From: an uncultured Anaerolineaceae bacterium
GTDB lineage: Bacteria > Chloroflexota > Anaerolineae > Anaerolineales > UBA4823
Direction of reading: 5' to 3'
DNA: 64,000 nucleotides
NCBI GenBank assembly: GCA_964463505.1
Contig: CAYXDC010000002.1
Span: 28,452-92,451, forward strand
The notes under the pieces are model-generated. The model ran no database searches. It was not told the DNA's origin and saw only the letters and a program-made list of their open reading frames with translations. The position numbers and the translations under genes were made by a program. Positions 1 through 64,000 of this stretch are shown piece after piece. Positions within the stretch are counted from its first letter, which is position 1; the number at the start of each line of letters is the position of its first letter.

Positions 1-1429
1 CGGACGTGCCTCCATCCAGGGAGCCGATAAATGCCGAGCCGTTTTCAATCTCTATCTGGTCTGCGAACACTTCCACCTGGCTGATGTTGATGCTGGTGCG
101 ACCAATGTTCATGATTTCGATGGGCAATTCAATCGTTTGTCCAACCTGGACCAGCTCGATCGGGCGATAATAGGAGACCTGAATTTGAGGTATGTTCATC
201 ACCAGCAAAGTGAGCACCTGCACCTGGCTGGATGTGGTTTCATTTCCCCCGTCATATTGGATATGTATCGGCAAGCTATAGGCTCCGGCATCGGCTGTTC
301 CTTCGATGATGACCTTGCGTCCCAGATCGATTGATTCTCCAGCCTTCAGCGTTTCTACAAAGAGCACATTCCCGGTTCCCAATAAAGCAAAGGGTTTGAT
401 CCCAGTGCCTGCCGGGTCACCTAGAGTGATTACAAGCTGCTCAACATTTCCCTGCCCGGCGTTACGCAGGGTTAGCTGGAGATCGAAGAGATCGCCAGGG
501 GATAGCTGTTCAGGGATTGTGTGATAACCTTCCAGCAGCACCAGCCCGCTGGAGCTGCTGGAAGCGTCAACTTGCAGGGCAATCGTCTGGGTGGATAAAT
601 AACTACGCCCGTAATAGTCGGCATATTCGAGCAAAATCTCCAAATTGTTCATCCCACCCGGGGCTTGCTCATCTGTCGTCAGGGTTAGGGGAACTTCGAT
701 CACCTGCCCGGAGGTCATCGGCTGCAAGATGATCACGTTGCTGCCCGTCTGTGGCATGACCAGATCAGGCGATGCCAGGGTGATCTGTCCGCGCGACGTA
801 GAATAGCTGCCGCGATTTTCAATTTCCAGGGTGAGTAGAAAGGGTTCTCCCCGTTGCAGCATCATTGGATCGCTGGAGGCTGAGCGGATCATCAGCTGGG
901 GTTGGGCATAAACGGACGGTCCGGATGGCTGGGAGGTAGCGGTTGTCTCGGGTGCCTGGATGGTGATGTTGCCCGGGACCCGCATCGCTGACCCCTCGGG
1001 GAGCAACAGTTCGAGATCGTATTTGCCTGCGCGCAATCCAGGGGGAATCATACACTGCAAAGCCTGGCTACTGAGTACATTGGTCTCCAGGATGCCATAC
1101 CCCACCAAGCGTACTGAAGTCTGAGGTGGAAACCCGACCCCGTAAATACTGAGTAAGCCACCTTCCAATTGTTCAAAACGCCGCGGCTCAACACCACTAA
1201 TTTCTATAATAGGAGGCGGAGATGGTTGGCGGGTTTCTGTTGGTTCTGAGCTCGTTGGTGACGCAGGGAGGGTAGGGTCTGTATCCGGCTCTGGGGTCTG
1301 GTCCTGCTGTAGATGCGCTGGTGCGAGCTGCCATGCTGGCGGGGCCTGCGCCATGATCTCAGAGATAGAGGCTGCGCCAGCCAACAAGATCGCCAACAAG
1401 CAGCTAAGGGCCATATTAATTGTTTTCAT
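1..1429 (-). CDS. Secreted/surface Ig-like repeat protein (IPT/TIG-like + COG1361 S-layer-type domains), truncated by the window's left edge
   Basis: Not in the ORF track because it runs off the edge. I translated the start (ATG at 1429, SD AAGGAGG, overlapping the upstream stop as ATGA) and the segment from about 300 to base 2 with no stop. N-terminus MKTINMALSCLLAILLAGAAS is signal-like, followed by a P/T/E-rich linker and beta-rich repeats such as LEIENRG, LTLRNAG, IEIMNIG. Confidence 0.75.
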   Translation of the reverse strand, partial: MKTINMALSCLLAILLAGAASISEIMAQAPPAWQLAPAHLQQDQTPEPDTDPTLPASPTSSEPTETRQPSPPPIIEISGVEPRRFEQLEGGLLSIYGVGFPPQTSVRLVGYGILETNVLSSQALQCMIPPGLRAGKYDLELLLPEGSAMRVPGNITIQAPETTATSQPSGPSVYAQPQLMIRSASSDPMMLQRGEPFLLTLEIENRGSYSTSRGQITLASPDLVMPQTGSNVIILQPMTSGQVIEVPLTLTTDEQAPGGMNNLEILLEYADYYGRSYLSTQTIALQVDASSSSSGLVLLEGYHTIPEQLSPGDLFDLQLTLRNAGQGNVEQLVITLGDPAGTGIKPFALLGTGNVLFVETLKAGESIDLGRKVIIEGTADAGAYSLPIHIQYDGGNETTSSQVQVLTLLVMNIPQIQVSYYRPIELVQVGQTIELPIEIMNIGRTSINISQVEVFADQIEIENGSAFIGSLDGGTS

Positions 1430-2127
1430 ACGCCTCCTTGCTCGGCCCGGCTTTCAACAATCTGACCGTCATGCAGGCGGATACTCTGGCGAGCAGCGGA
1501 AATAACGCCTGGATCGTGGGAGACGACCACCAGAGTAATTCCTTGACGGTTCAAGGCTTGCAAGACTTCGAGCACCTCCGCCCCAGAATGGCTGTCTAAA
1601 TTACCGGTTGGCTCGTCAGCCAGGATGATCTGGGGTGAATTAATCAGGGCGCGGGCAATTGCGACGCGCTGCTGCTGCCCACCAGAAAGCTCGGTGGGCA
1701 GATGTTGCATGCGTTCGGCCAGACCCACACGCTCCAGGAGTTCTGTGGCTAATTGACGCCGCTGGCGAGGACGGACGTTGGTGAAGAGTAATGGGAACTC
1801 TACATTTTCCAAAGCACTCAGGGTGGGGATCAGATTGAACATTTGAAAAATAAAACCCACTGTGTGCTGGCGATAATTAGCCAGGCCATCCTCGTCCAAA
1901 CCGCTCAGATTCTTTCCATCTACCCACAGCTCACCGGATGTAGGTCGATCCAAACCGCCCAGCAGATACAGGAAGGTCGATTTTCCTGAGCCAGACGGAC
2001 CGGTTACCCCCAGCATACCGCCGCGCTGAATATCCAGGCTGATTCCATCCAGGGCATGTACTTCCGCACTGCCCATCGGATAGTAACGGCGTAGATCATT
2101 AACCCGGATAAAAACTGGCTCAGGCAT
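1426..2127 (-). CDS. ABC transporter ATP-binding protein, MacB/LolD (FtsE-like) family
   Basis: Walker A GPSGSGKS, signature LSGGQQQR, Walker B/D-loop ILADEPTGNLD, H-loop VSHD. Confidence 0.93.
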   Translation of the reverse strand: MPEPVFIRVNDLRRYYPMGSAEVHALDGISLDIQRGGMLGVTGPSGSGKSTFLYLLGGLDRPTSGELWVDGKNLSGLDEDGLANYRQHTVGFIFQMFNLIPTLSALENVEFPLLFTNVRPRQRRQLATELLERVGLAERMQHLPTELSGGQQQRVAIARALINSPQIILADEPTGNLDSHSGAEVLEVLQALNRQGITLVVVSHDPGVISAARQSIRLHDGQIVESRAEQGGV

Positions 2128-2134
2128 AGATTGT

Positions 2135-2818
2135 TCAAGAAATACTGGTATTAACCCAGTTAAATAGCTGGGCCGGGATTAAGCCAAGCGCAATCAAAAG
2201 AGCCCAAATGATCAGGACTACAGTCCAGGATTTGCGCTGCGCCAGGCTTGTGGCGCAGGTCAGGCCTATTGTCAGCAAAGCCAGCCTCCAGATTACGAAC
2301 AGATCAATCTGGGCCAGGAGGCCAGCCAGGGCAAGTTGAATCCCAGCAGGGTTTTCTGCACTACGTAATATCAGGCCGGATAAGCCGGCGTACTCGATCG
2401 GCTGGCGGGTGAGCCAGAGAGACACTACTTGCAGCAGACTACGGATCAGATCTGGTACAGACGTCCAGATTACCACTCGCCAGAGAGTGCGAAAGGTGCT
2501 GTTTCCGCCGAATAAGGTGCTGACCAGATAGAGTAAACCAGCCCAGATCAGCCATTTAAGCCAGAGCAGAAGGCTTTTCCCGACAGACAGTATCATTGAG
2601 GGTAACCCATTGGAGATGGGTTCGGTTTGGCGGCTGAGCTGCAGGTTCTGGTTCAGAGCTCCACTGAGCAAGACCAGACCCATCAGGAGAATAGCCAGGA
2701 TGAGCCAGGATCGGCTAGGATAGTCAACAAGATTCGTGAATGCTGCAATTGGACGGCGGATAACAGCCCAGAAAGCCCTCGGAAATGAAAGGGCTGAGTA
2801 ATTTGAAACGCCTTGCAT
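2135..2818 (-). CDS. Yip1-domain membrane protein
   Basis: About five hydrophobic segments; N-terminal 'WAVIRRPIAAF' and 'LFGGNSTFRTLWRVVIW' patterns typical of bacterial Yip1; SD GGGGAGG upstream. Confidence 0.75.
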   Translation of the reverse strand: MQGVSNYSALSFPRAFWAVIRRPIAAFTNLVDYPSRSWLILAILLMGLVLLSGALNQNLQLSRQTEPISNGLPSMILSVGKSLLLWLKWLIWAGLLYLVSTLFGGNSTFRTLWRVVIWTSVPDLIRSLLQVVSLWLTRQPIEYAGLSGLILRSAENPAGIQLALAGLLAQIDLFVIWRLALLTIGLTCATSLAQRKSWTVVLIIWALLIALGLIPAQLFNWVNTSIS

Positions 2819-2893
2819 GACTCACCTCCCCGCTGAGCGCCCTAGGATAATTTACCAAAACGCGCCATCCAGGTTGGTGCGCCTTCTAGTTTG

Positions 2894-2921
2894 ATTATAA
2901 GGATTCAAAGGCTTGAGTCAA
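2894..2921 (-). promoter_or_regulatory. sigma70-type promoter for the yip1-ABC operon (TTGACT-N16-TATAAT)
   Basis: Plus-strand ATTATA at 2894-2899 and AGTCAA at 2916-2921, 76 nt upstream of the yip1 start. Confidence 0.6.
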
Positions 2922-2977
2922 GTTGCGTTAATGCCACCAACGAGTAGACCTATTGAGAACACTGGTGCAGGACCGAT

Positions 2978-3985
2978 TTAGATCTGACCGAGAAATAAAT
3001 CACGTCCTTTCACTAAAGCCGCCATTTTACTATCGGCTACCGTACGAGGCAGCATCCAAAAACCACAGTCGGGATGTACCCAACGGATACGCTCGGGTCC
3101 TAGTATCCGGTGACTCAGCTCGATGCGTCTGGCTACTAATTCAGGGGTTTCAATCTCGTTATCCTTAATATCGATCACACCCACCCCCATGGCGATATCA
3201 GGGCGTAGTTCCTTAAAAAGCTCCAACTCATCATAACCACGTCGAGCAAACTCCAATACCACGTGATCTACATTTAGATGGTTGAGGAACCCGAGCAGGT
3301 TGCGCCAAAGACCTTTTTGGATAGATTGCCCCCCATAGTTGCCAAAGCATAAATGCACAGCCTTTTCACCTTTTACAGACGAAAGAACATGGTTGATTGG
3401 TTCATGCGCCCAAGATGCGTCTTCAGGGTGCCCCGGAAGATTGGCTTCATCTACCTGCAAGATGCCAGTGTCAATGTCCGCCATCTGGCGGCGTATCACC
3501 TCGGCAATTGCCATAGCCAGCTCGCGTAGATCATGGTAATGCTCATCCACCAGGGTTTTGGCCAGCATATAAGGGGAGGTTACAGTAAATTTCAGCGGTT
3601 TGGGGGTCAGATTACCGACAAAGCGCCAGGCAGCTGGCAAGTTTAAGCTGCCTTCGCCAATCGGGCCGCGCACAACCCCGGCAGGTTGGCTGCGGAACGC
3701 CATGCCCGGACGATTCCGAAAGTCGTTTAATTCGGTGCGTGAAAGCTGGGTATTGACGTTTTCCATTGGCCGGATGAAATATTCGATCATTCCATTGGTT
3801 TCTGGATGGTTGGGGTCAAAACGGGAGAGTTCGCCGTCGCTGATCACATCCAGACCAGCTAATTCCTGAGTCTTAAGGACAACCAAGATAGCATCCCGCA
3901 AGTGTTGGGTAGTTGGGTACGCGCCTAACCAGGCGGGGATTGGGTAGCTGCCGACAACTGTGGTTTTCAGACTAGGTAAACTCAT
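2978..3985 (-). CDS. Single-barrel cobalamin-independent methionine synthase-like (MetE C-terminal/'core') Zn enzyme
   Basis: TTVVGSYP start, DVISDGE, QVDEA, Zn ligands HLCFG, VLEFA and HPDCG. ATG at 3985 follows SD AGAAAGGA. Confidence 0.85.
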   Translation of the reverse strand: MSLPSLKTTVVGSYPIPAWLGAYPTTQHLRDAILVVLKTQELAGLDVISDGELSRFDPNHPETNGMIEYFIRPMENVNTQLSRTELNDFRNRPGMAFRSQPAGVVRGPIGEGSLNLPAAWRFVGNLTPKPLKFTVTSPYMLAKTLVDEHYHDLRELAMAIAEVIRRQMADIDTGILQVDEANLPGHPEDASWAHEPINHVLSSVKGEKAVHLCFGNYGGQSIQKGLWRNLLGFLNHLNVDHVVLEFARRGYDELELFKELRPDIAMGVGVIDIKDNEIETPELVARRIELSHRILGPERIRWVHPDCGFWMLPRTVADSKMAALVKGRDLFLGQI

Positions 3986-4067
3986 GTGTGGTTCCTTTCT
4001 CATTCAAACGTAGACGATCATTTATTGATAAGGTAGACCTCGTCGCTGAAGCATTCCCGGTAAATGT

Positions 4068-4898
4068 TTAACTATGGCCTAAATAAGCCTGGATAATTCT
4101 TTCCAGGAATACTTCCTGATCCATTGCCCAGTAATGATTAGAGAAGATTTCTACCTCGTGAAAACCGTCGAATCCGGAATTTTCAATCCAGGTCCGGATC
4201 TGGCGCAGCGGGATACAGCCTTCACCCATCAGGCCGCGGTCATTAAGCAAGTCGGTGGTTGGTGATTTCCAGTCACAGATATGATAAGCGAAAATCCGCT
4301 GAGTATCCCCAGCGCGCTGGATCTCGACCTGTAAGTCGGGATCCCACCACAGATGATACACATCCACCACAACACCAAGGCTGGGGCTGTTGAATTGAGC
4401 ACATAACTCATTGGCCTGGCGCAGCGTATTGATTGCTGAGCGGGTGTCAGCATACATGGGGTGTAAGGCTTCAATACCCAGTCGAACGTCGCAGGCAGCT
4501 GCATGCGGTAGGATCGCGGCAATCCCTTCAACGATCTGCTGGCGAGATGTATGCAATGATTGGGATGGGTGGGCTCCAGGGACCAATACTAACAGGGGCG
4601 CACCCAGCTCGGCTGCTTGATCGATTGCTTTCCGGTTGTCATCGATGGCGCGTTGTTGTTGGGATATGTCAGTGGCAGGAAAGAAACCACCTCTGCAGAG
4701 CGAGATATCCTTTAATCCAGCGACGCGGATGTGGGTAGCAATCGCGCTCACAGAATGACCTTCTAAAGCCTGACGCCAGACGGTGATCGCACCGACAGAG
4801 CGCGCCGAAAGCTGCTCAATTGTTGTTTCAATCGGCCAGGGTTGGTGGGTGATGCTATGGATGCACAGGCGGGAGGTATCTCGGATCTGGGAAGGCAT
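4068..4898 (-). CDS. Sugar phosphate isomerase/epimerase-family TIM-barrel (xylose isomerase-like, AP endonuclease 2 fold)
   Basis: Metal motifs GIEALHP, VDVYH, YHICDW, GLMGEG and HEVEIF. The likely start is the ATG at 4898 after GGGAG; the ORF track extends to 5012. Confidence 0.85.
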   Translation of the reverse strand: MPSQIRDTSRLCIHSITHQPWPIETTIEQLSARSVGAITVWRQALEGHSVSAIATHIRVAGLKDISLCRGGFFPATDISQQQRAIDDNRKAIDQAAELGAPLLVLVPGAHPSQSLHTSRQQIVEGIAAILPHAAACDVRLGIEALHPMYADTRSAINTLRQANELCAQFNSPSLGVVVDVYHLWWDPDLQVEIQRAGDTQRIFAYHICDWKSPTTDLLNDRGLMGEGCIPLRQIRTWIENSGFDGFHEVEIFSNHYWAMDQEVFLERIIQAYLGHS

Positions 4899-4922
4899 GT
4901 AAACTGCTCCCTGACATTTAAC

Positions 4923-4995
4923 TTGACAAGCACTCTGTGGGTATGATACCATAGCAAAGACGACAATGGTAAACATTGTGCGATAATGGCGAACA
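4923..4995 (+). promoter_or_regulatory. Putative promoter (TTGACA-N18-TGnTACCAT) and candidate IclR operator palindromes in the divergent intergenic region
   Basis: TTGACA 4923-4928; TACCAT 4947-4952 with TG at 4944-4945; inverted repeat ACAATG-N5-CATTGT 4963-4979; TGTGCG-N7-CGAACA 4977-4995. Confidence 0.45.
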
Positions 4996-5041
4996 CGGTC
5001 GTTGCTGATCATCCATTTTAGTTACCTCATCACCACAGGGT

Positions 5042-5833
5042 TTGCCTTTGAAGACTCAACGCAAGGTTATCGGCTCTGTCCAGCGAGCGCTTGATATCTT
5101 GAATCTGTTTGAGGCTCAGGTCGTTGAGTTGGGGACCACGGAAATCGCGCGTGCCCTCAGCTTGCCGAAAAGCACCATCGCTGGCCTGGTGCATACCCTT
5201 GAGCTAAATGGTTACCTGAACCAAAATCCCGAGACTCGCAAATATTATCTGGGTTTCAAATTGGTCGAGCGCGCCGGTGTACTACTTGGTCAGTTTGATC
5301 TGCGTAAGATCGCCGCACCGGTATTGATGGCGCTGCGAGATGATACAAATGAGAGCGTAAACCTGGCGCTGCGCGATGGTAGCTATGTGGTTTATATTGA
5401 ACGCATGCATGGGATGAACATGCTAGGTATGCGCTCGGAAATTGGCAAGCGCGAGTTAGCGCATTCCACCGCATTAGGGAAATCAATGCTGGCTTTCTCG
5501 CCGGAACATATTCTAGATGACTTCCTAAAAACCCATCCTTTCGAACCGGTTACACCGCAGACGATTACCAGTCCTGCGGTGTTTCTTATTGAAATGAACC
5601 GCACCTGCCAGCGGGGCTTTGCAGTGGATGATCAGGAGAACGAGCTCGGTGGACGATGTGTCGCTGCGCCGATCTTTGATTATACCGGTCAAGTGGTTGC
5701 AGCAGTGAGTATTTCGGTGCCCATACAGCGCTTCCCAGATAGCCGTCTGGAATTATTAGGTGAGCGGGTAAAAGCAGCCGCGGCGGAGATTTCCCGCCGC
5801 TTGGGTGCTGCTCCGCTCCGTCGGTTGCCCTAG
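5042..5833 (+). CDS. IclR-family transcriptional regulator
   Basis: N-terminal 'SVQRALDILNLF...GTTEIARALSLPKSTIAGLVHTL' HTH; C-terminal 'HSTALGKSMLA' and 'GFAVDDQENELGGRCVAAPI'. Confidence 0.95.
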   Translation: MPLKTQRKVIGSVQRALDILNLFEAQVVELGTTEIARALSLPKSTIAGLVHTLELNGYLNQNPETRKYYLGFKLVERAGVLLGQFDLRKIAAPVLMALRDDTNESVNLALRDGSYVVYIERMHGMNMLGMRSEIGKRELAHSTALGKSMLAFSPEHILDDFLKTHPFEPVTPQTITSPAVFLIEMNRTCQRGFAVDDQENELGGRCVAAPIFDYTGQVVAAVSISVPIQRFPDSRLELLGERVKAAAAEISRRLGAAPLRRLP

Positions 5834-5857
5834 ACTCTTTGCCTGGCAATCAGGAGA

Positions 5858-7366
5858 GTGAACGTGGTTGATCAGGTAGTTGATGTAATTGTGGTTGGTG
5901 GCGGAGGAAGTGGATTGGCTGCGGCCGTTAGTGCAGCCAGTTTTGGGTTGCAGGTATTGCTACTGGAGAAGCAAGCTGAGTTGGGTGGCTCCACTGGAAT
6001 TGCAGTGGGCTCTCTGACCGCCAACCGCACCCGTCTTCAGGAAAAGGCTGGGATTATTGATACCCTGGATGCGCACGCTCTGGATGCAGGGCTTTTTGCG
6101 CCGCCCCAGATCGAAGATCGCAATAACGCCGAATTGCGCCGTTGGTTCTTGAGTCACAGCGCCGAAACGCTGCATTGGTTAATGGATATGGGGTTACAGT
6201 TCTATGGACCTAACCCGGAACCCCCCAACCGATTGCCGCGTATGCACAACGTGGTTCCAGGGGCGAAGGCTTATATTGCAACATTGCAAATCCGCTTACA
6301 GCGCCTGGGTGGGAAGGTATTGACGAACGCCCCGGTGGTGGACTTAATTAGTGAAGATGGGCGGGTGACAGGTGTGGTGGTTCAGGCAGAAAGCAAAATG
6401 GAGCGCTTCTTTGCCCGGCGTGGCGTAGTTCTAGCGGCGGGAGATTACGCCAATTCACCAGCAATCATTGCCCGGTTCAAAGGTAGCCAGTATTCAGAAA
6501 TCGAAGGTATAAATCCGCGTTCTACCGGGGATGGACATCTTCTGGCAGAAGCGGCTGGCGCCAGAATGATCAACATGGATATCACCTATGGCCCCGAGCT
6601 ACGTTTTATCCCACCCTCTGGACGGACTTTTCAACAATTACTCCCGGTGCGTGGTCCATTGGTTCAATTGATGGGCGGGGTCGTACCTTATCTGCCCAAT
6701 TTTGTGATGAGGGCCATGATTCGACGCCTGCTGGTCACCTGGCAGCATCCTGAGATTGCTCTATTTGACGATGGGGCGATCCTGATCAATCAACAAGGCC
6801 AACGTTTCTGTGATGAGCTGCAAACCCCGGAGCGCGAGATCGCTATTGCCCAACAGCCCGGTAAGTCAGCTTATATTCTGTTGGATCAAGGCCTGATCCA
6901 AAAATACAATCAATGGCCTCATTTTATTTCCACTGCTCCGAAGATAGGCTATGCCTATGTCGAGGATTATCTGAAATTGCGCCCGGATGTTGCGGTTCGG
7001 GCTTCTACCTTGCAGGGTTTGGCGGAAAAGCGTCGTCTACCCTTGGTGAATTTGGAACGCTCGGTACGAGAATACAACCATCAAGCGCAGGTGAATGGAC
7101 AGCGCGGTCTGGAAGACGGTGCGTGGGTTTTGCTTGGTCCGACGAAATCTTATTTCACCACTACTGAGGGGGGCGCGGCGATCAACCAGCGTTTCGAAGT
7201 GCTTGATATGGACAATTCGCCGATACCAGGTCTGTATGCAATAGGTCAAAATGGTCTGGGGGGACAAATCTTATGGGGCCATGGCTTACACATTGCTTGG
7301 GCGATTACCAGTGGTAGATTAGTAGGCGAATATCTTGCCGGCCTGCGGGCTGCTGAAAAGACCTGA
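5858..7366 (+). CDS. FAD-dependent oxidoreductase, fumarate reductase flavoprotein/3-ketosteroid dehydrogenase (FAD_binding_2) superfamily
   Basis: VIVVGGGGSGLAAA...LLEK dinucleotide fold, GVVLAAGDY, STGDG, GAILINQQGQRFCDE, PIPGLYAIG. Confidence 0.85.
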   Translation: MNVVDQVVDVIVVGGGGSGLAAAVSAASFGLQVLLLEKQAELGGSTGIAVGSLTANRTRLQEKAGIIDTLDAHALDAGLFAPPQIEDRNNAELRRWFLSHSAETLHWLMDMGLQFYGPNPEPPNRLPRMHNVVPGAKAYIATLQIRLQRLGGKVLTNAPVVDLISEDGRVTGVVVQAESKMERFFARRGVVLAAGDYANSPAIIARFKGSQYSEIEGINPRSTGDGHLLAEAAGARMINMDITYGPELRFIPPSGRTFQQLLPVRGPLVQLMGGVVPYLPNFVMRAMIRRLLVTWQHPEIALFDDGAILINQQGQRFCDELQTPEREIAIAQQPGKSAYILLDQGLIQKYNQWPHFISTAPKIGYAYVEDYLKLRPDVAVRASTLQGLAEKRRLPLVNLERSVREYNHQAQVNGQRGLEDGAWVLLGPTKSYFTTTEGGAAINQRFEVLDMDNSPIPGLYAIGQNGLGGQILWGHGLHIAWAITSGRLVGEYLAGLRAAEKT

Positions 7367-7387
7367 TAAAAAACGGAAGGGAAACTC

Positions 7388-8524
7388 ATGATCCAAAGAC
7401 CTGAGCGCGCGGTATTGCGCCCAAAACTTGAGATAGCTTTTGAGTTCGCCCAGCAGCAGGTGCGCGAGCTGATCACCAACCACCCACAGGTTTACCCCAT
7501 GTATACGGAAGGTGGTCAATGGAAGATCGGCGGAGAGACCTGGACTAACTGGTGTGAGGGGTTTCTTCCGGGGATGATGTGGATCTTCCATCGCAGGACA
7601 GGTGATCCGGATTGGCTTGCTGCTGCTGAGCACTATTCACGCCACCTGGAGGAGCGCAAGCACGACCGCACTGTCCATGATCTCGGCTTCTTGTTTTGGT
7701 CCACCTACAAACGCTGGTTCGACTTGACCGGTGATCCGGCCATCAACGAGGTAGTTATTACGGCGGGTAAGACGATGGGATACAGGTTCAAGGAGAAAGG
7801 CCAGTATCTGCGCTCATTTGTAGCGGATGAATCCCTGTTCATCGATATTATGATGAATGTGGGGATTGTTTTTTATGCTGCCTTGCAAAGCGGCGACGCC
7901 GATCTTTTACGTAAGGCTCACCAACATACCCTCACTACCCGGCGTTATCTGGTGCGTGGGGATGGCAGCACATCCCATGAAGGTATTTTTGACCTGGAGA
8001 CAGGTGAATTTTTGCGCCAGACTACACATCAAGGGTGGCGCGGAGATTCATCCTGGGCGCGGGGCCAGTCGTGGGCATTGTATGGCTTTGGCACCTGCTA
8101 TTATCTGACTGGCGACCGGCGTTATCTGGCTACGGCACGCCAGTGCGCTGACTTTTATATCGAGCAAACCCGTTTTGATGCCGCAGCTCCCTTTGGACCC
8201 GGTGTGCCGCCCAATGATTGGTTTGCTCCAACCAGTCAGGTGGAAAGCTCAGCAGCGGCTATAGCCGCCAGCGGCTTGATGAACCTGGCTGCCATATTAC
8301 AGGACCCGTTGTATGCCAACCTCTACTTGAGCGTTGCCCTGACCATTCTGGATACACTGTGCAGCCCAGAATATTTGGGTAAATTTACCCCCGGCTGGGA
8401 GGGTATCCTCAAACATGGCTGTTACCATATTAACAAAGGACTGGGCATGGATGAAAGTGTCATGTGGGGCGAATACTTCTTTGTGGAAGCCTTGCATAAA
8501 GCCTTATCGTTGGAGAACTGGTAA
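7388..8524 (+). CDS. ugl: Unsaturated glucuronyl hydrolase, glycoside hydrolase family 88
   Basis: WCEGFLPG, HDLGF (catalytic Asp88-equivalent), FIDIMMNV (Asp149-equivalent), SWARGQSWALYGF, ESSAAAIAASG, WGEYFFVEAL. No signal peptide. Confidence 0.9.
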   Translation: MIQRPERAVLRPKLEIAFEFAQQQVRELITNHPQVYPMYTEGGQWKIGGETWTNWCEGFLPGMMWIFHRRTGDPDWLAAAEHYSRHLEERKHDRTVHDLGFLFWSTYKRWFDLTGDPAINEVVITAGKTMGYRFKEKGQYLRSFVADESLFIDIMMNVGIVFYAALQSGDADLLRKAHQHTLTTRRYLVRGDGSTSHEGIFDLETGEFLRQTTHQGWRGDSSWARGQSWALYGFGTCYYLTGDRRYLATARQCADFYIEQTRFDAAAPFGPGVPPNDWFAPTSQVESSAAAIAASGLMNLAAILQDPLYANLYLSVALTILDTLCSPEYLGKFTPGWEGILKHGCYHINKGLGMDESVMWGEYFFVEALHKALSLENW

Positions 8525-9304
8525 ATGAGCAGTCAAAGAGTCGCTATCGTGACCGGAAGCAGCCGTGGGATCGGCCGGGGAATTGCCCTGAGTCTGGCAG
8601 AGCGTGGCTGGGATATCATTATAAACTATCACAGCAATGCTGCTGCGGCTGAAGAAGTGCGCCTGGCGGTGCAGGGCTTGGGAACACATGCTTTGCTGGT
8701 GCAGGCTGATCTTGCTAACCTGGCAGACCTGAACCATATGGTGGATGCGACCCTGGAACGCTATGGACGGATTGACCTGCTGGTTAATAATGCCGGCGTG
8801 GGACCGCGCCAGCGTGTGGATTTACTCTCCACTACTGTCGAGAGCTACGACGAAGTTATGGCAACCAACCTGAGAGGCCCTTTCTTTCTTACCCAGCGCG
8901 TTGCCAATGAGATGATCGCTCAATTACAGGCCGGCAAGATCAGTACAGCCCACATTGTCAATATTGGCTCGATTAGCGCCTACACCAGCAGCCCATCGCG
9001 AGCTGAGTACTGCATCAGCAAGGCTGGCGTGGGTATGCTGACGATTGTATTCGCCGACCGCCTGGCAGAGTATGGGATTAACGTGTACGAAATCCGCCCG
9101 GGGATCATCGCCACCGACCTGACCAGCGTGGTCAAGGTGAAGTACGATCGCATGATCTTCGAGGAAGGCTTGACGCCAATCCGGCGTTGGGGCCAGCCGG
9201 AAGACGTGGCCAAAGCAGTGGTTGCAGTTGCCGAGGGCTTGCTGCCGTACTCCACCGGTGAAGTGATTAATGTGGATGGGGGTTTTCACCTCCATCGTTT
9301 GTAA
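8525..9304 (+). CDS. Short-chain dehydrogenase/reductase (PRK12745-like '3-ketoacyl-ACP reductase' subfamily)
   Basis: TGSSRGIG, VNNAG, S...YCISK catalytic motif, VYEIRPGIIATD, DGG terminus. ATG directly follows the GH88 stop codon. Confidence 0.9.
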   Translation: MSSQRVAIVTGSSRGIGRGIALSLAERGWDIIINYHSNAAAAEEVRLAVQGLGTHALLVQADLANLADLNHMVDATLERYGRIDLLVNNAGVGPRQRVDLLSTTVESYDEVMATNLRGPFFLTQRVANEMIAQLQAGKISTAHIVNIGSISAYTSSPSRAEYCISKAGVGMLTIVFADRLAEYGINVYEIRPGIIATDLTSVVKVKYDRMIFEEGLTPIRRWGQPEDVAKAVVAVAEGLLPYSTGEVINVDGGFHLHRL

Positions 9305-9326
9305 CCAATCCAATTCAAGGAGCACA

Positions 9327-10364
9327 ATGATGGCACGCGTGGTTACTTTTGGCGAGATCATGATGCGCCTCTCACCCCCTGGACAGCAGCGTTTCACACA
9401 GGCGCGTAACTTTGAGGCGATCTATGGGGGCGGAGAGTCAAATGTAGCTGTGTCGTTAGCAAATTTCGGTGTAGCAGCGGAGTTTGTCAGCCGCTTGCCC
9501 AAAAATGATATTGGGGAAGCCTGCCTGCAATTCTTGCGCCAGTATGGGGTTGGAACAAGCCACATCTTGCGCGGCGGCGAGCGGCTGGGAATATATTTCC
9601 TGGAGCATGGCGCTGTGCAGCGCGGGAGCTCGGTGATTTATGACCGGGCGGGATCATCCCTGGCAACCATCCAGCCAGGCATGGTGGCATGGGATGCGGT
9701 CTTCGAAGGCGTTGACTGGTTCCATTGGACTGGCATTACCCCGGCCATTTCTCAAGGGGCAGCAGAAGCCTGTCTCGAGGCTGTGCAGGTGGCAAAAGCC
9801 ATGGGATTGACGGTCTCCACCGATTTGAATTATCGTGCCAAGCTGTGGAAGTGGGGCCGTCCGGCCAGCGACGTCATGCAGGAGTTAGTCGCCTACTGCG
9901 ATGTGACCATCGGCAATGAAGAAGATGCTGCCAAAGTTTTTGGTATTCACGCCCCGGAAACCGACGTCACATCTGGGAAAGTTGAAGCCGACCAATATCG
10001 TTTTGTGTGCGAGCGTCTGGCAGAGCGCTTTCCTAACTTGAAAACTATCGCCATTACCCTGCGCGGCTCGCTCTCAGCCAGCCATAATACCTGGAGCGCG
10101 GTGCTCTGGCACACCGGTGAGCTGTATTTTGCCCCTACTTACGACATTACTCACATTGTAGACCGGGTAGGCGGCGGCGACAGTTTTGTAGGCGGACTGA
10201 TCTATGGCCTGTTGACCTATACCGGGGATATGGACAAAACCATTCGTTTTGCTGTAGCAGCCTCGGCGCTTAAACACACCATTTTTGGTGATTTCAACCT
10301 GGTCAGTGTTGCCGAAGTTGAAAAGTTGATGGCGGGCGACGCCTCCGGGCGCGTCAGCCGCTAA
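9327..10364 (+). CDS. kdgK: 2-keto-3-deoxygluconate kinase (PfkB family)
   Basis: TFGEIMMRLS, GGGESNVA, DLNYRAKLW, DRVGGGDSF. SD AAGGAG before ATG 9327; adjacent to the KDPG aldolase gene. Confidence 0.9.
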   Translation: MMARVVTFGEIMMRLSPPGQQRFTQARNFEAIYGGGESNVAVSLANFGVAAEFVSRLPKNDIGEACLQFLRQYGVGTSHILRGGERLGIYFLEHGAVQRGSSVIYDRAGSSLATIQPGMVAWDAVFEGVDWFHWTGITPAISQGAAEACLEAVQVAKAMGLTVSTDLNYRAKLWKWGRPASDVMQELVAYCDVTIGNEEDAAKVFGIHAPETDVTSGKVEADQYRFVCERLAERFPNLKTIAITLRGSLSASHNTWSAVLWHTGELYFAPTYDITHIVDRVGGGDSFVGGLIYGLLTYTGDMDKTIRFAVAASALKHTIFGDFNLVSVAEVEKLMAGDASGRVSR

Positions 10365-10389
10365 ACCAAACCACCATAAGGAGTGCTGG

Positions 10390-11076
10390 ATGGCGAAATA
10401 CAGTCGCCTCAATGTATTGAATAGCATGGTTGAAACAGGCATGGTGCCGGTTTTTTATCATGCTGATATTGAAGTCGCTACAAAAATCGTGCGGGCGCTG
10501 GCCGAAGCCGGGGTGCGTTGTTTTGAATTTACCAACCGTGGCGACCAGGCACACCTGGTGTTTCAGGAGCTGTACCGGCGTTTTGCCGGTGATAGGCGCG
10601 TGATCCTGGGAGCAGGTTCGATCCTCGATCCGGCTACGGCTGCCTTGTATATCCAGCTGGGCGCCAATTTTATCGTTGGACCGGTGCTTAACCCTGAAGT
10701 GGCTAAGGTCTGCAACCGGCGCAAGATCGCTTATTCTCCGGGCTGCGGCAGCCTGAGTGAAGTTTCTGCCGCTGAAGAGCTGGGGGTTGAAATTTGTAAA
10801 GTTTTCCCCGGCAAAGAAGTTGGCGGACCAGGTTTTGTAGAAGCTTTGCGTGGACCGATGCCCTGGACCTATATTATGCCAACGGGCGGTGTGGACCCCA
10901 GCGAAGAAAGCATTAACGCCTGGATCAAAGCAGGCGTGGCCTGTGTGGGTATGGGCAGCAAGCTGGTACGCAAGGATTTGATTGCAGCAGGCGATTACGC
11001 TGAAATGACGCGTCTGGCAGGACTGACCCTGGGCTGGATACAGACTGCCCGCCAACAACATCCCATATTCTGGTAA
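10390..11076 (+). CDS. eda: 2-dehydro-3-deoxy-phosphogluconate / 4-hydroxy-2-oxoglutarate aldolase
   Basis: [22 protein letters not shown], Schiff-base Lys in CKVFPG, MPTGGV. Confidence 0.92.
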
Positions 11077-11095
11077 TAACCTGAAAGGAGTGAGC

Positions 11096-12556
11096 ATGGC
11101 TAAGCCCTATTTACGTGTGGCGCGCATGAAAACTGCGCAGGATTTCCGTGATTATGTGGCTGAACTGGGAATTTACCTGCCCCTGGATGAGAAGGTTGAA
11201 CCGGCGCCAGATGGCGCCCTGGCTCAGACGTATACCCTGAAAACTGGGCGGGTCATCGGCAACCGTTTTAGCATCCTCCCCATGGAAGGTTGGGATGGCA
11301 CGCCAGATGGCTTGCCAACGGAATATACCCTGCGGCGCTGGACAAATTTCGGGCGCAGTGGGGCCAAATTGATCTGGGGTGGCGAAGCAGTTGCGGTGCG
11401 CCATGATGGGCGCGCCAACCCCAACCAGCTGATGATCAACCAGCATACCCTGGGCGGGCTGGCAGATCTGCGCCAGGCGCTGGTTGGCGCCCACCAGGCT
11501 CAGATGGGGAGCACAGACGACTTGCTGGTTGGTTTGCAGCTCACCCACTCTGGACGATTTTCACGCCCCAATGAAAAAAAACGCCTCGAGCCGCAAATCC
11601 TCTACCACCACCCGTTGCTTGAGCAGATCTATAAAATTGACCCCAATTTGCCGGTGATGACAGACGCTCAAATTGAAGATCTTATCGCCGACTATGTGCG
11701 CGCCGCCGGTCAAGCCCACGCCTTGGGTTTTGATTTTGTTGATCTAAAACATTGTCATGGCTACCTGGGGCACGAATTCCTGTCGGCGCGCTCTCGACCT
11801 GGCCCATATGGGGGCAGTTTTGAAAACCGTACACGATTCCTGCGGGAGCTGGTGGCGGGTATCCGCCGTGATGTACCCGGGTTGTTGCTGGGCGTGCGCT
11901 TTAGCGCCTATGATTTCCCGCCCTTCCGCCCAGGACCGGATGGGGTAGGTGTCGTGCAGGATTATCGGGATATTAATGGCAGGTACCCATTTGCCTTTGG
12001 CGGCGATCAAAATGATACGCTCACGATCGATCATAGCGAGCCGCGCCGCTTCCTCGAGCTGCTCCAGTCTTTGGAGATTGAATTGGTGAACCTCTCGGCT
12101 GGCAGCCCGTATTACAACCCGCATATGCAGCGCCCGGCTTATTTTCCACCTTCGGATGGTTACCAACCTCCGGAAGACCCGCTGGTCAGTGTCGCCCGGC
12201 AAATCAATAATGCGGCAACTTTGAAGGCTTCGTTCCCAGACCTGGCGATCGTGGGCACCGGATACAGCTATCTGCAAGACTGGCTGCCGCATGTAGGACA
12301 ATACGCCGTGCGTACAGGAATGGTCGATTTTGTTGGTTTGGGGCGCATGGCTCTGGCTTACCCGGAAATGCCAGCCGATGTGTTGGCCGGCAAGCCGCTG
12401 GACCGCAAGCGCATTTGCCGCACATTTAGCGATTGTACGACTGCGCCGCGCAATGGGATGATTTCAGGTTGTTTCCCACTGGACGATTTCTACAAAGCCC
12501 TGCCAGAGGCCGAACAGGTCAAGCAGGTTAAGGCTGAACAAAAACTGGCCAGTTAA
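11096..12556 (+). CDS. NADH:flavin oxidoreductase (Old Yellow Enzyme-like FMN TIM barrel)
   Basis: [69 protein letters not shown] 11096 after AAAGGAG. Confidence 0.88.
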
Positions 12557-12571
12557 CCATGGAGGTCTAGA

Positions 12572-14188
12572 TTGCGCGTTGTTGATTTCTCTACTGCCGT
12601 CCAGCTGGTGCAGGATGGTGATACGATCCTGATTGGTGGTTCCGGCGGCGGGCATGCCGTGCCAGAGAAGCTGATCATGAGCCTGGCAGAACGCTTTCAC
12701 AGCACTGCGAGCCCGCGTGGGATTACGCTACTGCACCCCGTGGGCTTGGGAGATATGGCTTCGCAGGGCGTTGACCGTCTGGCGCATCCAGAGCTATTGA
12801 AGCGCATTATCACTGGCGCTTTGGTCAATACCCCGGCGATCCAGGAGATGGCTCGCCAGGATCAGGTGGAAGCCTATACGCTGCCGCAAGGCTCGCTATC
12901 CCAGCTCATGCGCGAGATGGCTGCCGGGCGTCCGGGCTTGATCTCACATGTCGGTTTGCACACCTTCGTCGATCCGCGCTACGGCGGAGGCCGGCAAAGC
13001 CCATCGGCTCGGGAAGCCCTGGTGGAGCTGGTCGAAATTGCCGGGCGGGAGTGGCTGTTTTATAAGCCAATGCATGTAGATATAGCTTTTTTGCGCGGCA
13101 CCACTGCCGATGAAGATGGCAATATCACGATGGAGCAAGAAGCCATATTTGGCGAGATGCTTTCCATGGCCCAGGCTGCCCGGCGCAGCGGGGCTGTAGT
13201 GATCGTCCAGGTGGCTCGGCTGGCCCAGCGTGGCAGCCTGCCACCCAAGCAGGTGAAGATTCCTGGTATGTTGGTTGATCTTGTAGTCGTGGACCCCGAA
13301 CAGCGCCAGACATACGTGACCCAATACAGCCCGGCTTATGCAGGTGAGCTGCGTGTACCGCTCAACGCGATTCCGGCGCTGCCATTTGATCCTCGCAAAG
13401 TGATTGCCCGGCGCGCGGCCCTGGAATTGTTTCCCGGCGCCGTCTGCAATCTAGGCGCAGGCGTATCCACGGGGATCGCCAATGTCGCCGCAGAAGAAGG
13501 TTTTTTGCAGGATATTGTGCTCACCAACGAACAGGGGCTGATTGGCGGGGCGCCTGCCTCGGGCGTGGATGCTGGGGCAGCCATTAACTATGATTCCATT
13601 ATAGACCAACCTTACCAGTTCGATTTTTACGATGGAGGCGGACTCGACCTGGCTTTCCTGTCTTTCGCACAGGTCGATCCGCAGGGCAGTGTTAATGTCA
13701 GCCGCTTCGGTGAGAAAGTGATCGGTGTGGGTGGATTCCAGAATATTGCCCAGAATGCCAAGACGATCGTGTTTAGCGGTACTTTTACGGCCGGACGGCA
13801 GGAGATCACCTGGGAAAATGGACAGATGATAATCCGGGCAGACGGGACGCATCAGAAGTTTGTTGCTCAGCTCGATCAGGTCTCGTATAGCGGCGCACAC
13901 GCCCAGTCCATCGGCCAACGTGCCTTGTATATCACCGAGCGGGCGGTCTTCCAGCGTGGCCCCCAGGGTTTGGAATTGATTGAGCTGGCTGCGGGTGTGG
14001 ACCTGGAACGCGATGTTTTGGCAAAGATGGGTTTCCGCCCGCAAATAGCCGCGCATGTCAAAATCATGGATCAGCGCCTGTTTCACCCGCGCGGGATGGA
14101 ATTTGCAGCCGAGTTACGCGCCCGGCCGCGCTTGAATTTGCCAGAACGCTTGCGGAGCGCGGACTGGCTGGAAGGAGTGACACCATGA
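12572..14188 (+). CDS. Family I acyl-CoA:acetate/3-ketoacid CoA-transferase (fused alpha/beta, YdiF/Pct-like)
   Basis: GTTADEDGNITME, CNLGAGV, catalytic Glu in LTNEQG, FDFYDGGGLDLAFL, GVGGFQNI, ITERAVF. Confidence 0.92.
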   Translation: MRVVDFSTAVQLVQDGDTILIGGSGGGHAVPEKLIMSLAERFHSTASPRGITLLHPVGLGDMASQGVDRLAHPELLKRIITGALVNTPAIQEMARQDQVEAYTLPQGSLSQLMREMAAGRPGLISHVGLHTFVDPRYGGGRQSPSAREALVELVEIAGREWLFYKPMHVDIAFLRGTTADEDGNITMEQEAIFGEMLSMAQAARRSGAVVIVQVARLAQRGSLPPKQVKIPGMLVDLVVVDPEQRQTYVTQYSPAYAGELRVPLNAIPALPFDPRKVIARRAALELFPGAVCNLGAGVSTGIANVAAEEGFLQDIVLTNEQGLIGGAPASGVDAGAAINYDSIIDQPYQFDFYDGGGLDLAFLSFAQVDPQGSVNVSRFGEKVIGVGGFQNIAQNAKTIVFSGTFTAGRQEITWENGQMIIRADGTHQKFVAQLDQVSYSGAHAQSIGQRALYITERAVFQRGPQGLELIELAAGVDLERDVLAKMGFRPQIAAHVKIMDQRLFHPRGMEFAAELRARPRLNLPERLRSADWLEGVTP

Positions 14189-15000
14189 GCGATAGTCCAG
14201 GGACATCGGATCGTATCGAGTGGGATGCCATCGAAGTGACACTACCGCGCCCGGGCGTCGCTCTGATGAGCATTGTCTCTCAGCCTTTGGGCGTGCTGCG
14301 GCATGCTGTCAAGCGCGCCATGCTGGCCCGCCTGGCAGAGTTGGAAGGCGACCGGCGCGTGCGCTGTGTGGTGTTGACCGGGGTTGGGAAGGCTTTTTCG
14401 GTTGGGTCTGACATCCGCGATTTTAGCGTGGAGATTGGCTGGTTGTTAGAAAATGATTATGTCGAGGCCGGGCTGAATGCAGCCATTGAAAACTCGCCAC
14501 TACCAATCATTGCTGCACTTAACGGGCATGCTTTAGGGGGTGGGGCTGTACTGGCCCTGGCGTGTGATATTCGAGTGGCTGGCGAATCCTGCAAGATGGG
14601 TTTCCCAGAAGTGAAAGTTGGGGCGTTTGCATCTGGTAGCGGTACGCAGCGCTTGCCGCGCCTGGTAGGGCGCGGGCGGGCATTGGATTTACTGCTGACC
14701 GGGCGCAGCATTACAGCTGCTGAGGCCCTGGCTTTTGGACTGGTGGAATATGTTGTCCCAGACGAGGAGCTGCTGGACTTCAGCCTCACCCTGGCAGAGG
14801 GGATCGCTGCCAATGCCGCCGGGGCAGTCAGCGCCAGCAAGCGTTGTGTGAATGAAGGCTTGCGTCTGGGATGGGAGGCTGGCCTGGAGTTGGAGCGTGA
14901 ACTGCGCATCCAGACAGGCAGGGGGCGAGACGCGCAAGAAGGTCGCCAGGCATTTATTGAAAAACGCCCTGCGCGCTTTAACCAGGAACCGGAGGCCTAG
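14185..15000 (+). CDS. Enoyl-CoA hydratase/isomerase (crotonase) family protein
   Basis: KAFSVGSDI oxyanion loop, IAALNGHALGGG, FPEVKVG, GTQRLPRLVG, AFIEKRPA. Confidence 0.92.
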   Translation: MSDSPGTSDRIEWDAIEVTLPRPGVALMSIVSQPLGVLRHAVKRAMLARLAELEGDRRVRCVVLTGVGKAFSVGSDIRDFSVEIGWLLENDYVEAGLNAAIENSPLPIIAALNGHALGGGAVLALACDIRVAGESCKMGFPEVKVGAFASGSGTQRLPRLVGRGRALDLLLTGRSITAAEALAFGLVEYVVPDEELLDFSLTLAEGIAANAAGAVSASKRCVNEGLRLGWEAGLELERELRIQTGRGRDAQEGRQAFIEKRPARFNQEPEA

Positions 15001-15003
15001 CGC

Positions 15004-15936
15004 ATGCGCCTGGCGATGTACAACCAGCGAGGGCAAGCGCGCGTGGGGGCGCTGCTCAAAACCCGGACTGTTCAGCGCGCCCAGCTAGTAGATCTATTGC
15101 GTGCTGCACGCCTGTTACGGTATGTGAAGCCGTTGCCAAATTCAATGGACCAGCTGCTTGCCGGGGGTGCTTTATATCTGGATTCTGTGCGCCAATTCAT
15201 GGCAAATATTGATAACTTGCCAGATAGCGAGCTCAGAGCACTGGCAGAGGCTGATGCGCTATTGGATCTTGCTAAAGCTGACTTGCTCCCGCCTGTGTCA
15301 AAGCCGGGCAAGATAATCTGTGTGGGGTTGAATTATCCGATACCTGGCGGCGTTGCCCAACCTGCGCAAGTTTATCCGGTGATATTTCTAAAGCCTACCA
15401 GTACACTGCTGGGTTCTGGTGGGCGCGTGATCATGCCGCACACCAGCCGTGAAATTGCTGGGGAAACTGAGCTGGTGGTCGTAATCGGTCGTTACGGCAG
15501 GCATATTTCTGTCGAGCAGGCCCTCGAATATGTCGCCGGTTATACCCTGGCGATGGATATCGGGGCGCGTGATTGGGAAGCGCGCACGACACAGTGGACT
15601 TCTGGTAAGCTGGGTGATACTTTTACACCCCTGGGTCCAATCCTGCTCACCGCGGACGAAATACCCGATCCTTCAGGAGTTGAGTTATCCCTCACGATAA
15701 ACGATAGCATTTCATTACGCGGCCGTACCAGCCAGATGATTTTCGGGATTCCGGCGCTGATCGCCTATCTATCAGAAATCGCGACCTTGCAGCCCGGAGA
15801 TATCATCCTGACCGGTAGCCCCAAAGGCGTGGATGACCAGTCGCGTGGGCCGGTGTTGTTGAGCGCGGGCGAGCGCTTGCTCGCCACAGCCAGCGGCCTG
15901 GGTCAGTTGGTCGTGGATGTGGTTCAGGAGGAGTAA
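15004..15936 (+). CDS. Fumarylacetoacetate hydrolase-family protein
   Basis: KIICVGLNY, FLKPTS, GETELVVVIG, DIGARDW, GKLGDTFTPLGP, LQPGDIILTGSP. Confidence 0.9.
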   Translation: MRLAMYNQRGQARVGALLKTRTVQRAQLVDLLRAARLLRYVKPLPNSMDQLLAGGALYLDSVRQFMANIDNLPDSELRALAEADALLDLAKADLLPPVSKPGKIICVGLNYPIPGGVAQPAQVYPVIFLKPTSTLLGSGGRVIMPHTSREIAGETELVVVIGRYGRHISVEQALEYVAGYTLAMDIGARDWEARTTQWTSGKLGDTFTPLGPILLTADEIPDPSGVELSLTINDSISLRGRTSQMIFGIPALIAYLSEIATLQPGDIILTGSPKGVDDQSRGPVLLSAGERLLATASGLGQLVVDVVQEE

Positions 15937-15940
15937 GCGT

Positions 15941-16987
15941 ATGTCAAAAACGCGCCTAATGGCGATCGTTACCGCTCCCGGGAAAGTGGAGATATTAGAA
16001 CGGCCTCTGCCAGAACCCGGCCCGACCGAAGTGCAGCTGCGCGTGCGTGCTGTGACCCTGTGTGGTGGGGACATGCATATCTTTGCCGGTAAGCACCCGT
16101 CTGTGTCGCTGCCAGTCCCCATTGGGCATGAGATTGCCGGGGACGTGGTTGCGTTAGGAGAGAAAGTGACCCGCTTGCAGATCGGGGACCGGGTGACGGT
16201 TGAGCCGGTAATCGCATGCGGAAAGTGCTATTTCTGCCAGCGTGGTCAATATCATTTTTGCACCTCCATCAGCTTTCAATATCGCCGCGGACAGGGTGGG
16301 GTGACCACAGATTTTATCGTGGATGAGCGTTGGGCGCACCGCTTACCTGCCGCGGCTACATATACCGAAGGAGCTTTGTTGGAGCCGTTGGCAGTAGCAG
16401 TGCATGCAGTCCAAAAAGCTGATCTCCGCCTGGGGCAGAGCGTGGCGATTTTTGGCGCTGGGGCAATTGGCTTGTTGGTGCTGCAACTGGCGCAGCAGGC
16501 CGGCGCCGGGCAGGTGCTGATCACGGATGTACGTCCAGCGCGTCTGGAGATGGCTCGCCAACTGGGTGCCAGCGCAGCATTGAACAGCCTGGATGGTGAT
16601 GTGCTGGCAGAGATCGCAGCTCTCACAGATGGCCTGGGTGTAGACCGAGCCTTTGAAGCGGTTGGTTTACAGGTTACCCTGGTCCAGGCATTGAAAGCGC
16701 TGCGCAAGGGCGGGCGGGCTGTACTGGTTGGGCTGTTTGAACAGGATGAGCTAACAATCCCAGCCAATATTTTCGTGCACCGTGAGATCGAGCTGTCTGG
16801 GTCACAAGGTTATTGCTGGGATTTTCAAACCGCCATCCAATTCCTGGCGCTGGGAAAGGTGGATTTGCAGCGCCTGATAACGCATGTATACCCCATGGAT
16901 CAAGTTCAGGCGGCGTTTGATACCCTGGCGGATCGTCAGTCTGGAGCAGTGAAGGTTGTCATCCAGATAGGTGACAATAGTTCTTGA
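15941..16987 (+). CDS. Zn-dependent medium-chain (sorbitol/L-threonine-like) dehydrogenase
   Basis: CGGDMH, GHE, structural Zn CGKCYFCQRGQYHFC, GAGAIG. ATG 15941 after GGAGGAG. Confidence 0.92.
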   Translation: MSKTRLMAIVTAPGKVEILERPLPEPGPTEVQLRVRAVTLCGGDMHIFAGKHPSVSLPVPIGHEIAGDVVALGEKVTRLQIGDRVTVEPVIACGKCYFCQRGQYHFCTSISFQYRRGQGGVTTDFIVDERWAHRLPAAATYTEGALLEPLAVAVHAVQKADLRLGQSVAIFGAGAIGLLVLQLAQQAGAGQVLITDVRPARLEMARQLGASAALNSLDGDVLAEIAALTDGLGVDRAFEAVGLQVTLVQALKALRKGGRAVLVGLFEQDELTIPANIFVHREIELSGSQGYCWDFQTAIQFLALGKVDLQRLITHVYPMDQVQAAFDTLADRQSGAVKVVIQIGDNSS

Positions 16988-17040
16988 CAGATGTCTCTGG
17001 TTTTTTATATAATTCGTTAGCGCTAACGGCAACGCTAACG
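16984..17040 (+). promoter_or_regulatory. Consensus sigma70 promoter (TTGACA-N18-TATAAT) followed by a LacI-type operator CGTTAGCGCTAACG
   Basis: TTGACA 16984-16989, TATAAT 17008-17013, perfect 14-bp palindrome 17015-17028, extra half-site CGCTAACG 17033-17040. Confidence 0.8.
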
Positions 17041-17137
17041 GAAATTGTAAAATGGCACCTGGGTTTGCCATGCACTGCCGGTTTAGACCACAACAAGTTT
17101 TCCAATCCTGAAAGCATCTGTATAATAAGGACCACGG

Positions 17138-18160
17138 ATGAATGTGAAGGAAAGGTTCTTGAAAGCTCTGCATCTGGAGGCCGTTGATCGCCCACCTGTG
17201 GCTGCTGTGGCTACCGGGATTACCGTTCAGATGATGGAAAAGGTAGGGATTTATTGGCCTGAAGCGCACAGCGACCCCGACCTATTGGCAGGTCTGGCTG
17301 AATCGATCTGGGTGCATACCAATATCGAGTGCATGAAGCTACCCTTTGATATGGTGGTTGAGGTTGAGGCACTGGGTGCCCAAATCAATTACCGCACTCG
17401 AGATACTCTGCCCACTGAAGTTGGGCATTTATACAATCATCCCGATCAACTCACCATCCCCAAGAATTTCTTTGATCTAGGGCGTGTCCCTACTGTTCTC
17501 AAAGCGATTCATTCCCTGCGCAAACGCTACGATGAGGAAGCACCGATCGTCTCCTCGATTGTAGGTCCGTTCTCAATCGCCGGGAAACTGTTCGGATTTG
17601 AGAATTTCTTGATCTGGATCATAACTAACCCGGAATTGGTCCACCAGGCGATGGCTGCCTTGACCCCCCTGGCAATCGCCTATGCCAATGCGCAGATTGA
17701 GGCAGGGGCCGATGCTATCATTATTGGGGAGGCTTCTTGCACAGGCGACCTGATTTCTCCGTTTACCTACCGTGATTTAATCGCTCCCTATCATGGCCAG
17801 CTCTGTCCGGCGATCCAAGGCCCAACAATCATGCATATCTGTGGCAAGTCCACTCGCCATACACCTTTCCTGGCCGATATCGGCACCAACTGTTACAACT
17901 TCGACGAAGGGGTGGATATTCAGGTCGCTGTACATAATTTAAAAGGCAAGGTCGCCCTGGCTGGTTATGTGCCGACTGTAAAAGTACTGCTTAATGGAAC
18001 CCCTGAGGATGTATATCGGTCCACGATGGAATGCCTGGATAATGGAGTGGATATGGTGACCCCGGGTTGCGCCATGGCCCCCTATACACCACTTGAAAAT
18101 ATTGCTGCGATGACGCAGGCAGTTCGGGATTGGAAACCTAACCCAACCGCTGTAGGATAG
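17138..18160 (+). CDS. MtaA/CmuA-family methylcobamide:thiol methyltransferase-like protein (UroD superfamily)
   Basis: KERFLKAL...VDRPPV, YWPEAHSDP, EVEALG, GRVPTVLKAI, GPFSIAG, Zn motif MHICG...TPGCA. Confidence 0.85.
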   Translation: MNVKERFLKALHLEAVDRPPVAAVATGITVQMMEKVGIYWPEAHSDPDLLAGLAESIWVHTNIECMKLPFDMVVEVEALGAQINYRTRDTLPTEVGHLYNHPDQLTIPKNFFDLGRVPTVLKAIHSLRKRYDEEAPIVSSIVGPFSIAGKLFGFENFLIWIITNPELVHQAMAALTPLAIAYANAQIEAGADAIIIGEASCTGDLISPFTYRDLIAPYHGQLCPAIQGPTIMHICGKSTRHTPFLADIGTNCYNFDEGVDIQVAVHNLKGKVALAGYVPTVKVLLNGTPEDVYRSTMECLDNGVDMVTPGCAMAPYTPLENIAAMTQAVRDWKPNPTAVG

Positions 18161-18208
18161 GCGGGTTGGTTAATTCGAATAGATGAACGGACAAAAATAG
18201 AGGTATAT

Positions 18209-19345
18209 GTGAGCCGGATTGCGCGTGTGGAAGTTGGTCGCTATGATTATGTCTTTGCCGGGGCATTTAAATTCTTCAAACCCGGAAAAGATGGAGTGGT
18301 CCGCCGTCCAACCGTGTTTGTCCGCCTGACCGATGAGGCTGGCTTGCAGGGTTGGGGACAGGCTGTGCCAGTGCCCACCTGGACTTACGAGACGGTTGAG
18401 ACTGTGGAAAGCACCTTAACTAACTACCTGGCTGAGGCAGTGCTGGGCGCGGACCCAGATGACCTTTCCGAGGTCCACCGGCGCATGGACTATGCTATCC
18501 GTCCGGGGTTCTCAACCGGACAGCCGATCGCCAAAGCTGCCCTGGACCTGGCTTGCTACGATCTGGTTGGGAAGCGGGAAGGCGTTCCCGTCGCCAATCT
18601 CTTGGGTGGAGCCCGCCGCGATGCAATTCGCTTGAATTGGACTTTAAATGCTCTCACATTGGCGGAGGCTGAAATCCAATTGGAAAAAGCACGCATCGGC
18701 GGTTTTGGCCACTTCAACATCAAAGTTGGTCCACCACAAACACCGGAATATGACTTGGAGTTGGTGCGCCTTGTGCGTCGGGAATTCCCCGATACATTCC
18801 TGTGGGTGGATGCCAATACCGGCTATCGCCTGGAGACCGCTCTTGACATGCTGCCAAAATTTGCCGCAATGGGCGTTCAGGCAATTGAATCTCCCCTACC
18901 TCCTAACCAATTACGTGGCTATCAGGCACTAAAGAAAAATGGCGCGGTGCCCATCTATATGGATGAAGGTATTATTTCACCAGTAGAGACGGCCGAGTTC
19001 ATCGCTTTGGAGATGTTCGACGGAGTGACCTTGAAGCATGCGCGGTCGGGTGGCTTGTGGCAAGCTCAACAGATTATTCGCCTGGTTAAAGAGGCCGGGT
19101 TGCAATTGCTTGGCTCTGGCCTCACCGATCCGGATTTATCATTGGCAGCCGCGTTGCATTTGTATGCCTGGGCAGATATCGACCGTCCATGCGCTTTAAA
19201 TGGACCACAGTTTATTGGCGAGACCCTGGTAAAGGATGGCTACAGTATTCAAGGTGACTTGATCTTCCTTCCCACCGGGCCTGGTCTGGGGATTGAATTG
19301 GACGAGAAAGCCCATTCGGTCCTGCGCGTTGCAGCGGAAGCCTAA
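18209..19345 (+). CDS. Enolase-superfamily enzyme, muconate cycloisomerase (MLE) subgroup
   Basis: GWGQA, AALDLACYDLVGK, FNIKVG, VDAN, IESP, MDEG, LKHARSGG, PTGPGLG. Confidence 0.88.
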   Translation: MSRIARVEVGRYDYVFAGAFKFFKPGKDGVVRRPTVFVRLTDEAGLQGWGQAVPVPTWTYETVETVESTLTNYLAEAVLGADPDDLSEVHRRMDYAIRPGFSTGQPIAKAALDLACYDLVGKREGVPVANLLGGARRDAIRLNWTLNALTLAEAEIQLEKARIGGFGHFNIKVGPPQTPEYDLELVRLVRREFPDTFLWVDANTGYRLETALDMLPKFAAMGVQAIESPLPPNQLRGYQALKKNGAVPIYMDEGIISPVETAEFIALEMFDGVTLKHARSGGLWQAQQIIRLVKEAGLQLLGSGLTDPDLSLAAALHLYAWADIDRPCALNGPQFIGETLVKDGYSIQGDLIFLPTGPGLGIELDEKAHSVLRVAAEA

Positions 19346-19354
19346 AGGTTAACC

Positions 19355-20821
19355 ATGCAGAATCTGACCGTAGCGCTGAAGCACACATCCCGAACACTCC
19401 ATAACTTGCAGACGCGCATTCCTTTTCGCTACGGATTTGCTACTCTGACAGCTTTTCCCCATCTTGTTCTTGAAGCGACATTTGAAATCAATGGCACACT
19501 CCAGAAAGGCTGGTCTGCTGAGAGCCTGATCCCGAAATGGTTCACTAAGGACCCTGACACAGAGTTTTCGGACGATCTAGTGGATATGCTTGCGGTAATC
19601 CGCCAGGCGGGTGTTTTCGCTGTCCGGATTGGGACTGCACCGAGCCTGTTTACCTGGTGGTGGGATCTTTACCATATCCAAAAGCGATGGGGAGAGAGAC
19701 ACGGCTATCCGGCGTTGCTCTGGAACCTGGGCGTCAGCTTATTGGAGAGAGCTGCGATCGATGCCTATTGTAGGGCTGGTAGGATCACCTTTGCCGCTGG
19801 GTTGCGTGAAAATGCCTATGGCATCCAACTCGGTCAGGTACACCCCATTTTGGAGAATAGCCAGCCAGTCGATTGGCTGCCAGCCCTGCCGCTCGAGCAG
19901 ATCAGTGTACGCCATACTGTCGGCCTGGCGGATTGTCTCACAGAGAGTGAAATCCCCCAAGCAGAGCGTAACCAGGATGATCTACCGCGGTCTTTGGAAG
20001 CTGCGATAGCTGCTTATCAGTTGCGTTATTTTAAAATCAAACTCTCCGGTGATGGATCGACAGACTTACACCGTTTAGCACAAATTGCTGCACTCTTACA
20101 CGGCATTGGGTTGGCAGACTACCAGTTCACTCTGGATGGCAATGAGCAGTTCCATCAGTCGACTGATTTTCTGGATTTTTGGCAGTCTTTACTAGATGCC
20201 ACCACTCTGGCAGACTTTCTCACGCATCTACTGTATGTCGAACAGCCTCTCCATCGCTCAGTTGCTCTGGATGAGCGTACCCGCCAGGCGTTTCTAAATT
20301 GGGAGGCGCGGCCACCCATCATCATCGATGAATCAGATAGCGACCTCACAAGCCTGGTACGGGCGATTGAATGTGGTTATGTGGGGACCAGCCATAAGAA
20401 TTGCAAGGGGGTTTTCAAAGGCATCGCCAATGCTTGCTTATTGGAAGCTCTGCGCCGGCAGAATCCTGACCAGCTCTTTCTGTTGAGTGGTGAGGACCTA
20501 GTCAATGTCGGACCGCTGGCTTTGCAACAAGATTTGGCAGTAATGGCATCATTGGGTATTGTGCACGTAGAACGCAACGGTCAACATTATTTCAATGGCT
20601 TGAGTGGTTTTCCTGCTTCGGCTCAGGCGGCGGTCCTGGCTTGCCACCCCGACTTATATCGAGAGCACCCGGCTGGTTATCCCGTCTTAAGGATTGAAGA
20701 TGGGGCTATCTCCACTCAGAGTATTAATACTGCCCCATTTGGATTATGCGTAGAGCTTGACACTGCTGAATTTACACCGGAAGAGGAGTGGGAATTTACC
20801 TCACTCGGTCTCCCAATATAG
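19355..20821 (+). CDS. Divergent enolase-superfamily (mandelate racemase/MLE-like) protein
   Basis: TRIPFRYG N-terminus, YFKIKL, LDGNEQ, YVEQP, IIDES, SHKNCKG, HVERNG. Confidence 0.75.
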   Translation: MQNLTVALKHTSRTLHNLQTRIPFRYGFATLTAFPHLVLEATFEINGTLQKGWSAESLIPKWFTKDPDTEFSDDLVDMLAVIRQAGVFAVRIGTAPSLFTWWWDLYHIQKRWGERHGYPALLWNLGVSLLERAAIDAYCRAGRITFAAGLRENAYGIQLGQVHPILENSQPVDWLPALPLEQISVRHTVGLADCLTESEIPQAERNQDDLPRSLEAAIAAYQLRYFKIKLSGDGSTDLHRLAQIAALLHGIGLADYQFTLDGNEQFHQSTDFLDFWQSLLDATTLADFLTHLLYVEQPLHRSVALDERTRQAFLNWEARPPIIIDESDSDLTSLVRAIECGYVGTSHKNCKGVFKGIANACLLEALRRQNPDQLFLLSGEDLVNVGPLALQQDLAVMASLGIVHVERNGQHYFNGLSGFPASAQAAVLACHPDLYREHPAGYPVLRIEDGAISTQSINTAPFGLCVELDTAEFTPEEEWEFTSLGLPI

Positions 20822-20839
20822 AAGAAAAGGATTAAACCC

Positions 20840-21667
20840 ATGGAAAAACCTGTAAATGAAACTTCTCAATTGAAAAAGAGTGAATTTATGGAAAATCTCA
20901 AGAACCGTTTGATGCCTTTCATTGGTATCTTTGGATTCCTGCTGATCTGGGAACTGGCAGTAATTGTGTTCGATATAAAAAGTTATTTGCTCCCCAGGCC
21001 GACCATGATTGTGCAAGAAGTCATTGTTCGGTTTGATTCTTTGATGAGTCATGGCGCGACAACGGCGTATGAAACCTTGCTTGGTTATGCCCTGGCGATC
21101 GCAATCGCTGTTCCTCTGGCAATAGGGATTACCTCATCGGCGGCTTTTGACCGCTTTATTATGCCGATCCTGCTGTTTTTCCAGGTGGTTCCAAAAATTG
21201 CAATTGCGCCCTTGTTCCTGATCTGGTTCGGTTTTGGCACGATGCCAAAAGTGATGGTTGCTTTCTTGATCTCGTTCTTTCCTATTGTGATTGATACTGC
21301 TGTAGGATTGCGCTCAATCTCTTCGGAGATGATTGACCTGGCGCGTTCCATGGGCGCTACCAAATCACAAATATTCCTACGCTTCCGCTTACCCACCAGC
21401 CTACCCTATCTATTCAGTGGTTTGAAGGTTGCCGCTACACTGGCAGTGGTAGGTGCAGTGGTGGGTGAATTCGTCGGAGCAGACCGTGGTCTGGGGTATT
21501 TATTACTCGTATCTAATTCAAATCTGAATACCGCCTTGACTTTTGCCACCATCGTTGTCCTTACGGCTCAAGGATTGTTTCTATTCTATGTAATTGAGAT
21601 CCTGGAACGTTTCATGATCCCATGGCACGTTTCTCGCCGGACGACCCCTGAACATGCGACGATGTAA
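20840..21667 (+). CDS. ABC transporter permease, NitT/TauT/SsuC family
   Basis: FQVVPKIAIAPLFLIWFGFG, EAA-like 'IDLARSMGATKSQIFLRFRLPTSLPYLFSGLK', GEFVGADRGLG. Confidence 0.92.
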   Translation: MEKPVNETSQLKKSEFMENLKNRLMPFIGIFGFLLIWELAVIVFDIKSYLLPRPTMIVQEVIVRFDSLMSHGATTAYETLLGYALAIAIAVPLAIGITSSAAFDRFIMPILLFFQVVPKIAIAPLFLIWFGFGTMPKVMVAFLISFFPIVIDTAVGLRSISSEMIDLARSMGATKSQIFLRFRLPTSLPYLFSGLKVAATLAVVGAVVGEFVGADRGLGYLLLVSNSNLNTALTFATIVVLTAQGLFLFYVIEILERFMIPWHVSRRTTPEHATM

Positions 21668-21776
21668 GGCAAAATTTGGTGGAAGGAGGTGATTTTGCGA
21701 CAATCGAATTACATAGTTGTCTGTCTTAGGTCAAAACCATATACAAAATACTGATTACCTTGAGGAGACTCTGCAC

Positions 21777-22835
21777 ATGAAGAAAGTTAATGTCCTTCGT
21801 TTGTTCGCGGCGCTCATGATCGTGGCGCTGATCGCGGGCTGCGCTCCGCAGCCTGCTGCTACCCCAGTAGCAACTGAGGAACCAGCGGAAGAGTTGGTAA
21901 AAGTCGACTTTCGCCTGAATTGGACTCTTTATGGCGAACATGCCCCGTTCTTCCTGGGTGTTGATAAAGGCTTTTACTTAGAAGAGGGCTTGGATGTAAC
22001 AATCTTGGAAGGCAGTGGTTCAGCCACAGTTGTGAAGCTGATTGGCAATGGCACCAATGTGATTGGTTATGCTGACTCAGCAACCATGCTGCGCGGCATC
22101 AGCGCCGGCGTGCCGGTGAAGGCGGTGGCAGTCACCTTCCAGTCTAGTCCGATGGCCTTCATCTATCGCCAGGATGCTGCCCGACCGACCACCATCGAAG
22201 AAGTAAAAGGTACTAAGATCGCCATCACCGCAGGTGATGCCAGTCTGGCGATCCTGGAAGCCTGTCTGGGTCGCAATAACATGACTATGGAAGACGTTCA
22301 ATTAATCCAGGTCTCGAACCCGGCTTCTAAAGAAACCGCAGTGCTAGAAGGCCAGACGGATGCGTTCCTCGGATATTTTGTTGATCAACCGATGCGTATG
22401 GAGAAGGTTACCGGCGTAGATATGGGTTGGTCTAAACTGGTTGATCTTTGCGATGTAAATACCCTGAGCAGCGCCATCATCGCCAATAACTTCTATGCCG
22501 AACAGAACCCGGAAGTAATTGCCAAGTTCGTGCGCGCTTCTCAACGCGCCTGGCAATACACCTTGGATCACCCCGAAGAAGCGGCTGAAATCTTCTCCCA
22601 GCACGCTGAGGCTTTTGATGTTCCTCTGTCGTTGGCCGAAATCGAAGGCTCTTTGACCTTGATGCACACTGCCAACAGTGAAGGGAAGCCGATTGGTTGG
22701 TCTGCTCCGGAAGATTGGACTGCCACCCAGGACGTTCTGGCTCAATACGCTGGATTCAAGCCTGAAGAGGATATCAACGTTTTCTTCACCAATGAGTTCA
22801 TCTCCGAACCTCCCTATTTGCCTCCAGCGGAATAA
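21777..22835 (+). CDS. ABC substrate-binding lipoprotein, NMT1/THI5-like (NitT/TauT family)
   Basis: Lipobox LIAGC after a basic + hydrophobic signal; FRLNWTLYGEHAPFFLGVDKGFYLEEGLDV; EGSGS. ATG 21777 after GAGGAG. Confidence 0.9.
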   Translation: MKKVNVLRLFAALMIVALIAGCAPQPAATPVATEEPAEELVKVDFRLNWTLYGEHAPFFLGVDKGFYLEEGLDVTILEGSGSATVVKLIGNGTNVIGYADSATMLRGISAGVPVKAVAVTFQSSPMAFIYRQDAARPTTIEEVKGTKIAITAGDASLAILEACLGRNNMTMEDVQLIQVSNPASKETAVLEGQTDAFLGYFVDQPMRMEKVTGVDMGWSKLVDLCDVNTLSSAIIANNFYAEQNPEVIAKFVRASQRAWQYTLDHPEEAAEIFSQHAEAFDVPLSLAEIEGSLTLMHTANSEGKPIGWSAPEDWTATQDVLAQYAGFKPEEDINVFFTNEFISEPPYLPPAE

Positions 22836-22854
22836 GGATTTCATAACCTGTTAC

Positions 22855-22891
22855 GGTTCTCCCCATAGGCCGAAATCCTGTGGGGAGAACC
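22855..22891 (+). promoter_or_regulatory. 15-bp stem-loop between the SBP and ATPase genes (mRNA stability/attenuation element)
   Basis: GGTTCTCCCCATAGG (22855-22869) pairs with CCTGTGGGGAGAACC (22877-22891) with one G-U pair. No U-tract follows. Confidence 0.7.
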
Positions 22892-22909
22892 CTCCAAGAG
22901 AAGATCAAG

Positions 22910-23686
22910 ATGACTGAACCCTATATTCGCTTGCAAAATGTCGAGAAAGTCTACCAGACGAAAGACAACCCAACCCTAGCGGTAGAGAATGCTGACTTTG
23001 ACATTCAAAAATCTCAGTTCATAGCTATTGTGGGTCCCAGCGGCTGTGGCAAGACCACCATTCTTAAAATGTTGGCTGGGTTGGTTCCCTATACTTCCGG
23101 GTTGATTACGATCGACGGAAATAAAGTTAACCGGCCACAGACGGATCTCGGTATTATCTTCCAGGATTCAGTTCTGCTGGACTGGCGAGATGTGCTCTCG
23201 AATGTTATGTTGCAGATTGAAATCCGCGGGCTGGATCAAAACATTTATGCACCGCGGGCACATGAACTGCTGAAAGCGGTTGGGCTGGATGGATTTGAAA
23301 CCAAGAAACCCTATGAGCTTTCGGGTGGAATGAGACAACGCGTAGCAATCTGCCGAGCGCTGGTCCATGATCCGCCGCTTCTATTGATGGATGAGCCATT
23401 CGGTGCGTTGGATGCCCTAACCCGTGAGCAGATTTCGATGGATATTCAGCACCTGTGGATGGAAAAGCGCAAAACGGCCTTACTGATCACGCATAGTATC
23501 CCCGAGGCGGTCCTCCTGGCTGATCGGGTGATCGTCATGAGTCCGCACCCCGGACGTATTGTTGAAATCATTGATATTGATCTACCGCGCCCACGCCGCC
23601 TGGACCAATTACCAGAACGGTTTAATGACTACACCGGTCACATTCGGAAGATTTTCCAGGCTTCAGGTGTTTTAGCGCTGGATTAA
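22910..23686 (+). CDS. ABC transporter ATP-binding protein, NitT/TauT family
   Basis: GPSGCGKT, LSGGMRQR, LLMDEPFGALDALTRE, ITHSIPEAVLLADRV. Confidence 0.93.
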   Translation: MTEPYIRLQNVEKVYQTKDNPTLAVENADFDIQKSQFIAIVGPSGCGKTTILKMLAGLVPYTSGLITIDGNKVNRPQTDLGIIFQDSVLLDWRDVLSNVMLQIEIRGLDQNIYAPRAHELLKAVGLDGFETKKPYELSGGMRQRVAICRALVHDPPLLLMDEPFGALDALTREQISMDIQHLWMEKRKTALLITHSIPEAVLLADRVIVMSPHPGRIVEIIDIDLPRPRRLDQLPERFNDYTGHIRKIFQASGVLALD

Positions 23687-23705
23687 GTACATAATTGAGG
23701 GAAGT

Positions 23706-24050
23706 ATGGCGAACTATTTGGTCGAGCAGATGGAGGACATCGGAACCATCCGCTGTCCCTGTGGTTTTACGCGGCGGGCGTTTGTAAATACGGAAAATGA
23801 TATAGCCACCCTGCATCTGCTGGATGTCGATGAAGACGCCCGCGTGCATTTCCACGAAACCCTGACCGAGATATATCTGATACTGGAGGGCGAAGGCATG
23901 CTGGAGTTGGACGGTGAGCAGGTCCCCGTAAAGCCAATGACCGCAGTGATGATCAAGCCCGGTTGCCGCCATCGTGCAGTTGGCAAGCTGCGAGTTGCTT
24001 TGGTGGCAATTCCGGCATTTAACCCCGCAGATGAGTGGTTTGACGAGTAA
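23706..24050 (+). CDS. Cupin-domain protein with an N-terminal CPCG motif
   Basis: Cupin motifs HFHETLTEIYLILEGEG and IKPGCRH; RCPCGFTRRAF at the N-terminus. Confidence 0.85.
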   Translation: MANYLVEQMEDIGTIRCPCGFTRRAFVNTENDIATLHLLDVDEDARVHFHETLTEIYLILEGEGMLELDGEQVPVKPMTAVMIKPGCRHRAVGKLRVALVAIPAFNPADEWFDE

Positions 24051-25272
24051 GCAGGCTGCGCAAAGATTAGATGTGCCGGCAACACTGCCCAAACTGGCAG
24101 CTACGCGGCGTTGGTACCATGTAGCAGGAGCGTGGCTGGGCATTGGCACTTCGCCAGGGGCGTTGCTCCTGGGCGCTGGTCTGGCAGCTCGCTATGGCGG
24201 TCCAGTGCCGCTGATTTCGATTCTGCTGAGCGCGCTGTTCATGTTTATCTTGTTGTGGTTCCAGGGTTCATTGGGTCTGGCACGCCCTTTGGGAGAAGGA
24301 TGCAATCTCAACCAAATCACCCCGCGTTATTTTGGAGTTGGCACGCAGCGAATGGTAGGTGCAGTAATTGCTCTGGGGATGGTCGGGTGGCTAGGTTTTA
24401 ATATTGGTCTGGGTGGTGCAGCACTGGGCGCCTTGTTGCGCTTGCCGGATGCGGCTGGGGCATTACTCTTGGGCTTGCCGATTGTCGCATTTTCCTTACG
24501 CGGGTTGCATAGTTGGAATCGCCTGGCAAGCCTGACCACACTGGCAGTTCTGGCTTTGGTGGGTATCATTGTTTCGCTACTGGCTGCGCGGACCATGCCG
24601 GTAACGTTTACCCTGCCGACCCCAGTTGGGTTGGTGACGGATGTTGCGGTTTTTGTAGGCTATATATCGGTATTCACGGTCCGCGCCCCAGATTTCACGG
24701 TTGGTTTACCCTCTCGACGGGATTTATTAGCAGTTGAAGGCTTGTTGATTATCCCAATTTTGCTCATAGCACTGGCGGGAGTCGGCTTGCAGCAAGGGAC
24801 CGGCTCAGCCGACCTGGTGGGAATTCTTGCCGAACCAGGCGGCCTGGCAATTGGCAATCTTCTGGTAGCGATCTCTATCATTGCGCCTACTTTTACCGCT
24901 TTATATTCTGGAGCACCTGCTTTGCAGGCGGCATTCCCAATGCAAGAACGACTGGCAATGCTGATCGTTACCAGCATCGGATTGACTCTGGCAATCCTGC
25001 GTTTTGATCTCAAATTACTGCCTTGGGTGACGGTACTGGCTGCCATGCTGCCCCCCTTGGTTGTACCTCTGGCAGTTGAATCAACCCGCCGCCGGCGGGG
25101 TAATCCCGATCGTTTGATCCCTTTATGGGTCTGGGCGCCGGGTGCATTGTTCTCAATGTTGTTATCCTTGATGCATAATCCCCTCGCCCCTTTGGTGGGG
25201 TTTTTAGTTACTGCCCTGGCAACGGCTAGCTGGTATTTTTTCTCCAGAAGGCGGTTGGAACGCGCCACCTGA
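24031..25272 (+). CDS. Purine/cytosine permease-like (NCS1/APC fold) transporter
   Basis: About 12 hydrophobic segments; 'WLGIGTSPGALLLG', 'GMVGWLGFN', 'APDFT', 'ALYSGA' resemble CodB-type permeases. Start uncertain (ATG 24031 or TTG 24040). Confidence 0.65.
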   Translation: MSGLTSKQAAQRLDVPATLPKLAATRRWYHVAGAWLGIGTSPGALLLGAGLAARYGGPVPLISILLSALFMFILLWFQGSLGLARPLGEGCNLNQITPRYFGVGTQRMVGAVIALGMVGWLGFNIGLGGAALGALLRLPDAAGALLLGLPIVAFSLRGLHSWNRLASLTTLAVLALVGIIVSLLAARTMPVTFTLPTPVGLVTDVAVFVGYISVFTVRAPDFTVGLPSRRDLLAVEGLLIIPILLIALAGVGLQQGTGSADLVGILAEPGGLAIGNLLVAISIIAPTFTALYSGAPALQAAFPMQERLAMLIVTSIGLTLAILRFDLKLLPWVTVLAAMLPPLVVPLAVESTRRRRGNPDRLIPLWVWAPGALFSMLLSLMHNPLAPLVGFLVTALATASWYFFSRRRLERAT

Positions 25273-25293
25273 TCTGCTAGATTAGAAAAGGAT

Positions 25294-26337
25294 ATGGTAC
25301 TTCCCATGAAAATTGATCAATGGCAAACCTTGCAACGCTGCGCACGTATGGAAGACCCTGGTGCGATCCCAGTGGCGCTGATCGTCGACTCCCCCTGGAT
25401 ACCGGGCTATTTGGGCATTTCGACCCTTGATTACCTGGGCAACCCGGAAATTTGGTTGCAAGCAAACCTGGAAGTGGAACAGCGTTTTCCAGATGTGATT
25501 TTCATGCCCGGTTTTTGGGCTGAAATGGGGATGGCAGCGGAGCCAAGTGGTTTTGGCTGCCGGATGAGTTTCTATGATGACCGCACGCCCCTGGTCCATC
25601 CGTTGCTCGATTCATTAGAGGATGTAGATCAGTTGCACCAGCCTGATCCAACCAGCGATGGGCTAATGCCATTCCTGCTAAACAAGATGCGAAAATTTGA
25701 GCCGCGTATACAGGATGCCGGACATGTCGTGAAAATTGTGGCCGCCCGTGGTCCGCTCGCAGTGGCCTCGCACCTATTGGGGATGACCAACTTCTTGTTG
25801 GGTGTTAAATTGGATCCAGCCAATACCCACCGCCTGTTACGGATTGCCACCCAGACGGTACGTGACTGGTTAGAAGCCCAAGCGAATGCTCTTACTGCCG
25901 CTGAAGGCGTAATGCTCCTGGATGATGTAGTAGGCTTCCTAAGCGAGAAGGACTATCTGGAATTTGCCCATCCTTATTTGAAAGAAATCCTGGATGCGTT
26001 TCCAGGTGCAGTAAAATTTTTTCATAATGATATGGATACAACTGTATCGTTCTCCCATCTGGCAGACCTTGGCATTCATATATTTAATTTCACTCACCTG
26101 CGCAGCCTGGATCGAGTAAGGCAATTGGTCGGGCCGCGGGTCTGTTTGATGGGGAATGTCCCCCCCTTGGATGTGTTGGCGCGTGGCACCCCGCAAGATG
26201 TGTTGCAAGCTGGGCACACCTGCCTGAAACTACACCCGGATCGGCGTGGTTTGATTCTCTCAGCCGGAGGTGGGGTTTCACCAGGTGTCCCGGGTGAGAA
26301 TATCCTGGCCCTATTGGATGCAGTCAGCCAGAGATAA
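25294..26337 (+). CDS. Uroporphyrinogen decarboxylase/MtaA-superfamily protein lacking the Zn-Cys ligands
   Basis: MAAEPSGFGC, ARGPLAVAS, LLDDVVG, FAHPYLKEI, CLMGNVPP, GTPQDV. FFHND and SAGGG stand where HxC and GC are expected. Confidence 0.82.
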   Translation: MVLPMKIDQWQTLQRCARMEDPGAIPVALIVDSPWIPGYLGISTLDYLGNPEIWLQANLEVEQRFPDVIFMPGFWAEMGMAAEPSGFGCRMSFYDDRTPLVHPLLDSLEDVDQLHQPDPTSDGLMPFLLNKMRKFEPRIQDAGHVVKIVAARGPLAVASHLLGMTNFLLGVKLDPANTHRLLRIATQTVRDWLEAQANALTAAEGVMLLDDVVGFLSEKDYLEFAHPYLKEILDAFPGAVKFFHNDMDTTVSFSHLADLGIHIFNFTHLRSLDRVRQLVGPRVCLMGNVPPLDVLARGTPQDVLQAGHTCLKLHPDRRGLILSAGGGVSPGVPGENILALLDAVSQR

Positions 26338-26350
26338 GGAGATAGCTGGG

Positions 26351-27517
26351 ATGATTAAAGTTGCAATCATTGGCTGCGGTGCGATCGCGGACAGCCATAT
26401 ACGTGCCTACCAGAAATTTCCGGCTGAATGTCAGATCGTCGCCCTGGTAGATCTGTATCCAGAGAAAGCTGCCCAAAAGGCACAAGCCTACCAATTAGAA
26501 GCCGCGGTTTACGGCGATTACCAGAACTTGATTGTGGAGCAAGCAGTCGATCTAGTATCGATCTGTCTACCACCCTTTGCCCATGCACCAGCAACCATTG
26601 ATCTACTGAATGCAGGTGTGCATGTGCTGATAGAAAAACCGATGGCAACCTCAGTCGAAGAATGTGACGCGATGGTTCGGGCAGCAGACGCCAATCAGCG
26701 CCTGCTATCGGTTGTGGCTCAGAATCGATTCCAGACCCCGGTCCTGAAGTTGAAACAGGTGCTTGATTCTGGGCGAATAGGGAAGTTGTTACATGCTCAG
26801 GTTGACTCCTTCTGGTGGCGCGGGCCGAGTTACTATGATCTGTGGTGGCGTGGCACCTGGGAGAAAGAGGGCGGCGGTTGTACGATGAACCACGCCGTTC
26901 ACCATATCGATCTATTTCAGTGGATGATGGGCATGCCGAATGAACTTCAAGCGGTAATTGCCAATCTGGCCCATGAAAATTCGGAAGTGGAAGACTTCTC
27001 GCAGACCACATTCTATTATCCCGATGGGCGCATGGGTGTGTTGACCGCCTCACTGGTGCATCATGGAGAGGAACAGCAAATGCTATTCCAGGGAGAGCGG
27101 GCTGCGGTGGGGATGCCCTGGAAGGTGCGCGCTTCTCACCCGCGCCCGAATGGCTTCCCAGATGAAGATACTCAGTTAATCGCCGAGTTACAGGCATATT
27201 TTTCCCAATTGCCTGAGATAACACATATATTGCACGATGGCCAGATTGCGAATGTCCTGGCAGCGATCAGAGGCGAGCAACCACTCCTGTTGGATGGGCG
27301 CGAAGGCCGTAAGACAATTGAATTGGTTATGGCGATCTACCAATCAGCCAGTTTAGGACAGCGGGTTAAGCTGCCGCTTACCCCGTTAGACCCCTTCTAC
27401 ACTCGCCAGGGAGCGCTGGCAAACGCACCCCATTTTCATGCAAAAACCAGCAGTGTGGAAAATTTCACTGACAACAATATCACCTTCGGGCGGGATTTCA
27501 ACTCAAAGCAAGTCTGA
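26351..27517 (+). CDS. Gfo/Idh/MocA-family oxidoreductase
   Basis: VAIIGCGAIA, HVLIEKPMA, VVAQNRF, GGGCTMNHAVHHID. ATG 26351 after AAGGAG. Confidence 0.92.
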   Translation: MIKVAIIGCGAIADSHIRAYQKFPAECQIVALVDLYPEKAAQKAQAYQLEAAVYGDYQNLIVEQAVDLVSICLPPFAHAPATIDLLNAGVHVLIEKPMATSVEECDAMVRAADANQRLLSVVAQNRFQTPVLKLKQVLDSGRIGKLLHAQVDSFWWRGPSYYDLWWRGTWEKEGGGCTMNHAVHHIDLFQWMMGMPNELQAVIANLAHENSEVEDFSQTTFYYPDGRMGVLTASLVHHGEEQQMLFQGERAAVGMPWKVRASHPRPNGFPDEDTQLIAELQAYFSQLPEITHILHDGQIANVLAAIRGEQPLLLDGREGRKTIELVMAIYQSASLGQRVKLPLTPLDPFYTRQGALANAPHFHAKTSSVENFTDNNITFGRDFNSKQV

Positions 27518-27546
27518 ACTGTACGCAGTTTTAGGGAGGATTCATC

Positions 27547-28626
27547 TTGTCCACACAAAAAATTGATGGAATGCGCTACGCACCCAAAGGTAAACCTAAT
27601 CCGGTCTGCCAGAAGGGTGAGTTTCGGGTTGCGGCGATTGGCCTGGATCATGGGCATATATTTGGGATGTGCAATGGGTTGTTAGAAGCCGGAGCTGAAT
27701 TAGCCTGGGTCTATGATCCGGACGCCAAAAAAGTGGCTGATTTTTGTAAACGCTATCCAGATACTCAACCGGCTGCTTCCGCCCAAGCCATCCTGGATGA
27801 TCCTCAGATCCATTTGATCGCTTCCGCCTCAATCCCGGTCCAGCGCTGCTCGTTAGGTTTGCGCGCCATGGAGCACGGCAAAGATTTCTTTGCCGATAAG
27901 CCGCCCCTGATCACCCGGGAGCAATTAGCCCAGGCAAGTGCAAAAGTAGCTGAAACCGGACGTAAGTACGCTGCCTATTATTCAGAACGACTGCACGTGG
28001 AATGTGCGGTTATGGCGGGTGATCTGATCCAGTCCGGAGCAATCGGTCGAGTCTTGCAGGTTGTAAACCTGGCTCCCCATCGACTGAATGCTCCCGAGCG
28101 CCCTGACTGGTTTTTCAAGAAAGCCAGTTATGGTGGGATCCTGATTGACCTGGGTAGCCACCAAATTGAACAATTCCTCTATTATTCTGGCGCTAAAGAT
28201 GCCCACGTGCTGCATAGCAAGGTTGCCAATTACCATAATCCGACTCAGCCAGATTTTGAAGATTTTGGGGATGCAACCTTGATCGCCGATAATGGTGCAA
28301 CCCACTACCTGCGTGTGGACTGGTTCACACCGGAAGGCCTGGGGGTGTGGGGGGACGGTCGTGTCTTTATCATGGGAACTGATGGCACTATTGAGCTGCG
28401 TAAATATATCGATATTGGGCGAGATGGCGAGGGTGATCATCTCTATCTGGTCAACCAAGCAGGTCTGCAGCATATGGCGCTTCATGGACAGGTGGGTTTC
28501 CCGTTCTTCGGTCAGCTCATTCTGGACTGCCTTAATCGCACTGAAAAGGCCATGACACAGGCGCATACTTTCAAAGTGATGGAATTAGCCATTCAAGCTC
28601 AAGAAATGGCTGATAAGATCGCCTGA
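27547..28626 (+). CDS. Gfo/Idh/MocA-family oxidoreductase
   Basis: AAIGLDHGHI, FFADKPP, YSERL, YGGILIDLGSHQ, YLRVDWFTP. Confidence 0.9.
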   Translation: MSTQKIDGMRYAPKGKPNPVCQKGEFRVAAIGLDHGHIFGMCNGLLEAGAELAWVYDPDAKKVADFCKRYPDTQPAASAQAILDDPQIHLIASASIPVQRCSLGLRAMEHGKDFFADKPPLITREQLAQASAKVAETGRKYAAYYSERLHVECAVMAGDLIQSGAIGRVLQVVNLAPHRLNAPERPDWFFKKASYGGILIDLGSHQIEQFLYYSGAKDAHVLHSKVANYHNPTQPDFEDFGDATLIADNGATHYLRVDWFTPEGLGVWGDGRVFIMGTDGTIELRKYIDIGRDGEGDHLYLVNQAGLQHMALHGQVGFPFFGQLILDCLNRTEKAMTQAHTFKVMELAIQAQEMADKIA

Positions 28627-28647
28627 CATTGTGAAGGAGCACTCGCA

Positions 28648-30051
28648 GTGGTCAATCGTTTTGATGTTAGCACGGTAGGGGCGCAGTTGTATTTTCTCCC
28701 GGTGGAGACACGCGTCCCATTGAAATTCGGGCCTGAAACATTGACCTCGGTCACCTGCGCCAGGGTATGTTTGCGTGTCCAGGATCGTCAGGGGCGCATT
28801 GCTGAAGGGTGGGGTGAGACTCCCCTGAGTGTGCAATGGGTATGGCCCTGCCAGCTCAGCTATAGTGAGCGGCATTCGACGCTGCAAGAGTTTTCCATAA
28901 TGCTGGTGCAAGCCTGGGCAGAGTTTGGCAAATGGGGTCACCCGCTTGAGATTGGATACACTTTCCAAAAAAAGATTTTACCCGATCTATTGAATCAAGT
29001 AAACAACGCCCGAGCAGACAAGGAGCCAATGCCCTGGCTAGCTGCCCTGGTGTGCTGCTCGGCTTTTGATATTGCTTTGCATGACGCATATGGTATCGTG
29101 AATGGTTTGCCCGTCTATGAGACTTACCAGCCTCCCTACATGAATAAAGACCTGGCAGCCTATTTAAAACCAGGGGACGGGAGTGGAGTATCCTTTCAGG
29201 GTCGATTTCCGGTGGACTTTCTGCAATACCCACCCCCAGCGCTATTGCCCGTCTGGCATTTGGTAGGAGGATTGGATCCTCTCGGAGCAGATGAGTTGAC
29301 CGGTAGTGAACCCCAGGATGGCTATCCGGTCTTATTACGTGATTGGATTACCCGCGATGGTTTGAAATGTCTGAAGGTTAAGCTGCGTGGGAATGATCCT
29401 GTCTGGGATTACACACGCCTGATACATGTGGGACAGATTGCTCTTGAGACGGGTGTTGACTGGCTCACAGCAGATTTCAATTGTACGGTAACCGATCCGG
29501 AATATGTGAACGTGATCCTCGACTCTCTGCTGCAGGAACACCCCCGTCTGTATGGCATGCTTTTGTATGTCGAGCAGCCTTTCCCTTATGATCTGGAACG
29601 CAATCGGATCGATGTCCATAGTGTAGCGGCGCGCAAGCCGCTCTTTATGGATGAAAGCGCCCATGATTGGGAGCTGGTACGACTCGGTCAGAGCCTGGGT
29701 TGGAGTGGTGTGGCTCTGAAAACCTGCAAGACGCAAACTGGAGCGCTGCTCAGCCTGTGTTGGGCCAAAGCGCATGGTATGACCCTGATGGTGCAAGATT
29801 TGACGAATCCAATGTTGGCCCAAATTCCGCATGTCCAGCTTGCTGCGCATGCCGGGACGATTATGGGGATTGAATCAAATGCGATGCAGTTTTATCCGCA
29901 GGCTTCACAAGCGGAGGCGGCAGTACATCCGGGTCTGTATCAACGGAGAAAAGGCAAGCTAGATCGATCTACTCTATCTGGGCCTGGATTTGGCTATCGT
30001 CTTGCAGAAATCCGCCTAAAACTTCCTGATCCTGTAGTTACAGCGAGTTAG
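28648..30051 (+). CDS. Divergent enolase-superfamily (mandelate racemase/MLE-like) protein
   Basis: TRVPLKFG, EGWGETPL, CLKVKLRG, TADFNC, YVEQP, FMDESA, ALKTCKT, GPGFGY. Confidence 0.8.
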   Translation: MVNRFDVSTVGAQLYFLPVETRVPLKFGPETLTSVTCARVCLRVQDRQGRIAEGWGETPLSVQWVWPCQLSYSERHSTLQEFSIMLVQAWAEFGKWGHPLEIGYTFQKKILPDLLNQVNNARADKEPMPWLAALVCCSAFDIALHDAYGIVNGLPVYETYQPPYMNKDLAAYLKPGDGSGVSFQGRFPVDFLQYPPPALLPVWHLVGGLDPLGADELTGSEPQDGYPVLLRDWITRDGLKCLKVKLRGNDPVWDYTRLIHVGQIALETGVDWLTADFNCTVTDPEYVNVILDSLLQEHPRLYGMLLYVEQPFPYDLERNRIDVHSVAARKPLFMDESAHDWELVRLGQSLGWSGVALKTCKTQTGALLSLCWAKAHGMTLMVQDLTNPMLAQIPHVQLAAHAGTIMGIESNAMQFYPQASQAEAAVHPGLYQRRKGKLDRSTLSGPGFGYRLAEIRLKLPDPVVTAS

Positions 30052-30069
30052 GTTGAGGAGGAAAACGTT

Positions 30070-31077
30070 TTGATTAAACGCGTCACCTTGGCAGATGTTG
30101 CTCGTCAGGCAGGTGTTTCCATGCAAACCGTATCACGCGCGGTGCGTAATAAAGACGAGATCAGCACTGAAACACGGGAACGGATCATGGCGATAGTGAA
30201 CGAGCTGGGTTACCGGCCCAGTGGTATCGCTCGCAGCCTGGTCACACAGCGAACAACAACGGTTGGCTTAATGGTTCCCGATATTGCCAACCCGTTTTTC
30301 TCTGAGATTGCCCGGGGTGTTGAGGATACCGCCTATGCCCATGCTTATACATTATTTTTGTGTAACGCGGCTGAAGATATCGAGCGTGAAAAAGCTGCCT
30401 TAAACTCTCTTCTGGAAAAACAAGTTGATGGGGTGATCATCTGCAGCCCGCGCCTTCCAATGACCGATCTATTGGCCTACCTTGAGCAGTTCTACTATGC
30501 CGTAGTATTCAATCGCGATTTAAGCGAAGACATAGATAAGGTGCGGTTGATCTATGTGGATGATCAGGAAGGTACGCGACTGGCGTGGGATCATTTTGTC
30601 CTGCATGGTCATCAGAAGATCGGTATGTTGGCCGGCCCAGTCCAATCGTGGAGCAGCCAGAAGCGGGTGGCGAGCTTCCGTGCTGCATGCAAATCTGCAG
30701 GGCTGGATGGCTGTCTGGAGTTGATCCAGCATTGTATGCCTACCATTGCTGGGGGATTGGAAGGGACTGAACGATTGTTGATTGATCATCCGGAAATTAC
30801 CGCCATCCTCGCTTTTAATGACCTGGTAGCAATTGGTGCCTTACGTATCTGCCAAAAACTTGGCCGAAGGGTTCCTCAGGATATCGAAATAATTGGCTCA
30901 GATGATATCCCCCTGGCTTCTTTAATGACGCCCCCGCTTACTTCACTGCATGTCCCACATCGCACCTTGGGTGTCACTGGTATGCAATCCCTTATCCAAC
31001 TTCTCAATGGCGAAAAACCCGACCCATATCGGATTATTTTTCATCCAGAACTGACTTTGCGCTGCTCGGCGCCTTGA
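30070..31077 (+). CDS. LacI-family transcriptional regulator
   Basis: TLADVARQAGVSMQTVSR HTH, LGYRPSGIARSL hinge, NPFFSEIARG, NDLVAIG, IIGSDDI, PPLTSL. Confidence 0.95.
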   Translation: MIKRVTLADVARQAGVSMQTVSRAVRNKDEISTETRERIMAIVNELGYRPSGIARSLVTQRTTTVGLMVPDIANPFFSEIARGVEDTAYAHAYTLFLCNAAEDIEREKAALNSLLEKQVDGVIICSPRLPMTDLLAYLEQFYYAVVFNRDLSEDIDKVRLIYVDDQEGTRLAWDHFVLHGHQKIGMLAGPVQSWSSQKRVASFRAACKSAGLDGCLELIQHCMPTIAGGLEGTERLLIDHPEITAILAFNDLVAIGALRICQKLGRRVPQDIEIIGSDDIPLASLMTPPLTSLHVPHRTLGVTGMQSLIQLLNGEKPDPYRIIFHPELTLRCSAP

Positions 31078-31111
31078 TCCTTAGAATTGCGAACAAGCAA
31101 ACGAGGGGGAA

Positions 31112-31519
31112 TTACGAACCGCTGGGCTTTACCCGCGGCCAGGCATATAAAGCAAAGACCAGGCCACCGCCTGCCTGAAACAACCTCCCCAAGATGGGCA
31201 TCCATGCCCAGCCAGGCAGGTAAGGGCTTAGGCTGATGCCCCAAATACCAAGATTTAATAAAACCCATCCTATCCAGGCCAGTTGAGTATTGCCGCGTTT
31301 GGGTTCTTGGGCGAAGCGCGGCAGGATCCAAAAGGCGACTCCTAAAGCAAGATGTACCATCCAACCGTTGATCAGGAATTCTTGGTGCGCGGGCAGCAGC
31401 AGCCAGAGCAGTGGGTGGATGGGTACGCCTTTGTTGGCCAGCAGCAAACCACCCAACGTAAAGCCAAGCGCCAGGTAAGCCAGTGCAAATTTCACCATCC
31501 AGCGGCTCAGGAGTGGCAT
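31112..31519 (-). CDS. Small 4-TM membrane protein with a conserved His (H...GW...G..FWILP), heme-copper oxidase/NnrS-related hypothetical
   Basis: Four hydrophobic helices; 'AHQEFLINGWMVHLALGVAFWILPRF'; paralogous to 31520-31933. Confidence 0.7.
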   Translation of the reverse strand: MPLLSRWMVKFALAYLALGFTLGGLLLANKGVPIHPLLWLLLPAHQEFLINGWMVHLALGVAFWILPRFAQEPKRGNTQLAWIGWVLLNLGIWGISLSPYLPGWAWMPILGRLFQAGGGLVFALYAWPRVKPSGS

Positions 31520-31933
31520 TCAGCGTTCCTTGACCCTACCCCAGGTGTTGATCACAAACATAATCCCTGCAATCCATAGCAGGCCGGCTGAGAGCGCTAA
31601 CATCCAGCCCCATAGACCTCCCGGTTGCAGCGAATTTAAAGGTTCGCTGGCGGCGCGCAAGACCAAGCCCAGGTTGACGGTGACATACACTACCCAGCCT
31701 AGCTTTTCGCTGCGGCGAGGCTGTTCGCGACTGTACTTGGGGAACATCCAGAACACTACCCCAAAGATCAACAAGGTCAGCCAACCGATGGTCAACAGGT
31801 GTAGATAAACTGGGAAGACAGCAGGTACAGATAGCCCTGTTATTGGCTGAATGGTGTTCAGCAATCCGATTAACAGGCTCAATACCAGGTACAACAATGA
31901 AGTTTTTACATACCAGCGTGTGAGAATTGGCAT
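31520..31933 (-). CDS. Small 4-TM membrane protein, paralog of the adjacent gene
   Basis: 'MPILTRWYVKTSLLYL', 'YLHLLTIGWLTLLIFGVVFWMFPKY', 'GLVLRAASEP'. Confidence 0.7.
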   Translation of the reverse strand: MPILTRWYVKTSLLYLVLSLLIGLLNTIQPITGLSVPAVFPVYLHLLTIGWLTLLIFGVVFWMFPKYSREQPRRSEKLGWVVYVTVNLGLVLRAASEPLNSLQPGGLWGWMLALSAGLLWIAGIMFVINTWGRVKER

Positions 31934-31942
31934 TTGCAGCCT

Positions 31943-32731
31943 CTATTGATCAGTTGTATCACCCGATTCCGGGCTGGATGACCCGGGGACCAGATAATTG
32001 ATCTGCCGGTAAGGCTTGATTTGTTCACTGATCTCGTCTTTGAAAATATTACCCGAGACGTGCATCAAGGTGTCGCTGAAGTCGGGATCAATGCCCATGC
32101 TGGCCCAACAAGGGTAATGGTGGTGCAGCAGGCCAGTTTTTTCTGGAGCCTCATCCACCGGACAGCCAATCAATTGCTCGGCGACGTAACGAGCACAACC
32201 ACAGAAGGAATCGCGCTGCACTTCGATCTGTTGGATGGTGCGGGTTTCCGGATCCACCTTGACATCGAAGCGCGGCTTACCAAAGTGCCGGGCAAATTCA
32301 GCGATCAGGGGCTGATCGTATTGGATACGCTGGCGGCGCGTGACCCAGTATTCGCTTTCAGTCAACGAGCACAGCGGTTTGGGGGTCACACAAACTATCT
32401 GGATATCCTCCATCCAGCCGCGTAGCTGGCGCGCCAGGCCACGCGGTAACCAGGCTTCGTTATCCACCGGGACGATCGCCGCACTTGCCCCGCACAAACG
32501 GGCGATATCTGGCAGTAGCTCGGCGACTCCTCTGTGTTCCGCAAATGAGAGCAGCAGATCAGCAGGGGGGAACTCCGCCGGAAGATAGTCCTCGGGGTAA
32601 TCAATGACAGGCGGCAGGATTAAAGGCGCTTGCCAGATTTCGATCTGCCAGTTTTGGGGGGCATGGGCGCGCAGGTTGTCCACGTGGCGCTTGCCATACT
32701 CGGCAGAAATAATGGCCAAAATTCTCATCAT
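31943..32731 (-). CDS. DUF166 (COG1810)-like protein
   Basis: 'CVTPKPLCSL', 'FARHFGKPRF', 'VQRDSFCGCARYVAEQLIG', 'HHHYPCWASM...D..DTLMHVSG' pattern. Confidence 0.7.
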   Translation of the reverse strand: MMRILAIISAEYGKRHVDNLRAHAPQNWQIEIWQAPLILPPVIDYPEDYLPAEFPPADLLLSFAEHRGVAELLPDIARLCGASAAIVPVDNEAWLPRGLARQLRGWMEDIQIVCVTPKPLCSLTESEYWVTRRQRIQYDQPLIAEFARHFGKPRFDVKVDPETRTIQQIEVQRDSFCGCARYVAEQLIGCPVDEAPEKTGLLHHHYPCWASMGIDPDFSDTLMHVSGNIFKDEISEQIKPYRQINYLVPGSSSPESGDTTDQ

Positions 32732-32741
32732 GAAACCCTGC

Positions 32742-35654
32742 TCACCACTCGGTTAGCTTCCAAATCTCGGGTTTTAGCGCCTGGTCGTCGACCTCAATCT
32801 CACTAAACAGGGTCGCAGCTTGCTTGAGATGCTGCATGGCGGTTTCCTCTTCACCCAGTTCATGCAGAAAATCAGCCAGGTTATTGTGCAAGGCTGCTGC
32901 CCGGTGTCGGTCGCCCTGCCGCAGGCACAGCTCCAGGGCCTGCTGGGCGAGCGGGATTGCAGCTGTGGGATCGCCTTGCGCCGCCCGGATAAGCGCCAGA
33001 TTATTTAAGGCGGCGGCTTGCATGCTCAGGTCGCCTGAAGCCTCAGCCAGTTGGAGACCTTGCTCTAGATGTGTGGCGGCATCATCCAGCGCGCCTCGGT
33101 TGCGCTCCAGAATGCCCATTATATTGTGAGCCTGAACCAGGGCGCGCGCATCCAGGCTGATCTGTGCCAGGTCCAGTGATTTGTTAGCCAGCTCCAGGGC
33201 GCGTGCTGGTTCGCCATGCCGAAAGGTTGTCCGGGACCAGTCTGCATACGCCCAGGCCTGACTCGCGGGATCTGGCAGACCTTCTAGGGCTGCTAGATAA
33301 TGACATTCAGCCAGTTCCCACTCTCCCAACAGGCCATGGATATTCCCCAGCTTATGTTCAATACCAGGGAGTTCAGCTTGGCTCAGCAGTGCGGCGGCTG
33401 TTTCATAGCTGCGAATGGCGGTTGGATAATCGCCTTCCAATACGTGCAAATCCCCCATCGCTTCGTAAAGTGTGGCGGGTTGGCTGGGGCTGAGGGCCAG
33501 CGCAGCCTGATAATGGGCTAAGGCTTCCTGATTGGCGAACAACTGGCGGGCATAATCGCCAGCCTGCTGGTAGTATTCGGCTGCCATTGTGTCTTGCCCG
33601 GACGAGCGATAATGTTGGGCGATACGCGCAGCTAAATGTCCGCTCTCCAGCCGGGTGTGCCCTGTTTTCGCAGCCCGCCCTGCAGCCAGGGCTTCGGCGA
33701 CACGCTGATGAAGCAGGCGCAGGCGGGCCAGGCTGATCTCTTCATAGACTAGATGGTGTAGTTTTTCGTGGGTGAATCCGTAGCGTGTCTCACCGGGGCA
33801 GTCGCTCTCGCCTTGCTCCCGAATTAAACCCAGTGTGAGCAAGGTTTCCAGTCCGCTCACCGTCTCCAGCTCGCTGCGCCCGCTGGCCTGGCGCAAGGTA
33901 TCGAAATCGAAGGCATGCCCAATTACGGCTGCGGTGGTCAATAATTGCCAGCTGGGTTCATCTGGCGCTGGCAGGCGACTGCGCAATAAACTGCGGACAC
34001 TGTCAGGCATCTCCCAATCTGCATTTGCTGGCAGAGTGCCACGCTGTTTGATGGCATCGAGATAAGAAGTCACCAACAGCGGCAAGCCCTCAGTTTCGGC
34101 AAAGAGTTTTAGGCATTGCTCCTCCGAAATAGACTGAGCGGATTGTCCGGCGAGCTTGATCACGGCTGTGGTAGTCAGGCGCTTGAGCGGGATGGTGAAG
34201 CCATAGCCGGAACGCAGCGCATCCGTCACCAGGCTCTTGATGCGCACATCAGCGGATAGCGCCCGCTCGCGCCAGGTGAGCATCACCAAAACCGCGTGTC
34301 CACGTAAGCGGCGCACCATGTAGAAGAGTAAATCCAGGGTGGCGCTATCCGCCCAGTGTAAATCATCCAGGAATAAGATGCCCGGTGGGTTACCTGAGAG
34401 CAGGCCCATTAATAACTGGCGAACTCCTTCGAAAAACCGGCTTTGCGAGCCCGGTCCGTTGGATGCCGGGGGAGTGGGGAGATCAGGGCATATCCTGGTC
34501 AGATCGGGGGCCAGGCGTGCGGCTTCACTAAGCCAGTGGGGCGAGATCTTTTCCAGGCTAGCCAGGCTGGAAGGCAGGTTAAGAAGGCTTTGGATACCTT
34601 CGAGAAATGGCCCGTAAGCGAGCTGGGTTTCGCCTTCATAGCAGCGGGCCGTTAAAGTCACTGCCCCTGCCTGACGTGCATCCCGCAAGATTTCTTCAGC
34701 CAGGCGAGTTTTGCCTACACCTGCCTCGCCTTCAATGAGCACCAAAGCTCCCCGTCCAGAGCCGGTCCAGTAAATATTTTGCAACTGCCCGAGTTCCGCA
34801 TCTCGGCCGGTGAGTGGATAGTCTTCTGGAGCGCTTAAATTAACTGGCTGTTCAACCCTGGCAGGTGGCTCTGCGAGGGGTCTGGCTGGCAGTTGATTTT
34901 CCAGGATCGCCTGATAGAGCTGGGTCGTTTCTGTCAGGGGCGGCACGCCCAGCTCCTGCTCTAAAACGCGCACACATTCACGGTATTGGCGTAAAGCAGT
35001 GCCACGCTGCCCGGCCCAGGCGTAAAGTTTCATCAGCCAGCGCTGGGCATCCTCTTGAAGTTCATCCATCGCCAGCCAGCGCCTGACTGAAAGAATTGCC
35101 TGTGTATCCTGCAGCTGGGTGGTGTAAATCAGGGCCAGCCTTTCCAATGCGCCGGCCAATTCACGACGCAAGCTGTCGGTTTGAAAATATTGCCAATCAT
35201 CAAAAGCAGGGCTGTCGCGCAGGGTAAAACCTTGTAAGAAATCCCCTGTATACAGATCTACTGCCTGTTGGAGGGTTTGTTGTGCGTTTCTGGAGTCTGC
35301 TGTTGTGGCGTGGCTTTCTTTTGAGATAAGCTGGCGGAAGGCCAGCACATCTACCCACAGTGGGCTATCCGTATGAATGCGTATCCGTTCGCGGGCGATG
35401 TCAAGGACAATTCCTCCAGTAGCTTTGTGCAGCGTAGAAAGCGTACGCCGTAGCGCACCCCGCGCCGAAGACTGGTCGTATTCTGGCCAAAACAGGGCAG
35501 CTAAAGATTCGCGGCTGTGGCTTGTTTCAGTCAAAGTCAGATAAGCCAGCAATGCCAGCGCTTTGCGCGTGTCCATCTCCACCAGATGCCCGGATCTTTC
35601 CAGGCGCGGCGTGCCCAATAAATATAATGCCCAAACCGGCGCTTGACGATCCAT
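32742..35654 (-). CDS. SARP/BTAD transcriptional activator with AAA+ ATPase and TPR domains
   Basis: LLGTPRL...RKALALLAYL wHTH; LYTGDFLQGF...FDDW BTAD; GEAGVGKT Walker A; LDDLHWAD; C-terminal TPR repeats (ALNNLA, LHNNLA). Confidence 0.92.
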   Translation of the reverse strand: MDRQAPVWALYLLGTPRLERSGHLVEMDTRKALALLAYLTLTETSHSRESLAALFWPEYDQSSARGALRRTLSTLHKATGGIVLDIARERIRIHTDSPLWVDVLAFRQLISKESHATTADSRNAQQTLQQAVDLYTGDFLQGFTLRDSPAFDDWQYFQTDSLRRELAGALERLALIYTTQLQDTQAILSVRRWLAMDELQEDAQRWLMKLYAWAGQRGTALRQYRECVRVLEQELGVPPLTETTQLYQAILENQLPARPLAEPPARVEQPVNLSAPEDYPLTGRDAELGQLQNIYWTGSGRGALVLIEGEAGVGKTRLAEEILRDARQAGAVTLTARCYEGETQLAYGPFLEGIQSLLNLPSSLASLEKISPHWLSEAARLAPDLTRICPDLPTPPASNGPGSQSRFFEGVRQLLMGLLSGNPPGILFLDDLHWADSATLDLLFYMVRRLRGHAVLVMLTWRERALSADVRIKSLVTDALRSGYGFTIPLKRLTTTAVIKLAGQSAQSISEEQCLKLFAETEGLPLLVTSYLDAIKQRGTLPANADWEMPDSVRSLLRSRLPAPDEPSWQLLTTAAVIGHAFDFDTLRQASGRSELETVSGLETLLTLGLIREQGESDCPGETRYGFTHEKLHHLVYEEISLARLRLLHQRVAEALAAGRAAKTGHTRLESGHLAARIAQHYRSSGQDTMAAEYYQQAGDYARQLFANQEALAHYQAALALSPSQPATLYEAMGDLHVLEGDYPTAIRSYETAAALLSQAELPGIEHKLGNIHGLLGEWELAECHYLAALEGLPDPASQAWAYADWSRTTFRHGEPARALELANKSLDLAQISLDARALVQAHNIMGILERNRGALDDAATHLEQGLQLAEASGDLSMQAAALNNLALIRAAQGDPTAAIPLAQQALELCLRQGDRHRAAALHNNLADFLHELGEEETAMQHLKQAATLFSEIEVDDQALKPEIWKLTEW

Positions 35655-35679
35655 ATTGGATCAATTTTACCCTAAAAAA

Positions 35680-35714
35680 CGTAACGAAAAATTTCCGTAA
35701 CGAATTCCGTAACG
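35680..35714. repeat. Three direct repeats of CGTAACG in the divergent promoter region (candidate BTAD/SARP binding site)
   Basis: CGTAACG at 35680-35686, 35696-35702 and 35708-35714. Confidence 0.6.
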
Positions 35715-35820
35715 TTCTCCGGACGCTAACCAGGTATGATATAACTATGTAATTCGCTATAAGTCGATTAACAAATCAGGCTCTAAACCAGCGAATTACT
35801 TAATCTCCGGAGGTAAAAAC

Positions 35821-35883
35821 ATGATTTGTAGTGTGGAAAAGCCTTGTGTACGAAGGTCGCCCCAAAGCGGGATTTGGTCGTAG
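35821..35883 (+). CDS. 20-codon small ORF MICSVEKPCVRRSPQSGIWS
   Basis: Perfect SD GGAGGT at 35809-35814, 6 nt before ATG 35821; TAG at 35881-35883. No homology recognised. Confidence 0.35.
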   Translation: MICSVEKPCVRRSPQSGIWS

Positions 35884-35927
35884 GTGCGAACTTGGTGATT
35901 AAAGAGACAACGAATAGTGATGTGGAC

Positions 35928-36392
35928 ATGAGCCATAGGAGTGATTGGACGGACCCGGTCTGGCATACCCTAGCCGAATTTTCTTTACCCAGTGTGCCTG
36001 GAAATGAAAAAACCGCTATGGCGGAGGTCGCCAACTTGATTCAGCCATTAAACCTGCCAGAAACCTTGCTGGAGCGGGTGAAAACGGCTGTAGCGGAATC
36101 CACCATGAATGCCATGGAACATGGCAATCATTATCAGGCTGATCTACCGGTACAGATCAGTGTTTACTACACAGCCGAGAAACTGCGCGTACGGATCATC
36201 GATCAGGGGCCGGGGCCTGATTATGAATCCCCTGAGCTACCCGATCTGGAGGCCAAGCTGGAAGGTTTACAGTCCCCACGCGGCTGGGGATTATTCCTTA
36301 TTCAGCATATGGTGGATGAATTACAGGTTTCCGGTGCAGCGGGCATTAACCAGTTGGATTTGATCTTCAACCTGGGAGAAAAGCGCCATTAA
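35928..36392 (+). CDS. Anti-sigma factor/RsbW-like ATP-binding protein (HATPase_c_2)
   Basis: 'KTAVAESTMNAMEHGN' N-box, 'IIDQGPG' G1, 'RGWGLFLIQHMVDEL' G2. Start uncertain. Confidence 0.85.
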   Translation: MSHRSDWTDPVWHTLAEFSLPSVPGNEKTAMAEVANLIQPLNLPETLLERVKTAVAESTMNAMEHGNHYQADLPVQISVYYTAEKLRVRIIDQGPGPDYESPELPDLEAKLEGLQSPRGWGLFLIQHMVDELQVSGAAGINQLDLIFNLGEKRH

Positions 36393-36464
36393 ATGAGGAC
36401 TAAAGTACCAGGCTGGTCATTGAATTAATCGGTATTTGTTGATCAGATTTTTAAGGAGAACTCC

Positions 36465-36821
36465 ATGATTGAACCGAAAGTAACCCTATCTGTAAGCACT
36501 CCTAACAACCTGACGCGCGTGATCCATATTAAGGGTGAGATCAACGCACAGGCCGAGGCCCCCTTGATGGAGGCTTATAGCCAGGCTTCTGCACCCAGAG
36601 TGCAAGCCATCATCCTCGACTTCAGCGATCTGGAGTATATGAACAGCTCGGGGATTGGGCTGTTAGTGACTTTGCTAATCCGTGCCAATCGCCAGCGCCA
36701 GCGCCTGATGGCGTGCGGTTTGAGCGAGCACTATAAGCAGATTTTTGACCTGACGCGACTCAACGAAGCGATTGCGATTTTTGATGATGAAGCGGCAGCA
36801 GTAGCTGCAGGTAGTTTATAA
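36465..36821 (+). CDS. STAS-domain anti-sigma factor antagonist (RsbV/SpoIIAA-like)
   Basis: 'IILDFSDLEYMNSSGIGLLV' with the phosphorylatable Ser; 'IFDLTRL'. Confidence 0.93.
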   Translation: MIEPKVTLSVSTPNNLTRVIHIKGEINAQAEAPLMEAYSQASAPRVQAIILDFSDLEYMNSSGIGLLVTLLIRANRQRQRLMACGLSEHYKQIFDLTRLNEAIAIFDDEAAAVAAGSL

Positions 36822-36900
36822 ATCATCCAACAAACTGGTTCACCGAGCAGGTAGCTAGCATTGATGCGCGCCTGATGAAGAGTATACTGCTTCACAACTG

Positions 36901-38376
36901 ATGCCTGATTTTCAATCTTTACGCAGCTCCTATGATGCTATTGTAGTCGGCGCCGGTCCGAATGGACTGGCAGCTGGCATCATATTGGCGCGGGCGGGGT
37001 TTAGTGTGCTGGTTGTAGAGGGCAGCTCGGTCGCCGGGGGAGGGGCACGCTCTGCTGAGTTAACCCTGCCTGGCTTCATTCATGATCCCTGTGCGGCGGT
37101 GCATCCTTTCGGGAAGGCTTCGCCGCTTTTTCGTTCTTTACCCCTGACTGAGCACGGGCTGAAGTGGATTGAACCAGACGCCCCCCTTGCTCACCCGTTG
37201 GACGGCGGGCTGGTGGTGCTGGTGGAGCGTAATTTCGAGGCCATGGTGGAGGGCCTGGGGGCTGATGGTCCGGCGTATCGCCGCGCAATTAGTTTCTGGG
37301 TTGAACACTGGGAAGAGCTGTTTGCCGATTTGGTCGGCCCACTGCCTCTACCCCCGCGCCATCCATTTTCCATACTGCGCGTGGCGCCGCAGTCTCTCTT
37401 GCCTGCTGAGCCGCTGGCGCGGATGTTGTTTCGTACTCCGGGAGCGCAGGCTTTGTTCGCCGGAATGGCCGGGCATTCCATGGTCCCCCTGGACCGTCCT
37501 CTGACCGGAGCGTTTGGCCTGATGCTCAGTATGTTGTCGCATGTGGTAGGCTGGCCGATTGTCCAGGGCGGCACGCAAGCTTTGGCAAACGCTCTGGTTT
37601 CTTACTATCAATCTTTGGGGGGTGAGCTGGTCACTGGTACCTGGGTGAATTCTCTGTCTGAGCTACCCGAGACGCGCGTGGTCCTGTTTGATACTCCACC
37701 GCGCAGTGTGTTGCGCATTGCCGGTGATTGGCTGCCAGACGGGTATCGCCGCCAACTGAATCGCTTCCGTTACGGTCAAGGGGTCTTCAAGGTGGATTAC
37801 GCCTTGGATGGCCCAATCCCTTGGGAAAATTCAGAGTGCCTGAGAACTGCAACCTTCCATTTGGGCGGTACTTTGCAGGAAATTGCCGTGGCCGAGAAGG
37901 CTGTCTGGCGCGGACAGCATCCTGAGCGCCCCTTTGTGCTGCTTTCACAGCCCACGGTTTGGGACCCCAGCCGGGCGCCACAGGACAAACATACCGTCTG
38001 GGCGTACAGCCATGTACCGGCTGGCTCTACCGTAGATATGAGTGGACCTATCGAAGCACAGATCGAACGCTTTGCCCCTGGCTTTGGCCAGCGCATTTTG
38101 GCCCGCCACACGCGTAATGCTGCCCAGATGGAAGCATACAATCCTAATTACGTCCAGGGGGATATCAATAGTGGTGTGCAGGATCTGTGGCAGTTCTTTA
38201 CCCGTCCCACCTTCAGCCTTACACCTTATCGCATGGCGCGTAAAGGATTATATTTCTGTGGCTCATCCACCCCGCCCGGGGGAGGCGTGCATGGGCTGTG
38301 CGGCTATTTCGCGGCTCAGACGGTGCTGAAGGATTTCGAGCGCTTGCCGAAAACACTGACAAAATGGCCCGCTTGA
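36901..38376 (+). CDS. Phytoene desaturase-family NAD(P)/FAD-dependent oxidoreductase
   Basis: VVGAGPNGLAA, GGGARSAELTLPGFIHDPCAAVHP, C-terminal 'CGSSTPPGGGVHGLCGYFAA'. Confidence 0.88.
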   Translation: MPDFQSLRSSYDAIVVGAGPNGLAAGIILARAGFSVLVVEGSSVAGGGARSAELTLPGFIHDPCAAVHPFGKASPLFRSLPLTEHGLKWIEPDAPLAHPLDGGLVVLVERNFEAMVEGLGADGPAYRRAISFWVEHWEELFADLVGPLPLPPRHPFSILRVAPQSLLPAEPLARMLFRTPGAQALFAGMAGHSMVPLDRPLTGAFGLMLSMLSHVVGWPIVQGGTQALANALVSYYQSLGGELVTGTWVNSLSELPETRVVLFDTPPRSVLRIAGDWLPDGYRRQLNRFRYGQGVFKVDYALDGPIPWENSECLRTATFHLGGTLQEIAVAEKAVWRGQHPERPFVLLSQPTVWDPSRAPQDKHTVWAYSHVPAGSTVDMSGPIEAQIERFAPGFGQRILARHTRNAAQMEAYNPNYVQGDINSGVQDLWQFFTRPTFSLTPYRMARKGLYFCGSSTPPGGGVHGLCGYFAAQTVLKDFERLPKTLTKWPA

Positions 38377-38486
38377 TTTTCGTAGATCACTGCGCCGTGT
38401 AGGAATTACGGGCGTGGGTGGCCATTGGATGGGGGACGGAAGAGTGACAAATATCACCTCGTGGTTTCGCCAGAGAGTGGTAAACT

Positions 38487-38508
38487 TGATTAGATCATTA
38501 TCTAATCA
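38487..38508 (+). promoter_or_regulatory. Operator-like palindrome TGATTAGAT-N4-ATCTAATCA upstream of the MFS gene
   Basis: 9-bp perfect inverted repeat lying between a TGnTAAACT extended -10 (38478-38486) and the GGAG SD of the MFS gene. Confidence 0.5.
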
Positions 38509-38517
38509 GGAGTCTCT

Positions 38518-39807
38518 GTGCCACACACCTTGACTGGATTCTCCCAGTATATCGAAAAGACCCGTCAGTTTTCTTTCAATGCCCGGCAGGTAATGCTGCA
38601 TTCAGCTTTCATCGGCCTGGCATTTGGTGTATTTCGTTTTCTATTTAACTTCTATGTTTTAAGCCTGGGATACGACGAGGCATTTATTGGCACGTTGCAA
38701 ACCGCCAGCTCGTTTGCCAATATCTTGATGGCTCTGCCGGCCGCTTATCTGGCGGAGCGTTTCTCCCAGAAGAAGATCATGCTTTCCAGCGCTATCATCG
38801 GCTCTACTGCACTGGCAGGGTTGGTGCTGCTGCCCTTTGCCCCTGCACTGGTGATTTTTCAGATGATTGTCGGGCTTTCCATGAGTGTGCGCCAGGTGGC
38901 CATTGCGCCATTCTTAATGTCCAATACCTCTCCCGAAGAGCGCCAGTGGGTCTTTAGTTTTAACTTTGGTTTGATGACCATTTCAAGTTTCTTTGGAAAT
39001 CTGTTGGGTGGCTGGCTGCCCTCTATTCTGGGCACTTATTTCGGCGTTGAGCCAACCCATACCTTGGCTTACCAGTCGGCGATCGGCAGTATGATCTTTG
39101 TAATGCTGCTCTCGACTTTACCGGTCCTGGGGATACGCGCGCCTCGCCTGGAGAGCGGCAGGAAAATTGCTTTACCGTGGGTGCAGCTTTGGGAGCATGG
39201 ACGCCAAATGAGCCGCTTGCTGGCGCCGCAACTGGTGATTGGCCTGGGGGCAGGCTTGATCATGCCCTTCATGAATATTTATTTCCGCAAAGTGTATGGG
39301 ATGGCAGACGGCCCGATTTCGTTTATGTTTGCCATCGGCGGGCTATCGATGGCTGTAGCTCAATTCCTGGGACCTCCCCTGGCAGATCGGATGGGTAAGA
39401 TTGGGGCAGTTATCTTCACCCAGGCTCTGTCCATACCATTTTTACTGACCATGGGTCTGGGCGTACTGGCGGTGGTTAATCAGTCTGGCTCAGCTTCCGT
39501 CTGGTTTGTTGTGGCAGGGGTTGCTTATATCTTTCGCCTGGCGCTGATGAATCTAAGCAATCCAATTTATCAGACATTCTTGTTGGAGCAGGTGCCGATC
39601 AGCACTCAGGCGCTCACCATGAGCCTGTCCGCGCTGTCTTTTGAATTTGGGTGGTTCGTCATGCCCCAAATCAGCGGATGGCTACAGGTGCAGTATGGCG
39701 AGCAGGGTTTTGTGGTGATCTTTTTTGCTGTATCGGCCCTGTACATGGCCGCCATTGCGATGGAGTGGTTGTTCTTGCGCCATCCTAAACCAGTACTGGT
39801 TCCCTGA
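38518..39807 (+). CDS. Major facilitator superfamily transporter
   Basis: 12 hydrophobic segments; motif A-like 'AAYLAERFSQKK' and 'GPPLADRMGKI'. Confidence 0.9.
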   Translation: MPHTLTGFSQYIEKTRQFSFNARQVMLHSAFIGLAFGVFRFLFNFYVLSLGYDEAFIGTLQTASSFANILMALPAAYLAERFSQKKIMLSSAIIGSTALAGLVLLPFAPALVIFQMIVGLSMSVRQVAIAPFLMSNTSPEERQWVFSFNFGLMTISSFFGNLLGGWLPSILGTYFGVEPTHTLAYQSAIGSMIFVMLLSTLPVLGIRAPRLESGRKIALPWVQLWEHGRQMSRLLAPQLVIGLGAGLIMPFMNIYFRKVYGMADGPISFMFAIGGLSMAVAQFLGPPLADRMGKIGAVIFTQALSIPFLLTMGLGVLAVVNQSGSASVWFVVAGVAYIFRLALMNLSNPIYQTFLLEQVPISTQALTMSLSALSFEFGWFVMPQISGWLQVQYGEQGFVVIFFAVSALYMAAIAMEWLFLRHPKPVLVP

Positions 39808-39842
39808 TCATTTCCTCTGAAGTGCGCAACTACAAAAGAGTA

Positions 39843-40982
39843 TTATTCAGTTTGTTCTTCCGGCGAGGCCTGGTCGAGCATGGTAGTATTCTCCCATGGA
39901 TTTTGTCCGAGAATGCGCCGGAAGATATAGTTACCCAGGATTTCCAGACTGCTGATGATCGGGATGATAATCAGGGCAACCACAACTCCCGCAAGGGCTA
40001 ACGCGCCGACGATGGCCACAAATACGATTGCTGGATGTAATCGCATACTATGACCGAAGATAAGCGGTCTGATCCAGACGCTCTCGACCCCTTGGATGAA
40101 GGCAAAGATCGCCACGACTAAAAGCATAAACCAAAAATTTGAGATTGCCAAATAAGTAGAGCCGGTAAAGAAAGCTACGCCCGCACCCACCACCATAGCT
40201 ACCACCGCGCCTACATTTGGGACAACATCCAACGCGCCTGTCAGAAATCCGATCAGCAGAGCATCCGGCAAGCCAACCGCGGCTGCCAGCAACCAGGTAC
40301 TGACTCCGACGATTAACATCAAAAGAAGTTGGCCGCGCAAGTAGGCCTGCCAGACGGCCTGGATATCGCCGAACAGCCTTTGAGCATCTTCTTGATAAGG
40401 CTCTGGCACCAACCGGAAGAGCCAAGCCACCAGTTTCTCCCAGTCCAGAAGAAAATAATAAGTCACTACAATAATCAAAAGAATCCAGGTGAAGTTCGTA
40501 GTTGCGGTTTCCAGGATACCGAGTAATTGCGCCGGGTTAAAAACCCCCGAAAGTAGCTGCGGCAAGTCCAGGGGTAATCCACTTGGGGTAAGCGGAAGCG
40601 CATCCAGGTTGCGTTGCTCGAGAAATCGCTCCAGGGTGCCTTGCAACCCTACAAGATCATCACTGATGCCGCTGATTTGAGCAATAATGGTTGGCGTGAG
40701 CATCGCTGGGATAGCAGCCAGCGCAAGCCAGAATACAACATAAACCATGGGGACAGCCAGAGCCCGTCTTTTCAGGCGTGTATGCCGCATGACCAGCGTG
40801 ACGGCCGGGTTCAGTACATAGGCGACGAGAGCCGCGATCACCAGCGGGCCAATAATGGTGCGCGCATAGTAAATAAATGCTGCCAGGAGCAGTATCACGA
40901 TGCTGAAGATCAGGTAACGCGTAGGAATGCTCCAGGGCGTTCCGGGCACGGGCTGATCAGTTTGGTGGTGATGGTGTTCCAT
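39843..40982 (-). CDS. AI-2E family (PerM/YdiK) transporter
   Basis: 'ALVAYVLNPAV', 'YYFLLDW', 'AYLRGQLLL', 'LDVVPNVG', 'IRPLIFGHSMRLHPAIV'. Likely ATG at 40982 after GAGGA. Confidence 0.9.
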   Translation of the reverse strand: MEHHHHQTDQPVPGTPWSIPTRYLIFSIVILLLAAFIYYARTIIGPLVIAALVAYVLNPAVTLVMRHTRLKRRALAVPMVYVVFWLALAAIPAMLTPTIIAQISGISDDLVGLQGTLERFLEQRNLDALPLTPSGLPLDLPQLLSGVFNPAQLLGILETATTNFTWILLIIVVTYYFLLDWEKLVAWLFRLVPEPYQEDAQRLFGDIQAVWQAYLRGQLLLMLIVGVSTWLLAAAVGLPDALLIGFLTGALDVVPNVGAVVAMVVGAGVAFFTGSTYLAISNFWFMLLVVAIFAFIQGVESVWIRPLIFGHSMRLHPAIVFVAIVGALALAGVVVALIIIPIISSLEILGNYIFRRILGQNPWENTTMLDQASPEEQTE

Positions 40983-41177
40983 TGCAAGCAATCCTCATGT
41001 ACAATAAAGCTAATAATTTCCCAAATGAATAAGGTTCTCTACCAGAAAGCAGTATATCAGGGTGAATAGCATATTGAGAAACTGGCAGTTATTATATCTG
41101 GCTAAATGCCAGTTGCGTGCGCTGAGGAATCAGGCAATGCGAGTAGTTTGCACGATTGCCTGGGGAGGGGTTTGCCT

Positions 41178-42077
41178 GTGAAACGCGCCGTAAGCATCAG
41201 CCTGGGTAGCCCCACGCGCGATAAAAAAGTGGTCATTGATTTCAATGGGCAGCTTGTCGAGCTGCAGCGCATCGGTACAGGCGGTAATGAGCAGGTCGCC
41301 CGGCGCTTATTCACCGAGCTGGACGGAAAAGTCGATGCATTAAGCGTTGGCGGCATCGACCTGTATGTGCGCCTGGATGGTTGTGATTATCCCATCCGCC
41401 AGGCGCTTAAAATGGTTGAAGGCGTTCACCGCAGTCCGCTGGTTGATGGTCGAGTGCTGAAATATGTATTAGAGCAAAAGCTTTTTGAGCGCGCCGAGCC
41501 GATGCTGGGGGAAGTACCTCATTTTCAGCGCGCATTTATGCCCTCCTGTGTCGACCGGATTGGCCTGGTTCAGGCGGTTAGCAGCGTGACGGATGAGGTG
41601 ATCATCGGTGATTTGATGTTTTACCTGGGAATACCTGTCCCGGTGCGCGGGCTGGCGCAATATAAGCGTGTGGCGCGGGTTATTTTACCTCTGGCAGGTT
41701 ATTTCCCGATGCGCATGCTTTACCCACCCGGCGCCAAAGAAGAATCCCCACAACCCAAATATATTCAATATTGGCAGGCCGCCGATCTGATTGCCGGCGA
41801 TTTGCATTATATCCGCAAGTACGCTCCAGCAAAGTTGCACGGCAAGACGGTGGTGACCAACACCACAACCGACCAGAATATCACAATGCTGCGCCAGCGG
41901 GGTGTACGCCTGGTGATCACCTCCACGCCCCGTTACGATGGGCGATCTTTTGGGGTTAATGCCATGGAAGCGGCACTGACTGCGTATGCCGGTAAAGGCA
42001 GGGCGCTCAGTGAGACTGAGTTAGGTGCATTGATCGATGAGCTAGATTTGCGCCCAACGGTGATGCACTTGAACTGA
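41178..42077 (+). CDS. Uncharacterised protein of the family usually annotated 'quinate 5-dehydrogenase'
   Basis: 'MKRAVSISLGSPTRDK', 'RIGTGG', 'LDGKVDALSVGGIDLY', 'LYPPG', 'GDLHYI', 'GRSFGVNAMEA'. Confidence 0.65.
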   Translation: MKRAVSISLGSPTRDKKVVIDFNGQLVELQRIGTGGNEQVARRLFTELDGKVDALSVGGIDLYVRLDGCDYPIRQALKMVEGVHRSPLVDGRVLKYVLEQKLFERAEPMLGEVPHFQRAFMPSCVDRIGLVQAVSSVTDEVIIGDLMFYLGIPVPVRGLAQYKRVARVILPLAGYFPMRMLYPPGAKEESPQPKYIQYWQAADLIAGDLHYIRKYAPAKLHGKTVVTNTTTDQNITMLRQRGVRLVITSTPRYDGRSFGVNAMEAALTAYAGKGRALSETELGALIDELDLRPTVMHLN

Positions 42078-42168
42078 TACTTGAATTGCCTCTTCGAGTT
42101 TGCTATACTCATTTGGGGCAAAACAAAGCACATGGTTTATAGGCGTGGTTGCCACGATGGAGGGCAGC

Positions 42169-42612
42169 ATGGCAGACGAAAAATTTGACGAGAAAGAGCG
42201 CGAAAAGAGAGAGGAGAAAGCTCCCGAAGAGAAGTGGCAGAACGACCCCTTGGGCGCAGTGGTGGGTGCAGCGATCCTCATCTGGGCCGGTCTGGTGCTG
42301 CTGGCCAGCAACCTGGGTATCCTGGATAATCTGCGCAGTACGGTGAGAGATATCCCGGGTCTGGGTATGTTTGGCAGTGTCCGGACCTGGGGATTGATCC
42401 TGGTTGGAGCTGGCATAATTGTTTTGCTGGGCGTGCTGGCGCGTTTAGTATTACCAGCCTATCGTCGCCCGGTCGGCGGCAGCATTATCTTTGGGATTGT
42501 GCTGATCGCTCTTGGATTGGGAAACCTGGTCAGTTGGAATTTAATCTGGCCGCTAATTCTAATCGGGATTGGTTTTTCGATCCTCATAGGTGGTTTGTTG
42601 CGCAAGCGCTGA
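42169..42612 (+). CDS. Membrane protein (LiaF-like/DUF5668-type TM hypothetical)
   Basis: Charged N-terminus EKEREKREEK followed by about four TM helices with 'WPLILIGIG'. Confidence 0.65.
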   Translation: MADEKFDEKEREKREEKAPEEKWQNDPLGAVVGAAILIWAGLVLLASNLGILDNLRSTVRDIPGLGMFGSVRTWGLILVGAGIIVLLGVLARLVLPAYRRPVGGSIIFGIVLIALGLGNLVSWNLIWPLILIGIGFSILIGGLLRKR

Positions 42613-42618
42613 TTGGCC

Positions 42619-43782
42619 CTAGAGACGACCAAAATTTAGGCTGGAAAATTCCTGCCACGCATAACGCAAGGGTGTGGTCCATTTCTCGCGCCCGATACAG
42701 CGAAAATAGGGCGGCGTGGAAGCGCGGATCATATCTCCTATCCGGTAGCGCGGCAGGATGGGGGTCGAAACGACCAGACCACCCGTCTCTCCGGGCTGCA
42801 TTTCATGCAGCATCTTGATACCCGTAGCAGTCATTACCTCAAAGAAGAACAGGTCATAATTCGGTACCCAGGCGCGCTTTTCATCACGCTGCTGGCCGAA
42901 CATCCCCTCGGTTGTGCCATAGATCTCTCGAATGGCCGCCTCCTGTCCATACAAGGCATTCAACACCGGCTGGTAATACGTATTAATCCCTGGTACGCTT
43001 CCCAGGGTTAAAATCTGAGGTTTCCAGAGTTTGCGTGGGTAATAGCCATGTTTTTGTTTGAGGTAACGCCCAAAGCGAATGGCAGTTGGGCACACACCTC
43101 CCACCAGGGTGACATTCAGGTCTTTGCAGCGATTATAAGCCAGCTCGAAACGGCGCTCCCAATCCTGGATGGACTTACCTCCACCCAGGGCATCAATCTC
43201 TTCCTGGGCAGGCACAGACCGGATGGGGGTGGCTGTAGATACATAGCGCGTGTAGATACCGGAGCTATAGCCATACTCCAACAAGCGCTCACCCATCTGG
43301 ATAGTGCCTACGACAGAGGGGAAATTCAGGTTTAAGTTGACGCCTGCTAAAAGATCAAAGCGCCCGGTTGAGGCGACATATGCCAGCATGGCTCTCCCGG
43401 CGGATGCGCGCATGCGCATATCGGTGGGGGTCATCGGGATAAATTTTGACTCGCCCTGGGTAGTTCCGCGCGTGATTGCCCAGCCCAGGGGTTCTTCCCA
43501 GAGTAGTTTTCCGATATCTCCAGACATAACCGCCTGGATCAATGGGCGGAAATCAGCGTAATTTGCCACCGGAAAGGCACGCCGGTAATCAGACAGGCTT
43601 TCAATCAGCCCAGCGCCATGAGTTTGGCCATAACCCGTCTGAGCATATTGGAGCAAAAGCTGGTGAAGCACCCCTTCCTGGACGCTGGCCGGATTCTCCA
43701 GTGCTGCTTCCCAGGGTCGCAGCATTTGCTTTAGCTGTGCTTGCATTTCTTGCGGGTTGGGTGGAGTGGGGGGTGCTTGCAT
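42619..43782 (-). CDS. GH3 auxin-responsive/acyl-adenylate-forming family protein (short form)
   Basis: 'FPVANYADFRPLI', 'TRGTTQGESKFIP', 'EIYGTTEG', 'YDLFFFE', 'LPRYRIGD'. ATG 43782 after GGAGG. Confidence 0.82.
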   Translation of the reverse strand: MQAPPTPPNPQEMQAQLKQMLRPWEAALENPASVQEGVLHQLLLQYAQTGYGQTHGAGLIESLSDYRRAFPVANYADFRPLIQAVMSGDIGKLLWEEPLGWAITRGTTQGESKFIPMTPTDMRMRASAGRAMLAYVASTGRFDLLAGVNLNLNFPSVVGTIQMGERLLEYGYSSGIYTRYVSTATPIRSVPAQEEIDALGGGKSIQDWERRFELAYNRCKDLNVTLVGGVCPTAIRFGRYLKQKHGYYPRKLWKPQILTLGSVPGINTYYQPVLNALYGQEAAIREIYGTTEGMFGQQRDEKRAWVPNYDLFFFEVMTATGIKMLHEMQPGETGGLVVSTPILPRYRIGDMIRASTPPYFRCIGREKWTTPLRYAWQEFSSLNFGRL

Positions 43783-43953
43783 GTTTCCTCCTGCTGATGG
43801 GCGGTTGTATTGGTTTGATTCTAGTGGGAAGAGATCGAGTTGGCAAGACGAATAGACCCGCATTAAGAAAATAAGTGCGAAGCGGGATCATAGAGCCTTA
43901 CAAATGAAGTGGCGGTATAATCGGATTATCTACTAGAAAATGGGAAGGTCTCC

Positions 43954-44415
43954 ATGAACGAACACAAAGATAGTATTAGTGAACGGAAAATTCGCGTGGT
44001 AGTGGCCAAACCAGGTCTGGATGGACATGATCGGGGCGCTAAAGTAGTCGCCCGGGCTTTACGCGATGCCGGGATGGAAGTGATTTACACCGGTTTGCGC
44101 CAGACACCTGAAATGATTGTGGAGACAGCCCTGCAAGAAGATGCAGACGTCGTGGGCCTTTCGGTTCTTTCAGGAGCTCACATGGCGCTGGTGCCACGCA
44201 TATTGGAAATGCTGCGTGCCAATGGTCAGGAAAATGTTAAAGTTTTCGTAGGTGGAATTATTCCTGACGAGGATGTGCCGCGTTTGCTCGAAATGGGCGT
44301 GGTTGGCGTGTATGGTCCGGGAACTATTACGGAGGCCATCATTCTGGATGTTCGCAGGGCTGTATTGGGATACAGTGATGCAGACACCCAGCCGGCTCAG
44401 GGTGGACTGCGCTAG
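43954..44415 (+). CDS. Acyl-CoA mutase cobalamin-binding small subunit (MCM/ICM C-terminal domain)
   Basis: [12 protein letters not shown] (DxHxxG), [28 protein letters not shown]. Confidence 0.95.
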
Positions 44416-44417
44416 TT

Positions 44418-45434
44418 ATGTCTGTGGTTGAATCTGTACTGGCAGGCAACCGGCTGGCATTGGCCCGGCTGCTTACGCAGGTGGAAAACGGGCTGCCCGA
44501 AGGTTGGGCAGCTTTGAATGCTCTCTATCCGCATACCGGAAAAGCTCATCGTATTGGAGTGACTGGCGCGCCGGGCACCGGGAAGTCCAGCCTGGTCAAC
44601 CAGTTGGCGCGCTATTACCGCCAGGGTGGTAATTTTACTCCCCGCCGGGTGGCAATTGTTGCCGTTGACCCATCCAGCCCATTTACGGGTGGGGCCATTC
44701 TGGGTGATCGGGTGCGGATGCGCGACCTGGCTGGAGATCCGGGTGTATTCATCCGTTCGATGGCTACCAGAGGCACGCTGGGCGGGCTGGCAGCCGCTAC
44801 AGCCGGGATGGTTCAGGTGTTGGATGCTGCGGGTTTCGATCTGATCCTGGTGGAGACGGTTGGCGCGGGGCAAAGTGAAGTGGATATTGCACGCCTGGCG
44901 CATACCACATTGGTGGTTGAAGCGCCTGGTCTGGGCGATGAAATCCAGGCCATTAAGGCTGGTATTTTAGAGATCGCCGATATCCTGGTGATCAATAAGG
45001 CCGATCGTCCGGGCGTGGAGGCTACAGAACGCGCTTTGCGTAACAACCTTCAATTGGCGCAGACCGCTCCGCGTACTTTCCAGCACCACGGATATCAAGT
45101 AACGCTCTCAGATGTGCCTCAGGTAGACCCGGATGGCAGCATTTGGACTCCACCTGTATTAAAGGTTGTGGCTACCGAAGGCGATGGTATTGCGGAGTTA
45201 GTCGAGGCGATCGAGCAACATCGCAAATTTCTGGAGGTCTCTGGTGAGCGTCAGCGCCGAGAGCTGGCGCGCGTGCAGACTGAATTGGAAAATCTACTGC
45301 AGGCTACGCTTGTCGCACGCTGGCGGGCATCTTCCGATGCAGATGAGTACCGCCAAATCCTTGTCCAGATGGTAGCTCGCCGGGTTTCACCCTGGCAGGC
45401 GGTACAGCAATTGCTGGATGGTGGTGAAGCATGA
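44418..45434 (+). CDS. meaB: Acyl-CoA mutase-associated G3E GTPase metallochaperone (MeaB/ArgK)
   Basis: GVTGAPGTGKSS, AVDPSSPFTGGAILGDRVRM, FIRSMATRG, VETVGAGQSE, GDEIQAIKAG, NKAD. Confidence 0.95.
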   Translation: MSVVESVLAGNRLALARLLTQVENGLPEGWAALNALYPHTGKAHRIGVTGAPGTGKSSLVNQLARYYRQGGNFTPRRVAIVAVDPSSPFTGGAILGDRVRMRDLAGDPGVFIRSMATRGTLGGLAAATAGMVQVLDAAGFDLILVETVGAGQSEVDIARLAHTTLVVEAPGLGDEIQAIKAGILEIADILVINKADRPGVEATERALRNNLQLAQTAPRTFQHHGYQVTLSDVPQVDPDGSIWTPPVLKVVATEGDGIAELVEAIEQHRKFLEVSGERQRRELARVQTELENLLQATLVARWRASSDADEYRQILVQMVARRVSPWQAVQQLLDGGEA

Positions 45435-45973
45435 TCAACGGCAAAGGAATGCGCTTGCGGGCCCCAACGCGTGCCGATCTGCAGCTATTTGTGGCCTGGC
45501 TGAATGATCCTGAAGTGACGGCCGGTTTACTGGTTTCGTTGCCCATGTCTTTAGAAGACGAAGAGACTTGGTTCACCAATATGCTCAATCGCCCGATCGA
45601 ACAACATCCGCTGGTCATCGAAATTCAGCAAGGTGATGATTGGGTGCCTGTCGGAAACTGCGGAGTTCATAATATCGATTGGCGGGCGCGTTCTGCGGAA
45701 GTTGGTATCTTCATCGGTGAAAAATCACTCTGGAACCAAGGGTTTGGCAGCGATGCGATGCGCTTGCTGCTGGAGCATGGATTTAAGACACTAAATTTGA
45801 ACCGCATTGCTCTGGACGTCTATGAAACAAACCCACGCGCAATTCGATCTTATGAAAAGGTTGGGTTTGTGCACGAAGGGCGCAAACGTCAGGGGATGTA
45901 CAAGAATGGCCAATACATAGATATCCTGATCATGAGTGTTCTGCGAAGCGAGTGGGAGGAGGCTCAGGCGTGA
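45431..45973 (+). CDS. GNAT family N-acetyltransferase (RimJ/RimL-like)
   Basis: 'AEVGIFIGEKSLWNQGFGSDAM', 'LNLNRIALDVYETNPRAIRSYEKVGFVHEG'. Confidence 0.92.
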   Translation: MINGKGMRLRAPTRADLQLFVAWLNDPEVTAGLLVSLPMSLEDEETWFTNMLNRPIEQHPLVIEIQQGDDWVPVGNCGVHNIDWRARSAEVGIFIGEKSLWNQGFGSDAMRLLLEHGFKTLNLNRIALDVYETNPRAIRSYEKVGFVHEGRKRQGMYKNGQYIDILIMSVLRSEWEEAQA

Positions 45974-46962
45974 CATCACATCATATCTATCGGGATTGCG
46001 GAATGTACGGAGATATCCATCTATTTGCAGGCACTGGCTCTCCTGAGCTGGCGCAGTCAATTGCATCCTATCTGGGGATTACTCCCAGCGGACGTGATGT
46101 GATCCAATTTGCGAACGAAAATTTGTTCGTCCGCTTGCACCAGAGTGTGCGCGGTCAAGATGTTTACGTGGTTCAGACGACTAGCGCGCCGGTGCATCGT
46201 AATCTGATGGAATTGCTGATCATGTTACAGACTCTGCGACTGGATTCGGCTGCCCGGGTCACAGCAGTGATCCCGTATTTAGCTTATGCTCGCTCGGATA
46301 AAAAAGACAAACCGCGCGTACCCATCACAGCGCGTTTGGTGGCAGACATGATCGAAGTGGCCGGGGCTGACCGGTATATGACGTTGGATTTACATGCCGG
46401 GCAGATCCAGGGATTCTTTTCGATCCCTGGCGATGTCCTGACCGCTTTCCATATCCTGACCAAGTATGTGGAAACCTTTCTTCCCGGCCTTTATGATCCG
46501 GTGGTAGTAGCAGCCGACCTGGGTTTTGCGAAGAAAGGGCGCAATTTTGCGGCCCAGATTGGGGTACCGATCGCCTTTGTGGAGAAACGTCGTGCTGGAG
46601 CAGATGCCCACGCCGAAGCGCTGTCGCTGATCGGTTCGGTGGCAAACCGTGACGTGATCATTGTGGATGATGAAGTCGACACGGCAGGCTCAATGGTGCA
46701 GGCGGTGCAGTTGGTTAAGCGGGAGGGCGCACGACGGGTGTTTATGGTATTTGTGCATCCTATCTTTTCAGGTCCAGCAGCCGAGCGCCTCTCGAGTATT
46801 CCCGTGGAAGAGATCATCACCACCGATACAGTCCCTGTTTCCGCTGAAAAGCGAGCGCTGATCGGTGACAAGTTAAAAATCCTTTCTATAGCCCCTTTAT
46901 TGGGTGAGGTGATGCTGCGCGCCCATGAAGGACGTAGCGTGGGCGAAATGTTCCACGAATAG
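45970..46962 (+). CDS. prs: Ribose-phosphate pyrophosphokinase
   Basis: FANENLFVR, IPYLAYARSDKK, DLHAGQIQGFF, EKRR, VIIVDDEVDTAGS. Start GTG 45970 or ATG 46003. Confidence 0.95.
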   Translation: MTSHHIYRDCGMYGDIHLFAGTGSPELAQSIASYLGITPSGRDVIQFANENLFVRLHQSVRGQDVYVVQTTSAPVHRNLMELLIMLQTLRLDSAARVTAVIPYLAYARSDKKDKPRVPITARLVADMIEVAGADRYMTLDLHAGQIQGFFSIPGDVLTAFHILTKYVETFLPGLYDPVVVAADLGFAKKGRNFAAQIGVPIAFVEKRRAGADAHAEALSLIGSVANRDVIIVDDEVDTAGSMVQAVQLVKREGARRVFMVFVHPIFSGPAAERLSSIPVEEIITTDTVPVSAEKRALIGDKLKILSIAPLLGEVMLRAHEGRSVGEMFHE

Positions 46963-46968
46963 GTAAAC

Positions 46969-47802
46969 ATGCCAGAGCTTCCTGAAGTTGAGACCATAGC
47001 CAGGTTCTTGCGCCAGGGAAATGCAGACCAGCCGGGGATCCTGGGACGCAAAGTTGCTGCAGCGCAGGTACTGTGGGCGCGTACTGTAGCCGAACCGGAT
47101 GTGTCAACTTTTCAGGAACGCTTAACCGGGAAGGCAATCCAGAGCATTGGCCGGCGGGGGAAATATCTGCTCTTGAGTCTCACTCAGGATACATTGCTCA
47201 TTCACCTGCGCATGAGCGGTGATCTTATCGTTGAGCCACAGAATCAGGCGCTTGCGCCTCACCACCGCGCTACACTGGAGTTTGAGGATGGATGGCGCCT
47301 GGCTTTTAACGACGCCCGCAAATTTGGGCGTATGTGGCTGGTGGCTGATCCTCAAATTGTGCTGGGCAATCTTGGACCTGAGCCTTTTGATAGGTCATTA
47401 GAAGGCGAGGGGTTTTATAATCGAGTAAGCAGCTTCCGCAGACAATTGAAACCGCTTTTAATGGACCAACATTTTTTGGCAGGCTTAGGAAATATATATA
47501 CCGATGAAGCCTTGCACCTTGCCAGGCTGCATCCATTGACGATTTCCAGCTCTCTTACCCTGCAGCAATCCAACCTTCTTTTGGATAGTATTCGCCAGGT
47601 GTTGAAGGATGGAATTGAGCGCCATGGTACGAGTATTGATTGGGTCTATCGCGGGGGAGATTACCAGCGGTATCTTCGAGTATACCAGCGCACTGGTGAG
47701 CCATGCCTGGTTTGTGGTGCGCCGGTTGAACGTCTGGTGGTCGGGCAGCGTGGCACACATTACTGCCCATCTTGCCAGGTGCTGTCTGCTTTAACCTCGT
47801 GA
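46969..47802 (+). CDS. mutM: Formamidopyrimidine-DNA glycosylase (Fpg)
   Basis: MPELPEVET, RRGKYLL, HLRMSG, DARKFG, GLGNIYTDE, C4 zinc finger CLVC...CPSCQ. Confidence 0.97.
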   Translation: MPELPEVETIARFLRQGNADQPGILGRKVAAAQVLWARTVAEPDVSTFQERLTGKAIQSIGRRGKYLLLSLTQDTLLIHLRMSGDLIVEPQNQALAPHHRATLEFEDGWRLAFNDARKFGRMWLVADPQIVLGNLGPEPFDRSLEGEGFYNRVSSFRRQLKPLLMDQHFLAGLGNIYTDEALHLARLHPLTISSSLTLQQSNLLLDSIRQVLKDGIERHGTSIDWVYRGGDYQRYLRVYQRTGEPCLVCGAPVERLVVGQRGTHYCPSCQVLSALTS

Positions 47803-47811
47803 GGGATAACC

Positions 47812-48462
47812 ATGTCAGAACTACAACTCCTCCTACTGGTTGCTTTTATTGCCCTTGCGGCTGGGACAGCCATCGGGGCTTTGCTTTTTAGTGGTCGCAG
47901 CGCTCCAGCGAGTAAGCCCAGCGAGATTCCCAAGGAAACCCTCCGGGTCGACCTATTACGAGTGTGGCGCGATCCAGTTCGCTTGCGCCTGGTAGTCGGG
48001 CTGAAAGGCGAGCAGGCGAGTGCGCCAGCTGAGCTTTCGCCTGGGGCACTGGATTCTTTGCGCAGCACCCTGGAAGAACTTAATAACTGGTCTGGCATCC
48101 ACCAAGCTCATGAGCAAACCCCTGAGCCACTTCCCGTTCCACTGACACCCCTGACCAGCGACGGCAAACCCGCGCGCATTGGCCCAGCAGACGTCATTTC
48201 CCGGGCGATACGGGCGGATGCACGCAAACCAGAGCCGTCCTTGCCCAGTATCGCGGCTCAGATTGATGAAATATTGCAGGAAAAACTGGCTGCTGATCAG
48301 TCGATCAAGCGAGCCATACGCCTGATGGAAATCCCGGGTAAAGGTATGGTGGTAATGGTGGGTTTAGACCAGTTTGCAGGTGTGGATGAAGTTCCTGATG
48401 CAGATGTGCGTGCGTTGATCCGCGAGTCGGTAGAGGAATGGGAACGCCGCGTCGAAAGTTAA
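47812..48462 (+). CDS. Hypothetical protein with an N-terminal membrane anchor
   Basis: Hydrophobic first 27 aa, Pro-rich linker, helical C-terminus; co-oriented 9 nt after mutM with SD GAGGG. Confidence 0.7.
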   Translation: MSELQLLLLVAFIALAAGTAIGALLFSGRSAPASKPSEIPKETLRVDLLRVWRDPVRLRLVVGLKGEQASAPAELSPGALDSLRSTLEELNNWSGIHQAHEQTPEPLPVPLTPLTSDGKPARIGPADVISRAIRADARKPEPSLPSIAAQIDEILQEKLAADQSIKRAIRLMEIPGKGMVVMVGLDQFAGVDEVPDADVRALIRESVEEWERRVES

Positions 48463-48504
48463 CAGTGCACTTGTTCCATACATCCATTGGCTGACTGAGC
48501 TGAG

Positions 48505-49545
48505 TTAGCGCGCAGGAAAACTTGCCTCCAACTCGCTCACCAGAGCCGCTTTTTCGTCAGCAGGCAAAAAAGCAGCCCGAGCAGCAGCCAGAACACAGCT
48601 TTTTAGCTGAGGGAGTGACAGCCCCAACTCTTCGCAAGCGCGGCGATACTCATCGCTTAGGCAGATTTGCGAGATGCTGGGGTCGTCTGTATTAATGGTG
48701 ACATTTAAGCCAAGCGCAAGCATACGCGCCAATGGGTGAGCATTTTGCGCCGGAACCACTCCCGACTGGTAATTACTGGTGATGCAGACTTCAAATGGTA
48801 TCTGGCGCTCGCGAGCCAGTGAAGTTGCCTGGGGATCTTCAAGTACGCGTACACCGTGACCAATGCGTTGGGCGCCAAGCTGGGTAATAGCTTCACTTAC
48901 ATTGCCGGCTCCGCCCCATTCCCCGGCGTGCAGAGTGATCTGTAAACCAGCCTGGCGCGCTTCCTTGATTACATCTGCAAAAAGCAAAGCAGAAAAATCA
49001 GCTTCGTTGCCGGCCAGATCTAACCCTACTAATCCATCGGAGATGCGTTCAGCAGCCAGACGGGCTACTTGCGTAGCCAGCTCTGGGCTTTCATGACGGT
49101 TGACATTGGCGATCAGGCGGGTTTTGATCCCCAGTTCTCCCGAGGCGGCCTGACTGGCCTGGATAACCCAGTCAATTACATCGCGCAGGGGAAAACTCTC
49201 CGCACGACCCAGGGCGACCGGGGTAAAGCGTAGTTCCAAATAACGCACATTGTCTGCCGCAGCATCGGCAATGGCTTCGCGGGTAATGCGCTCGATAATC
49301 TCTGGCGATCGATAGAACAGGCGCAAGGTTTGGAACTTTGAAAGAAAATTGACGAACGTAAACGGTTCAGTTGGGCTGATTTGCACCAGATCGCGCAGCT
49401 GGCTTGTGCCAGGCAGGTCCATCCCCAGGGCGCGACCAACTTCCAACATGGTGCGCAAGCGCAAGGAGCCTTCCAGATGACGATGCAGATCAACTTTAGG
49501 CAGTGAGGCGTAGAAGCTGGCGGGACGTGGGGTGGTAGTTGGCAA
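48505..49545 (-). CDS. add: Adenosine deaminase
   Basis: DLHRHLEG, YLELRFTP, GLDLAGNE, TLHAGE, RIGHG, NTDDP. Confidence 0.93.
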   Translation of the reverse strand: MPTTTPRPASFYASLPKVDLHRHLEGSLRLRTMLEVGRALGMDLPGTSQLRDLVQISPTEPFTFVNFLSKFQTLRLFYRSPEIIERITREAIADAAADNVRYLELRFTPVALGRAESFPLRDVIDWVIQASQAASGELGIKTRLIANVNRHESPELATQVARLAAERISDGLVGLDLAGNEADFSALLFADVIKEARQAGLQITLHAGEWGGAGNVSEAITQLGAQRIGHGVRVLEDPQATSLARERQIPFEVCITSNYQSGVVPAQNAHPLARMLALGLNVTINTDDPSISQICLSDEYRRACEELGLSLPQLKSCVLAAARAAFLPADEKAALVSELEASFPAR

Positions 49546-49590
49546 GTTGGCTCTCCAGAATTTTATAAAAAGAGTTCTGAACTATCTGCG

Positions 49591-52500
49591 CTACTTACGC
49601 CGCCGCCTGCGCTTCTTGGCGTTTGAGCTACTGTGGGTTGTGGGTTGCGCCATGCCGGCAGGCGCCGCGTCCGGGCGCTCTTGATCAGCGCCGTTATCAT
49701 CGCCGGTATCGTCCCCGATAGCTGTATCCTCTTCCTGCTCGCTATCTTCAGCCGCTACAAGGTTATCTGTATCCTCCCGGCTGGATTGAGCGGTAGTTAG
49801 GCGCGGGCGGTAAGTGAACATACGGGTTACCACACCCAGGCGCATATTGTCCAATAACTCTTGGAAAAGCTCAAAAGCCTTGTTTTTATACTGTACCAGA
49901 GGGTCGCGTTGCGCATAGGCTTCCAGGCCAATCGAGACGCGCAAGGCTTCCATCTGAGTTAAGTAATCTACCCACAACTCGGTGATAACGCTTAACAGGA
50001 GCTGGCGATAGATGATGGTAAGGGTGCGCCGGCCGAGAATATCTATCAGGCTTTGTTGAGCATCTAAAGGCAGGTTACCAAGCTGTGTGCCAGACAGGGC
50101 GAGGGTTTGTTCCTCCCCAAGAGCGCGTTGGATAGAAGCCTGCAGGTTTTCTTCCAGACTGTTAATCGTTTGCCCACTCAGGCGTTGGAACTCATAAATT
50201 CCCCAGGAGCGCCGCACCGTTTCTTCAGCTTTTTCCAGGTGGGCCAGCACGTCGGCTGTGATTTCCTCTGGGTCAAGATCTTTGATCAGTTGAGCGGCAT
50301 AATAGTTGTAGATCAAGCGCGTGGTACGCGTCCACACCCGACGGTGGGTTTTCTTGTCAAAGCTGGCGCGTTGGCCCTCGGTGAGAGTTACCAGCAGGTA
50401 GATCAGGTGATTGCGCTGCAGGGGTCCGTTCAGACGGGCCAGTGTGCTATCCAGATGCTTGACAATCGCTCCCTGGTCGCCCAGGTAACGTTCCTGACGG
50501 CGCTCAAATACCTGGTTGATACTCTCCAGGATGCGTTCGCCAACGGTATCCCAATCCTCCTGGGCCAGGCGAGTCGAGTCGATTTCCAGACTTTCTTCAA
50601 GACGCCGCTCAACTGCCCCAACCAGCCGAATAATTGCCTGTTGGGTTAACAACGCTTCGACCTGTTCGGATACAATCCCCTCAACCGCGCGCGGGTCATC
50701 GCGCAAGGCGCGCTGCTGTTCCGGCGTGAGACGCAGAGACAGGTGCAACATACCGGAAAGCTCATTAGCTAGGTCAACCGGTTTACGGGTATCGGTTTCA
50801 TCCGCTAGGCGTATTCCCTCAAAAAAAGTATCCACCAGTTCCAGGCGTTCTTTGATTTGATCCTTGAGGCGGTCTTCATTCTGGTTATGCAGACTACTCA
50901 CGGTGCTGACGAGGTGGTTTTGTTCGCTGGCGATGGCGGCCTGGATCACCTGCAGCAGCACGCGCCGTCCTTCTTGGAGGGGAATAGCTTGTCCACTTTC
51001 GTCAGTAGCGCCTGAAGCTCTGGCTGAATTGAGAACGGCATCCGCCAGGAGCTTCAGGGTATAGGAAGGGACCAGAAGTCCGCCGATATTCAATGGCGGC
51101 TGAATTTGATCCAGCCAGGAAAGCAGCTTCCAGGGACCTTCCGCCTCGTCGAGCGCTTCGGGTACGCGCCGGTTTACCTCCGCGCGCAGCATGTCGGTTA
51201 CATCTTCGCTCAGATCATCTTTGGTAAAGATGCGATTGCGCTGGGCGTAGATCTTCGCACGTTGCATGTTCAGTACGTCGTCATATTCCAATAGATGTTT
51301 ACGAACATCAAAATTGGCGCCTTCAACCCTAGATTGGGATTGCTCGACAATGCGTGAGACCAGACCTACTTCGAGAGGCAGGGCATCGTCAATTTTTAGG
51401 CGCTGCATCAGGCTGTCGGCTTGCGAACCGCCAAACATGCGCATCAGTTCATCTTCCATAGAGAGGTAGAAGCGGGATGATCCTGGATCACCCTGCCGGG
51501 CGGCGCGGCCGCGCAACTGGTTGTCGATACGCCTTGCTTCATGGCGCTCGGAGCCGATCACATGCAGACCGCCCAGCTCACGCACCCGCTCCATATCCTG
51601 CATATGTTGCATGAAGAATTGGACTTCTGAGCCATAAATACCATACTCGGCAGGGTCCATGGCTTGCAGAGCTGTACGACGTTGCTCCATGGTCATGTTG
51701 TAGGGATCATCGTATCCGGCGCGACTCAATAACCGATTGGTCGCCGTCAAAATCTCCTCCGCTAGCTCTCCGCCCAACTTGATGTCTACACCACGCCCGG
51801 CCATATTGGTGGCGATGGTCACAGCGCCAAATGCTCCCGCCCCGGCAATTATCTGGCTTTCTTCAGTATGTTTGCGCGCGTTAAGCACCTCATGCGGTAT
51901 CCCAGATTTAAGATCAGTTATTAAACGCTCGGGATCAGCCTCGGGGATGTTCAAGTGGCTCAGCAACTTGTGAATATTTTCCTGGTCCTCAGGATTGAAG
52001 GACATGCCCAGGTCACGGGCCATCTTGCGCATGGCGCTTATATCCAGGTCTTCAATGGGCTGGTTTAAATACTGCAGCTCTTCGATCAAGCGTCCATCTT
52101 CTTCGCGGTGATTGGCGGTAAGCCAGGCCTGGCGCAGTAAAAACGTGAGCGCCATGCGGCGTAGCGGTTCAGCCCTAAGGCGATTGGATACCTTCTCGGA
52201 AAGCTCTACCGAAGTCGTACCCACCAACAACGGGCGTCCAAGTACGTGGTAGCGTAGAATTTCTCGGGCGATGGTGCGCAGTTTGGCTTCCTGGCTACGA
52301 TACACTACATCGGGATAGTCTTGGCGTTTGAAATACAGTGGTTGTTTAGCGGGGTCGTTGGCACGCGAGTAATAGGTATATTTATAACCTTCATCATCGC
52401 GCGCTTCGATTGTGGTCAGGCTAAGCTCAGGGCGCTGGGCCTGATATTCCAGGTTGGTGGGGATCGCCAGAACTTCCAGCTTGTAGATTTTGTCGAATTC

Positions 52501-53736
52501 TTCTGCCTCTGTGATGGCAGTACCGGTCATACCTGCCAGCTTTTCGTACATACGGAAGTAATTCTGGATGGTGATGGTGGCATAAGTCACCGATTCACTC
52601 TGCACTTTAGCGCCTTCTTTAGCTTCCACAGCCTGGTGTAAGCCGTCCGACCAGCGCCGCCCGGGCATTAAGCGCCCGGTGAACTCGTCGATGATCACTA
52701 CTTTGCCGGCTTGAACCAGATAATCTTTGTTGCGCTTGAACAGGAACTGGGCGCGTAAGGCTTGCTCCAGATAACCGATTAAGCGCGCTTGCTCCAGGGT
52801 CACATCTTCAGGGCGGTCTGGATCACGCAGCGGCATACCGATCAGTTCCTCGGCATGTAATTCACCGATTTCGGTAAGAGTCACGTTGCGGTCGCGCTCG
52901 TTGACCTCGTAGTCCTCGGGGCGCAGACTGCGCACAACTTGCGCCATACGCACATACCATTCACCCTCATCCTGGGCTGGTCCAGAAATAATCAATGGAG
53001 TGCGCGCTTCATCAATTAAGACATTGTCGACCTCATCGATGATTGCGAAATAGTGCTCACGCTGCACGCGATCCTCAATGTGCATGGTCATGTTATCGCG
53101 CAGGTAATCAAAGCCAAATTCACTGTTGGTACCGTAGGTGATATCTGCCTGGTAGGCTTCCCGGCGGGGGACCATCTGTAATTGGTGTTGATCTTCGTGT
53201 GGCGAGGTGTGCTCCAGATCCACCAGGAAAGCTTTTTTCCCGTTCTCTGTGCGGGCAGCCATCTGCAATACACCCACACTCATGCCCAGAAGATTGTAAA
53301 TAGGAGCCATCCAGCGTGCATCGCGGCGGGCAAGGTAGTCGTTCACGGTGATCAGATGCACGCCTTGTCCAGTGAGCGCGTTCAGATACACAGGCAAGGT
53401 CGCTACCAGGGTTTTGCCTTCCCCGGTGCGCATCTCGGCAATCGTGCCCTGGTGCAAGGCGATGCCGCCAATCAATTGGACATCGTAATGACGCTGACCC
53501 AGAGTACGTTTGCTGGCCTCGCGAACGACAGCGAAAGCTTCCGGAAGCAGGTCGTTCAGGTTTTCGCCTTCACTTAAGCGAGCACGAAATTCAACGGTTT
53601 TATGGGCCAGTTCTGCCGGGCTCAAAGCCTCAATTTCATTCTCCAGGTCGTTGATCTGATCAACAACCTGAGAAAACTTGTCAATGGAGCGTTGGTTGGG
53701 GTCGCCACCAAACAGGCGTACAAATTTCTTTAGCAT
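49591..53736 (-). CDS. secA: Protein translocase subunit SecA (unusually long, about 1381 aa)
   Basis: RHYDVQLIGG, EMRTGEGKT, DEVDNVLIDEARTPLIISG, GRRWSDGLHQAVEAKE, GMTGTA, ATNMAGRGVDI, RRIDNQLRGRAARQGDPG, YAQRDPLVQY. Confidence 0.97.
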   Translation of the reverse strand: MLKKFVRLFGGDPNQRSIDKFSQVVDQINDLENEIEALSPAELAHKTVEFRARLSEGENLNDLLPEAFAVVREASKRTLGQRHYDVQLIGGIALHQGTIAEMRTGEGKTLVATLPVYLNALTGQGVHLITVNDYLARRDARWMAPIYNLLGMSVGVLQMAARTENGKKAFLVDLEHTSPHEDQHQLQMVPRREAYQADITYGTNSEFGFDYLRDNMTMHIEDRVQREHYFAIIDEVDNVLIDEARTPLIISGPAQDEGEWYVRMAQVVRSLRPEDYEVNERDRNVTLTEIGELHAEELIGMPLRDPDRPEDVTLEQARLIGYLEQALRAQFLFKRNKDYLVQAGKVVIIDEFTGRLMPGRRWSDGLHQAVEAKEGAKVQSESVTYATITIQNYFRMYEKLAGMTGTAITEAEEFDKIYKLEVLAIPTNLEYQAQRPELSLTTIEARDDEGYKYTYYSRANDPAKQPLYFKRQDYPDVVYRSQEAKLRTIAREILRYHVLGRPLLVGTTSVELSEKVSNRLRAEPLRRMALTFLLRQAWLTANHREEDGRLIEELQYLNQPIEDLDISAMRKMARDLGMSFNPEDQENIHKLLSHLNIPEADPERLITDLKSGIPHEVLNARKHTEESQIIAGAGAFGAVTIATNMAGRGVDIKLGGELAEEILTATNRLLSRAGYDDPYNMTMEQRRTALQAMDPAEYGIYGSEVQFFMQHMQDMERVRELGGLHVIGSERHEARRIDNQLRGRAARQGDPGSSRFYLSMEDELMRMFGGSQADSLMQRLKIDDALPLEVGLVSRIVEQSQSRVEGANFDVRKHLLEYDDVLNMQRAKIYAQRNRIFTKDDLSEDVTDMLRAEVNRRVPEALDEAEGPWKLLSWLDQIQPPLNIGGLLVPSYTLKLLADAVLNSARASGATDESGQAIPLQEGRRVLLQVIQAAIASEQNHLVSTVSSLHNQNEDRLKDQIKERLELVDTFFEGIRLADETDTRKPVDLANELSGMLHLSLRLTPEQQRALRDDPRAVEGIVSEQVEALLTQQAIIRLVGAVERRLEESLEIDSTRLAQEDWDTVGERILESINQVFERRQERYLGDQGAIVKHLDSTLARLNGPLQRNHLIYLLVTLTEGQRASFDKKTHRRVWTRTTRLIYNYYAAQLIKDLDPEEITADVLAHLEKAEETVRRSWGIYEFQRLSGQTINSLEENLQASIQRALGEEQTLALSGTQLGNLPLDAQQSLIDILGRRTLTIIYRQLLLSVITELWVDYLTQMEALRVSIGLEAYAQRDPLVQYKNKAFELFQELLDNMRLGVVTRMFTYRPRLTTAQSSREDTDNLVAAEDSEQEEDTAIGDDTGDDNGADQERPDAAPAGMAQPTTHSSSNAKKRRRRRK

Positions 53737-53757
53737 AAAATGCAACCTTTCGGGGCG

Positions 53758-53766
53758 ATTATAGCA
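53758..53766 (-). promoter_or_regulatory. Extended -10 promoter TGCTATAAT for secA
   Basis: Plus-strand ATTATAGCA at 53758-53766, 22 nt upstream of the secA ATG. Confidence 0.55.
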
Positions 53767-53885
53767 TAGTGAGTTTAAAAATAGCTGAGAGGCTCGAACA
53801 GGTCACTCGAAGAGGAGAGTGGGCAATCATCTGGAAATATTAATCTTAAAGAATTCCAGCGCCTTGGGTTCCATACAGGGTGCCG

Positions 53886-53894
53886 TGCTATAAT
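53886..53894 (+). promoter_or_regulatory. Extended -10 promoter TGCTATAAT for dnaE
   Basis: TGCTATAAT at 53886-53894, about 140 nt upstream of the dnaE ATG. Confidence 0.5.
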
Positions 53895-54036
53895 CAATAT
53901 TGCTCGCTCATAGTTTATTGTTTACGCATAGTCCGAGCTGTTTTGTGGTCATTCCTTTTGGGGGTTGTCATACTTGGCGGTGGACTGGCAGCCTGATCTC
54001 CACCGCATTAGATCTAGAATATGAGGCTGGTTGTTC

Positions 54037-57000
54037 ATGTCCTTTGTCCATTTGCATGTCCATTCTGAATACTCACTGCTGGATGGTTTTAGCGATATCA
54101 AGAAACTGGTAGCGCGCGCCAAGGAAATGGAAATGCCCGCTCTGGCGCTGACCGATCACGGTACCATGTTTGGGGTGATCGATTTTTTCAACACAGCCAC
54201 TAAAGCCGGGATCAAGCCAATTATTGGTGTGGAAGCATATATGGCAGCGCGCACAATGAAGGACCGCGATCCGCAGTTTGATAAACGTTCATCCCATTTG
54301 CTGTTGCTGGCTGAAAATGAGATCGGTTATAAGAACCTGCTGCAGATTGCCAGCACTGCCCAAATTGATGGTTTTTACTACTACCCGCGAGTTGATCACG
54401 AATTCCTCGCCCAACACGCCGAAGGCATAATTTGCACCTCTGGTTGTATGTCCGCTGAAGTGCCGCGCATGATCCAGAACGAGAAGCTGGATTCCGCCCG
54501 GCGTACCCTGGATTGGTACTATGAGGTGTTTGGGCCGGAGCGCTTCTTCCTTGAACTTCAGCAACATGATATCAAAGAGTTAGATCGGATCAACCAACAG
54601 CTCCTGGATTTGGGACACCGCTATGATGCCCGCTTTGTGGCTACCAATGACGTGCATTATGTGGATAAGGAAGATGCTCGCTACCAGGATATCATGCTAG
54701 CGATCCAGACCGGTACGCTGCTCAGTGATCCAAATCGTATGCGCATGACCGGCCCATCCTATTACTTGCGCAGCCCGCAAGAGATGGGACAATTGTTTGC
54801 CGAAGTACCGGAAGCCTTGAGTAATACGCTCCTGATCGCTGAGCGCTGCAATGTGGATCTTAGCTTCAAGGGCTATCATCTGCCCGAATTCGATGTGCCT
54901 GAAGGCTGCACACCGGAAACCTATTTAGGTGACCTGTGCGAGAAAGGCCTGGAAAAGCGCTTTGGCTCTCGGGCAAGCGATCCTGTATATCGCCAACGCC
55001 TGGAATACGAGCTTAAGATTATCCACCAGATGGGCTTTGATACCTATTTCCTGATTGTATGGGATCTCTGCCGCTATGCAAGAGAGCAGGGAATCTGGTA
55101 CAACGCCCGTGGTTCCGCAGCAGGCTCGATTGTGGCGTACGCGCTGGATATTACGATTGTAGATCCAATTGAGCACGGCCTGATCTTTGAGCGCTTCCTG
55201 AACCCTGGGCGTATTTCCATGCCAGATATTGACCTGGATTTTCGTGATGACCGGCGGAGTGAGATGTTGCAATATACTGCCCGCCGTTATGGAAATGATA
55301 AAGTCGCCCAGATCATTACTTTCGGCACCCTTGGGGCACGCGCGGCCATCCGTGATGTGGGTCGCGTCATGGATGTTCCATTGAGTGAAGTGGATCGGGT
55401 TGCCAAAACGATCCCCAATATTCCTGGCAAGCCCATTAAGATAGACGAAGCTCTGGAGGAAATTACCGAACTGAAGGAGCTATACAACTCTGCCCCGTAT
55501 CTAAGGGAATTAATTGACACCGCCAAGCACGTGGAAGGTGTGGTGCGCAACGCTGGCACACACGCCGCCGGGGTGATTATTACCGATAAACCCACGATCG
55601 AATATATCCCCCTGCACCGGCCTACCGGCAGCTCGGCAGAAGACAGCCCGGTCAAGACAGTCACCCAATTTGAGATGCAAGTTCTTGACTCATTAGGTTT
55701 GCTCAAAGTAGACTTCCTAGGCCTGGCGACACTGACAATTATGGCGCGTGCCTGTGATCTGATCTGCCAGCGCCATGGAATTGAGTTTAATCTCACTAAC
55801 ATACCAATCGATGATCCAGCTACTTTTGAGCTGCTCGGGCGCGGTGAGACTGCTGGGGTCTTCCAGGTAGAAGGCTCAGGTATGCGGCGCTACCTGATGC
55901 AGATGAAGCCCAAAGAACTGGCGAATGTAATCGCCATGGTGGCGCTTTTCCGCCCGGGCCCGATGGAGTTTATTCCGGGCTATATTCGCCGCATGCATGG
56001 TGAAGAAGAAGTTACCTTCAAGCACCCCTCTCTCGAATCGATCTTTGGGGAAACCTACGGATACCCGGTTTACCAAGAGCAGCTCATGTTCGCAGTGATG
56101 CAGTTGGCAGGCTACACTGCGCCTGAGGCAGACGATTTGCGCAAGGCGGTGTCCAAAAAGCAGAAAGAAAAACTGGGAGATCACCGCCAGAAATTCATTA
56201 CGGGCGCCGTTGCTAATGGGATTGCCGAGCAAACCGCCAGTGAGATCTTCTCTGAATGGGAGGAGTTTGCCCGTTACGGCTTCAACAAGGCGCATGCTGC
56301 CGATTATGGGGTCATTGCAGTTCAAACTGGCTATCTAAAAGCGCATTATCCCGTTGAATATATGACCGCTTTATTATCGGTCAACCAGAATGACACCAGT
56401 AAGGTTGCATTATATGTCGCAGATTGCCGGCGCATGGGGATTGCCGTGGAACCGCCCGATATCAACTGCAGTGGTTGGGATTTCACCATCGAAGATCATG
56501 CAGAAGGTAGTTCTACCATTCGCTTTGGTCTGGGTGCGGTGAAAAATGTTGGGCAGAGCCCGGTCAATATCATTCTGGAAGAGCGTTCCCATGGACCATT
56601 TGCGGATTTAAATGACTTTGTCCGGCGGGTGGATCTGCGTCATGTTGGCCGCCGTGCGCTGGAATGTCTTGTAAAAGTAGGCGCGCTGGATTCTTTCGGC
56701 AACCGACCAGCACTGCTTGAATCGCTCGACCGTATCACCGCGGTCAGCGCAGCTCGATTTAGGGCCAAGGAGTCGGGTCAGCTTAGTCTGTTTGGCGCCC
56801 AAACTGGTGTTGAGGAAGAGCTAAGCCTGCCTCCTGTAAATGGGGAGATCAGCCGCCGGGAAGTACTGAATTGGGAGCGTGAGCTGATCGGCTTGTATGT
56901 CTCGGACCATCCACTCAGCCCGATTATGGCTGAATTGACTCAAGCTGTCACGCATTTTTCAGGCCAGCTCTCGGAGGCTGCCCATGATGAGAAGGTGCGC

Positions 57001-58059
57001 GTGGCGGGCTTGATTGTGCGCATCCGCCACCACCAGAGCAAAGCCGGCAAGCCGATGGGATTTGTGACGATCGAAGACTTGCAGGGTACGGTTGAGCTGG
57101 TAGTTTTTCCACGTACCTGGGCTGAGTATAGTGAGTTGATCGATTATGATCGCATTGTCCTCGTGGATGGGAAAGTGGATGCCCAGGGCGCTGAGCCAAA
57201 AATCCTGGTAGACCGCATGACCACCGAATTTTCGATGGTTTCTCCTCTTGAACCCACTCCGGGCCTAGGCCACAATAATCACCCGCGTTATCCGGTGCCT
57301 GAGGAGGATCCAGAAGGTTTTACAGACGAGGAACCCGCTCCAGCGGTATATGAGAAACTCAACCCCTACCAGCCTGAAATTTCCAAGAATTTGCCTGCCG
57401 TAGAACTTGATGACGCCTGGGACGAGGATGGTCCTCCTCCACCGGATGCTTTTGCGCCTGGTCTGGAGTATGGCGGCTACGTGACCGATCTGCACCTGGT
57501 TAATCCTGTTGAGGAAACCTTTGCATCTGCCAGTACACTGGCAGATGACCCATCTACCTCAGCACTTAAATCGCCTGAACAGCAAAGTGATCCGGTTGAG
57601 ATCCCGGCAGAATTACCAGCAGAGTTGCCGGTGATCTCAGCGCCGCAATCCAAACTTGTGGTTGAGTCTGCCCCCATCTCTGTATCTGCTAAGCCAGAAA
57701 TTCCCCCCGTGGTTCTTGATCCTGCCCAAATTAGTCGGGAGGAACCTTTAGCTGAAAGACCCGCCTATCTGGTATCTCCGGTCATTCCACAGTCGGAGGG
57801 CAACGTTCGTATGCTGACTATTGTCCTGCGCTCCACAGGTGATAAAACCCGCGACGTGCTTCGTTTGCGACGTATCCACGGGATTGCGACCAGCTATCCG
57901 GGCAATGATCGGTTTGCCTTCCGTGTCTTTGAGCGCAATCGGGGATATTTACTGGAATTTCCCAATCATACGATTGGGATTTGTGCAGAACTGAGTACCC
58001 GTCTCAGTGCATTACTGGGAGCAGAACAAATCAGTATAGAACCGATTACCTTCCAATAG
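54037..58059 (+). CDS. dnaE: DNA polymerase III alpha subunit
   Basis: FVHLHVHSEYSLLDG PHP, ALTDHG, GRISMPDIDLDF, HAAGV, LKVDFLGL, YGFNKAH, YVSDHPL, OB fold. Confidence 0.98.
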   Translation: MSFVHLHVHSEYSLLDGFSDIKKLVARAKEMEMPALALTDHGTMFGVIDFFNTATKAGIKPIIGVEAYMAARTMKDRDPQFDKRSSHLLLLAENEIGYKNLLQIASTAQIDGFYYYPRVDHEFLAQHAEGIICTSGCMSAEVPRMIQNEKLDSARRTLDWYYEVFGPERFFLELQQHDIKELDRINQQLLDLGHRYDARFVATNDVHYVDKEDARYQDIMLAIQTGTLLSDPNRMRMTGPSYYLRSPQEMGQLFAEVPEALSNTLLIAERCNVDLSFKGYHLPEFDVPEGCTPETYLGDLCEKGLEKRFGSRASDPVYRQRLEYELKIIHQMGFDTYFLIVWDLCRYAREQGIWYNARGSAAGSIVAYALDITIVDPIEHGLIFERFLNPGRISMPDIDLDFRDDRRSEMLQYTARRYGNDKVAQIITFGTLGARAAIRDVGRVMDVPLSEVDRVAKTIPNIPGKPIKIDEALEEITELKELYNSAPYLRELIDTAKHVEGVVRNAGTHAAGVIITDKPTIEYIPLHRPTGSSAEDSPVKTVTQFEMQVLDSLGLLKVDFLGLATLTIMARACDLICQRHGIEFNLTNIPIDDPATFELLGRGETAGVFQVEGSGMRRYLMQMKPKELANVIAMVALFRPGPMEFIPGYIRRMHGEEEVTFKHPSLESIFGETYGYPVYQEQLMFAVMQLAGYTAPEADDLRKAVSKKQKEKLGDHRQKFITGAVANGIAEQTASEIFSEWEEFARYGFNKAHAADYGVIAVQTGYLKAHYPVEYMTALLSVNQNDTSKVALYVADCRRMGIAVEPPDINCSGWDFTIEDHAEGSSTIRFGLGAVKNVGQSPVNIILEERSHGPFADLNDFVRRVDLRHVGRRALECLVKVGALDSFGNRPALLESLDRITAVSAARFRAKESGQLSLFGAQTGVEEELSLPPVNGEISRREVLNWERELIGLYVSDHPLSPIMAELTQAVTHFSGQLSEAAHDEKVRVAGLIVRIRHHQSKAGKPMGFVTIEDLQGTVELVVFPRTWAEYSELIDYDRIVLVDGKVDAQGAEPKILVDRMTTEFSMVSPLEPTPGLGHNNHPRYPVPEEDPEGFTDEEPAPAVYEKLNPYQPEISKNLPAVELDDAWDEDGPPPPDAFAPGLEYGGYVTDLHLVNPVEETFASASTLADDPSTSALKSPEQQSDPVEIPAELPAELPVISAPQSKLVVESAPISVSAKPEIPPVVLDPAQISREEPLAERPAYLVSPVIPQSEGNVRMLTIVLRSTGDKTRDVLRLRRIHGIATSYPGNDRFAFRVFERNRGYLLEFPNHTIGICAELSTRLSALLGAEQISIEPITFQ

Positions 58060-58074
58060 ATCTGTATTGGATAG

Positions 58075-58110
58075 AAACCGCCGGAGGCATCGTTTAGCCT
58101 CCGGCGGTTT
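58075..58110. terminator. Bidirectional intrinsic terminator between convergent dnaE and pfk
   Basis: 14-bp perfect stem AAACCGCCGGAGGC / GCCTCCGGCGGTTT, 8-nt loop, T-runs on both strands. Confidence 0.85.
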
Positions 58111-58142
58111 TGGTTTATATCAAAATGCAGCGACTGCCAGTT

Positions 58143-59345
58143 TTATTCAGAAGTCATGATGAATAGAGGCTTCATTTCAAAGCTCTTGTAGAACGGGCGC
58201 AAACGCTCAGTATTGTAGTGCAGACCTACATTGACAGTCTTTTTCGAGGCGGTCACGACATCGATGGGCATATTGTCGTAACGTCCATTTTTAAGGACTA
58301 CCAGCCGTCCATGGATGCCCTGCAGGATTAAGTCCAAAGCCAGGTTTCCGTAAGCCATTGGAACAATCGAGTCGATGGCGTCTGGATCACCGCCGCGCAC
58401 CATGTAACCCAATTTCTGATTAATCGTGTTGACTTGCACCCCATTGTTATATTTAGCCGAGCGCACCTTCAGTTCTTCTGACACTAAATCACCAATACCA
58501 CCCAGCTTGGCATGCCCGTAAGCATCCGTCGATTTGTCTTGGAAGACCATTTCACCGCCTTCAAACATGGCGCCTTCGGAAATGAGAACCACCGAATAGT
58601 GGCTGGGATTATGTTCGCGGTCTTCTACCAGGAGCTGGGCGAGCAGGTCGATATTAAATTTGTGCTCGGGGATCACACAGCGATTAGCCGCTCCAGCCAT
58701 GGTGGGTAGCATAGCAGTGAAGCCGGCATAACGCCCAAAGACTTCCAGCACCAGTAGGCGTTCATGCGAGCCGGCGATGGTGCGCAGGCTGTTGGTCATC
58801 TGGATCGTGCGCGTCACGCAGGTGCTGAAGCCGATGCAGTAATCGGTGCCCGGTACGTCATTGTCCATCGTTTTGGGGATTGCAACCACTTTTAAGCCCT
58901 GCTTATATAGGTGCACACCATAGCTTAAGGTGTCATCGCCTCCGATCGGAATCAGGTAGTCGATGCCCAGGTAACCCAGGTTTTTGATCACTTCAGGAGT
59001 CAGATCATTCATTTCCTGGTCGTAGGTCTCTTGCAGGTGCTCTGGGACAGCGGCTTTAGGGACACGGCTGGGGCGAGTGCGCGAGGTATGTAAGAAGGTA
59101 CCTCCTGTTCGACCTGCCTTATTCACGATCTCCTCAGTCAGGATCTGGCAATTCCGGCTATTATCTACCTTGGGATCGCGAATGACTTCAATGATACCGG
59201 CCCAACCGCGCCTCAGACCAACAACTTGATAGCCTTCGCGCAAGGCGCGGATTGTCACCGCCCGGATTGCCGGGTTCAATCCCGGTACGTCACCGCCACC
59301 GGTCAGGATGCCGATGCGGCCTTTGATTTTATTTACGTTAGCCAT
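58143..59345 (-). CDS. pfkA: 6-phosphofructokinase, predicted PPi-dependent type
   Basis: LTGGGDVPGLN, GGTFLHTSR, GGDDT, PKTMDND, EVFGRYAG, LGYMVRGG. ATG 59345 after GGAGGA. Confidence 0.92.
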   Translation of the reverse strand: MANVNKIKGRIGILTGGGDVPGLNPAIRAVTIRALREGYQVVGLRRGWAGIIEVIRDPKVDNSRNCQILTEEIVNKAGRTGGTFLHTSRTRPSRVPKAAVPEHLQETYDQEMNDLTPEVIKNLGYLGIDYLIPIGGDDTLSYGVHLYKQGLKVVAIPKTMDNDVPGTDYCIGFSTCVTRTIQMTNSLRTIAGSHERLLVLEVFGRYAGFTAMLPTMAGAANRCVIPEHKFNIDLLAQLLVEDREHNPSHYSVVLISEGAMFEGGEMVFQDKSTDAYGHAKLGGIGDLVSEELKVRSAKYNNGVQVNTINQKLGYMVRGGDPDAIDSIVPMAYGNLALDLILQGIHGRLVVLKNGRYDNMPIDVVTASKKTVNVGLHYNTERLRPFYKSFEMKPLFIMTSE

Positions 59346-59390
59346 TTTAATCCTCCGAAAAAATAAATGCATAAAACCGTCTAATCGGTT

Positions 59391-61070
59391 CTATATCCAG
59401 TTGGGTTCCTCGTAAGTACCATAAACACTCTTCATTACGGCTATGATCTCACCCAGGGTGGCGTATGCGCCCACCGCGTCTAACAGGTGTGGCATGGTGT
59501 TTTCCGTCCCCTGGCAGGCGATGCGCAGCCTATCCAACGCCTGGCCCACATGACCGGCATCACGTTGCTGGCGAAGATCTTCCAAGCGCCCGATCTGGCG
59601 ACGGTATCCATCGGGGTCCATTTCCAGAATGGGAATTCGCACCGGGCTGCGATCCTGGTAAGCATTGACGCCCACGATCCGGCGTGTATTCTCATCAATC
59701 TCTTTCTGGTAGCGGTATGCGGCGTCGGCAATCTCGGTTTGGAAGAAGCCCTTGTCAATGGCGGGCAGCATCCCACCCAGGGCTTCGATACGCCGGAAGT
59801 AATCATATGCCTGGGCTTCAATACGATTGGTCTGGCTTTCGATGAAAAAGGAGCCGCCCAGCGGATCGACGGTATTGGTCACCCCGGATTCTTCAGCGAT
59901 AACCTGCTGTGTGCGTAAAGCAACCGTCACAGCATGTTCAGAAGGCAATGCCAGGGCTTCATCCATGCTGTTGGTGTGCAGGGACTGTGTACCGCCCAGG
60001 ACCGCTGCCAGAGCCTGGATGGCCACACGCACGATATTGATCTCAGGTTGTTGGGCCGTCAGGCTTACTCCAGCAGTCTGAGTATGGAAGCGCATCAACC
60101 AGGAGCGTGGATTGCGCGCTTTGAAAGTCTCACGCATTTCATGAGCCCAGATACGCCGGGCGGCTCGATATTTAGCGATTTCTTCGAAGAAATCGTTATG
60201 GGCATTGAAGAAAAAGGACAGGCGCGGGGCAAAGTCATCTACATCCAGTCCACGGGCAATACACCAGCGCACATATTCCAGCCCGTCTGCCAGGGTGAAA
60301 GCCAATTCCTGGGCTGCGGTGGAGCCAGCTTCGCGGATATGGTAGCCTGAAATGCTCACCGGATTCCACTGTGGAACTTGCTGGGCACCGAATTCGATGG
60401 TATCCACCACCAGGCGCATGGAAGGCTCGGGGGGGAAGATGTATTCTTTTTGGGCAATGTATTCTTTGAGAATATCATTCTGAGTTGTACCGCGCAGCTG
60501 GCTGGGGTGCACCCCTTGCTTTTCGGCGGTGGCAATATACATGGCCCAGATAATTGCTGCAGGGGAATTGATCGTCATGCTGGTCGATACTTTGTCCAGC
60601 GGAATGTCTGCCAGCAGGATTTCCATATCACGCAAGGAGCTAACCGCTACGCCGCATTTACCAAATTCGCCCAGCGCTTCGGGAGAGTCTGTATCGTAGC
60701 CCATCAGGGTGGGCAGGTCAAAAGCGATCGAAAGCCCGGTCTGGCCCTGCTCGAGCAGGTATTTGAAGCGAGCGTTGGTTTCCTCGGCTGTCCCAAAGCC
60801 AGCGAACATCCGCATGGTCCACAGCCGACTGCGGTGTAAGGTGGGGTGAATGCCACGCGTGAAAGGGTATTCGCCTGGCAAGCCCAGATCTTTTGAGTAA
60901 TCCAGATCGGCTACATCCAGGGGTGTGTACAGGCGATCTACGGTTTCGGATGATGTAGTGATGAACTCGGCCAGGCGCTCAGGTAGTCTGGAAAGGCTTT
61001 GCGGGAGAGTAGTCTCTTCCCATTGCTCGAGTTCCTGGCGCAATTCGGCAAGCTTCTTATGGTCGTACAT
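59391..61070 (-). CDS. B12-dependent acyl-CoA mutase large (substrate-binding) subunit; residues indicate isobutyryl-CoA mutase type
   Basis: [73 protein letters not shown]. No B12 domain. ATG 61070 after GGAGG. Confidence 0.92.
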
Positions 61071-61217
61071 ATTTACCTCCACTGGCGCGACCCAAGGCGT
61101 ACGGGGAAGGATTTGGTGCAGCTATCTGCTGTCCGTCAGGAGAACCGGTCCTCACTACCGCCTGAGCAATCAGAAAACAAAGCAAACTGCAAGCCAAATT
61201 GAATTTCCTGCCGCAAA

Positions 61218-61226
61218 ATTATAGCA
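61218..61226 (-). promoter_or_regulatory. Extended -10 promoter TGCTATAAT for the mutase large subunit
   Basis: Plus-strand ATTATAGCA at 61218-61226. Confidence 0.5.
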
Positions 61227-61263
61227 CGTTCGCCCAAATTCATCTCAAAAGGCCTTAGATGTA

Positions 61264-61452
61264 TAGGGTAATCGCATTTCAAACCGAGAGCACCTTAAGC
61301 AAGTACTCTTCGTCCCAACCAGCTTGTAGGCGCTTAGCCTGGATGCCCACTTTCGCTGACTTTTCTTGCTTCAGCATGTTGAGCACCATATGGCGCAATA
61401 TTGCGAAGTTAGCCGGTGCGTGATCTTTACGAACACGGCTGACATCTTCCCG
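61264..61452 (-). mobile_element. ISAs1-family (H-repeat) transposase 3' remnant with a degenerate right end
   Basis: Minus strand 61452-61279 translates [57 protein letters not shown], the characteristic ISAs1 C-terminus. It is followed by ATGCGATTACCCTA, resembling ISAs1 right ends (ATGCGATTGCCCTG as recalled). Confidence 0.85.
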
Positions 61453-61647
61453 CCTATGGCTTTTTATTAAACTAGATAAAACTTACACACCTGGTTGGAG
61501 GATCGTCCCCGATTAATCTTGGGCTACGTAACTCCTGTGATTATTAAAGCAATCCTATCCGAGCACGTGTGAATGTGGTTTAATCCATGAGGCGGGTAAA
61601 GGCTGGCTGCCTATACCTGCACCGAAAATAAACAAAGGAGTTCCATT

Positions 61648-62946
61648 GTGAATTTTGAAAAAATCTGCGTGCTCGGGCTGGGCTATATCGGCCTGCCGAC
61701 AGCCAGCACATTCGCCACGCAAGGATTAAAAGTCATCGGAGTGGATGTTAACCCACAGGTTGTGGAAACCCTGCGCACGGGTGGGCTGCACATCCATGAG
61801 CCTGGCTTGCGCACCCTGGTGCAGGCCGCATTGGGCTCGGGCAACCTGACCATCAACCAGCAGCCTGAAGCTGCGGACGCCTTTATTATCGCTGTGCCAA
61901 CCCCTTTTTACGCCGATAAAAAAGCAGATATGCGCCATGTGGTCGCAGCCGCCGAATCGATTGTGCACTTCCTGCGCCCTGGCAACCTGGTAGTGCTTGA
62001 ATCGACCTCGCCGCCGCGCACCACCATTGACCTGCTGGCGCCCATCCTGGAGCGCAGCGGCTTAAAGGCCGGCGACGGGCGCTCTGATCAAGGCTTCTTA
62101 CTGGCTTACTCACCTGAACGGGTGCTGCCCGGGCAAATCCTGCGTGAATTGATCGAAAATGCGCGCGTGATCGGTGGAATCGACCGCGCTTCTGCTGAAG
62201 CCGGGCGCGATCTGTATGGCCTGTTTGTGCGCGGTGAGATCATCCTCACCAACGCCACCACCGCCGAGATGGTCAAATTGATGGAAAACACCTACCGCGA
62301 TGTCAATATTGCCATCGCCAACGAGTTTTCTCTTCTGGCGGCTCGCTTTGGCATTGATGTGTGGGAAGCCATCACAATCGCCAACCGCCACCCGCGCGTG
62401 AAGATTTTAAAACCCGGGCCGGGGGTAGGCGGGCACTGCATCGGCGTTGATCCCTGGTTCCTCGTTGAAGCTGCCCCGGACCTGACCCCCTTGATTCGCA
62501 CGGCGCGCCAGGTGAACGATCGCCAACCCCAGGCGGTGGTGAATTTGATCCGCCAGCAGCTTGGCAACCTGAAGGGGCACCGGATCGCCATCCTCGGTCT
62601 CGCCTATAAGCCGGACGTGGATGATCTGCGCGAGAGTCCCGCAGTAGAAGTTACCCGTGCATTGGTCCACGCCGGCGCGCAGGTGCGGGCATATGAGCCT
62701 TATAAGCTGGATGCCCAGATCCCCGGAGTGCCCAGCGTGAGCACGTTGGATGAAGCCCTGGCAGGCGCTGAGCTGGTTGCACTGCTGGTGGCGCATACAC
62801 CTTTGCGCGAGCTCCAACCGGATGAGTTGCTCAAACGCACCCCTGCCCGGCAGCTTGTGGATGCGGTGAATGGCTGGGCAAACAAAAACTGGGAAGCTGC
62901 CGGGTTCCACCTGGCGCGTTTGGGCGTAGGGGGAGGTGCACAATGA
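61648..62946 (+). CDS. wecC: UDP-N-acetyl-D-mannosamine dehydrogenase (nucleotide sugar dehydrogenase)
   Basis: GLGYIGLPTA, IAVPTP, LESTSPP, SPERVLPG, KLMENTYRDVNIA, PGPGVGGHCI, GLAYKPDVDDLRESP. Confidence 0.93.
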   Translation: MNFEKICVLGLGYIGLPTASTFATQGLKVIGVDVNPQVVETLRTGGLHIHEPGLRTLVQAALGSGNLTINQQPEAADAFIIAVPTPFYADKKADMRHVVAAAESIVHFLRPGNLVVLESTSPPRTTIDLLAPILERSGLKAGDGRSDQGFLLAYSPERVLPGQILRELIENARVIGGIDRASAEAGRDLYGLFVRGEIILTNATTAEMVKLMENTYRDVNIAIANEFSLLAARFGIDVWEAITIANRHPRVKILKPGPGVGGHCIGVDPWFLVEAAPDLTPLIRTARQVNDRQPQAVVNLIRQQLGNLKGHRIAILGLAYKPDVDDLRESPAVEVTRALVHAGAQVRAYEPYKLDAQIPGVPSVSTLDEALAGAELVALLVAHTPLRELQPDELLKRTPARQLVDAVNGWANKNWEAAGFHLARLGVGGGAQ

Positions 62947-64000
62947 AAGCCATGCGCGTGCTCTCCATTTTTGGTACCCGCCCCGAGGCGATCAAGATGG
63001 CGCCTGTCGTGCGTGCTTTGGAGCAAACACCAGGGATTGAATCTTTGGTGTGCGTGACCGCCCAACACCGTGAGATGCTGGACCAGGTGCTCAATCTATT
63101 TCGTATCGTCCCCGATTATGACCTGGACCTGATGCAACCGAACCAGAGTCTGGCGGAATTAACCGCCGCCGTCTTTCTGGGCCTGGACCCAATTCTGGCT
63201 GAAACCCAACCGCATTGGGTGCTGGTGCAGGGCGATACAACCACTGTGATGGCTGCCGCGCTAACTGCCTATTACCGGCGTATCCGCGTGGGGCATGTGG
63301 AAGCCGGCTTGCGCACCGGCGATAAATGGCAGCCTTTCCCGGAGGAGATCAACCGCCGGGTGGCTGGTGTAACCGCGGATTTGCATTTTGCGCCCACACA
63401 GAAATCCCGCCAGAATCTGTTGCGCGAAGGTGTGCCAGATGGAAATATCAGCGTGACAGGCAATCCCGTCATCGATGCCCTGCAGGCCGTGGCGCGCCTG
63501 CCCGTCACCCCGGGCTTCCTGGATCATCTGGCAAGCCTGGGCATCCCTGAGCCATTCCGCTCGCCCGCCAGCCCCGCGGGTCAGCGATCTGGCCCGCGCC
63601 TTATCCTGATAACAGCTCATCGCAGGGAGAATTTTGGCGCGCCTCTCGAAAGTATCTGCGCCGCCTTGCGCAGCCTGGCAGAGACTTATGGCCCCGAGCT
63701 TCACCTGATTTACCCGGTGCATCTCAATCCCAATGTTCAGGAACCAGTGCAGCGCTTGCTGGGTGGTCTGCCGAATATCACCCTGCTACCGCCGTTGGAT
63801 TACCTGCCCATGGTGCACCTGATTAAACAATCTACTTTGTTGTTAACTGATTCGGGCGGCTTACAAGAGGAAGCGCCTGGTCTGGGTGTGCCTGTCCTGG
63901 TGCTACGCGAAGTCACCGAGCGTCCGGAAGGGATTGAGGCAGGTACTGTGCGCCTGGTAGGCACCGAGACCGGTGCGATCGTCCAGGCAGCGCGGCGCTT
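62943..64000 (+). CDS. wecB: UDP-N-acetylglucosamine 2-epimerase (non-hydrolysing), truncated by the window's right edge
   Basis: Own translation from ATG 62943 (ATGA overlap): FGTRPEAIKMAP, TAQHREMLDQ, VQGDTTT, GHVEAGLRT, PFPEEINRR, TAHRREN, TDSGGLQEEAP, TERPEG. Confidence 0.95.
   Translation, partial: MKAMRVLSIFGTRPEAIKMAPVVRALEQTPGIESLVCVTAQHREMLDQVLNLFRIVPDYDLDLMQPNQSLAELTAAVFLGLDPILAETQPHWVLVQGDTTTVMAAALTAYYRRIRVGHVEAGLRTGDKWQPFPEEINRRVAGVTADLHFAPTQKSRQNLLREGVPDGNISVTGNPVIDALQAVARLPVTPGFLDHLASLGIPEPFRSPASPAGQRSGPRLILITAHRRENFGAPLESICAALRSLAETYGPELHLIYPVHLNPNVQEPVQRLLGGLPNITLLPPLDYLPMVHLIKQSTLLLTDSGGLQEEAPGLGVPVLVLREVTERPEGIEAGTVRLVGTETGAIVQAARR

Follow-up and report, generated by a model that had tools for sequence, protein, structure and literature searches.

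A conserved, separable Chloroflexota catabolic island that may converge on 2-keto-3-deoxygluconate

A block of approximately 28 kb carrying 26 genes (positions 2978-31077 of the 64,000-nucleotide stretch of uncultured Chloroflexota DNA analyzed here, hereafter the window; ORF listing with Pfam and NCBIfam scans) is a real catabolic island that is repeatedly conserved in Chloroflexota and whose modules are separable. The explanation that we tentatively prefer, with a probability of roughly 45% for the full scheme, is that shuffled catabolic modules feed a single funnel, 2-keto-3-deoxygluconate (KDG). The known part of the island is the route from unsaturated uronates through KDG to pyruvate. 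Its new aspects are a missing isomerase of the usual kind, an OYE-like partner, deep-branching enolases, heterocycle-class transporters, a conserved LacI-type operator, and an MtaA-like protein that lacks a corrinoid partner. Several of the enzyme families are uncharacterized.

Gene content and conservation

The gene families and coordinates claimed in the earlier note were confirmed for all 26 genes by the ORF listing, Pfam and NCBIfam scans, and structure prediction (Table 1); its list had omitted the SDR (g06) and the Zn-ADH (g13). The enolase identity of g16 and the NCS1 identity of g21 have no Pfam match and had to be established from AlphaFold models with Foldseek. Twenty-four genes lie on the plus strand, where gaps between genes are at most about 150 bp. 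Genes g05 and g06 abut at 8524/8525 and g10 and g11 overlap by 4 bases (14185/14188), just as had been described, and g20 and g21 overlap by 20 bases. The proposed division into three transcription units is backed by strand, spacing, and a sigma-70-like promoter (12/12) in the g13-g14 gap. Polysaccharide lyases, sulfatases, and sugar-type transporters are absent among the scanned genes.

Table 1. Island genes and a candidate regulatory site, with window coordinates and supporting matches
Feature	Assignment	Position	Strand	Basis
g01	MetE-like, cobalamin-independent methionine synthase catalytic-domain fold, 341 aa	2978..4003	-	Pfam Meth_synt_2 73 bits; every NCBIfam methionine-synthase model under cut-off
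g02	Xylose-isomerase-like TIM barrel (AP_endonuc_2)	4068..5012	-	Pfam 132.7 bits; weak NCBIfam matches only (IolO, QuiC)
g03	IclR-family regulator (KdgR/BhcR/PcaR-like)	5042..5833	+	Pfam HTH_IclR, IclR_C; NCBIfam KdgR 164 bits, under cut-off
g04	FAD_binding_2 flavoprotein (fumarate-reductase/KstD-like)	5858..7366	+	Pfam 151.8 bits; no NCBIfam model at cut-off
g05	GH88 unsaturated glucuronyl hydrolase, cytoplasmic	7388..8524	+	Pfam Glyco_hydro_88 36.8 bits, above gathering score; PDB UGL 1vd5, E 1e-43, residues 39-370
g06	SDR reductase, candidate KduD/DhuD-type step	8525..9304	+	Pfam adh_short_C2; NCBIfam PRK12745 324.7 bits (cut-off 250, passed); KduD 165 bits, under cut-off
g07	2-keto-3-deoxygluconate kinase	9327..10364	+	Pfam PfkB; top NCBIfam matches KDG/KDGal kinases and kinase half of aldolase-kinase fusion; start from JGI gene call (metagenome contig Ga0105107_10000033)
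g08	KDPG/KHG aldolase (Eda)	10390..11076	+	NCBIfam NF005499 323.9 bits (equivalog cut-off 275, passed); Pfam Aldolase
g09	Atypical OYE-family FMN protein, ~482-aa subfamily, KHCHGY motif	11096..12556	+	Pfam Oxidored_FMN, residues 56-275 only; best PDB match E 1e-17 (XenA/YqjM-type enzymes)
g10	Fused family-I CoA-transferase (FadX/YdiF-like)	12572..14188	+	Pfam CoA_trans; NCBIfam FadX 415 bits, under cut-off
g11	Crotonase/enoyl-CoA hydratase	14185..15000	+	Pfam ECH_1 173 bits
g12	Fumarylacetoacetate-hydrolase-family (FAH) protein	15004..15936	+	Pfam FAA_hydrolase 191 bits; top NCBIfam 2,4-didehydro-3-deoxy-L-rhamnonate hydrolase 164 bits, far under cut-off 500
g13	Zn-dependent medium-chain dehydrogenase	15959..16987	+	Pfam ADH_N, ADH_zinc_N; NCBIfam threonine DH and IolM ~213 bits, both under cut-off
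Site	Promoter-like TTGACA-18-TATAAT, then perfect palindrome GTTAGCGCTAAC; candidate LacI operator, unit 2	16984..17027	+	
g14	MtaA/CmuA-family (UroD-fold) Zn methyltransferase homolog	17138..18160	+	NCBIfam TIGR01463 285.6 bits (cut-off 235.4) and NF004889 342 bits (cut-off 244), both passed
g15	MLE-subgroup enolase-superfamily enzyme	18209..19345	+	Pfam MR_MLE_N, MR_MLE_C; PDB chloromuconate cycloisomerase 1nu5, E 1e-43; no NCBIfam cut-off passed
g16	Deep-branching enolase-superfamily protein, 488 aa	19355..20821	+	AF2 (pLDDT 92.5) and Foldseek
g17	ABC permease, NitT/TauT type	20840..21667	+	Pfam BPD_transp_1; NCBIfam SaoP, SsuC, TauC, all under cut-off
g18	NMT1/THI5-type substrate-binding lipoprotein	21777..22835	+	Pfam NMT1 153.6 bits; nearest PDB 4nmy, THI5/THI13, ThiY 3ix1; lipobox LIAGC (by eye)
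g19	ABC ATPase	22910..23686	+	Pfam ABC_tran
g20	Metal-type cupin, 114 aa, CPCG motif	23706..24050	+	Pfam Cupin_2; PDB 4h7l (function unknown) E 1.6e-21, Pac13 E 7e-5, KdgF E 0.33
g21	NCS1-fold (CodB-like) permease	24031..25272	+	AF2 (pLDDT 90.5) and Foldseek (best CodB 7qoa, TM 0.72-0.74; Mhp1)
g22	Second UroD-fold protein	25306..26337	+	Pfam URO-D 147.8 bits; PDB UroD E 7e-10, MtaA 5e-6
g23, g24	Two Gfo/Idh/MocA oxidoreductases	26351..28626	+	Pfam
g25	Enolase-superfamily paralog of g16, 467 aa	28648..30051	+	Weak Pfam MR_MLE_C 36.5 bits
g26	LacI-family regulator	30070..31077	+	Pfam LacI, Peripla_BP_1/3

The island had been called an orphan, a description overturned by syntenic islands in several Chloroflexota MAGs. 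The window itself is JGI metagenome contig Ga0105107_10000033. Among the comparators, all of which are MAGs or metagenome contigs, another Chloroflexota genome (L086) shares the gene order starting at the IclR gene and continuing as far as the g16 ortholog, at which point the retrieved locus stops, and large parts of the island recur in at least eight further loci. Orthologs in L004, L030, L021, L082, and L012 are 55-80% identical to those of the island. One compact same-strand cluster in L170 reads CoAT-ECH-MtaA-ABC-cupin-NCS1-Gfo-GH88-SDR-OYE. Other loci retain less: L087 has a bare GH88-SDR-KdgK-Eda-OYE unit followed by the gluconate-type genes LarA_N, FGGY, and 6PGD, L088 is missing GH88 and the enolases but has the remainder of the island, and L169 has SBP-ATPase-Gfo...DUF993-TIM-NCS1 and nothing further. 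A uronate-isomerase-like gene (by eye) takes the place of g25 in L004, and the CoA module varies between loci. Co-occurrence in other phyla had been put forward as a check, and the whole gene combination does not recur outside Chloroflexota. Elsewhere just the pair of g16 enolase and MetE-like gene stays linked, with homologs of the two directly adjoining in seven loci from four phyla.

The uronate core and its accessory modules

The GH88, KdgK, and Eda core that had been proposed for the unsaturated-uronate to KDG to pyruvate route is real as judged from family assignments. No signal peptide is evident by eye in g05. By family thresholds, the PfkB kinase g07 phosphorylates KDG and Eda converts KDPG to pyruvate and glyceraldehyde-3-phosphate. 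The SDR g06 would be the KduD/DhuD-type reductase. With E. coli KduI and RpiB as queries, tblastn over the window and 2.44 Mb of related loci gave no match to a KduI/DhuI-type isomerase; RpiB is possibly too distant for DhuI, and a kduI or dhuI gene could be located elsewhere in island-bearing genomes. As of December 2025, the DHU isomerases in the literature are of the KduI and DhuI types only (PMC12838403). Because no such isomerase was found in these sequences, the OYE-like g09 is placed provisionally at this point, where it might perform or substitute for DHU-to-diketo isomerization or act at another DHU step. Its active site is ene-reductase-like, with HGY kept and Lys replacing the first His, which counts against an isomerase role, and we know of no OYE with ketol isomerase activity.

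The g09 subfamily comprises more than 120 clusters at 67-85% identity, and its named members are Chloroflexota. This OYE-like protein is a recurrent partner of SDR and GH88. In 81 OYE-anchored metagenome loci, the g06-type SDR is the commonest neighbor (27/81) and GH88 is present in 19/81; GH88>OYE>SDR and similar orders are found repeatedly, and no gene accompanies the SDR/OYE pair more often than GH88. Among OYE-like loci with enough flank, the SDR is missing from about 60% and GH88 from about 80%, which counts against our preferred explanation, as does the loss of GH88 from L088.

The CoA-transferase, crotonase, FAH, and Zn-ADH would act on an organic-acid co-product in the form of its CoA thioester. 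The earlier suggestion that an aglycone passes through CoA chemistry is conjectural. The CoA-transferase gene is kept after the OYE gene in L004, L086, L088, L094, and L170. The flavoprotein g04 has an identically placed ortholog in L086, and longer relatives lie beside OYE/SDR genes in L088, L117, and L145.

The cupin, three MLE-type enolases, Gfo oxidoreductases, and TIM barrel may act by oxidation, elimination, or dehydration, either readying the uronate moiety or processing a second one. Both "long enolases" noted earlier were borne out, g16 by its high-confidence model, which Foldseek matches to MR/MLE enzymes (probability 1.0, 12-16% identity), and g25 by its approximately 25% identity to g16 homologs. 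They are deep-branching enolase-superfamily paralogs with no characterized relative. Sequence matches to g16 are absent from Pfam, NCBIfam, and PDB, its KxK, D, E, D, and K residues are conserved, and none of its 7,647 homologs is named for a function more specifically than as a generic enolase-superfamily member. In g25 the same KxK/D/E/D/K motifs are seen by eye, and 1,555 cluster representatives are related to it at E <= 1e-3. In other phyla the g16 family occurs in unrelated settings, beside amidohydrolase, M20 peptidase, or uricase-like genes, a further point against the preferred explanation. Orthologs of g23 and g24 are found in L004, L021, L030, and L082, and those of g02 lie within the Gfo/enolase module in L021, L082, L086, and L169.

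The substrate is predicted to be a small molecule and not an oligosaccharide, and would enter by the ThiY-like ABC importer and the CodB-like NCS1 permease. Both transporter classes are known for pyrimidine-like N-heterocycles as cargo, which gives some basis for the idea of an N-heterocycle aglycone. To our knowledge, neither NMT1 nor NCS1 transporters carry uronides, which counts against the preferred explanation, and a "modified uronide" is a plausible candidate substrate. The permease g21 has no sequence match in Pfam or PDB; its family has 142 sequences, with named members from Chloroflexota except one from Egibacteraceae (Actinobacteria).

Competing explanations

A supercluster of independent small pathways, which would be neighbors only because all end at KDG/pyruvate or lie in a genomic hot spot, is a less probable but serious competitor. 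It could combine unsaturated-uronate conversion to KDG, Gfo/TIM/enolase oxidation-dehydration of a sugar or cyclitol, a short-chain acid CoA route, and heterocycle uptake or modification. The earlier proposal of one joined pathway gains support insofar as uptake, GH88/SDR/OYE, and CoA genes share the L170 cluster, and is weakened by the divisibility seen in L087, L088, L169, and the variable CoA module. The two or three regulators, the three transcription units, the replacement of g25 in L004, and the gluconate-type genes trailing the L087 core likewise suit separate pathways. Linkage nevertheless persists through repeated rearrangement in at least nine loci, and the small NCS1-like family is nearly always on contigs that also bear OYE-like or g16 genes. 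Chance accumulation of functionally unlinked genes has the heterogeneity of enzyme families in its favor and nothing beyond. This negligible prospect is already refuted by synteny, given the conserved L086 order, conserved co-occurrence at 45-80% identity across nine or more loci, and a conserved candidate operator that is identically placed in four genomes.

A main role in breaking down a methylated or sulfur-bearing small molecule (such as a DMSP-like sulfonium, methylthio compound, or methylated heterocycle), with the uronate genes as neighbors, is improbable. Here the cupin would be a lyase, acrylate or 3-hydroxypropionate would be removed by the CoA-transferase, crotonase, and Zn-ADH, and methyl transfer to a thiol would fall to the MtaA-like and MetE-like proteins. 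Acrylate is handled by Acu and Dmd genes, to whose products the family-I CoA-transferase, crotonase, and MDR dehydrogenase might be likened, and the ABC system falls in the NitT/TauT (sulfonate/taurine) class. The "Zn-thiol chemistry" attributed to the island is predicted from fold and metal motifs: g14 passes the MtaA/CmuA cut-offs and retains H-x-C ... C (by eye), and g01 retains His-x-Cys, Glu, and Cys (by eye), whereas no H-x-C ... C motif is seen by eye in g22. Neither a corrinoid protein nor an activase is found among the scanned island genes, a search for a cobalamin riboswitch found none, and the cupin matches DddK at just E 0.51. In addition, the syntenic islands compared lack the MetE-like gene, and the compact L170 cluster holds GH88, SDR, and OYE together with MtaA and the cupin. 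Comparably doubtful is conversion of a cyclitol or neutral sugar to KDG by Gfo-type oxidation and enolase-type dehydration, with GH88 as an optional side entrance, by analogy with the inositol-to-tagaturonate-to-KDG route of Thermotoga or with deoxy-sugar routes of the diketo-hydrolase kind. The two Gfo/Idh/MocA genes, the weak IolO match of the TIM barrel, the IolM-level score of the Zn-ADH, the rhamnonate-pathway match of the FAH, the lack of GH88 in L088, and the uronate-isomerase-like gene of L004 are consistent with such a route. All of those NCBIfam scores are far under equivalog cut-offs, however, the transporters are not of sugar or cyclitol type, and the SDR/OYE pair is partnered most often by GH88.

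Regulators and a candidate operator

Under the preferred scheme of modules converging on KDG, unit 1 would be controlled by the IclR regulator, whose gene is placed identically in L086, L088, and L094, and unit 2 would be repressed by LacI at the candidate GTTAGCGCTAAC operator. A LacI gene lies upstream of the MtaA gene in L004, L030, L086, and L088. Apart from the two copies of the window itself (L001, L002), just three of 174 loci carry the core TTAGCGCTAA, namely L004, L086, and L088. In every case it has the Zn-ADH gene on one side and the LacI/MtaA genes on the other.

Gene content and conservation of the island

The gene content that the earlier note had described for this part of the window was confirmed by an ORF listing and by Pfam and NCBIfam scans, and its gene list proved accurate apart from the omission of an SDR (g06) and a Zn-dependent dehydrogenase (g13). 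Of the 26 genes (g01 to g26, hereafter the island), two lie on the minus strand and encode a MetE-like protein (g01) and a xylose-isomerase-like TIM barrel (g02). The remaining 24 occupy the plus strand with intergenic spacing of at most ~150 bp; the g05/g06 junction is an exact abutment, and g10 runs 4 bases into g11. The three MLE-type enolase-superfamily genes that had been named are also present, as an ordinary MLE (g15) and two long proteins (g16 and g25). The remainder of the window holds genes assigned by domain scans to housekeeping functions (SecA, DnaE, methylmalonyl-CoA mutase, MeaB, PRPP synthetase, Fpg and phosphofructokinase), and the island is therefore chromosomal. An identical region occurs in the JGI wetland-sediment metagenome samples 3300009087 (contig Ga0105107_10000033) and 3300009053.

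Conservation was evaluated in 80 loci fetched from species-representative genomes by a search anchored on g16, with recurrence of the window proteins scored by tblastn. Large portions of the island recur at 45-82% identity in six Chloroflexota loci (L004, L012, L021, L030, L072 and L082). Further loci came from Pfam-annotated neighbourhoods of homologs of the OYE-like protein g09 (L086, L087 and L088) and from an anchor on the NCS1-like permease (L170). The fetched part of L086, which stops at the g16 ortholog, follows the gene order of the window from the IclR gene onward. In L088, the order is IclR, a Liv-type ABC system, and then SDR-KdgK-Eda-OYE-CoA-transferase-crotonase-FAH-ZnADH-LacI-UroD-ABC-cupin-permease, with neither GH88 nor enolases in this Pfam-annotated locus. 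Only GH88-SDR-KdgK-Eda-OYE is found in L087, followed by gluconate-type genes, and L170 has a compact same-strand run of CoA-transferase-crotonase-MtaA-ABC-cupin-NCS1-Gfo-GH88-SDR-OYE with a g25-like gene alongside. Random accretion, the possibility against which the earlier note had set its proposal, is thus refuted by synteny in related loci, in that linked modules recur in other Chloroflexota genomes. These modules are linked through repeated rearrangement, yet separable. The whole combination was not found in other phyla, where the MetE-like g01 is the only island gene that follows g16 homologs, and the island is a conserved trait of the Anaerolineae-type Chloroflexota lineage. All comparisons are among uncultured genomes and at the level of family homology. 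In L004, the position behind the Gfo genes that g25 would hold is occupied by a 470-aa ORF, which by eye resembles uronate isomerase (UxaC).

The uronate core and a candidate DHU enzyme

In GAG and pectin degraders, the route through DHU (the unsaturated-uronate product upstream of 2-keto-3-deoxygluconate, KDG) proceeds from UGL (GH88) by way of KduI or DhuI and KduD or DhuD to KdgK and KdgA/Eda, often under the control of the IclR-type regulator KdgR. The island shares with this pathway a GH88, an SDR reductase, KdgK, Eda and an IclR-family regulator in one transcription unit, with identical end products, and together these genes look like the classical conversion of an unsaturated uronide via DHU and KDG to pyruvate and glyceraldehyde-3-phosphate. 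The assignment of g05 to GH88 derives from Pfam PF07470 (36.8 bits; gathering score, 26.6) and from a match to the Bacillus unsaturated glucuronyl hydrolase 1vd5 (E 1e-43) that is nearly full length at residues 39-370. The motifs HDLGF and IDIMMN, putative sites of the two catalytic Asp residues, were spotted in this protein by eye, and no signal peptide was seen by eye. Eda (g08) exceeds its NCBIfam equivalog cut-off (323.9 bits against 275). For the kinase g07, the top NCBIfam matches are KDG kinases, every one of them below its cut-off.

Several features set the island apart from the DHU pathway. Its SDR is not a KduD equivalog (165 bits on the KduD model against a cut-off of 339), and an OYE-like protein (g09) and a FAD_binding_2 flavoprotein (g04) are encoded inside the unit. 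The island contains no polysaccharide lyase, sulfatase, PTS or sugar ABC transporter, its uptake genes being of the NMT1 and NCS1 types; likewise, no polysaccharide lyase, sulfatase, esterase or oligosaccharide/sugar-type transporter accompanies the GH88 gene among the proteins scanned across the window. Nor was a KduI- or DhuI-type isomerase detected in the island. No protein scanned from the window gave a Pfam match to the KduI/IolB or RpiB/LacAB families, and tblastn queries with E. coli KduI and RpiB found zero matches in the window and in 2.44 Mb of related loci, a set in which a KduD query found SDRs in 52 loci. According to a survey of December 2025 (PMC12838403), KduI and DhuI, which are not homologous, are the only two isomerase types known. 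The island is a member of the uronate/KDG catabolic clusters, as a variant with several uncharacterised enzyme families.

The OYE-like g09 is a candidate for the missing step. Its Pfam match to Oxidored_FMN (78.5 bits) covers just profile positions 13-229 of 342, and it belongs to a strongly conserved subfamily of ~482 aa with the invariant motifs QLTHSGR, HGY, VRFS and GLGR. The FMN-binding motifs of OYE are retained in this subfamily, whereas the first His of the substrate-binding pair (H-x-x-H/N) is replaced by Lys (KHCHGY). Of 81 metagenome loci anchored on homologs at 55-70% identity, 27 contain an SDR gene and 19 a gene of the GH88 family. With the count restricted to the 41 loci that have two or more genes on either flank, an SDR lies no more than three genes away in 17 and a GH88 gene in 8. 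The arrangements GH88>OYE>SDR and SDR>GH88>OYE are repeated, often with an MFS transporter, and more than half of the g09-type loci have other neighbours. Because no isomerase was detected in the window or the related loci and g09 keeps company with SDR and GH88 genes, the best inference from sequence is that g09 would act on DHU or an immediate derivative, with the SDR completing the conversion to KDG, although an isomerase may be encoded elsewhere in these genomes. A literature search for a connection between Old Yellow Enzyme and DHU returned nothing. If correct, this assignment would make g09 a candidate third enzyme type for the DHU-to-KDG step, beside KduI and DhuI.

Two other settings of OYE-like genes were observed. 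In ten loci (L090, L110, L111, L115, L125, L138, L144, L149, L164 and L165), the gene is paired with one encoding ~321 aa whose sole match is a weak one to DUF993; a DUF993 gene also lies beside a TIM barrel and an NCS1-like permease in L169, and no literature on DUF993 was found. In a different lineage (L128, L133, L143 and L157), MFS-SDR-GH88-OYE is followed, as judged by eye, by an ApbE flavin transferase, a small membrane protein and a TAT-signal Gfo/Idh/MocA oxidoreductase, which forms another recurring cassette built on the GH88/SDR/OYE trio.

Long enolases, transporters and methyltransferase-like proteins

The long protein g16 (488 aa) has no Pfam, NCBIfam or significant PDB sequence match. 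Its AlphaFold model, built on 30 homologs (mean pLDDT 92.5), matches MR/MLE structures in Foldseek with probability 1.0, TM scores of 0.58-0.77 (target-normalised) and 12-16% identity, and by this predicted fold g16 falls in the mandelate racemase/muconate-lactonising branch of the enolase superfamily. In the family alignment, K227, D261, E296, D325, K348 and K351 are invariant and K229 is nearly so; they correspond to the KxK motif, the trio of acidic metal ligands and the paired Lys residues, each at the strand end where it would be expected. Similarly, g25 (467 aa) has a weak Pfam MR_MLE_C match, marginal PDB matches and, by eye, the same KxK, D-E-D and K motifs; because it matches g16 orthologs in tblastn at ~25% identity, it is a distant g16 paralog. 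Both therefore share fold and catalytic pattern with the MLE subgroup (muconate cycloisomerase, OSBS, N-acylamino-acid racemase and dipeptide epimerases), of which g15 is a normal member, but g16 and g25 are ~100 residues longer, only 12-16% identical to any solved structure and without a characterised member, and their gene contexts vary between phyla. Neither has an NCBIfam match that would indicate a characterised function, and their homologs carry only generic enolase-superfamily labels. The two proteins thus represent large enolase-superfamily clades that have no characterised member, the g16 clade alone comprising more than 7,600 sequence clusters from many phyla.

Homologs of g16 in Latescibacterota, Verrucomicrobiota, Planctomycetota, Gemmatimonadota and others occupy differing contexts. 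When the genes flanking g16 homologs were clustered without bias across 80 genomes from other phyla, M20 peptidase, amidohydrolase, 2-hydroxyacid dehydrogenase, sulfatase, TIM barrel and uricase-like genes came up, and these varied contexts pointed to no single function; the g16 family probably has more than one. One recurrent partner is MetE-like. Genes 50-68% identical to g01, which itself retains the MetE-type His/Cys/Glu/Cys positions, adjoin a g16-type enolase in seven loci (L005, L006/L084, L010, L049, L057, L065 and L079) labelled Chloroflexota (including Anaerolineae), Planctomycetota, Verrucomicrobiota and Omnitrophota, and in L084 the run is MetE-like, enolase and a uricase-fold gene. 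The MetE-like protein and g16 look like a conserved pair that is independent of the island. A distinct conserved g16 setting was also seen in Latescibacterota (L014, L025-L027, L031, L034, L037, L038, L062, L064, L069 and L073-L075), where the neighbours, by eye, are an amidohydrolase, an M20-type peptidase, a D-2-hydroxyacid dehydrogenase, a sulfatase and a SelA/DgaE-like gene.

The transporters invite comparison with HMP/FAMP salvage by ThiXYZ/CytX and with CodB. The binding protein g18 is an NMT1/THI5-family lipoprotein whose closest solved relatives are 4nmy, THI5/THI13 and the pyrimidine-binding ThiY; papers citing 4NMY do not give its ligand. For g21, no Pfam, NCBIfam or PDB sequence match was obtained, but its model (pLDDT 90.5) is nearest in fold to CodB (TM 0.72-0.74) and then to Mhp1, which makes it a predicted NCS1-fold permease at only 16% sequence identity to CodB. 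Its homologs are labelled "purine-cytosine permease-like" in JGI data. They form a small family of 142 sequences, whose named members are from Chloroflexota save one from Actinobacteria with an uninformative context (L174), and the family appears to share contigs with OYE-like and g16 genes. Unlike the salvage systems, the island genes lie in a catabolic unit under probable LacI control, and an Rfam scan of the entire window found no riboswitch, neither TPP nor cobalamin, which argues against thiamine-type salvage for these transporters and also against cobalamin control. The transporter classes, as judged from sequence and fold, point to a small, possibly pyrimidine-like solute and not to an oligosaccharide.

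Corrinoid-dependent methyl transfer, as in MtaABC, the O-demethylases and CdmBCA, was suggested by g14, which passes the NCBI MtaA/CmuA family cut-offs (TIGR01463, 285.6 bits against 235.4; NF004889, 342 against 244) and by eye has an H-x-C ... C motif. Some O-demethylases have MT1/MT2 pairs, and the island likewise has a second UroD-fold protein, g22; this protein lacks the Zn-thiolate motif of g14. No B12-binding domain or corrinoid protein was found in the 26 island genes or in the Pfam-annotated syntenic loci L086, L088 and L170, so that neither the island nor these loci encode a standard corrinoid methyl-transfer system. The island also lacks an activating enzyme and a cobalamin riboswitch. 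Comparison with CdmB, a chloromethane methyltransferase, was uninformative for the island, and a search of the literature on 4-O-methylglucuronate demethylation found nothing relevant. Thus, g14 represents a testable lead, an MtaA-family protein with no visible corrinoid partner.

Regulation and a proposed entry route

The only sizeable gap, between g13 and g14, contains a 12/12 match to TTGACA-18-TATAAT, a sigma-70-like promoter, directly followed by the perfect palindrome GTTAGCGCTAAC, which has a single exact copy in the window. Beyond the window's own two copies among the comparison loci (L001 and L002), its 10-base core TTAGCGCTAA occurs, out of 174 loci, in L004, L086 and L088 only, and each time it lies between the Zn-ADH gene and the LacI/MtaA genes. 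From its sequence and placement, GTTAGCGCTAAC is a probable LacI operator controlling the unit that begins after this gap. In L012, L021, L072 and L082, regulators of the GntR/FadR type, which are typical of sugar-acid catabolism, stand in the place of LacI.

Positions of the island, the putative regulatory elements and other features
Feature	Sequence	Positions	Strand
Island, g01 to g26	window	2978-31077	both
Sigma-70-like promoter with palindrome GTTAGCGCTAAC	window	16984-17027	
Core TTAGCGCTAA	L004	6622-6631	
Core TTAGCGCTAA	L086	15623-15632	
Core TTAGCGCTAA	L088	15749-15758	
UxaC-like ORF	L004	19580-20992	
Low-G+C stretch	window	20000-22000	
Two small adjoining ORFs	window	31112-31933	-
BTAD/AAA/TPR regulator gene	window	32742-35654	
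SecA gene	window	49591-53745	-

The presence of GH88 points, by family membership, to a 4,5-unsaturated uronide as a substrate. The island has neither a lyase that would make such a compound extracellularly nor a transporter of a type known to import it. Members of the enolase superfamily remove the proton beside a carboxylate and drive out a substituent at the beta position. Given this chemistry, an enzyme of that superfamily (or the cupin g20) could form the 4,5-double bond intracellularly from a saturated uronide. The cupin is a single domain of ~114 aa with His/Glu metal motifs, as are KdgF, which acts on 4,5-unsaturated uronates, and Pac13, a nucleoside-5'-aldehyde dehydratase (uridine-5'-aldehyde), and its cluster is also uronate-related. 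The similarity is weak (Pac13, E 7e-5; KdgF, E 0.33), and the one close solved relative, 4h7l, has no known function. Roles for g20 as KdgF or as a DMSP lyase, with PDB E values of only 0.33 and 0.51, were kept as ideas and not as findings.

In the route that we propose, a small saturated uronide with a pyrimidine-like aglycone would be imported by the ThiY-like ABC transporter and by the CodB-like permease, after which g25, g16, g15 or the cupin would abstract H5 beside the carboxylate and eliminate the 4-substituent to give an intracellular 4,5-unsaturated uronide. GH88 would then carry out the deglycosylating step, and the flavin-dependent OYE-like enzyme and the SDR would provide a third, non-homologous solution for the conversion of DHU to KDG. 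Taken as a whole, this reading is speculative, and we would give it a probability of about 0.12. Methylated inositols, 4-O-methylglucuronate, lactyl-ether uronates, nucleoside uronic acids, glucosinolate-type thioglycosides and ergothioneine were weighed as substrates, and none is asserted. The interpretation in the earlier note, that a modified uronide is degraded with its sugar passing through KDG, stands in part: the GH88/KdgK/Eda core and the non-random linkage of the genes agree with it, whereas recurrence of the combination in other phyla, which the note had proposed as a check, was not observed. Chloroflexota of the Anaerolineae type abound in sediments, sludge and soils; most of them are uncultured, and their diet is poorly known. 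The binding protein g18, the LacI protein g26 and the predicted operator offer direct experimental handles on the substrate.

Some minor features of the window were also recorded. Across the ABC permease and binding-protein genes, G+C drops to 0.477, compared with ~0.52-0.58 in most other 2-kb stretches of the island. Just past the island are two small adjoining ORFs of 135 and 137 aa, one of which matches COX1 weakly and below threshold; a DUF166 gene and then a 970-aa BTAD/AAA/TPR regulator come next. The SecA protein, at 1,384 aa, is ~50% above the usual length, and its DEAD and P-loop domain matches are spread over far more residues than the profiles, which suggests that it carries large insertions.

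Follow-up and report, generated by a model that had tools for sequence, protein, structure and literature searches.

Four families of folate-independent 'core' methionine synthases (MesA to MesD) have been described, and to our knowledge the methyl donor of MesD is still unknown. MesD usually co-exists with MetH (PMC7857596). Methionine synthases of the MetE and MesA–D types bind homocysteine through Ser-433, Glu-484 (glutamine in MesA and MesC) and Asp-599 (PMC7857596), and the roles of the substrate and Zn residues of MetE have been described (PMC7857596, PMC539065). A Zn site formed by two cysteines, a histidine and a glutamate is a hallmark of thiol-alkylating enzymes (PMC539065). XecA from Xanthobacter autotrophicus Py2 (Xaut_4865) and EtnE likewise consist of a single MetE-type barrel with H-x-C, E and C ligands, which is put to catabolic use. 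BHMT and MmuM (PF02574) are analogous in function only: there, a Zn-bound homocysteine thiolate accepts a catabolic or salvage methyl group without folate or corrinoid, but the enzymes belong to another family (1LT8, TM ∼0.49) and their donors are onium compounds rather than sugar derivatives. Here we analyze a window, a 64,000-nucleotide stretch of the genome of an uncultured Anaerolineaceae bacterium, which encodes a single-barrel MetE-like protein in a sugar-acid gene island.

Barrel, zinc site and homocysteine site

The gene is located as follows:

2978..3985, minus strand: MetE-like Zn enzyme with a single barrel, 335 residues (open reading frame, Pfam, residue mapping, structural model and clade)

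The longest minus-strand open reading frame spans 2978–4003. We favor the ATG at 3985 as the likely true start, because GAAAGGAA, a ribosome-binding site, is found just upstream of it and because the resulting 335 residues are the modal length, shared by nearly all homologues. The coordinates that follow from this start are exactly those of the first-pass annotation, which had described a single-barrel MetE-like Zn enzyme with four Zn ligands and no N-terminal barrel. This description is borne out. Residues 27–331 match PF01717 (Meth_synt_2; 73.3 bits, cut-off 21), four Zn ligands can be assigned (see below), and a profile search with PF08267 located no N-terminal barrel in the protein and none above the cut-off anywhere in the genome. 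An AlphaFold2 model built on 36 family sequences (mean pLDDT 90.1) folds into one (βα)8 barrel. Its top Foldseek matches are the MesD structure 3RPD (TM 0.76–0.78) and the C-terminal barrels of Thermotoga maritima, plant and fungal MetE; barrels of UroD, of the MtaA type and of BHMT/MetH match much less well.

We aligned the family with Escherichia coli MetE (L085), two MesD proteins encoded beside DUF1852 (L086 and L088), the catalytic subunit of a haloarchaeal split MetE (L087) and authentic XecA from Xanthobacter Py2 (L090). His-211, Cys-213, Glu-245 and Cys-307 (335-residue numbering) correspond to the Zn ligands His-641, Cys-643, Glu-665 and Cys-726 of E. coli MetE, and Ser-13, Glu-52 and Asp-179 correspond to its homocysteine ligands Ser-433, Glu-484 and Asp-599. 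The window protein retains all seven residues, as do 26 of the 28 further clade members in the alignment, which represents at least 10 phyla; the variant sublineages P0127 and P0144 deviate, and one further locus in the alignment is N-terminally truncated. The complete set is present in members from Chloroflexota, Verrucomicrobiota, Planctomycetota, Acidobacteriota, Poribacteria, Latescibacterota, Gemmatimonadota, Hydrogenedentota, Spirochaetota and Actinomycetota and in a Woeseiaceae genome, and the Zn ligands are invariant across the 36 family sequences. The family also has an invariant insertion of its own (F-D-x-N-H-P-E-T-N-G-M) and an R-R-G-Y motif following the glutamate Zn ligand.

The C-terminal barrel of MetE (EC 2.1.1.14; E. 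coli b3829; T. maritima 1XDJ/1XPG) thus shares its fold, Zn site and homocysteine site with the window protein, as well as a Met-containing loop, in which GMI takes the place of the DMV motif of MetE. In contrast to MetE, the protein has no N-terminal barrel, no tryptophan aligned to the pterin-stacking tryptophan and no clear equivalent of the pterin-binding glutamate. A canonical two-barrel MetE could be ruled out from the length of 335 residues, the missing PF08267 domain and a score of 56 bits with TIGR01371 (cut-off 930).

It had been suggested that the barrel is repurposed for another thiol, as in epoxyalkane:CoM transferase. We reject an XecA-like repurposing: XecA carries asparagine and arginine at the Ser-433 and Glu-484 positions (N/R/D), whereas the family keeps S/E/D, and XecA lies outside the clade described below. 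This difference speaks for homocysteine or a very similar amino acid as the thiol substrate rather than, for example, CoM; in principle, the S/E/D residues might also accommodate a different ligand that resembles an amino acid.

A barrel that performs no thiol chemistry, and acts instead as a Zn isomerase, hydratase, decarboxylase or sugar-acid binding protein, would be in line with a purely carbohydrate-related gene context and with UroD as a distant structural match to the model. The related URO-D superfamily includes cofactor-free decarboxylases. Such a function is at odds with the conservation of the seven MetE functional residues across phyla and with the two-Cys/His/Glu Zn site, which is typical of thiol-alkylating enzymes (PMC539065), and we regard it as the least probable of the readings considered here.

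A separate clade with a patchy distribution

In a maximum likelihood tree, the MetE-like family forms a clade with UFBoot/SH-aLRT support of 100/100 and a stem of ∼2 substitutions per site. The split-MetE subunit, the C-terminal barrel of E. coli MetE and the genome's own second single-barrel paralogue fall outside this clade, as does its sister group, which includes a fusion to a PfkB kinase. The comparison with XecA, a check proposed in the first-pass annotation, places XecA outside as well, together with MesD. By sequence comparison, the clade is a further single-barrel MetE family beyond MesD, in a tree that covered MesD, XecA, the split-MetE subunit and E. coli MetE as references. Among the NCBIfam models, NF003317 scores best (179.8 bits, cut-off 406); the other methionine synthase models score lower (NF006589, 98.9 bits, cut-off 392; NF002119, 85.9 bits, cut-off 258; TIGR01371, as given above).

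MesD, which is paired with MesX (Acinetobacter ACIAD3523; Shewanella 3RPD; PMC7857596), has the same single barrel, Zn ligands and S/E/D homocysteine ligands. Like MesD, the family usually occurs alongside MetH and is tightly linked to an uncharacterized partner gene. It differs from MesD in sequence (∼24–28% identity), in forming a separate clade, in its location in a sugar-acid island and in its partner, which is an enolase-superfamily protein and not MesX. Membership in MesD, defined as at least ∼55% identity to ACIAD3523 and an adjacent MesX gene, was rejected: the identity is 27–28%, there is no PF08908 gene, the protein belongs to the other clade, and the NF006589 score is below the cut-off. 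PF08908 (MesX/DUF1852) has no match in the window's genome, which is 88.6% complete, and the control genomes likewise returned none.

The archaeal split-MetE subunit (Halobellus limi DV707_RS14760; NF003317) has the same length and the same functional residues, but shares only ∼29% identity and sits on a separate branch. The window gene has no N-terminal-barrel subunit gene beside it and is flanked by a TIM-barrel isomerase gene on one side and a Yip1 operon on the other. A split MetE was rejected on the NF003317 score, on the lack of a PF08267 gene above the cut-off and on the tree, where the family is not sister to the Halobellus subunit. MesA, for which the threshold was at least ∼40% identity to METE_METTM, was compared by the proxy model NF002119 only, which scores 85.9 bits; MesA is confined to methanogens, and the carriers found here are bacteria. 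With regard to MesB, compared by gene content, CdhD-type genes are present in the window's genome and five complete carriers have no strong CdhD match. With regard to MesC, compared by one diagnostic position and by the range of carriers, the cysteine at this position is kept and the carriers are bacteria.

The family is set apart by a gap in sequence identity. Among 1.84 billion cluster representatives, full-length relatives share 46–66% identity (at least 304 bits) and the next proteins share 36–39% (at most 227 bits). The gap recurs in 301 Chloroflexota genomes, with identities of at least 55% and then at most 41%. No fewer than 594 species-representative genomes, belonging to at least 10 phyla, encode a relative; of these relatives, the best 80 share 58–74% identity with the window protein. 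The carriers are bacteria, and their phyla include Chloroflexota, Verrucomicrobiota, Planctomycetota, Acidobacteriota and Poribacteria. Phyla are intermixed inside the clade, which fits lateral spread. The distribution in Chloroflexota is patchy: the family is found in 16 of the 301 genomes, in tallies that include G043, which has only a 39–41% relative and on which no conclusion here depends, and in none of the other sampled genomes of the window's own order. The members found in a cluster look-up are all MAG-derived. A literature search returned no characterization of the clade.

Gene setting and an enolase-superfamily partner

Further features of the window are:

4068..4898, minus strand: xylose-isomerase-like TIM barrel (AP_endonuc_2, PF01261; Pfam 132.7 bits), first gene of a two-gene unit
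4899..5041, no strand: intergenic control region from which the TIM-barrel/MetE-like unit and the IclR-led operon diverge, with promoter-like sites on both strands
5042..5833, plus strand: IclR-family regulator heading the divergent sugar-acid operon (Pfam IclR_C 162 bits, HTH_IclR 53.5 bits)
7388..8524, plus strand: GH88-like hydrolase, with orthologues that precede the MetE-like gene in operons of the Caldilineae type
8525..9304, plus strand: SDR, with orthologues that precede the MetE-like gene in operons of the Caldilineae type
11090..12556, plus strand: long OYE-family flavoprotein, 488 residues (Pfam Oxidored_FMN 78.5 bits)
17138..18160, plus strand: MtaA/CmuA-family Zn methyltransferase homologue (NF004889 342.4 bits, cut-off 244; TIGR01463 285.6 bits, cut-off 235.4)
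19355..20821, plus strand: long (∼485 residues) divergent enolase-superfamily protein, 53% identical to the partner protein of locus L010
27547..28626, plus strand: Gfo/Idh/MocA oxidoreductase, with an orthologue (43% identity) directly after the MetE-like gene in a Caldilineae-type operon

The MetE-like gene is the second gene of its unit and follows the TIM-barrel gene on the same strand after a gap of 82 nt, in which we could not find a convincing terminator. The TIM-barrel protein likely starts from the ATG at 4898 (Met-39 of the longest open reading frame, 4068–5012), and its relatives in the PDB are 3QC0/3JU2 (an uncharacterized 'sugar isomerase', E 6e-74) and IolI. The control region contains promoter-like sites on the minus strand (TTACCA-18-TATCAT, 4972–4943) and on the plus strand (TTGACA-18-TACCAT, 4923–4952), both of them consensus matches only. 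The Yip1/ABC operon appears to be a separate unit, judging from a strong promoter-like site downstream of the stop codon of the MetE-like gene. The proposed co-transcription with a sugar-isomerase TIM barrel agrees with the same-strand unit in the window, but does not extend to the family, as this orthologue is paired with the MetE-like gene in only 1 of 80 related loci (L005). The TIM-barrel and IclR genes are both syntenic there.

The IclR-led operon encodes an FAD flavoprotein, the GH88-like hydrolase, the SDR, a PfkB kinase, a KDPG aldolase and the long OYE, together with a CoA-transferase, a crotonase, a FAH-family enzyme and a Zn-ADH. A second operon (17138–31077) opens with the gene for the MtaA/CmuA homologue, which represents a second methyl-transfer-type enzyme in the island. 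It further encodes an MR/MLE enzyme, two long enolase-like proteins (among them the one at 19355–20821), two Gfo/Idh/MocA oxidoreductases, a second URO-D homologue, LacI and an ABC importer of the SsuA/NMT1 type; a binding protein of this type is encoded at 21717–22835. The regulators near the MetE-like gene are IclR and LacI. Neither the window nor any of 14 related loci matched a riboswitch of the cobalamin, SAM or any other Rfam family, in a search run without a positive control on those genomes.

Given an MtaA/CmuA protein above the NCBIfam cut-offs and a second URO-D homologue in the island, the MetE-like protein may be envisaged as a MesA/MesB-like methylcobamide:homocysteine methyltransferase, catalyzing the last step of a corrinoid demethylase reaction begun by the MtaA/CmuA enzyme. 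Characterized core synthases use methylcobalamin in vitro (PMC7857596, PMC7005905), and CoFeSP-type CdhD genes are found on contig 22 of the genome. However, the island has no corrinoid protein, and the sole DxHxxG motif in the window belongs to a 153-residue mutase-type subunit ∼40 kb away. There is no B12-binding family among the 25 most frequent same-strand neighbor families (79 neighbors), the five complete carriers have no strong CdhD match, the closed carrier genome G099 has no B12-binding cap domain, and the MesA proxy model stays below its cut-off. We consider this route distinctly improbable.

In 80 related loci we found no recurring methionine, folate or corrinoid genes. The recurrent same-strand neighbors are AP_endonuc_2 barrels, PD40 propellers, Gfo/Idh/MocA oxidoreductases, sugar transporters, OYE and GH2. 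PD40 propellers adjoin the MetE-like gene in 16 loci, mostly from Acidobacteriota, and are coupled to it within a few nucleotides; only TolB propellers resemble this partner, which is uninformative. Five Caldilineae/Anaerolineales loci (L052, L054/L096, L058, L061 and L071) have the order GH88-SDR-OYE-MetE-like(-Gfo) on one strand. The window has orthologues of all genes of this operon (43–66% identity), and the OYE orthologue is located immediately upstream of the MetE-like gene in five loci (gaps of −61 to +60 nt). In the Planctomycetaceae locus L060, GH88 and SDR genes adjoin a pair of MetE-like and enolase-like genes. GH88 or OYE as a universal partner was rejected, since only 2 of 5 (GH88) and 2 of 4 (OYE) Chloroflexota holders are shared genomes; these associations are lineage-specific.

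The island enzymes that make or consume activated alkenes (OYE, the FAD desaturase-like protein and GH88) would be compatible with non-methyl thioether chemistry, in which homocysteine or cysteine is added to a sugar-derived epoxide or enone, or in which the reverse reaction takes place, with homocysteine released from an S-substituted homocysteine such as S-ribosylhomocysteine. The MetE fold has a precedent for such chemistry in XecA, and a sugar kinase is fused to a member of the sister group. Yet XecA is outside the clade and its substrate residues are changed, no follow-up gene set of the CoM-pathway type is present, and we know of no abundant natural S-glycosyl or S-alkyl homocysteine that would explain hundreds of carrier species. 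Thioether chemistry therefore appears quite unlikely to us.

The most consistent partner of the MetE-like family is the enolase-like protein of ∼485 residues. In 7 of the 80 loci (Chloroflexota and Planctomycetota), its gene directly adjoins the MetE-like gene on the same strand, on either side and at a distance of −3 to +50 nt, and in other genomes the two genes are often translationally coupled. The MetE-like family occurs in 16 of the 301 Chloroflexota genomes and the enolase-like family in 15, with an overlap of 13. This co-occurrence spans about four or five genera, and related genomes are not independent. In these 13 genomes the two genes are usually found within 15 kb of each other. Only 2 of the 285 Chloroflexota genomes without the MetE-like family encode the enolase-like protein, and in one of them its gene adjoins a more distant MetE-like paralogue and the same ABC importer. 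Outside Chloroflexota, the enolase-like protein is present in only 16 of 30 carriers.

The enolase-like protein has almost no Pfam signal, and a PDB sequence search returned no match, so that a fold search was needed. An AlphaFold2 model (pLDDT 94.2) shows an enolase-superfamily fold, which Foldseek matches to MR/MLE enzymes at 12–16% identity. The family has invariant KxK, D, E, D/E and K motifs, comprising D/E/D-type metal ligands and a further lysine pair. We also compared the protein with the similarly long OYE and rejected a relationship, the two being unrelated. Source annotations of the partner are hypothetical or use generic enolase-superfamily terms only.

Methionine supply and candidate reactions

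The window's genome encodes a full MetH of 1188 residues, and the MetE-like protein is thus not needed for methionine in this genome. Full-length MetH is present in four of five complete carrier genomes, and the fifth has parts resembling a split MetH. Genus g72 is without a MetH activation domain; here adjacent gene pairs score 260–270 bits with PF01717 and are split-MetE-like, and the MetE-like family member scores 71–78 bits. In G099, searches that covered the MetH activation domain, the B12-binding cap domain and PF01717 returned nothing except the MetE-like gene, and the MetE-like protein could therefore be the main methionine synthase of this genome. The only other homocysteine methyltransferases in G099 are three PF02574-type genes (BHMT/YitJ-type).

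These genomes bear on the main rival to a catabolic reading, and a serious one, namely a back-up methionine synthase of the MesD/MesX kind. The family would then be a biosynthetic fifth 'core' methionine synthase that backs up MetH independently of cobalamin and works as a two-component system with the enolase-like protein, comparable to the dependence of MesD on MesX; the partner would make or present the methyl donor. The intact Zn and homocysteine residues are consistent with this, as is 3RPD, a MesD, being the nearest solved structure. As in the case of MesD, the gene is usually found in a genome with MetH and has a linked partner gene of unknown function; the gene pair is often placed amid unrelated genes, like a self-contained module, and G099 has neither MetH activation and cap domains nor another PF01717 gene. 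A biosynthetic role is harder to reconcile with the lack of a cobalamin, SAM or other riboswitch in the window and 14 loci, with IclR and LacI as nearby regulators and with the location of the gene inside GH88-SDR-OYE-...-Gfo operons. The patchy occurrence (16 of 301 Chloroflexota genomes and no other sampled genome of the window's order), the many carriers without the partner and the three other homocysteine S-methyltransferase-domain genes of G099 also speak against it. On balance we judge a fifth core synthase to be rather unlikely, and the corrinoid, thioether and non-thiol readings less likely than either this or the catabolic one.

Our tentative preference is for a catabolic homocysteine S-methyltransferase, whose methyl donor may be a pathway intermediate generated by the enolase-like protein. 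With similar reserve, we would assign the protein as a cytoplasmic Zn-dependent homocysteine S-methyl(alkyl)transferase that has its role in the sugar-acid island and not in housekeeping methionine synthesis. The catabolic reading is supported by the GH88-SDR-OYE-Gfo operons, by the neighbor census, by the PfkB fusion in the sister subfamily and by the PfkB kinase and KDPG aldolase in the window, and further by the enolase-like linkage, the presence of MetH, the lack of a riboswitch and the second methyl-transfer-type enzyme. The variable context weighs against it, as the partner is found in 16 of 30 carriers outside Chloroflexota and Acidobacteriota use PD40 instead. So do the small overlap with GH88 and OYE (2 genomes) and the possible reliance of G099 on the MetE-like protein. 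The first-pass annotation had inferred a catabolic, non-methionine role. The catabolic setting is upheld by the IclR and LacI regulators, the lack of a riboswitch, the MetH of the genome and the GH88-SDR-OYE-Gfo operons or enolase-like coupling; 'non-methionine' is not shown, and the product of the enzyme may well be methionine.

In the catabolic reading, Zn would activate the thiol of homocysteine, which would attack a methyl group on the pathway intermediate to yield methionine and the demethylated intermediate. A speculative mechanism can be outlined for the preparation of this intermediate. The enolase-like partner would deprotonate an O-methylated sugar acid, such as a 2-O-methyl-aldonate, at the carbon adjacent to its carboxylate and eliminate the neighboring hydroxyl, such that an inert methyl ether would become the methyl enol ether of a 2-keto-3-deoxy acid. 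We propose that the methyl group could pass from there to homocysteine by the action of the MetE-like enzyme, because the enolate of a 2-keto-3-deoxy acid is a good leaving group. The freed 2-keto-3-deoxy acid would enter the PfkB kinase and KDPG-aldolase steps of the same island. We know of no enzymatic precedent for methyl transfer from an enol ether, and methyl enol ethers could simply be hydrated, for example by the GH88-like enzyme. A two-enzyme O-demethylation of this type, in which the partner would form a methyl enol ether by dehydration of an O-methylated sugar acid and the Zn enzyme would methylate homocysteine directly from it, seems unlikely to us in this specific form. Our literature search returned no characterized sugar-linked MetE-like enzyme and nothing relevant on 4-O-methylglucuronate demethylation.

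At least 594 species-level genomes, from phyla that degrade glycans, carry the family, and its linkage to an enolase-superfamily family and to sugar-acid genes defines a concrete protein pair with a short list of possible donors. If correct, the catabolic reading would define a new route linking carbohydrate breakdown to sulfur and one-carbon metabolism, and would improve predictions of B12 dependence for environmental bacteria. If O-demethylation does take place, bacteria from many phyla could make methionine with the methyl groups of methylated glycans (or RNA riboses), by a route that needs neither folate nor cobalamin nor oxygen. Its members invariably carry the annotation 'methionine synthase' or '5-methyltetrahydropteroyltriglutamate-homocysteine methyltransferase', a label that is probably incorrect in its details.

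Active-site variation among single-barrel MetE-like proteins

The discrete clade that contains the 335-aa window protein includes two nested sublineages, represented by the homologues P0127 and P0144, in which the Zn ligands are intact and the homocysteine triad S/E/D is altered to G/D/N and Y/E/E, respectively. These changes suggest that both lineages have switched to another substrate. A further single-barrel protein is encoded in the genome of the window (G000):

L001:1047-2105 (-), G000 contig 69, second single-barrel MetE-like paralogue, 352 aa

The paralogue shares 30% sequence identity with the window protein, contains all seven functional residues (four Zn ligands and the triad), and lies together with genes for a SIS-domain sugar isomerase, an SDR and a UlaG-like metal hydrolase. 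In the metagenomic protein P0240 (745 aa), a single-barrel MetE-like domain is naturally fused to a PfkB carbohydrate kinase; this domain shares 35% identity with the window protein and retains all seven residues.

Gene neighbourhood and putative transcription unit boundary

In L067 and 15 other loci, mostly from Acidobacteriota, a PD40/TolB-like propeller gene (∼335–365 aa) is translationally coupled 3' of the MetE-like gene. Several Bryobacterales loci have a divergent FG-GAP/aldos-2-ulose-dehydratase-like propeller upstream, and in one locus, from Hydrogenedentota, the MetE-like gene is convergent with a CE15-like gene. The natural substrates of CE15 glucuronoyl esterases are 4-O-methylglucuronic acid esters.

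L067:9008-10021, PD40/TolB-like beta-propeller gene, coupled downstream
L047:7776-8852 (-), CE15 glucuronoyl-esterase-like hydrolase (PF22244, 43.7 bits)
window 2894-2921 (-), promoter-like site, near-consensus TTGACT-16-TATAAT

Positioned between the stop codon of the MetE-like gene and the Yip1/ABC operon, the promoter-like site suggests that gene and operon are separate transcription units.

Methyltransferase-type, CdhD-family and enolase-superfamily genes

window 17138-18160 (+), methylcobalamin:CoM (MtaA/CmuA-family) methyltransferase homologue, Chloroflexota, above NCBIfam cut-offs
window 25294-26337, second, weaker URO-D homologue
G000 contig 22, about 40183-44856, two neighbouring CdhD-family genes of 441 and 357 aa
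window 19355-20821 (+), long divergent enolase-superfamily protein, 488 aa
window 28648-30051 (+), second such protein, 467 aa

The MtaA/CmuA-family homologue is the first gene of a sugar-type operon, and no corrinoid protein was found near it. Elsewhere in this Chloroflexota genome, the CdhD-family pair looks like both subunits of a Wood-Ljungdahl corrinoid iron-sulfur protein.

Both long enolase-superfamily proteins keep the catalytic KxK/D/E/D/K motifs and belong to a very large family, with homologues in the thousands that are named only as hypothetical or generic enolase-superfamily proteins. We found no solved structure close to either protein. On an Anaerolineae chromosome, a uricase-family gene (L026:10495-11358, +) lies directly 3' of a MetE-like/enolase-like pair.

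Follow-up and report, generated by a model that had tools for sequence, protein, structure and literature searches.

A GH88 operon without a polysaccharide lyase or KduI/KduD suggests that bacteria can supply GH88 enzymes by a lyase-free route

The closest described relatives of the GH88 enzyme studied here are the unsaturated-uronyl hydrolases (UGLs) of Bacillus and streptococci, which are likewise cytoplasmic and are not encoded beside their lyases. In streptococci, DhuI and DhuD serve as non-orthologous counterparts of KduI and KduD. The DEH reductase route of alginate degradation works only for the L-erythro isomer derived from mannuronate or guluronate. Carnitine metabolism offers a CoA-dependent elimination: the acid is activated on CoA, its beta-substituent is lost through the joint action of the CoA-transferase CaiB and the crotonase-fold dehydratase CaiD, and CoA then cycles between product and substrate. 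CaiB belongs to transferase family III, the acid in question is no sugar acid, and the pathway has no subsequent enol-ether hydratase. The first-pass annotation of our locus described GH88 substrates as normally lyase-made. A strict rule that they arise only from lyases fails, since lyase-free formation of unsaturated uronates has precedent: in Formosa agariphila, the PL37 dehydratase P29_PDnc, which works with a GH105 enzyme, removes water to leave a 4,5-unsaturated uronate at the non-reducing end with no chain cleavage (PMC8511951).

We analyzed a 64,000-nucleotide stretch of DNA from the MAG of an uncultured Anaerolineaceae bacterium (GCA_964463505.1, CAYXDC010000002.1:28452-92451; hereafter the window) and compared its GH88 locus with 83 related loci, using a GH88 tree and an alignment of 84 GH88 sequences. 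The results suggest, from a GH88 operon that has neither a lyase nor KduI/KduD, that bacteria can supply GH88 without polysaccharide lyases. As first annotated, positions 7388-11076 encode GH88, an SDR, a PfkB kinase of putative KDG type and a KDPG aldolase, and all four genes were confirmed there. They form part of the front of an 11-gene run on the plus strand (5042-16987), in which an IclR-family regulator comes first and a Zn-dependent alcohol dehydrogenase (Zn-ADH) last. Intergenic gaps along this run were -35 to 25 nt (-20 to 25 nt if the kinase starts at 9327), and no terminator signal above chance was found inside it. A strong promoter sequence, a perfect TTGACA-18-TATAAT (16984-17013), appeared only 3' of the Zn-ADH gene, where there is a 150-nt gap, and not within the run; the promoter-like site before the IclR gene (4923-4952, plus strand; TTGACA-18-TACCAT, extended TG, 10/12 matches) is a consensus match only. 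The full gene order is common to Chloroflexota relatives with GH88 70-84% identical to ours. This layout indicates that the genes from IclR to Zn-ADH probably form one cytoplasmic operon under IclR control.

The IclR-family regulator (5042-5833; PF09339 and PF01614) was found at the same place in loci L002, L004, L013, L098 and L099, and its nearest NCBIfam models, BhcR and KdgR, both scored below cut-off. The second gene encodes an FAD_binding_2 flavoprotein of the Frd/KstD superfamily (5858-7366; PF00890, 151.8 bits). Homologues of this flavoprotein were found in none of the 83 related loci, nor in the 84%-identical operons, and the gene is an insertion specific to the source genome.

The GH88 gene (7388-8524) encodes P0001, the sole GH88 found in the MAG. 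PF07470 matched it with 36.8 bits against a gathering threshold of 26.6, a match limited to residues 50-235, and phmmer aligned residues 39-370 with the Bacillus sp. GL1 UGL (1vd5; E 1.1e-43), at an identity of only about 35%. D98 and D153 align to the catalytic UGL residues D88 and D149, a position fixed by the D88N mutant 2ahf. W55, F59, H97, D98, D153, R225 and W229 are invariant among the 84 GH88 sequences, 81-83 of which also retain H197, Q215, Y346 and H347. The -1 subsite residues are the same as in classical UGLs, and we take the non-catalytic ones, including the carboxylate-binding Arg (R225), to have the roles given in the UGL literature. P0001 is a genuine full-length UGL homologue, predicted to hydrate 4,5-unsaturated uronides. 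It should act in the cytoplasm: the absence of a signal peptide, already noted in the first annotation, was borne out, as no hydrophobic stretch occurs at the N-terminus (MIQRPERAVLRPKLEIAFEF...) and the ORF leaves no room for an upstream extension.

The SDR gene (8525-9304; PF13561/PF00106) begins one base after the GH88 stop (0-nt gap) and is probably translationally coupled to GH88. Its product scored 324.7 bits with NF009386 (cut-off 250); the kduD model TIGR01832 gave 165 bits, short of its cut-off (339), so the SDR is not a KduD equivalog. The PfkB kinase (9327-10364, ORF from 9270; PF00294) probably starts at ATG 9327 with AAGGAG upstream (ribosome-binding site and ATG at 9317-9329). 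It scored 522 bits with the kinase half of NF041633, an aldolase-kinase fusion whose whole-fusion cut-off is 700, and 236 bits with the haloarchaeal KDG/KDGal kinase, reaching no NCBIfam cut-off. The KDPG/KHG aldolase Eda (10390-11076; NF005499, 323.9 bits, cut-off 275) is the only KDPG aldolase found in the MAG, with a single tblastn match.

Five further genes follow. The first encodes an atypical OYE-like flavoprotein of 486 aa (11096-12556; PF00724 at residues 56-275 only), whose homology overall is limited to residues 43-276, the XenA alignment included. In this protein Lys replaces the first substrate-binding His, the second His and Tyr are retained (K-H-C-H-G-Y), and the C-terminal tail reads C-x5-C-x11-C; relatives in which those regions are present share the motifs D-[LIV]-K-H-C-H-G-Y and CRTFSDC...C. 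Next come a fused, YdiF-type CoA-transferase of family I (12572-14188; PF01144; PDB 2ahu YdiF, E 3e-131), the only one of this type in the MAG, and a crotonase-fold enzyme (14185-15000; PF00378) that is without the first catalytic Glu (GGGAVLAL) and retains the second (FPEV). The FAH-family hydrolase (15004-15936; PF01557, 191 bits) is nearest to the model for 2,4-didehydro-3-deoxy-L-rhamnonate hydrolase (164 bits, below cut-off). The final gene encodes the Zn-dependent alcohol/polyol dehydrogenase (15917-16987; PF08240 and PF00107), which resembles threonine-3-dehydrogenase and scyllo-inosose-3-dehydrogenase, both below their cut-offs.

The GH88 tree showed three clades, and gene context tracks clade. 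Clade A (29 loci, Chloroflexota, including the window) combines GH88 with the SDR and often with the OYE-like gene, which adjoins GH88-SDR in 15 loci. An SDR orthologue (54-72% identity) lies directly 3' of GH88 in 26 of the 29; two of the other three loci end at a contig edge, and L011 itself is a distant homologue (45%). This conservation supports the SDR as the obvious GH88 partner and reductase candidate, as first annotated. Most clade-A loci consist of GH88-SDR(-OYE) with no CoA-transferase within 10 kb, so GH88 there should be able to dispense with the CoA module. Next to clade-A operons, the transporter genes encode HAAT (Peripla_BP_6) or NMT1 types and not oligosaccharide systems.

Clade B, spread over at least four named phyla, comprises nine loci (Verrucomicrobiota, Actinomycetota, Deinococcota, Dormibacterota and Chloroflexota). 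A crotonase flanks GH88 in all nine, mostly together with a YdiF-type CoA-transferase, an ALDH and GMC oxidases, and stop and start codons overlap. The adjoining CoA-transferases are 38-45% identical to ours. One clade-B GMC oxidase is choline-dehydrogenase-like, the ALDH is betaine-aldehyde-dehydrogenase-like, and the GFO protein is orthologous to 1,5-anhydro-D-fructose reductase (AFR; 2glx, E 6e-91), so that the gene set reads as alcohol, acid, CoA ester, enoyl-CoA, then GH88. When AFR, ALDH and GMC of locus L088 were searched against the MAG by tblastn, AFR and ALDH found at best 26-32% identity and GMC nothing. As in clade B, the GH88-PfkB-Eda operon of the window includes a YdiF-type CoA-transferase and a crotonase, and these comparative data tie both genes to this GH88 subfamily, against the earlier view that the CoA module stood apart. 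In clade-B crotonases both catalytic Glu residues are present (GGGLELAL / PEV), and these enzymes are only about 35% identical to the window crotonase; given this identity and the missing first Glu, the window enzyme may be an isomerase instead of an eliminase. Clade-C loci have none of the clade-A or clade-B partners.

Profile searches found no polysaccharide lyase, sulfatase or KduI/KduD within the window, as first annotated. We extended the search to the MAG (3.46 Mb, 165 contigs, 88.6% complete), covering, among the lyase families that have a Pfam model, PL1, PL6, PL7, PL8 and Hepar_II_III. No KduI (PF04962) was found in the MAG, although positive controls were detected, and no kduD match reached the TIGR01832 cut-off (the best scored 208 bits, with a cut-off of 339, and is encoded near thiolase, HpcH and Tat genes, an unrelated context). 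PL1, PL6 and PL8 were likewise absent, as was PL7 in a search without a positive control. One Hepar_II_III protein is encoded on contig C8, with a GT4 glycosyltransferase gene on one side and an ADH-GFO fusion gene on the other, a context of the exopolysaccharide-synthesis type. As about 11% of the genome is unassembled, these absences apply to the assembled part. The one sulfatase of the MAG lies on contig C29 in an operon of sulfatase-NagA-NagB-GDSL-UxaC-UxaE with Opp-type ABC importer ATPases in front. The contig ends within this operon, of which GH88 is not part, and its presence in the genome keeps a scavenging role conceivable.

The best explanation we can offer is that the operon serves to break down a small carboxylated pyranoid compound to pyruvate and glyceraldehyde-3-phosphate, with no polysaccharide lyase involved, and we infer its substrate, the order of its steps and each activity as follows. 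The YdiF-type CoA-transferase would load the substrate carboxylate onto CoA. With the help of the thioester, the crotonase-fold enzyme would abstract the C5 (alpha) proton and drive out the substituent at C4, yielding the 4,5-enol ether that is usually a lyase product; in this step the OYE-like flavoprotein may assist, or it may trim another enone. Once CoA had been handed on, GH88 (Asp98, Asp153, Arg225) would hydrate the enol ether, and the ring or glycosidic bond would open to give 5-keto-4-deoxyuronate or, directly, 2-keto-3-deoxyhexonate. The SDR would set the redox and stereo state to reach KDG, taking the place of KduI/KduD, possibly together with the TIM barrel described below, and the PfkB kinase and then Eda would complete the route. 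FAH and Zn-ADH could provide a non-phosphorylative side branch (4-dehydrogenation, then hydrolysis). The transferase and crotonase logic, with CoA recycled, is that of CaiB/CaiD; speaking against the scheme, no description of a uronyl-CoA was found in the literature searched.

We put forward tentatively, at slightly under an even chance, that GH88 here opens a small in-cell 4,5-enol-ether uronate made via a CoA thioester and that the SDR replaces KduI/KduD. The invariant catalytic Asp pair and carboxylate-binding Arg, the tight operon, the gene order kept in relatives, the crotonase and CoA-transferase context in clade B, the sole YdiF transferase of the MAG, the non-oligosaccharide transporters and the lack of KduI, KduD, PL1, PL6 and PL8 speak for this proposal. 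Against it stand the window crotonase without its first Glu, the absence from the MAG of the clade-B front end (AFR, GMC, a close ALDH), the missing CoA module in most clade-A loci, the classical UGL -1 subsite, and the C29 operon, which fits scavenging of glycosaminoglycan-like fragments.

That last point leads to the main alternative, which we regard as rather unlikely but serious: P0001 would be an ordinary cytoplasmic UGL in a scavenger that imports the lyase products of other organisms. GH88 would free 4-deoxy-L-threo-5-hexosulose uronate, the SDR and the TIM barrel or another isomerase would be non-orthologous KduI/KduD, KdgK and Eda would finish the route, and the OYE, CoA, FAH and ADH genes would be co-regulated for something else. 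In its active site P0001 does not differ from Bacillus UGL, cytoplasmic Bacillus and streptococcal UGLs away from lyases offer a precedent, and the C29 genes fit sulfated HexNAc-uronate fragments. Eda, as the only KDPG aldolase of the MAG, must also serve the UxaC/UxaE route, and the rarity of the CoA module in clade A agrees with this account as well. However, GH88 lies outside the C29 operon, the transporters beside clade-A operons are of HAAT or NMT1 types, the CoA genes appear translationally coupled in the same operon, and CoA-transferase and crotonase flank the sister-clade GH88 in at least four named phyla. Moreover, an SDR acting alone on the L-threo product would, by stereochemical reasoning, yield the wrong stereoisomer for KdgK and Eda, and no isomerase of known type was found.

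Two candidates had been suggested in the first-pass annotation as KduI/KduD replacements. The xylose-isomerase-like TIM-barrel protein (4068-5012, minus strand, divergent from the operon; PF01261, 132.7 bits) has as its best solved relatives the uncharacterized "sugar isomerases" PDB 3qc0/3ju2 (252 bits). A gene of this kind lies within 2.5 kb in 10 of the 83 loci, all Chloroflexota and in two subfamilies (the window orthologue adjacent in five, the other in five), and it is absent beside the 84%-identical operons. The protein may be an aldose-ketose isomerase, weakly linked to the operon, and its proposed role as a replacement is weakly supported. For the cupin (23706) such a role is not supported: the gene belongs to another operon at a distance of 12.6 kb, with a homologue near GH88 in 1 of 83 loci. 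It shows no sequence relationship to KdgF or KduI, and it is not the orthologue of the cupin near relatives' operons.

An improbable alternative places GH88 first and lets OYE, CoA-transferase, crotonase, FAH and Zn-ADH act downstream, either on an organic-acid aglycone or, in a route independent of KduI, on the keto-deoxy product, which would undergo aldehyde reduction, 4-dehydrogenation and hydrolysis by FAH to pyruvate and glycerate, with a C3 acid handled at the CoA level. FAH is nearest to 2,4-didehydro-3-deoxy-L-rhamnonate hydrolase, SDR and Zn-ADH are available for 4-dehydrogenation, and the single-Glu crotonase and FadH-like OYE recall the isomerase/reductase pair by which unsaturated acyl-CoAs are handled. 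Short acids are the substrates of YdiF-type transferases, and HAAT binding proteins often carry organic acids. In clade B, however, transferase, crotonase and ALDH stand upstream of and beside GH88 with an alcohol oxidase, which reads better as substrate preparation, and no enzyme of the set exceeds a curated cut-off for such roles. Very improbable is an assembly artifact with canonical kduI, kduD and lyase in the roughly 11% of the genome outside the 165 contigs: the 88.6% completeness and the end of C29 inside a relevant operon would allow it, but complete or long contigs of relatives show the same operon with no kduI/kduD nearby, and a KduI/IolB-family gene is missing in two of five clade-B genomes, one a 1.3-Mb actinobacterium.

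Returning to the CoA-thioester proposal, a wider version is possible but doubtful: this GH88 subfamily would be ring-opening enol-ether hydratases of an undescribed lyase-free sugar-acid breakdown (CoA loading, crotonase C4 elimination, GH88 hydration to a keto-deoxy acid) and not glycosidases for lyase products. The window would represent a second, Chloroflexota form in which SDR and OYE replace the AFR/GMC/ALDH front end, and 4-O-methylglucuronate, simple glucuronides, pyranones or anhydro-uronate compounds could be substrates.

Compared with known systems, P0001 shares full-length homology, the catalytic Asp pair and the -1 subsite with the Bacillus sp. GL1 UGL and the streptococcal ugl-dhuI-dhuD-kdgK-kdgA cluster, as well as a cytoplasmic location and clustering with a putative KDG kinase and a KDPG aldolase. 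Unlike the streptococcal cluster, the window has no DhuI/KduI-type isomerase, its SDR is not a KduD/DhuD equivalog, a PTS or sugar ABC system is absent, and the operon also includes an OYE-like flavoprotein and a CoA module. The KduI/KduD route of pectin and glycosaminoglycan degraders has in common the expected 5-keto-4-deoxyuronate and the end from KDG through KdgK to Eda, whereas the MAG is without KduI and has no SDR at the KduD cut-off. The alginate route, in which DEH reductase, an SDR, leads straight to KDG, likewise needs one SDR and no isomerase, but no alginate lyase was found in the families searched, and alginate monomers come from exolyases, not from GH88. P29_PDnc also supplies a 4,5-unsaturated uronate to a GH88/GH105-type hydrolase; it has a PL fold and no cofactor, whereas in the window CoA-transferase and crotonase are the candidates for this step, and the only Hepar_II_III-like protein of the MAG lies in a biosynthetic context. 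The clade-B AFR operons (L088, L061, L030) share a sister GH88 with the same invariant residues, the YdiF-type CoA-transferase, crotonase, PfkB and Eda; the window differs in having SDR, OYE, FAH and Zn-ADH in place of AFR, GMC oxidase and ALDH, one crotonase Glu instead of two, IclR instead of LacI, and no CUT1 sugar transporter. In contrast to CaiB/CaiD, the window transferase belongs to family I, not III, the proposed substrate is a sugar acid, and GH88 would follow as the hydratase.

The GH88 homologue (7388-8524) is co-directional with the next three genes: an SDR-type reductase (8525-9304), which starts on the base right after the GH88 stop, a PfkB kinase and a KDPG/KHG aldolase, Eda (10390-11076). 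The PfkB ORF runs from 9270, and its likely start is the ATG at 9327, which is preceded by AAGGAG. Against Pfam, the GH88 protein gave a weak, partial match (36.8 bits, residues 50-235). Among solved structures, it showed full-length homology to the unsaturated glucuronyl hydrolase (UGL) of Bacillus sp. GL1 (E 1.1e-43, residues 39-370), and the catalytic aspartates of the HD-x-GF and I-D-x-M-M-N motifs were present. Comparison of 84 GH88 sequences showed that the UGL residues are kept in all three clades of the GH88 tree: the two Asp, the Arg and four more are identical in every sequence, and each of the last four is present in at least 81. The N-terminus carries no hydrophobic signal, and upstream extension of the ORF is impossible. 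The first-pass annotation was thus right that a GH88-KdgK-Eda set with an SDR lies at 7388-11076 and that this GH88 lacks a signal peptide. It is well supported that the window GH88 is a real UGL-type catalytic machine and that the end steps of the route are KDG-type.

These genes belong to an operon of eleven genes, running from an IclR regulator (5042) to a Zn-ADH (end 16987) in the order IclR, FAD flavoprotein, GH88, SDR, PfkB, Eda, OYE-like flavoprotein (11096-12556), fused YdiF-type CoA-transferase, crotonase, FAH-family hydrolase and Zn-ADH. Intergenic gaps are -35 to 25 nt as called or, if PfkB starts at 9327, -20 to 25 nt. A promoter-like site lies upstream of IclR, and a perfect TTGACA-18-TATAAT (16984-17013) follows Zn-ADH at the start of the next, LacI-type operon; terminator-like sites were no more frequent than in shuffled sequence. 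This operon organisation is well supported. No related locus, 84%-identical operons included, has an equivalent of the FAD_binding_2 flavoprotein gene (5858-7366) that separates IclR from GH88. It was therefore rejected as a conserved desaturase partner and, being absent from all relatives with the same gene order, is recently inserted in a conserved operon here. The OYE-like protein is odd but conserved: Lys replaces the first substrate-binding His while the second His and the Tyr are kept, the tail reads C-x5-C-x11-C, and there is no NADPH/FAD domain. In all, 120 of its homologues carried only generic names. It could catalyse enone reduction on a substrate of the pyranone type, or it could have an enoyl thioester as its substrate. 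A regular-expression search for a SENG-type catalytic motif in the window CoA-transferase gave no match.

GH88 homologues at 70-96% identity were very numerous, the named ones belonging to Chloroflexota (Caldilineae, Anaerolineales), and long relative contigs showed the same order, IclR-GH88-SDR-PfkB-Eda-OYE-CoA-transferase-crotonase-FAH-ZnADH. We compared 80 genomic loci (55-70% identity, at least seven phyla) and three metagenome loci, scoring them for homologues of the window genes. Longest-ORF gene calling in some high-GC loci let antisense ORFs mask GH88 or SDR, so the locus counts rest on direct BLAST hits. The GH88 tree separated gene contexts cleanly. Clade A comprises 29 entries including the window, and every named entry is from Chloroflexota. 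The SDR directly follows GH88 in 26 of them; of the other three, two are cut at the contig end and one is a distant homologue. An OYE-like gene follows in 15 entries, and the window's own sublineage has PfkB, Eda, CoA-transferase and crotonase. A third layout within this clade was seen in five Caldilineaceae loci (L043, L056, L058, L059 and L072), where GH88-SDR sits amid four different xylose-isomerase-like TIM-barrel genes and a 2-hydroxyacid dehydrogenase, without OYE or CoA genes.

Clade B comprises nine loci from Verrucomicrobiota, two actinobacterial lineages, Deinococcota, Dormibacterota and Chloroflexota, and in every one a crotonase with both catalytic glutamates lies beside GH88. Its usual partners are a YdiF-type CoA-transferase, an aldehyde dehydrogenase (ALDH), one to three cytoplasmic GMC oxidoreductases, a GFO oxidoreductase, Eda, PfkB, a LacI regulator and a CUT1 sugar ABC system; in locus L088, nearly every gene junction overlaps. 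By its match to 2glx (E 6e-91; next match 105 bits), the GFO is orthologous to 1,5-anhydro-D-fructose reductase (AFR). One GMC exceeds the subfamily cut-off for choline dehydrogenase, and the ALDH comes closest to betaine-aldehyde and semialdehyde dehydrogenases. All of these partners are missing from clade C (Acidobacteriota, Planctomycetota, NC10). In its Acidobacteriota, a translationally coupled ORF of 430-470 aa precedes GH88 and an opposite-strand ORF of about 800 aa follows; these ORFs (L079:8697-9977, L078:8562-9974, L078:11206-13557) have no Pfam match and may encode novel GH88 partner enzymes. For a GH88 homologue of 45-47% identity (L011/L012:10001-11796), the only partner is an Eda-like aldolase, and the rest of the neighbourhood is unrelated. 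Some homologues that are more remote still (P0134, P0135, P0143, P0147) lack one or both catalytic Asp. It is well supported that this GH88 subfamily is tied, across phyla, to pairs of CoA-transferase and crotonase. What is new here is the clade-A form, which has SDR, OYE, a single-Glu crotonase and FAH.

The first-pass annotation had found no lyase, sulfatase, KduI or KduD in the window. Across the MAG (assembly GCA_964463505.1; 3.46 Mb, 165 contigs, completeness 88.6%), this held for KduI, of which no family member was found, for KduD, whose cut-off no SDR reached (best 208 bits vs 339), and for PL8, PL6 and PL1 domains, but a sulfatase is present on contig C29. PL7 likewise gave no match in the MAG, in a search run without a positive control. 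The best KduD match, an SDR on contig C87 with thiolase, HpcH and Tat genes as neighbours, was rejected as KduD. The single heparinase-II/III-like gene, on contig C8, has a GT4 glycosyltransferase on one side and an ADH-GFO fusion on the other, as is typical of polysaccharide-synthesis loci, and was rejected as the missing lyase. The window GH88, CoA-transferase and Eda are the only copies in the MAG. Absence of the canonical isomerase, reductase and lyase from the assembled genome is well supported.

Three window genes had been put forward to fill the KduI/KduD step. The SDR proved to be the firmest GH88 partner in clade A, and it fails as a KduD equivalog. The divergent TIM barrel (4068-5012, minus strand) fared less clearly: its closest solved relatives are uncharacterised sugar isomerases, and xylose-isomerase-like barrels lie within 2.5 kb of GH88 in 10 of 83 loci, but these form two unrelated subfamilies confined to Chloroflexota, and none is beside the 84%-identical operons. 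In five loci the divergent TIM barrel is accompanied by a single-barrel MetE-like gene (window 2978-4003; L002/L004/L013), to which L002 and L004 add 2-hydroxyacid dehydrogenase and FGGY kinase genes. The cupin (23706-24050) was rejected as a KdgF/KduI substitute: it matched neither, its sole strong PDB relative is uncharacterised, it is non-orthologous to the cupin near relatives' operons, and a homologue lies near GH88 in only 1 of 83 loci.

Judged by gene content, the clade-B set is most simply read as a single alcohol-to-acid-to-CoA pathway ending in kinase and aldolase. A primary alcohol would be oxidised to the aldehyde and then the acid, CoA would be attached to the acid, the thioester would be dehydrated to a 2-enoyl-CoA, GH88 would hydrate the product, and the keto-deoxy acid would pass to kinase and aldolase. 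On a pyranose, this 2-enoyl-CoA would be exactly the carboxyl-adjacent 4,5-enol ether that GH88 requires. By stereochemical reasoning, hydration on a 1,5-anhydro-mannitol skeleton would yield KDG directly, which would explain why KduI and KduD are dispensable. Our literature search found no paper describing such a pathway, none linking GH88 with CoA-transferase or crotonase, and none on uronyl-CoA or glucuronide 3-dehydrogenase. The pathway transfers only partly to the window, because AFR, GMC and a close ALDH were not found in the MAG, because the window crotonase (GGGAVLAL vs GGGLELAL in clade B) keeps the proton-abstracting Glu and lacks the water-handling one, and because CoA genes are lacking within 10 kb in most clade-A loci. 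For a functional link speak the coupling of the CoA genes within the GH88 operon, the location there of the MAG's sole YdiF-type transferase, and the recurrence of the same enzyme-family pair in two GH88 clades. We tentatively favour CoA-assisted formation of the enol ether inside the cell from a small uronate-type acid, a reading that we hold to be plausible and short of probable. The premise that GH88 substrates come only from lyases is too strict, since the PL37 dehydratase is a known precedent for lyase-free unsaturated uronates (PMC8511951).

Plain uptake of lyase products made by other organisms is somewhat unlikely, and a second operon makes it credible. This long minus-strand operon (C29:24267-37015; L008; L100:15075-16238) runs off the contig end and encodes Opp-type ABC ATPases, the sulfatase, NagA-like and NagB-like proteins, a GDSL esterase, two URO-D-like proteins, AKR, GFO, UxaC and UxaE. 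Its content indicates that the organism handles hexuronates in saturated form and, probably, fragments of sulfated amino sugars. The operon resembles a pathway for fragments of the sulfated amino-sugar/uronate type, and this route must end at the window's KdgK and Eda, the latter being the only copy. Beside clade-A operons, three lineages have HAAT (Peripla_BP_6) systems and two have NMT1-type ones; in the window, an NMT1-type system lies 4 kb downstream, in the next operon. These transporter families carry small molecules, not oligosaccharides; searches of the PDB for ligand clues returned only distant or unspecific matches to the HAAT and NMT1 proteins. The next operon (17138-31077) also holds two URO-D/MtaA-like genes, two GFO oxidoreductases, the small cupin, a LacI regulator, a clear enolase-superfamily gene (18209) and a weaker match (28648), and a 488-aa ORF (19355) without Pfam match; URO-D-like genes adjoin GH88 operons in L009, L021, L098 and L099 too. 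That the CoA module acts downstream of GH88 is improbable, and that missing genes explain the absence of the canonical enzymes is more improbable still.

In genome annotation, GH88 genes serve as markers of growth on lyase-cleaved acidic polysaccharides. The present subfamily is about 70% identical across sludge and soil Chloroflexota and has relatives in at least six other phyla; if so large and well conserved a subfamily is lyase-independent, that inference is wrong for these organisms. If CoA-assisted formation is true, a sugar-acid CoA thioester for beta-elimination would be a new biochemical strategy and would explain mineralisation of ring-locked or 4-O-substituted uronates. Even on a conservative reading, the SDR, with an OYE or TIM partner, would represent a third non-orthologous solution to the KduI/KduD step. 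The nearest model to the FAH protein is 2,4-didehydro-3-deoxy-L-rhamnonate hydrolase, below cut-off, so FAH and Zn-ADH could form a non-phosphorylative branch, which would handle the L-threo isomer expected from plain aldehyde reduction. In this possible branch, the window operon would resemble the L-rhamnonate and L-fuconate routes.
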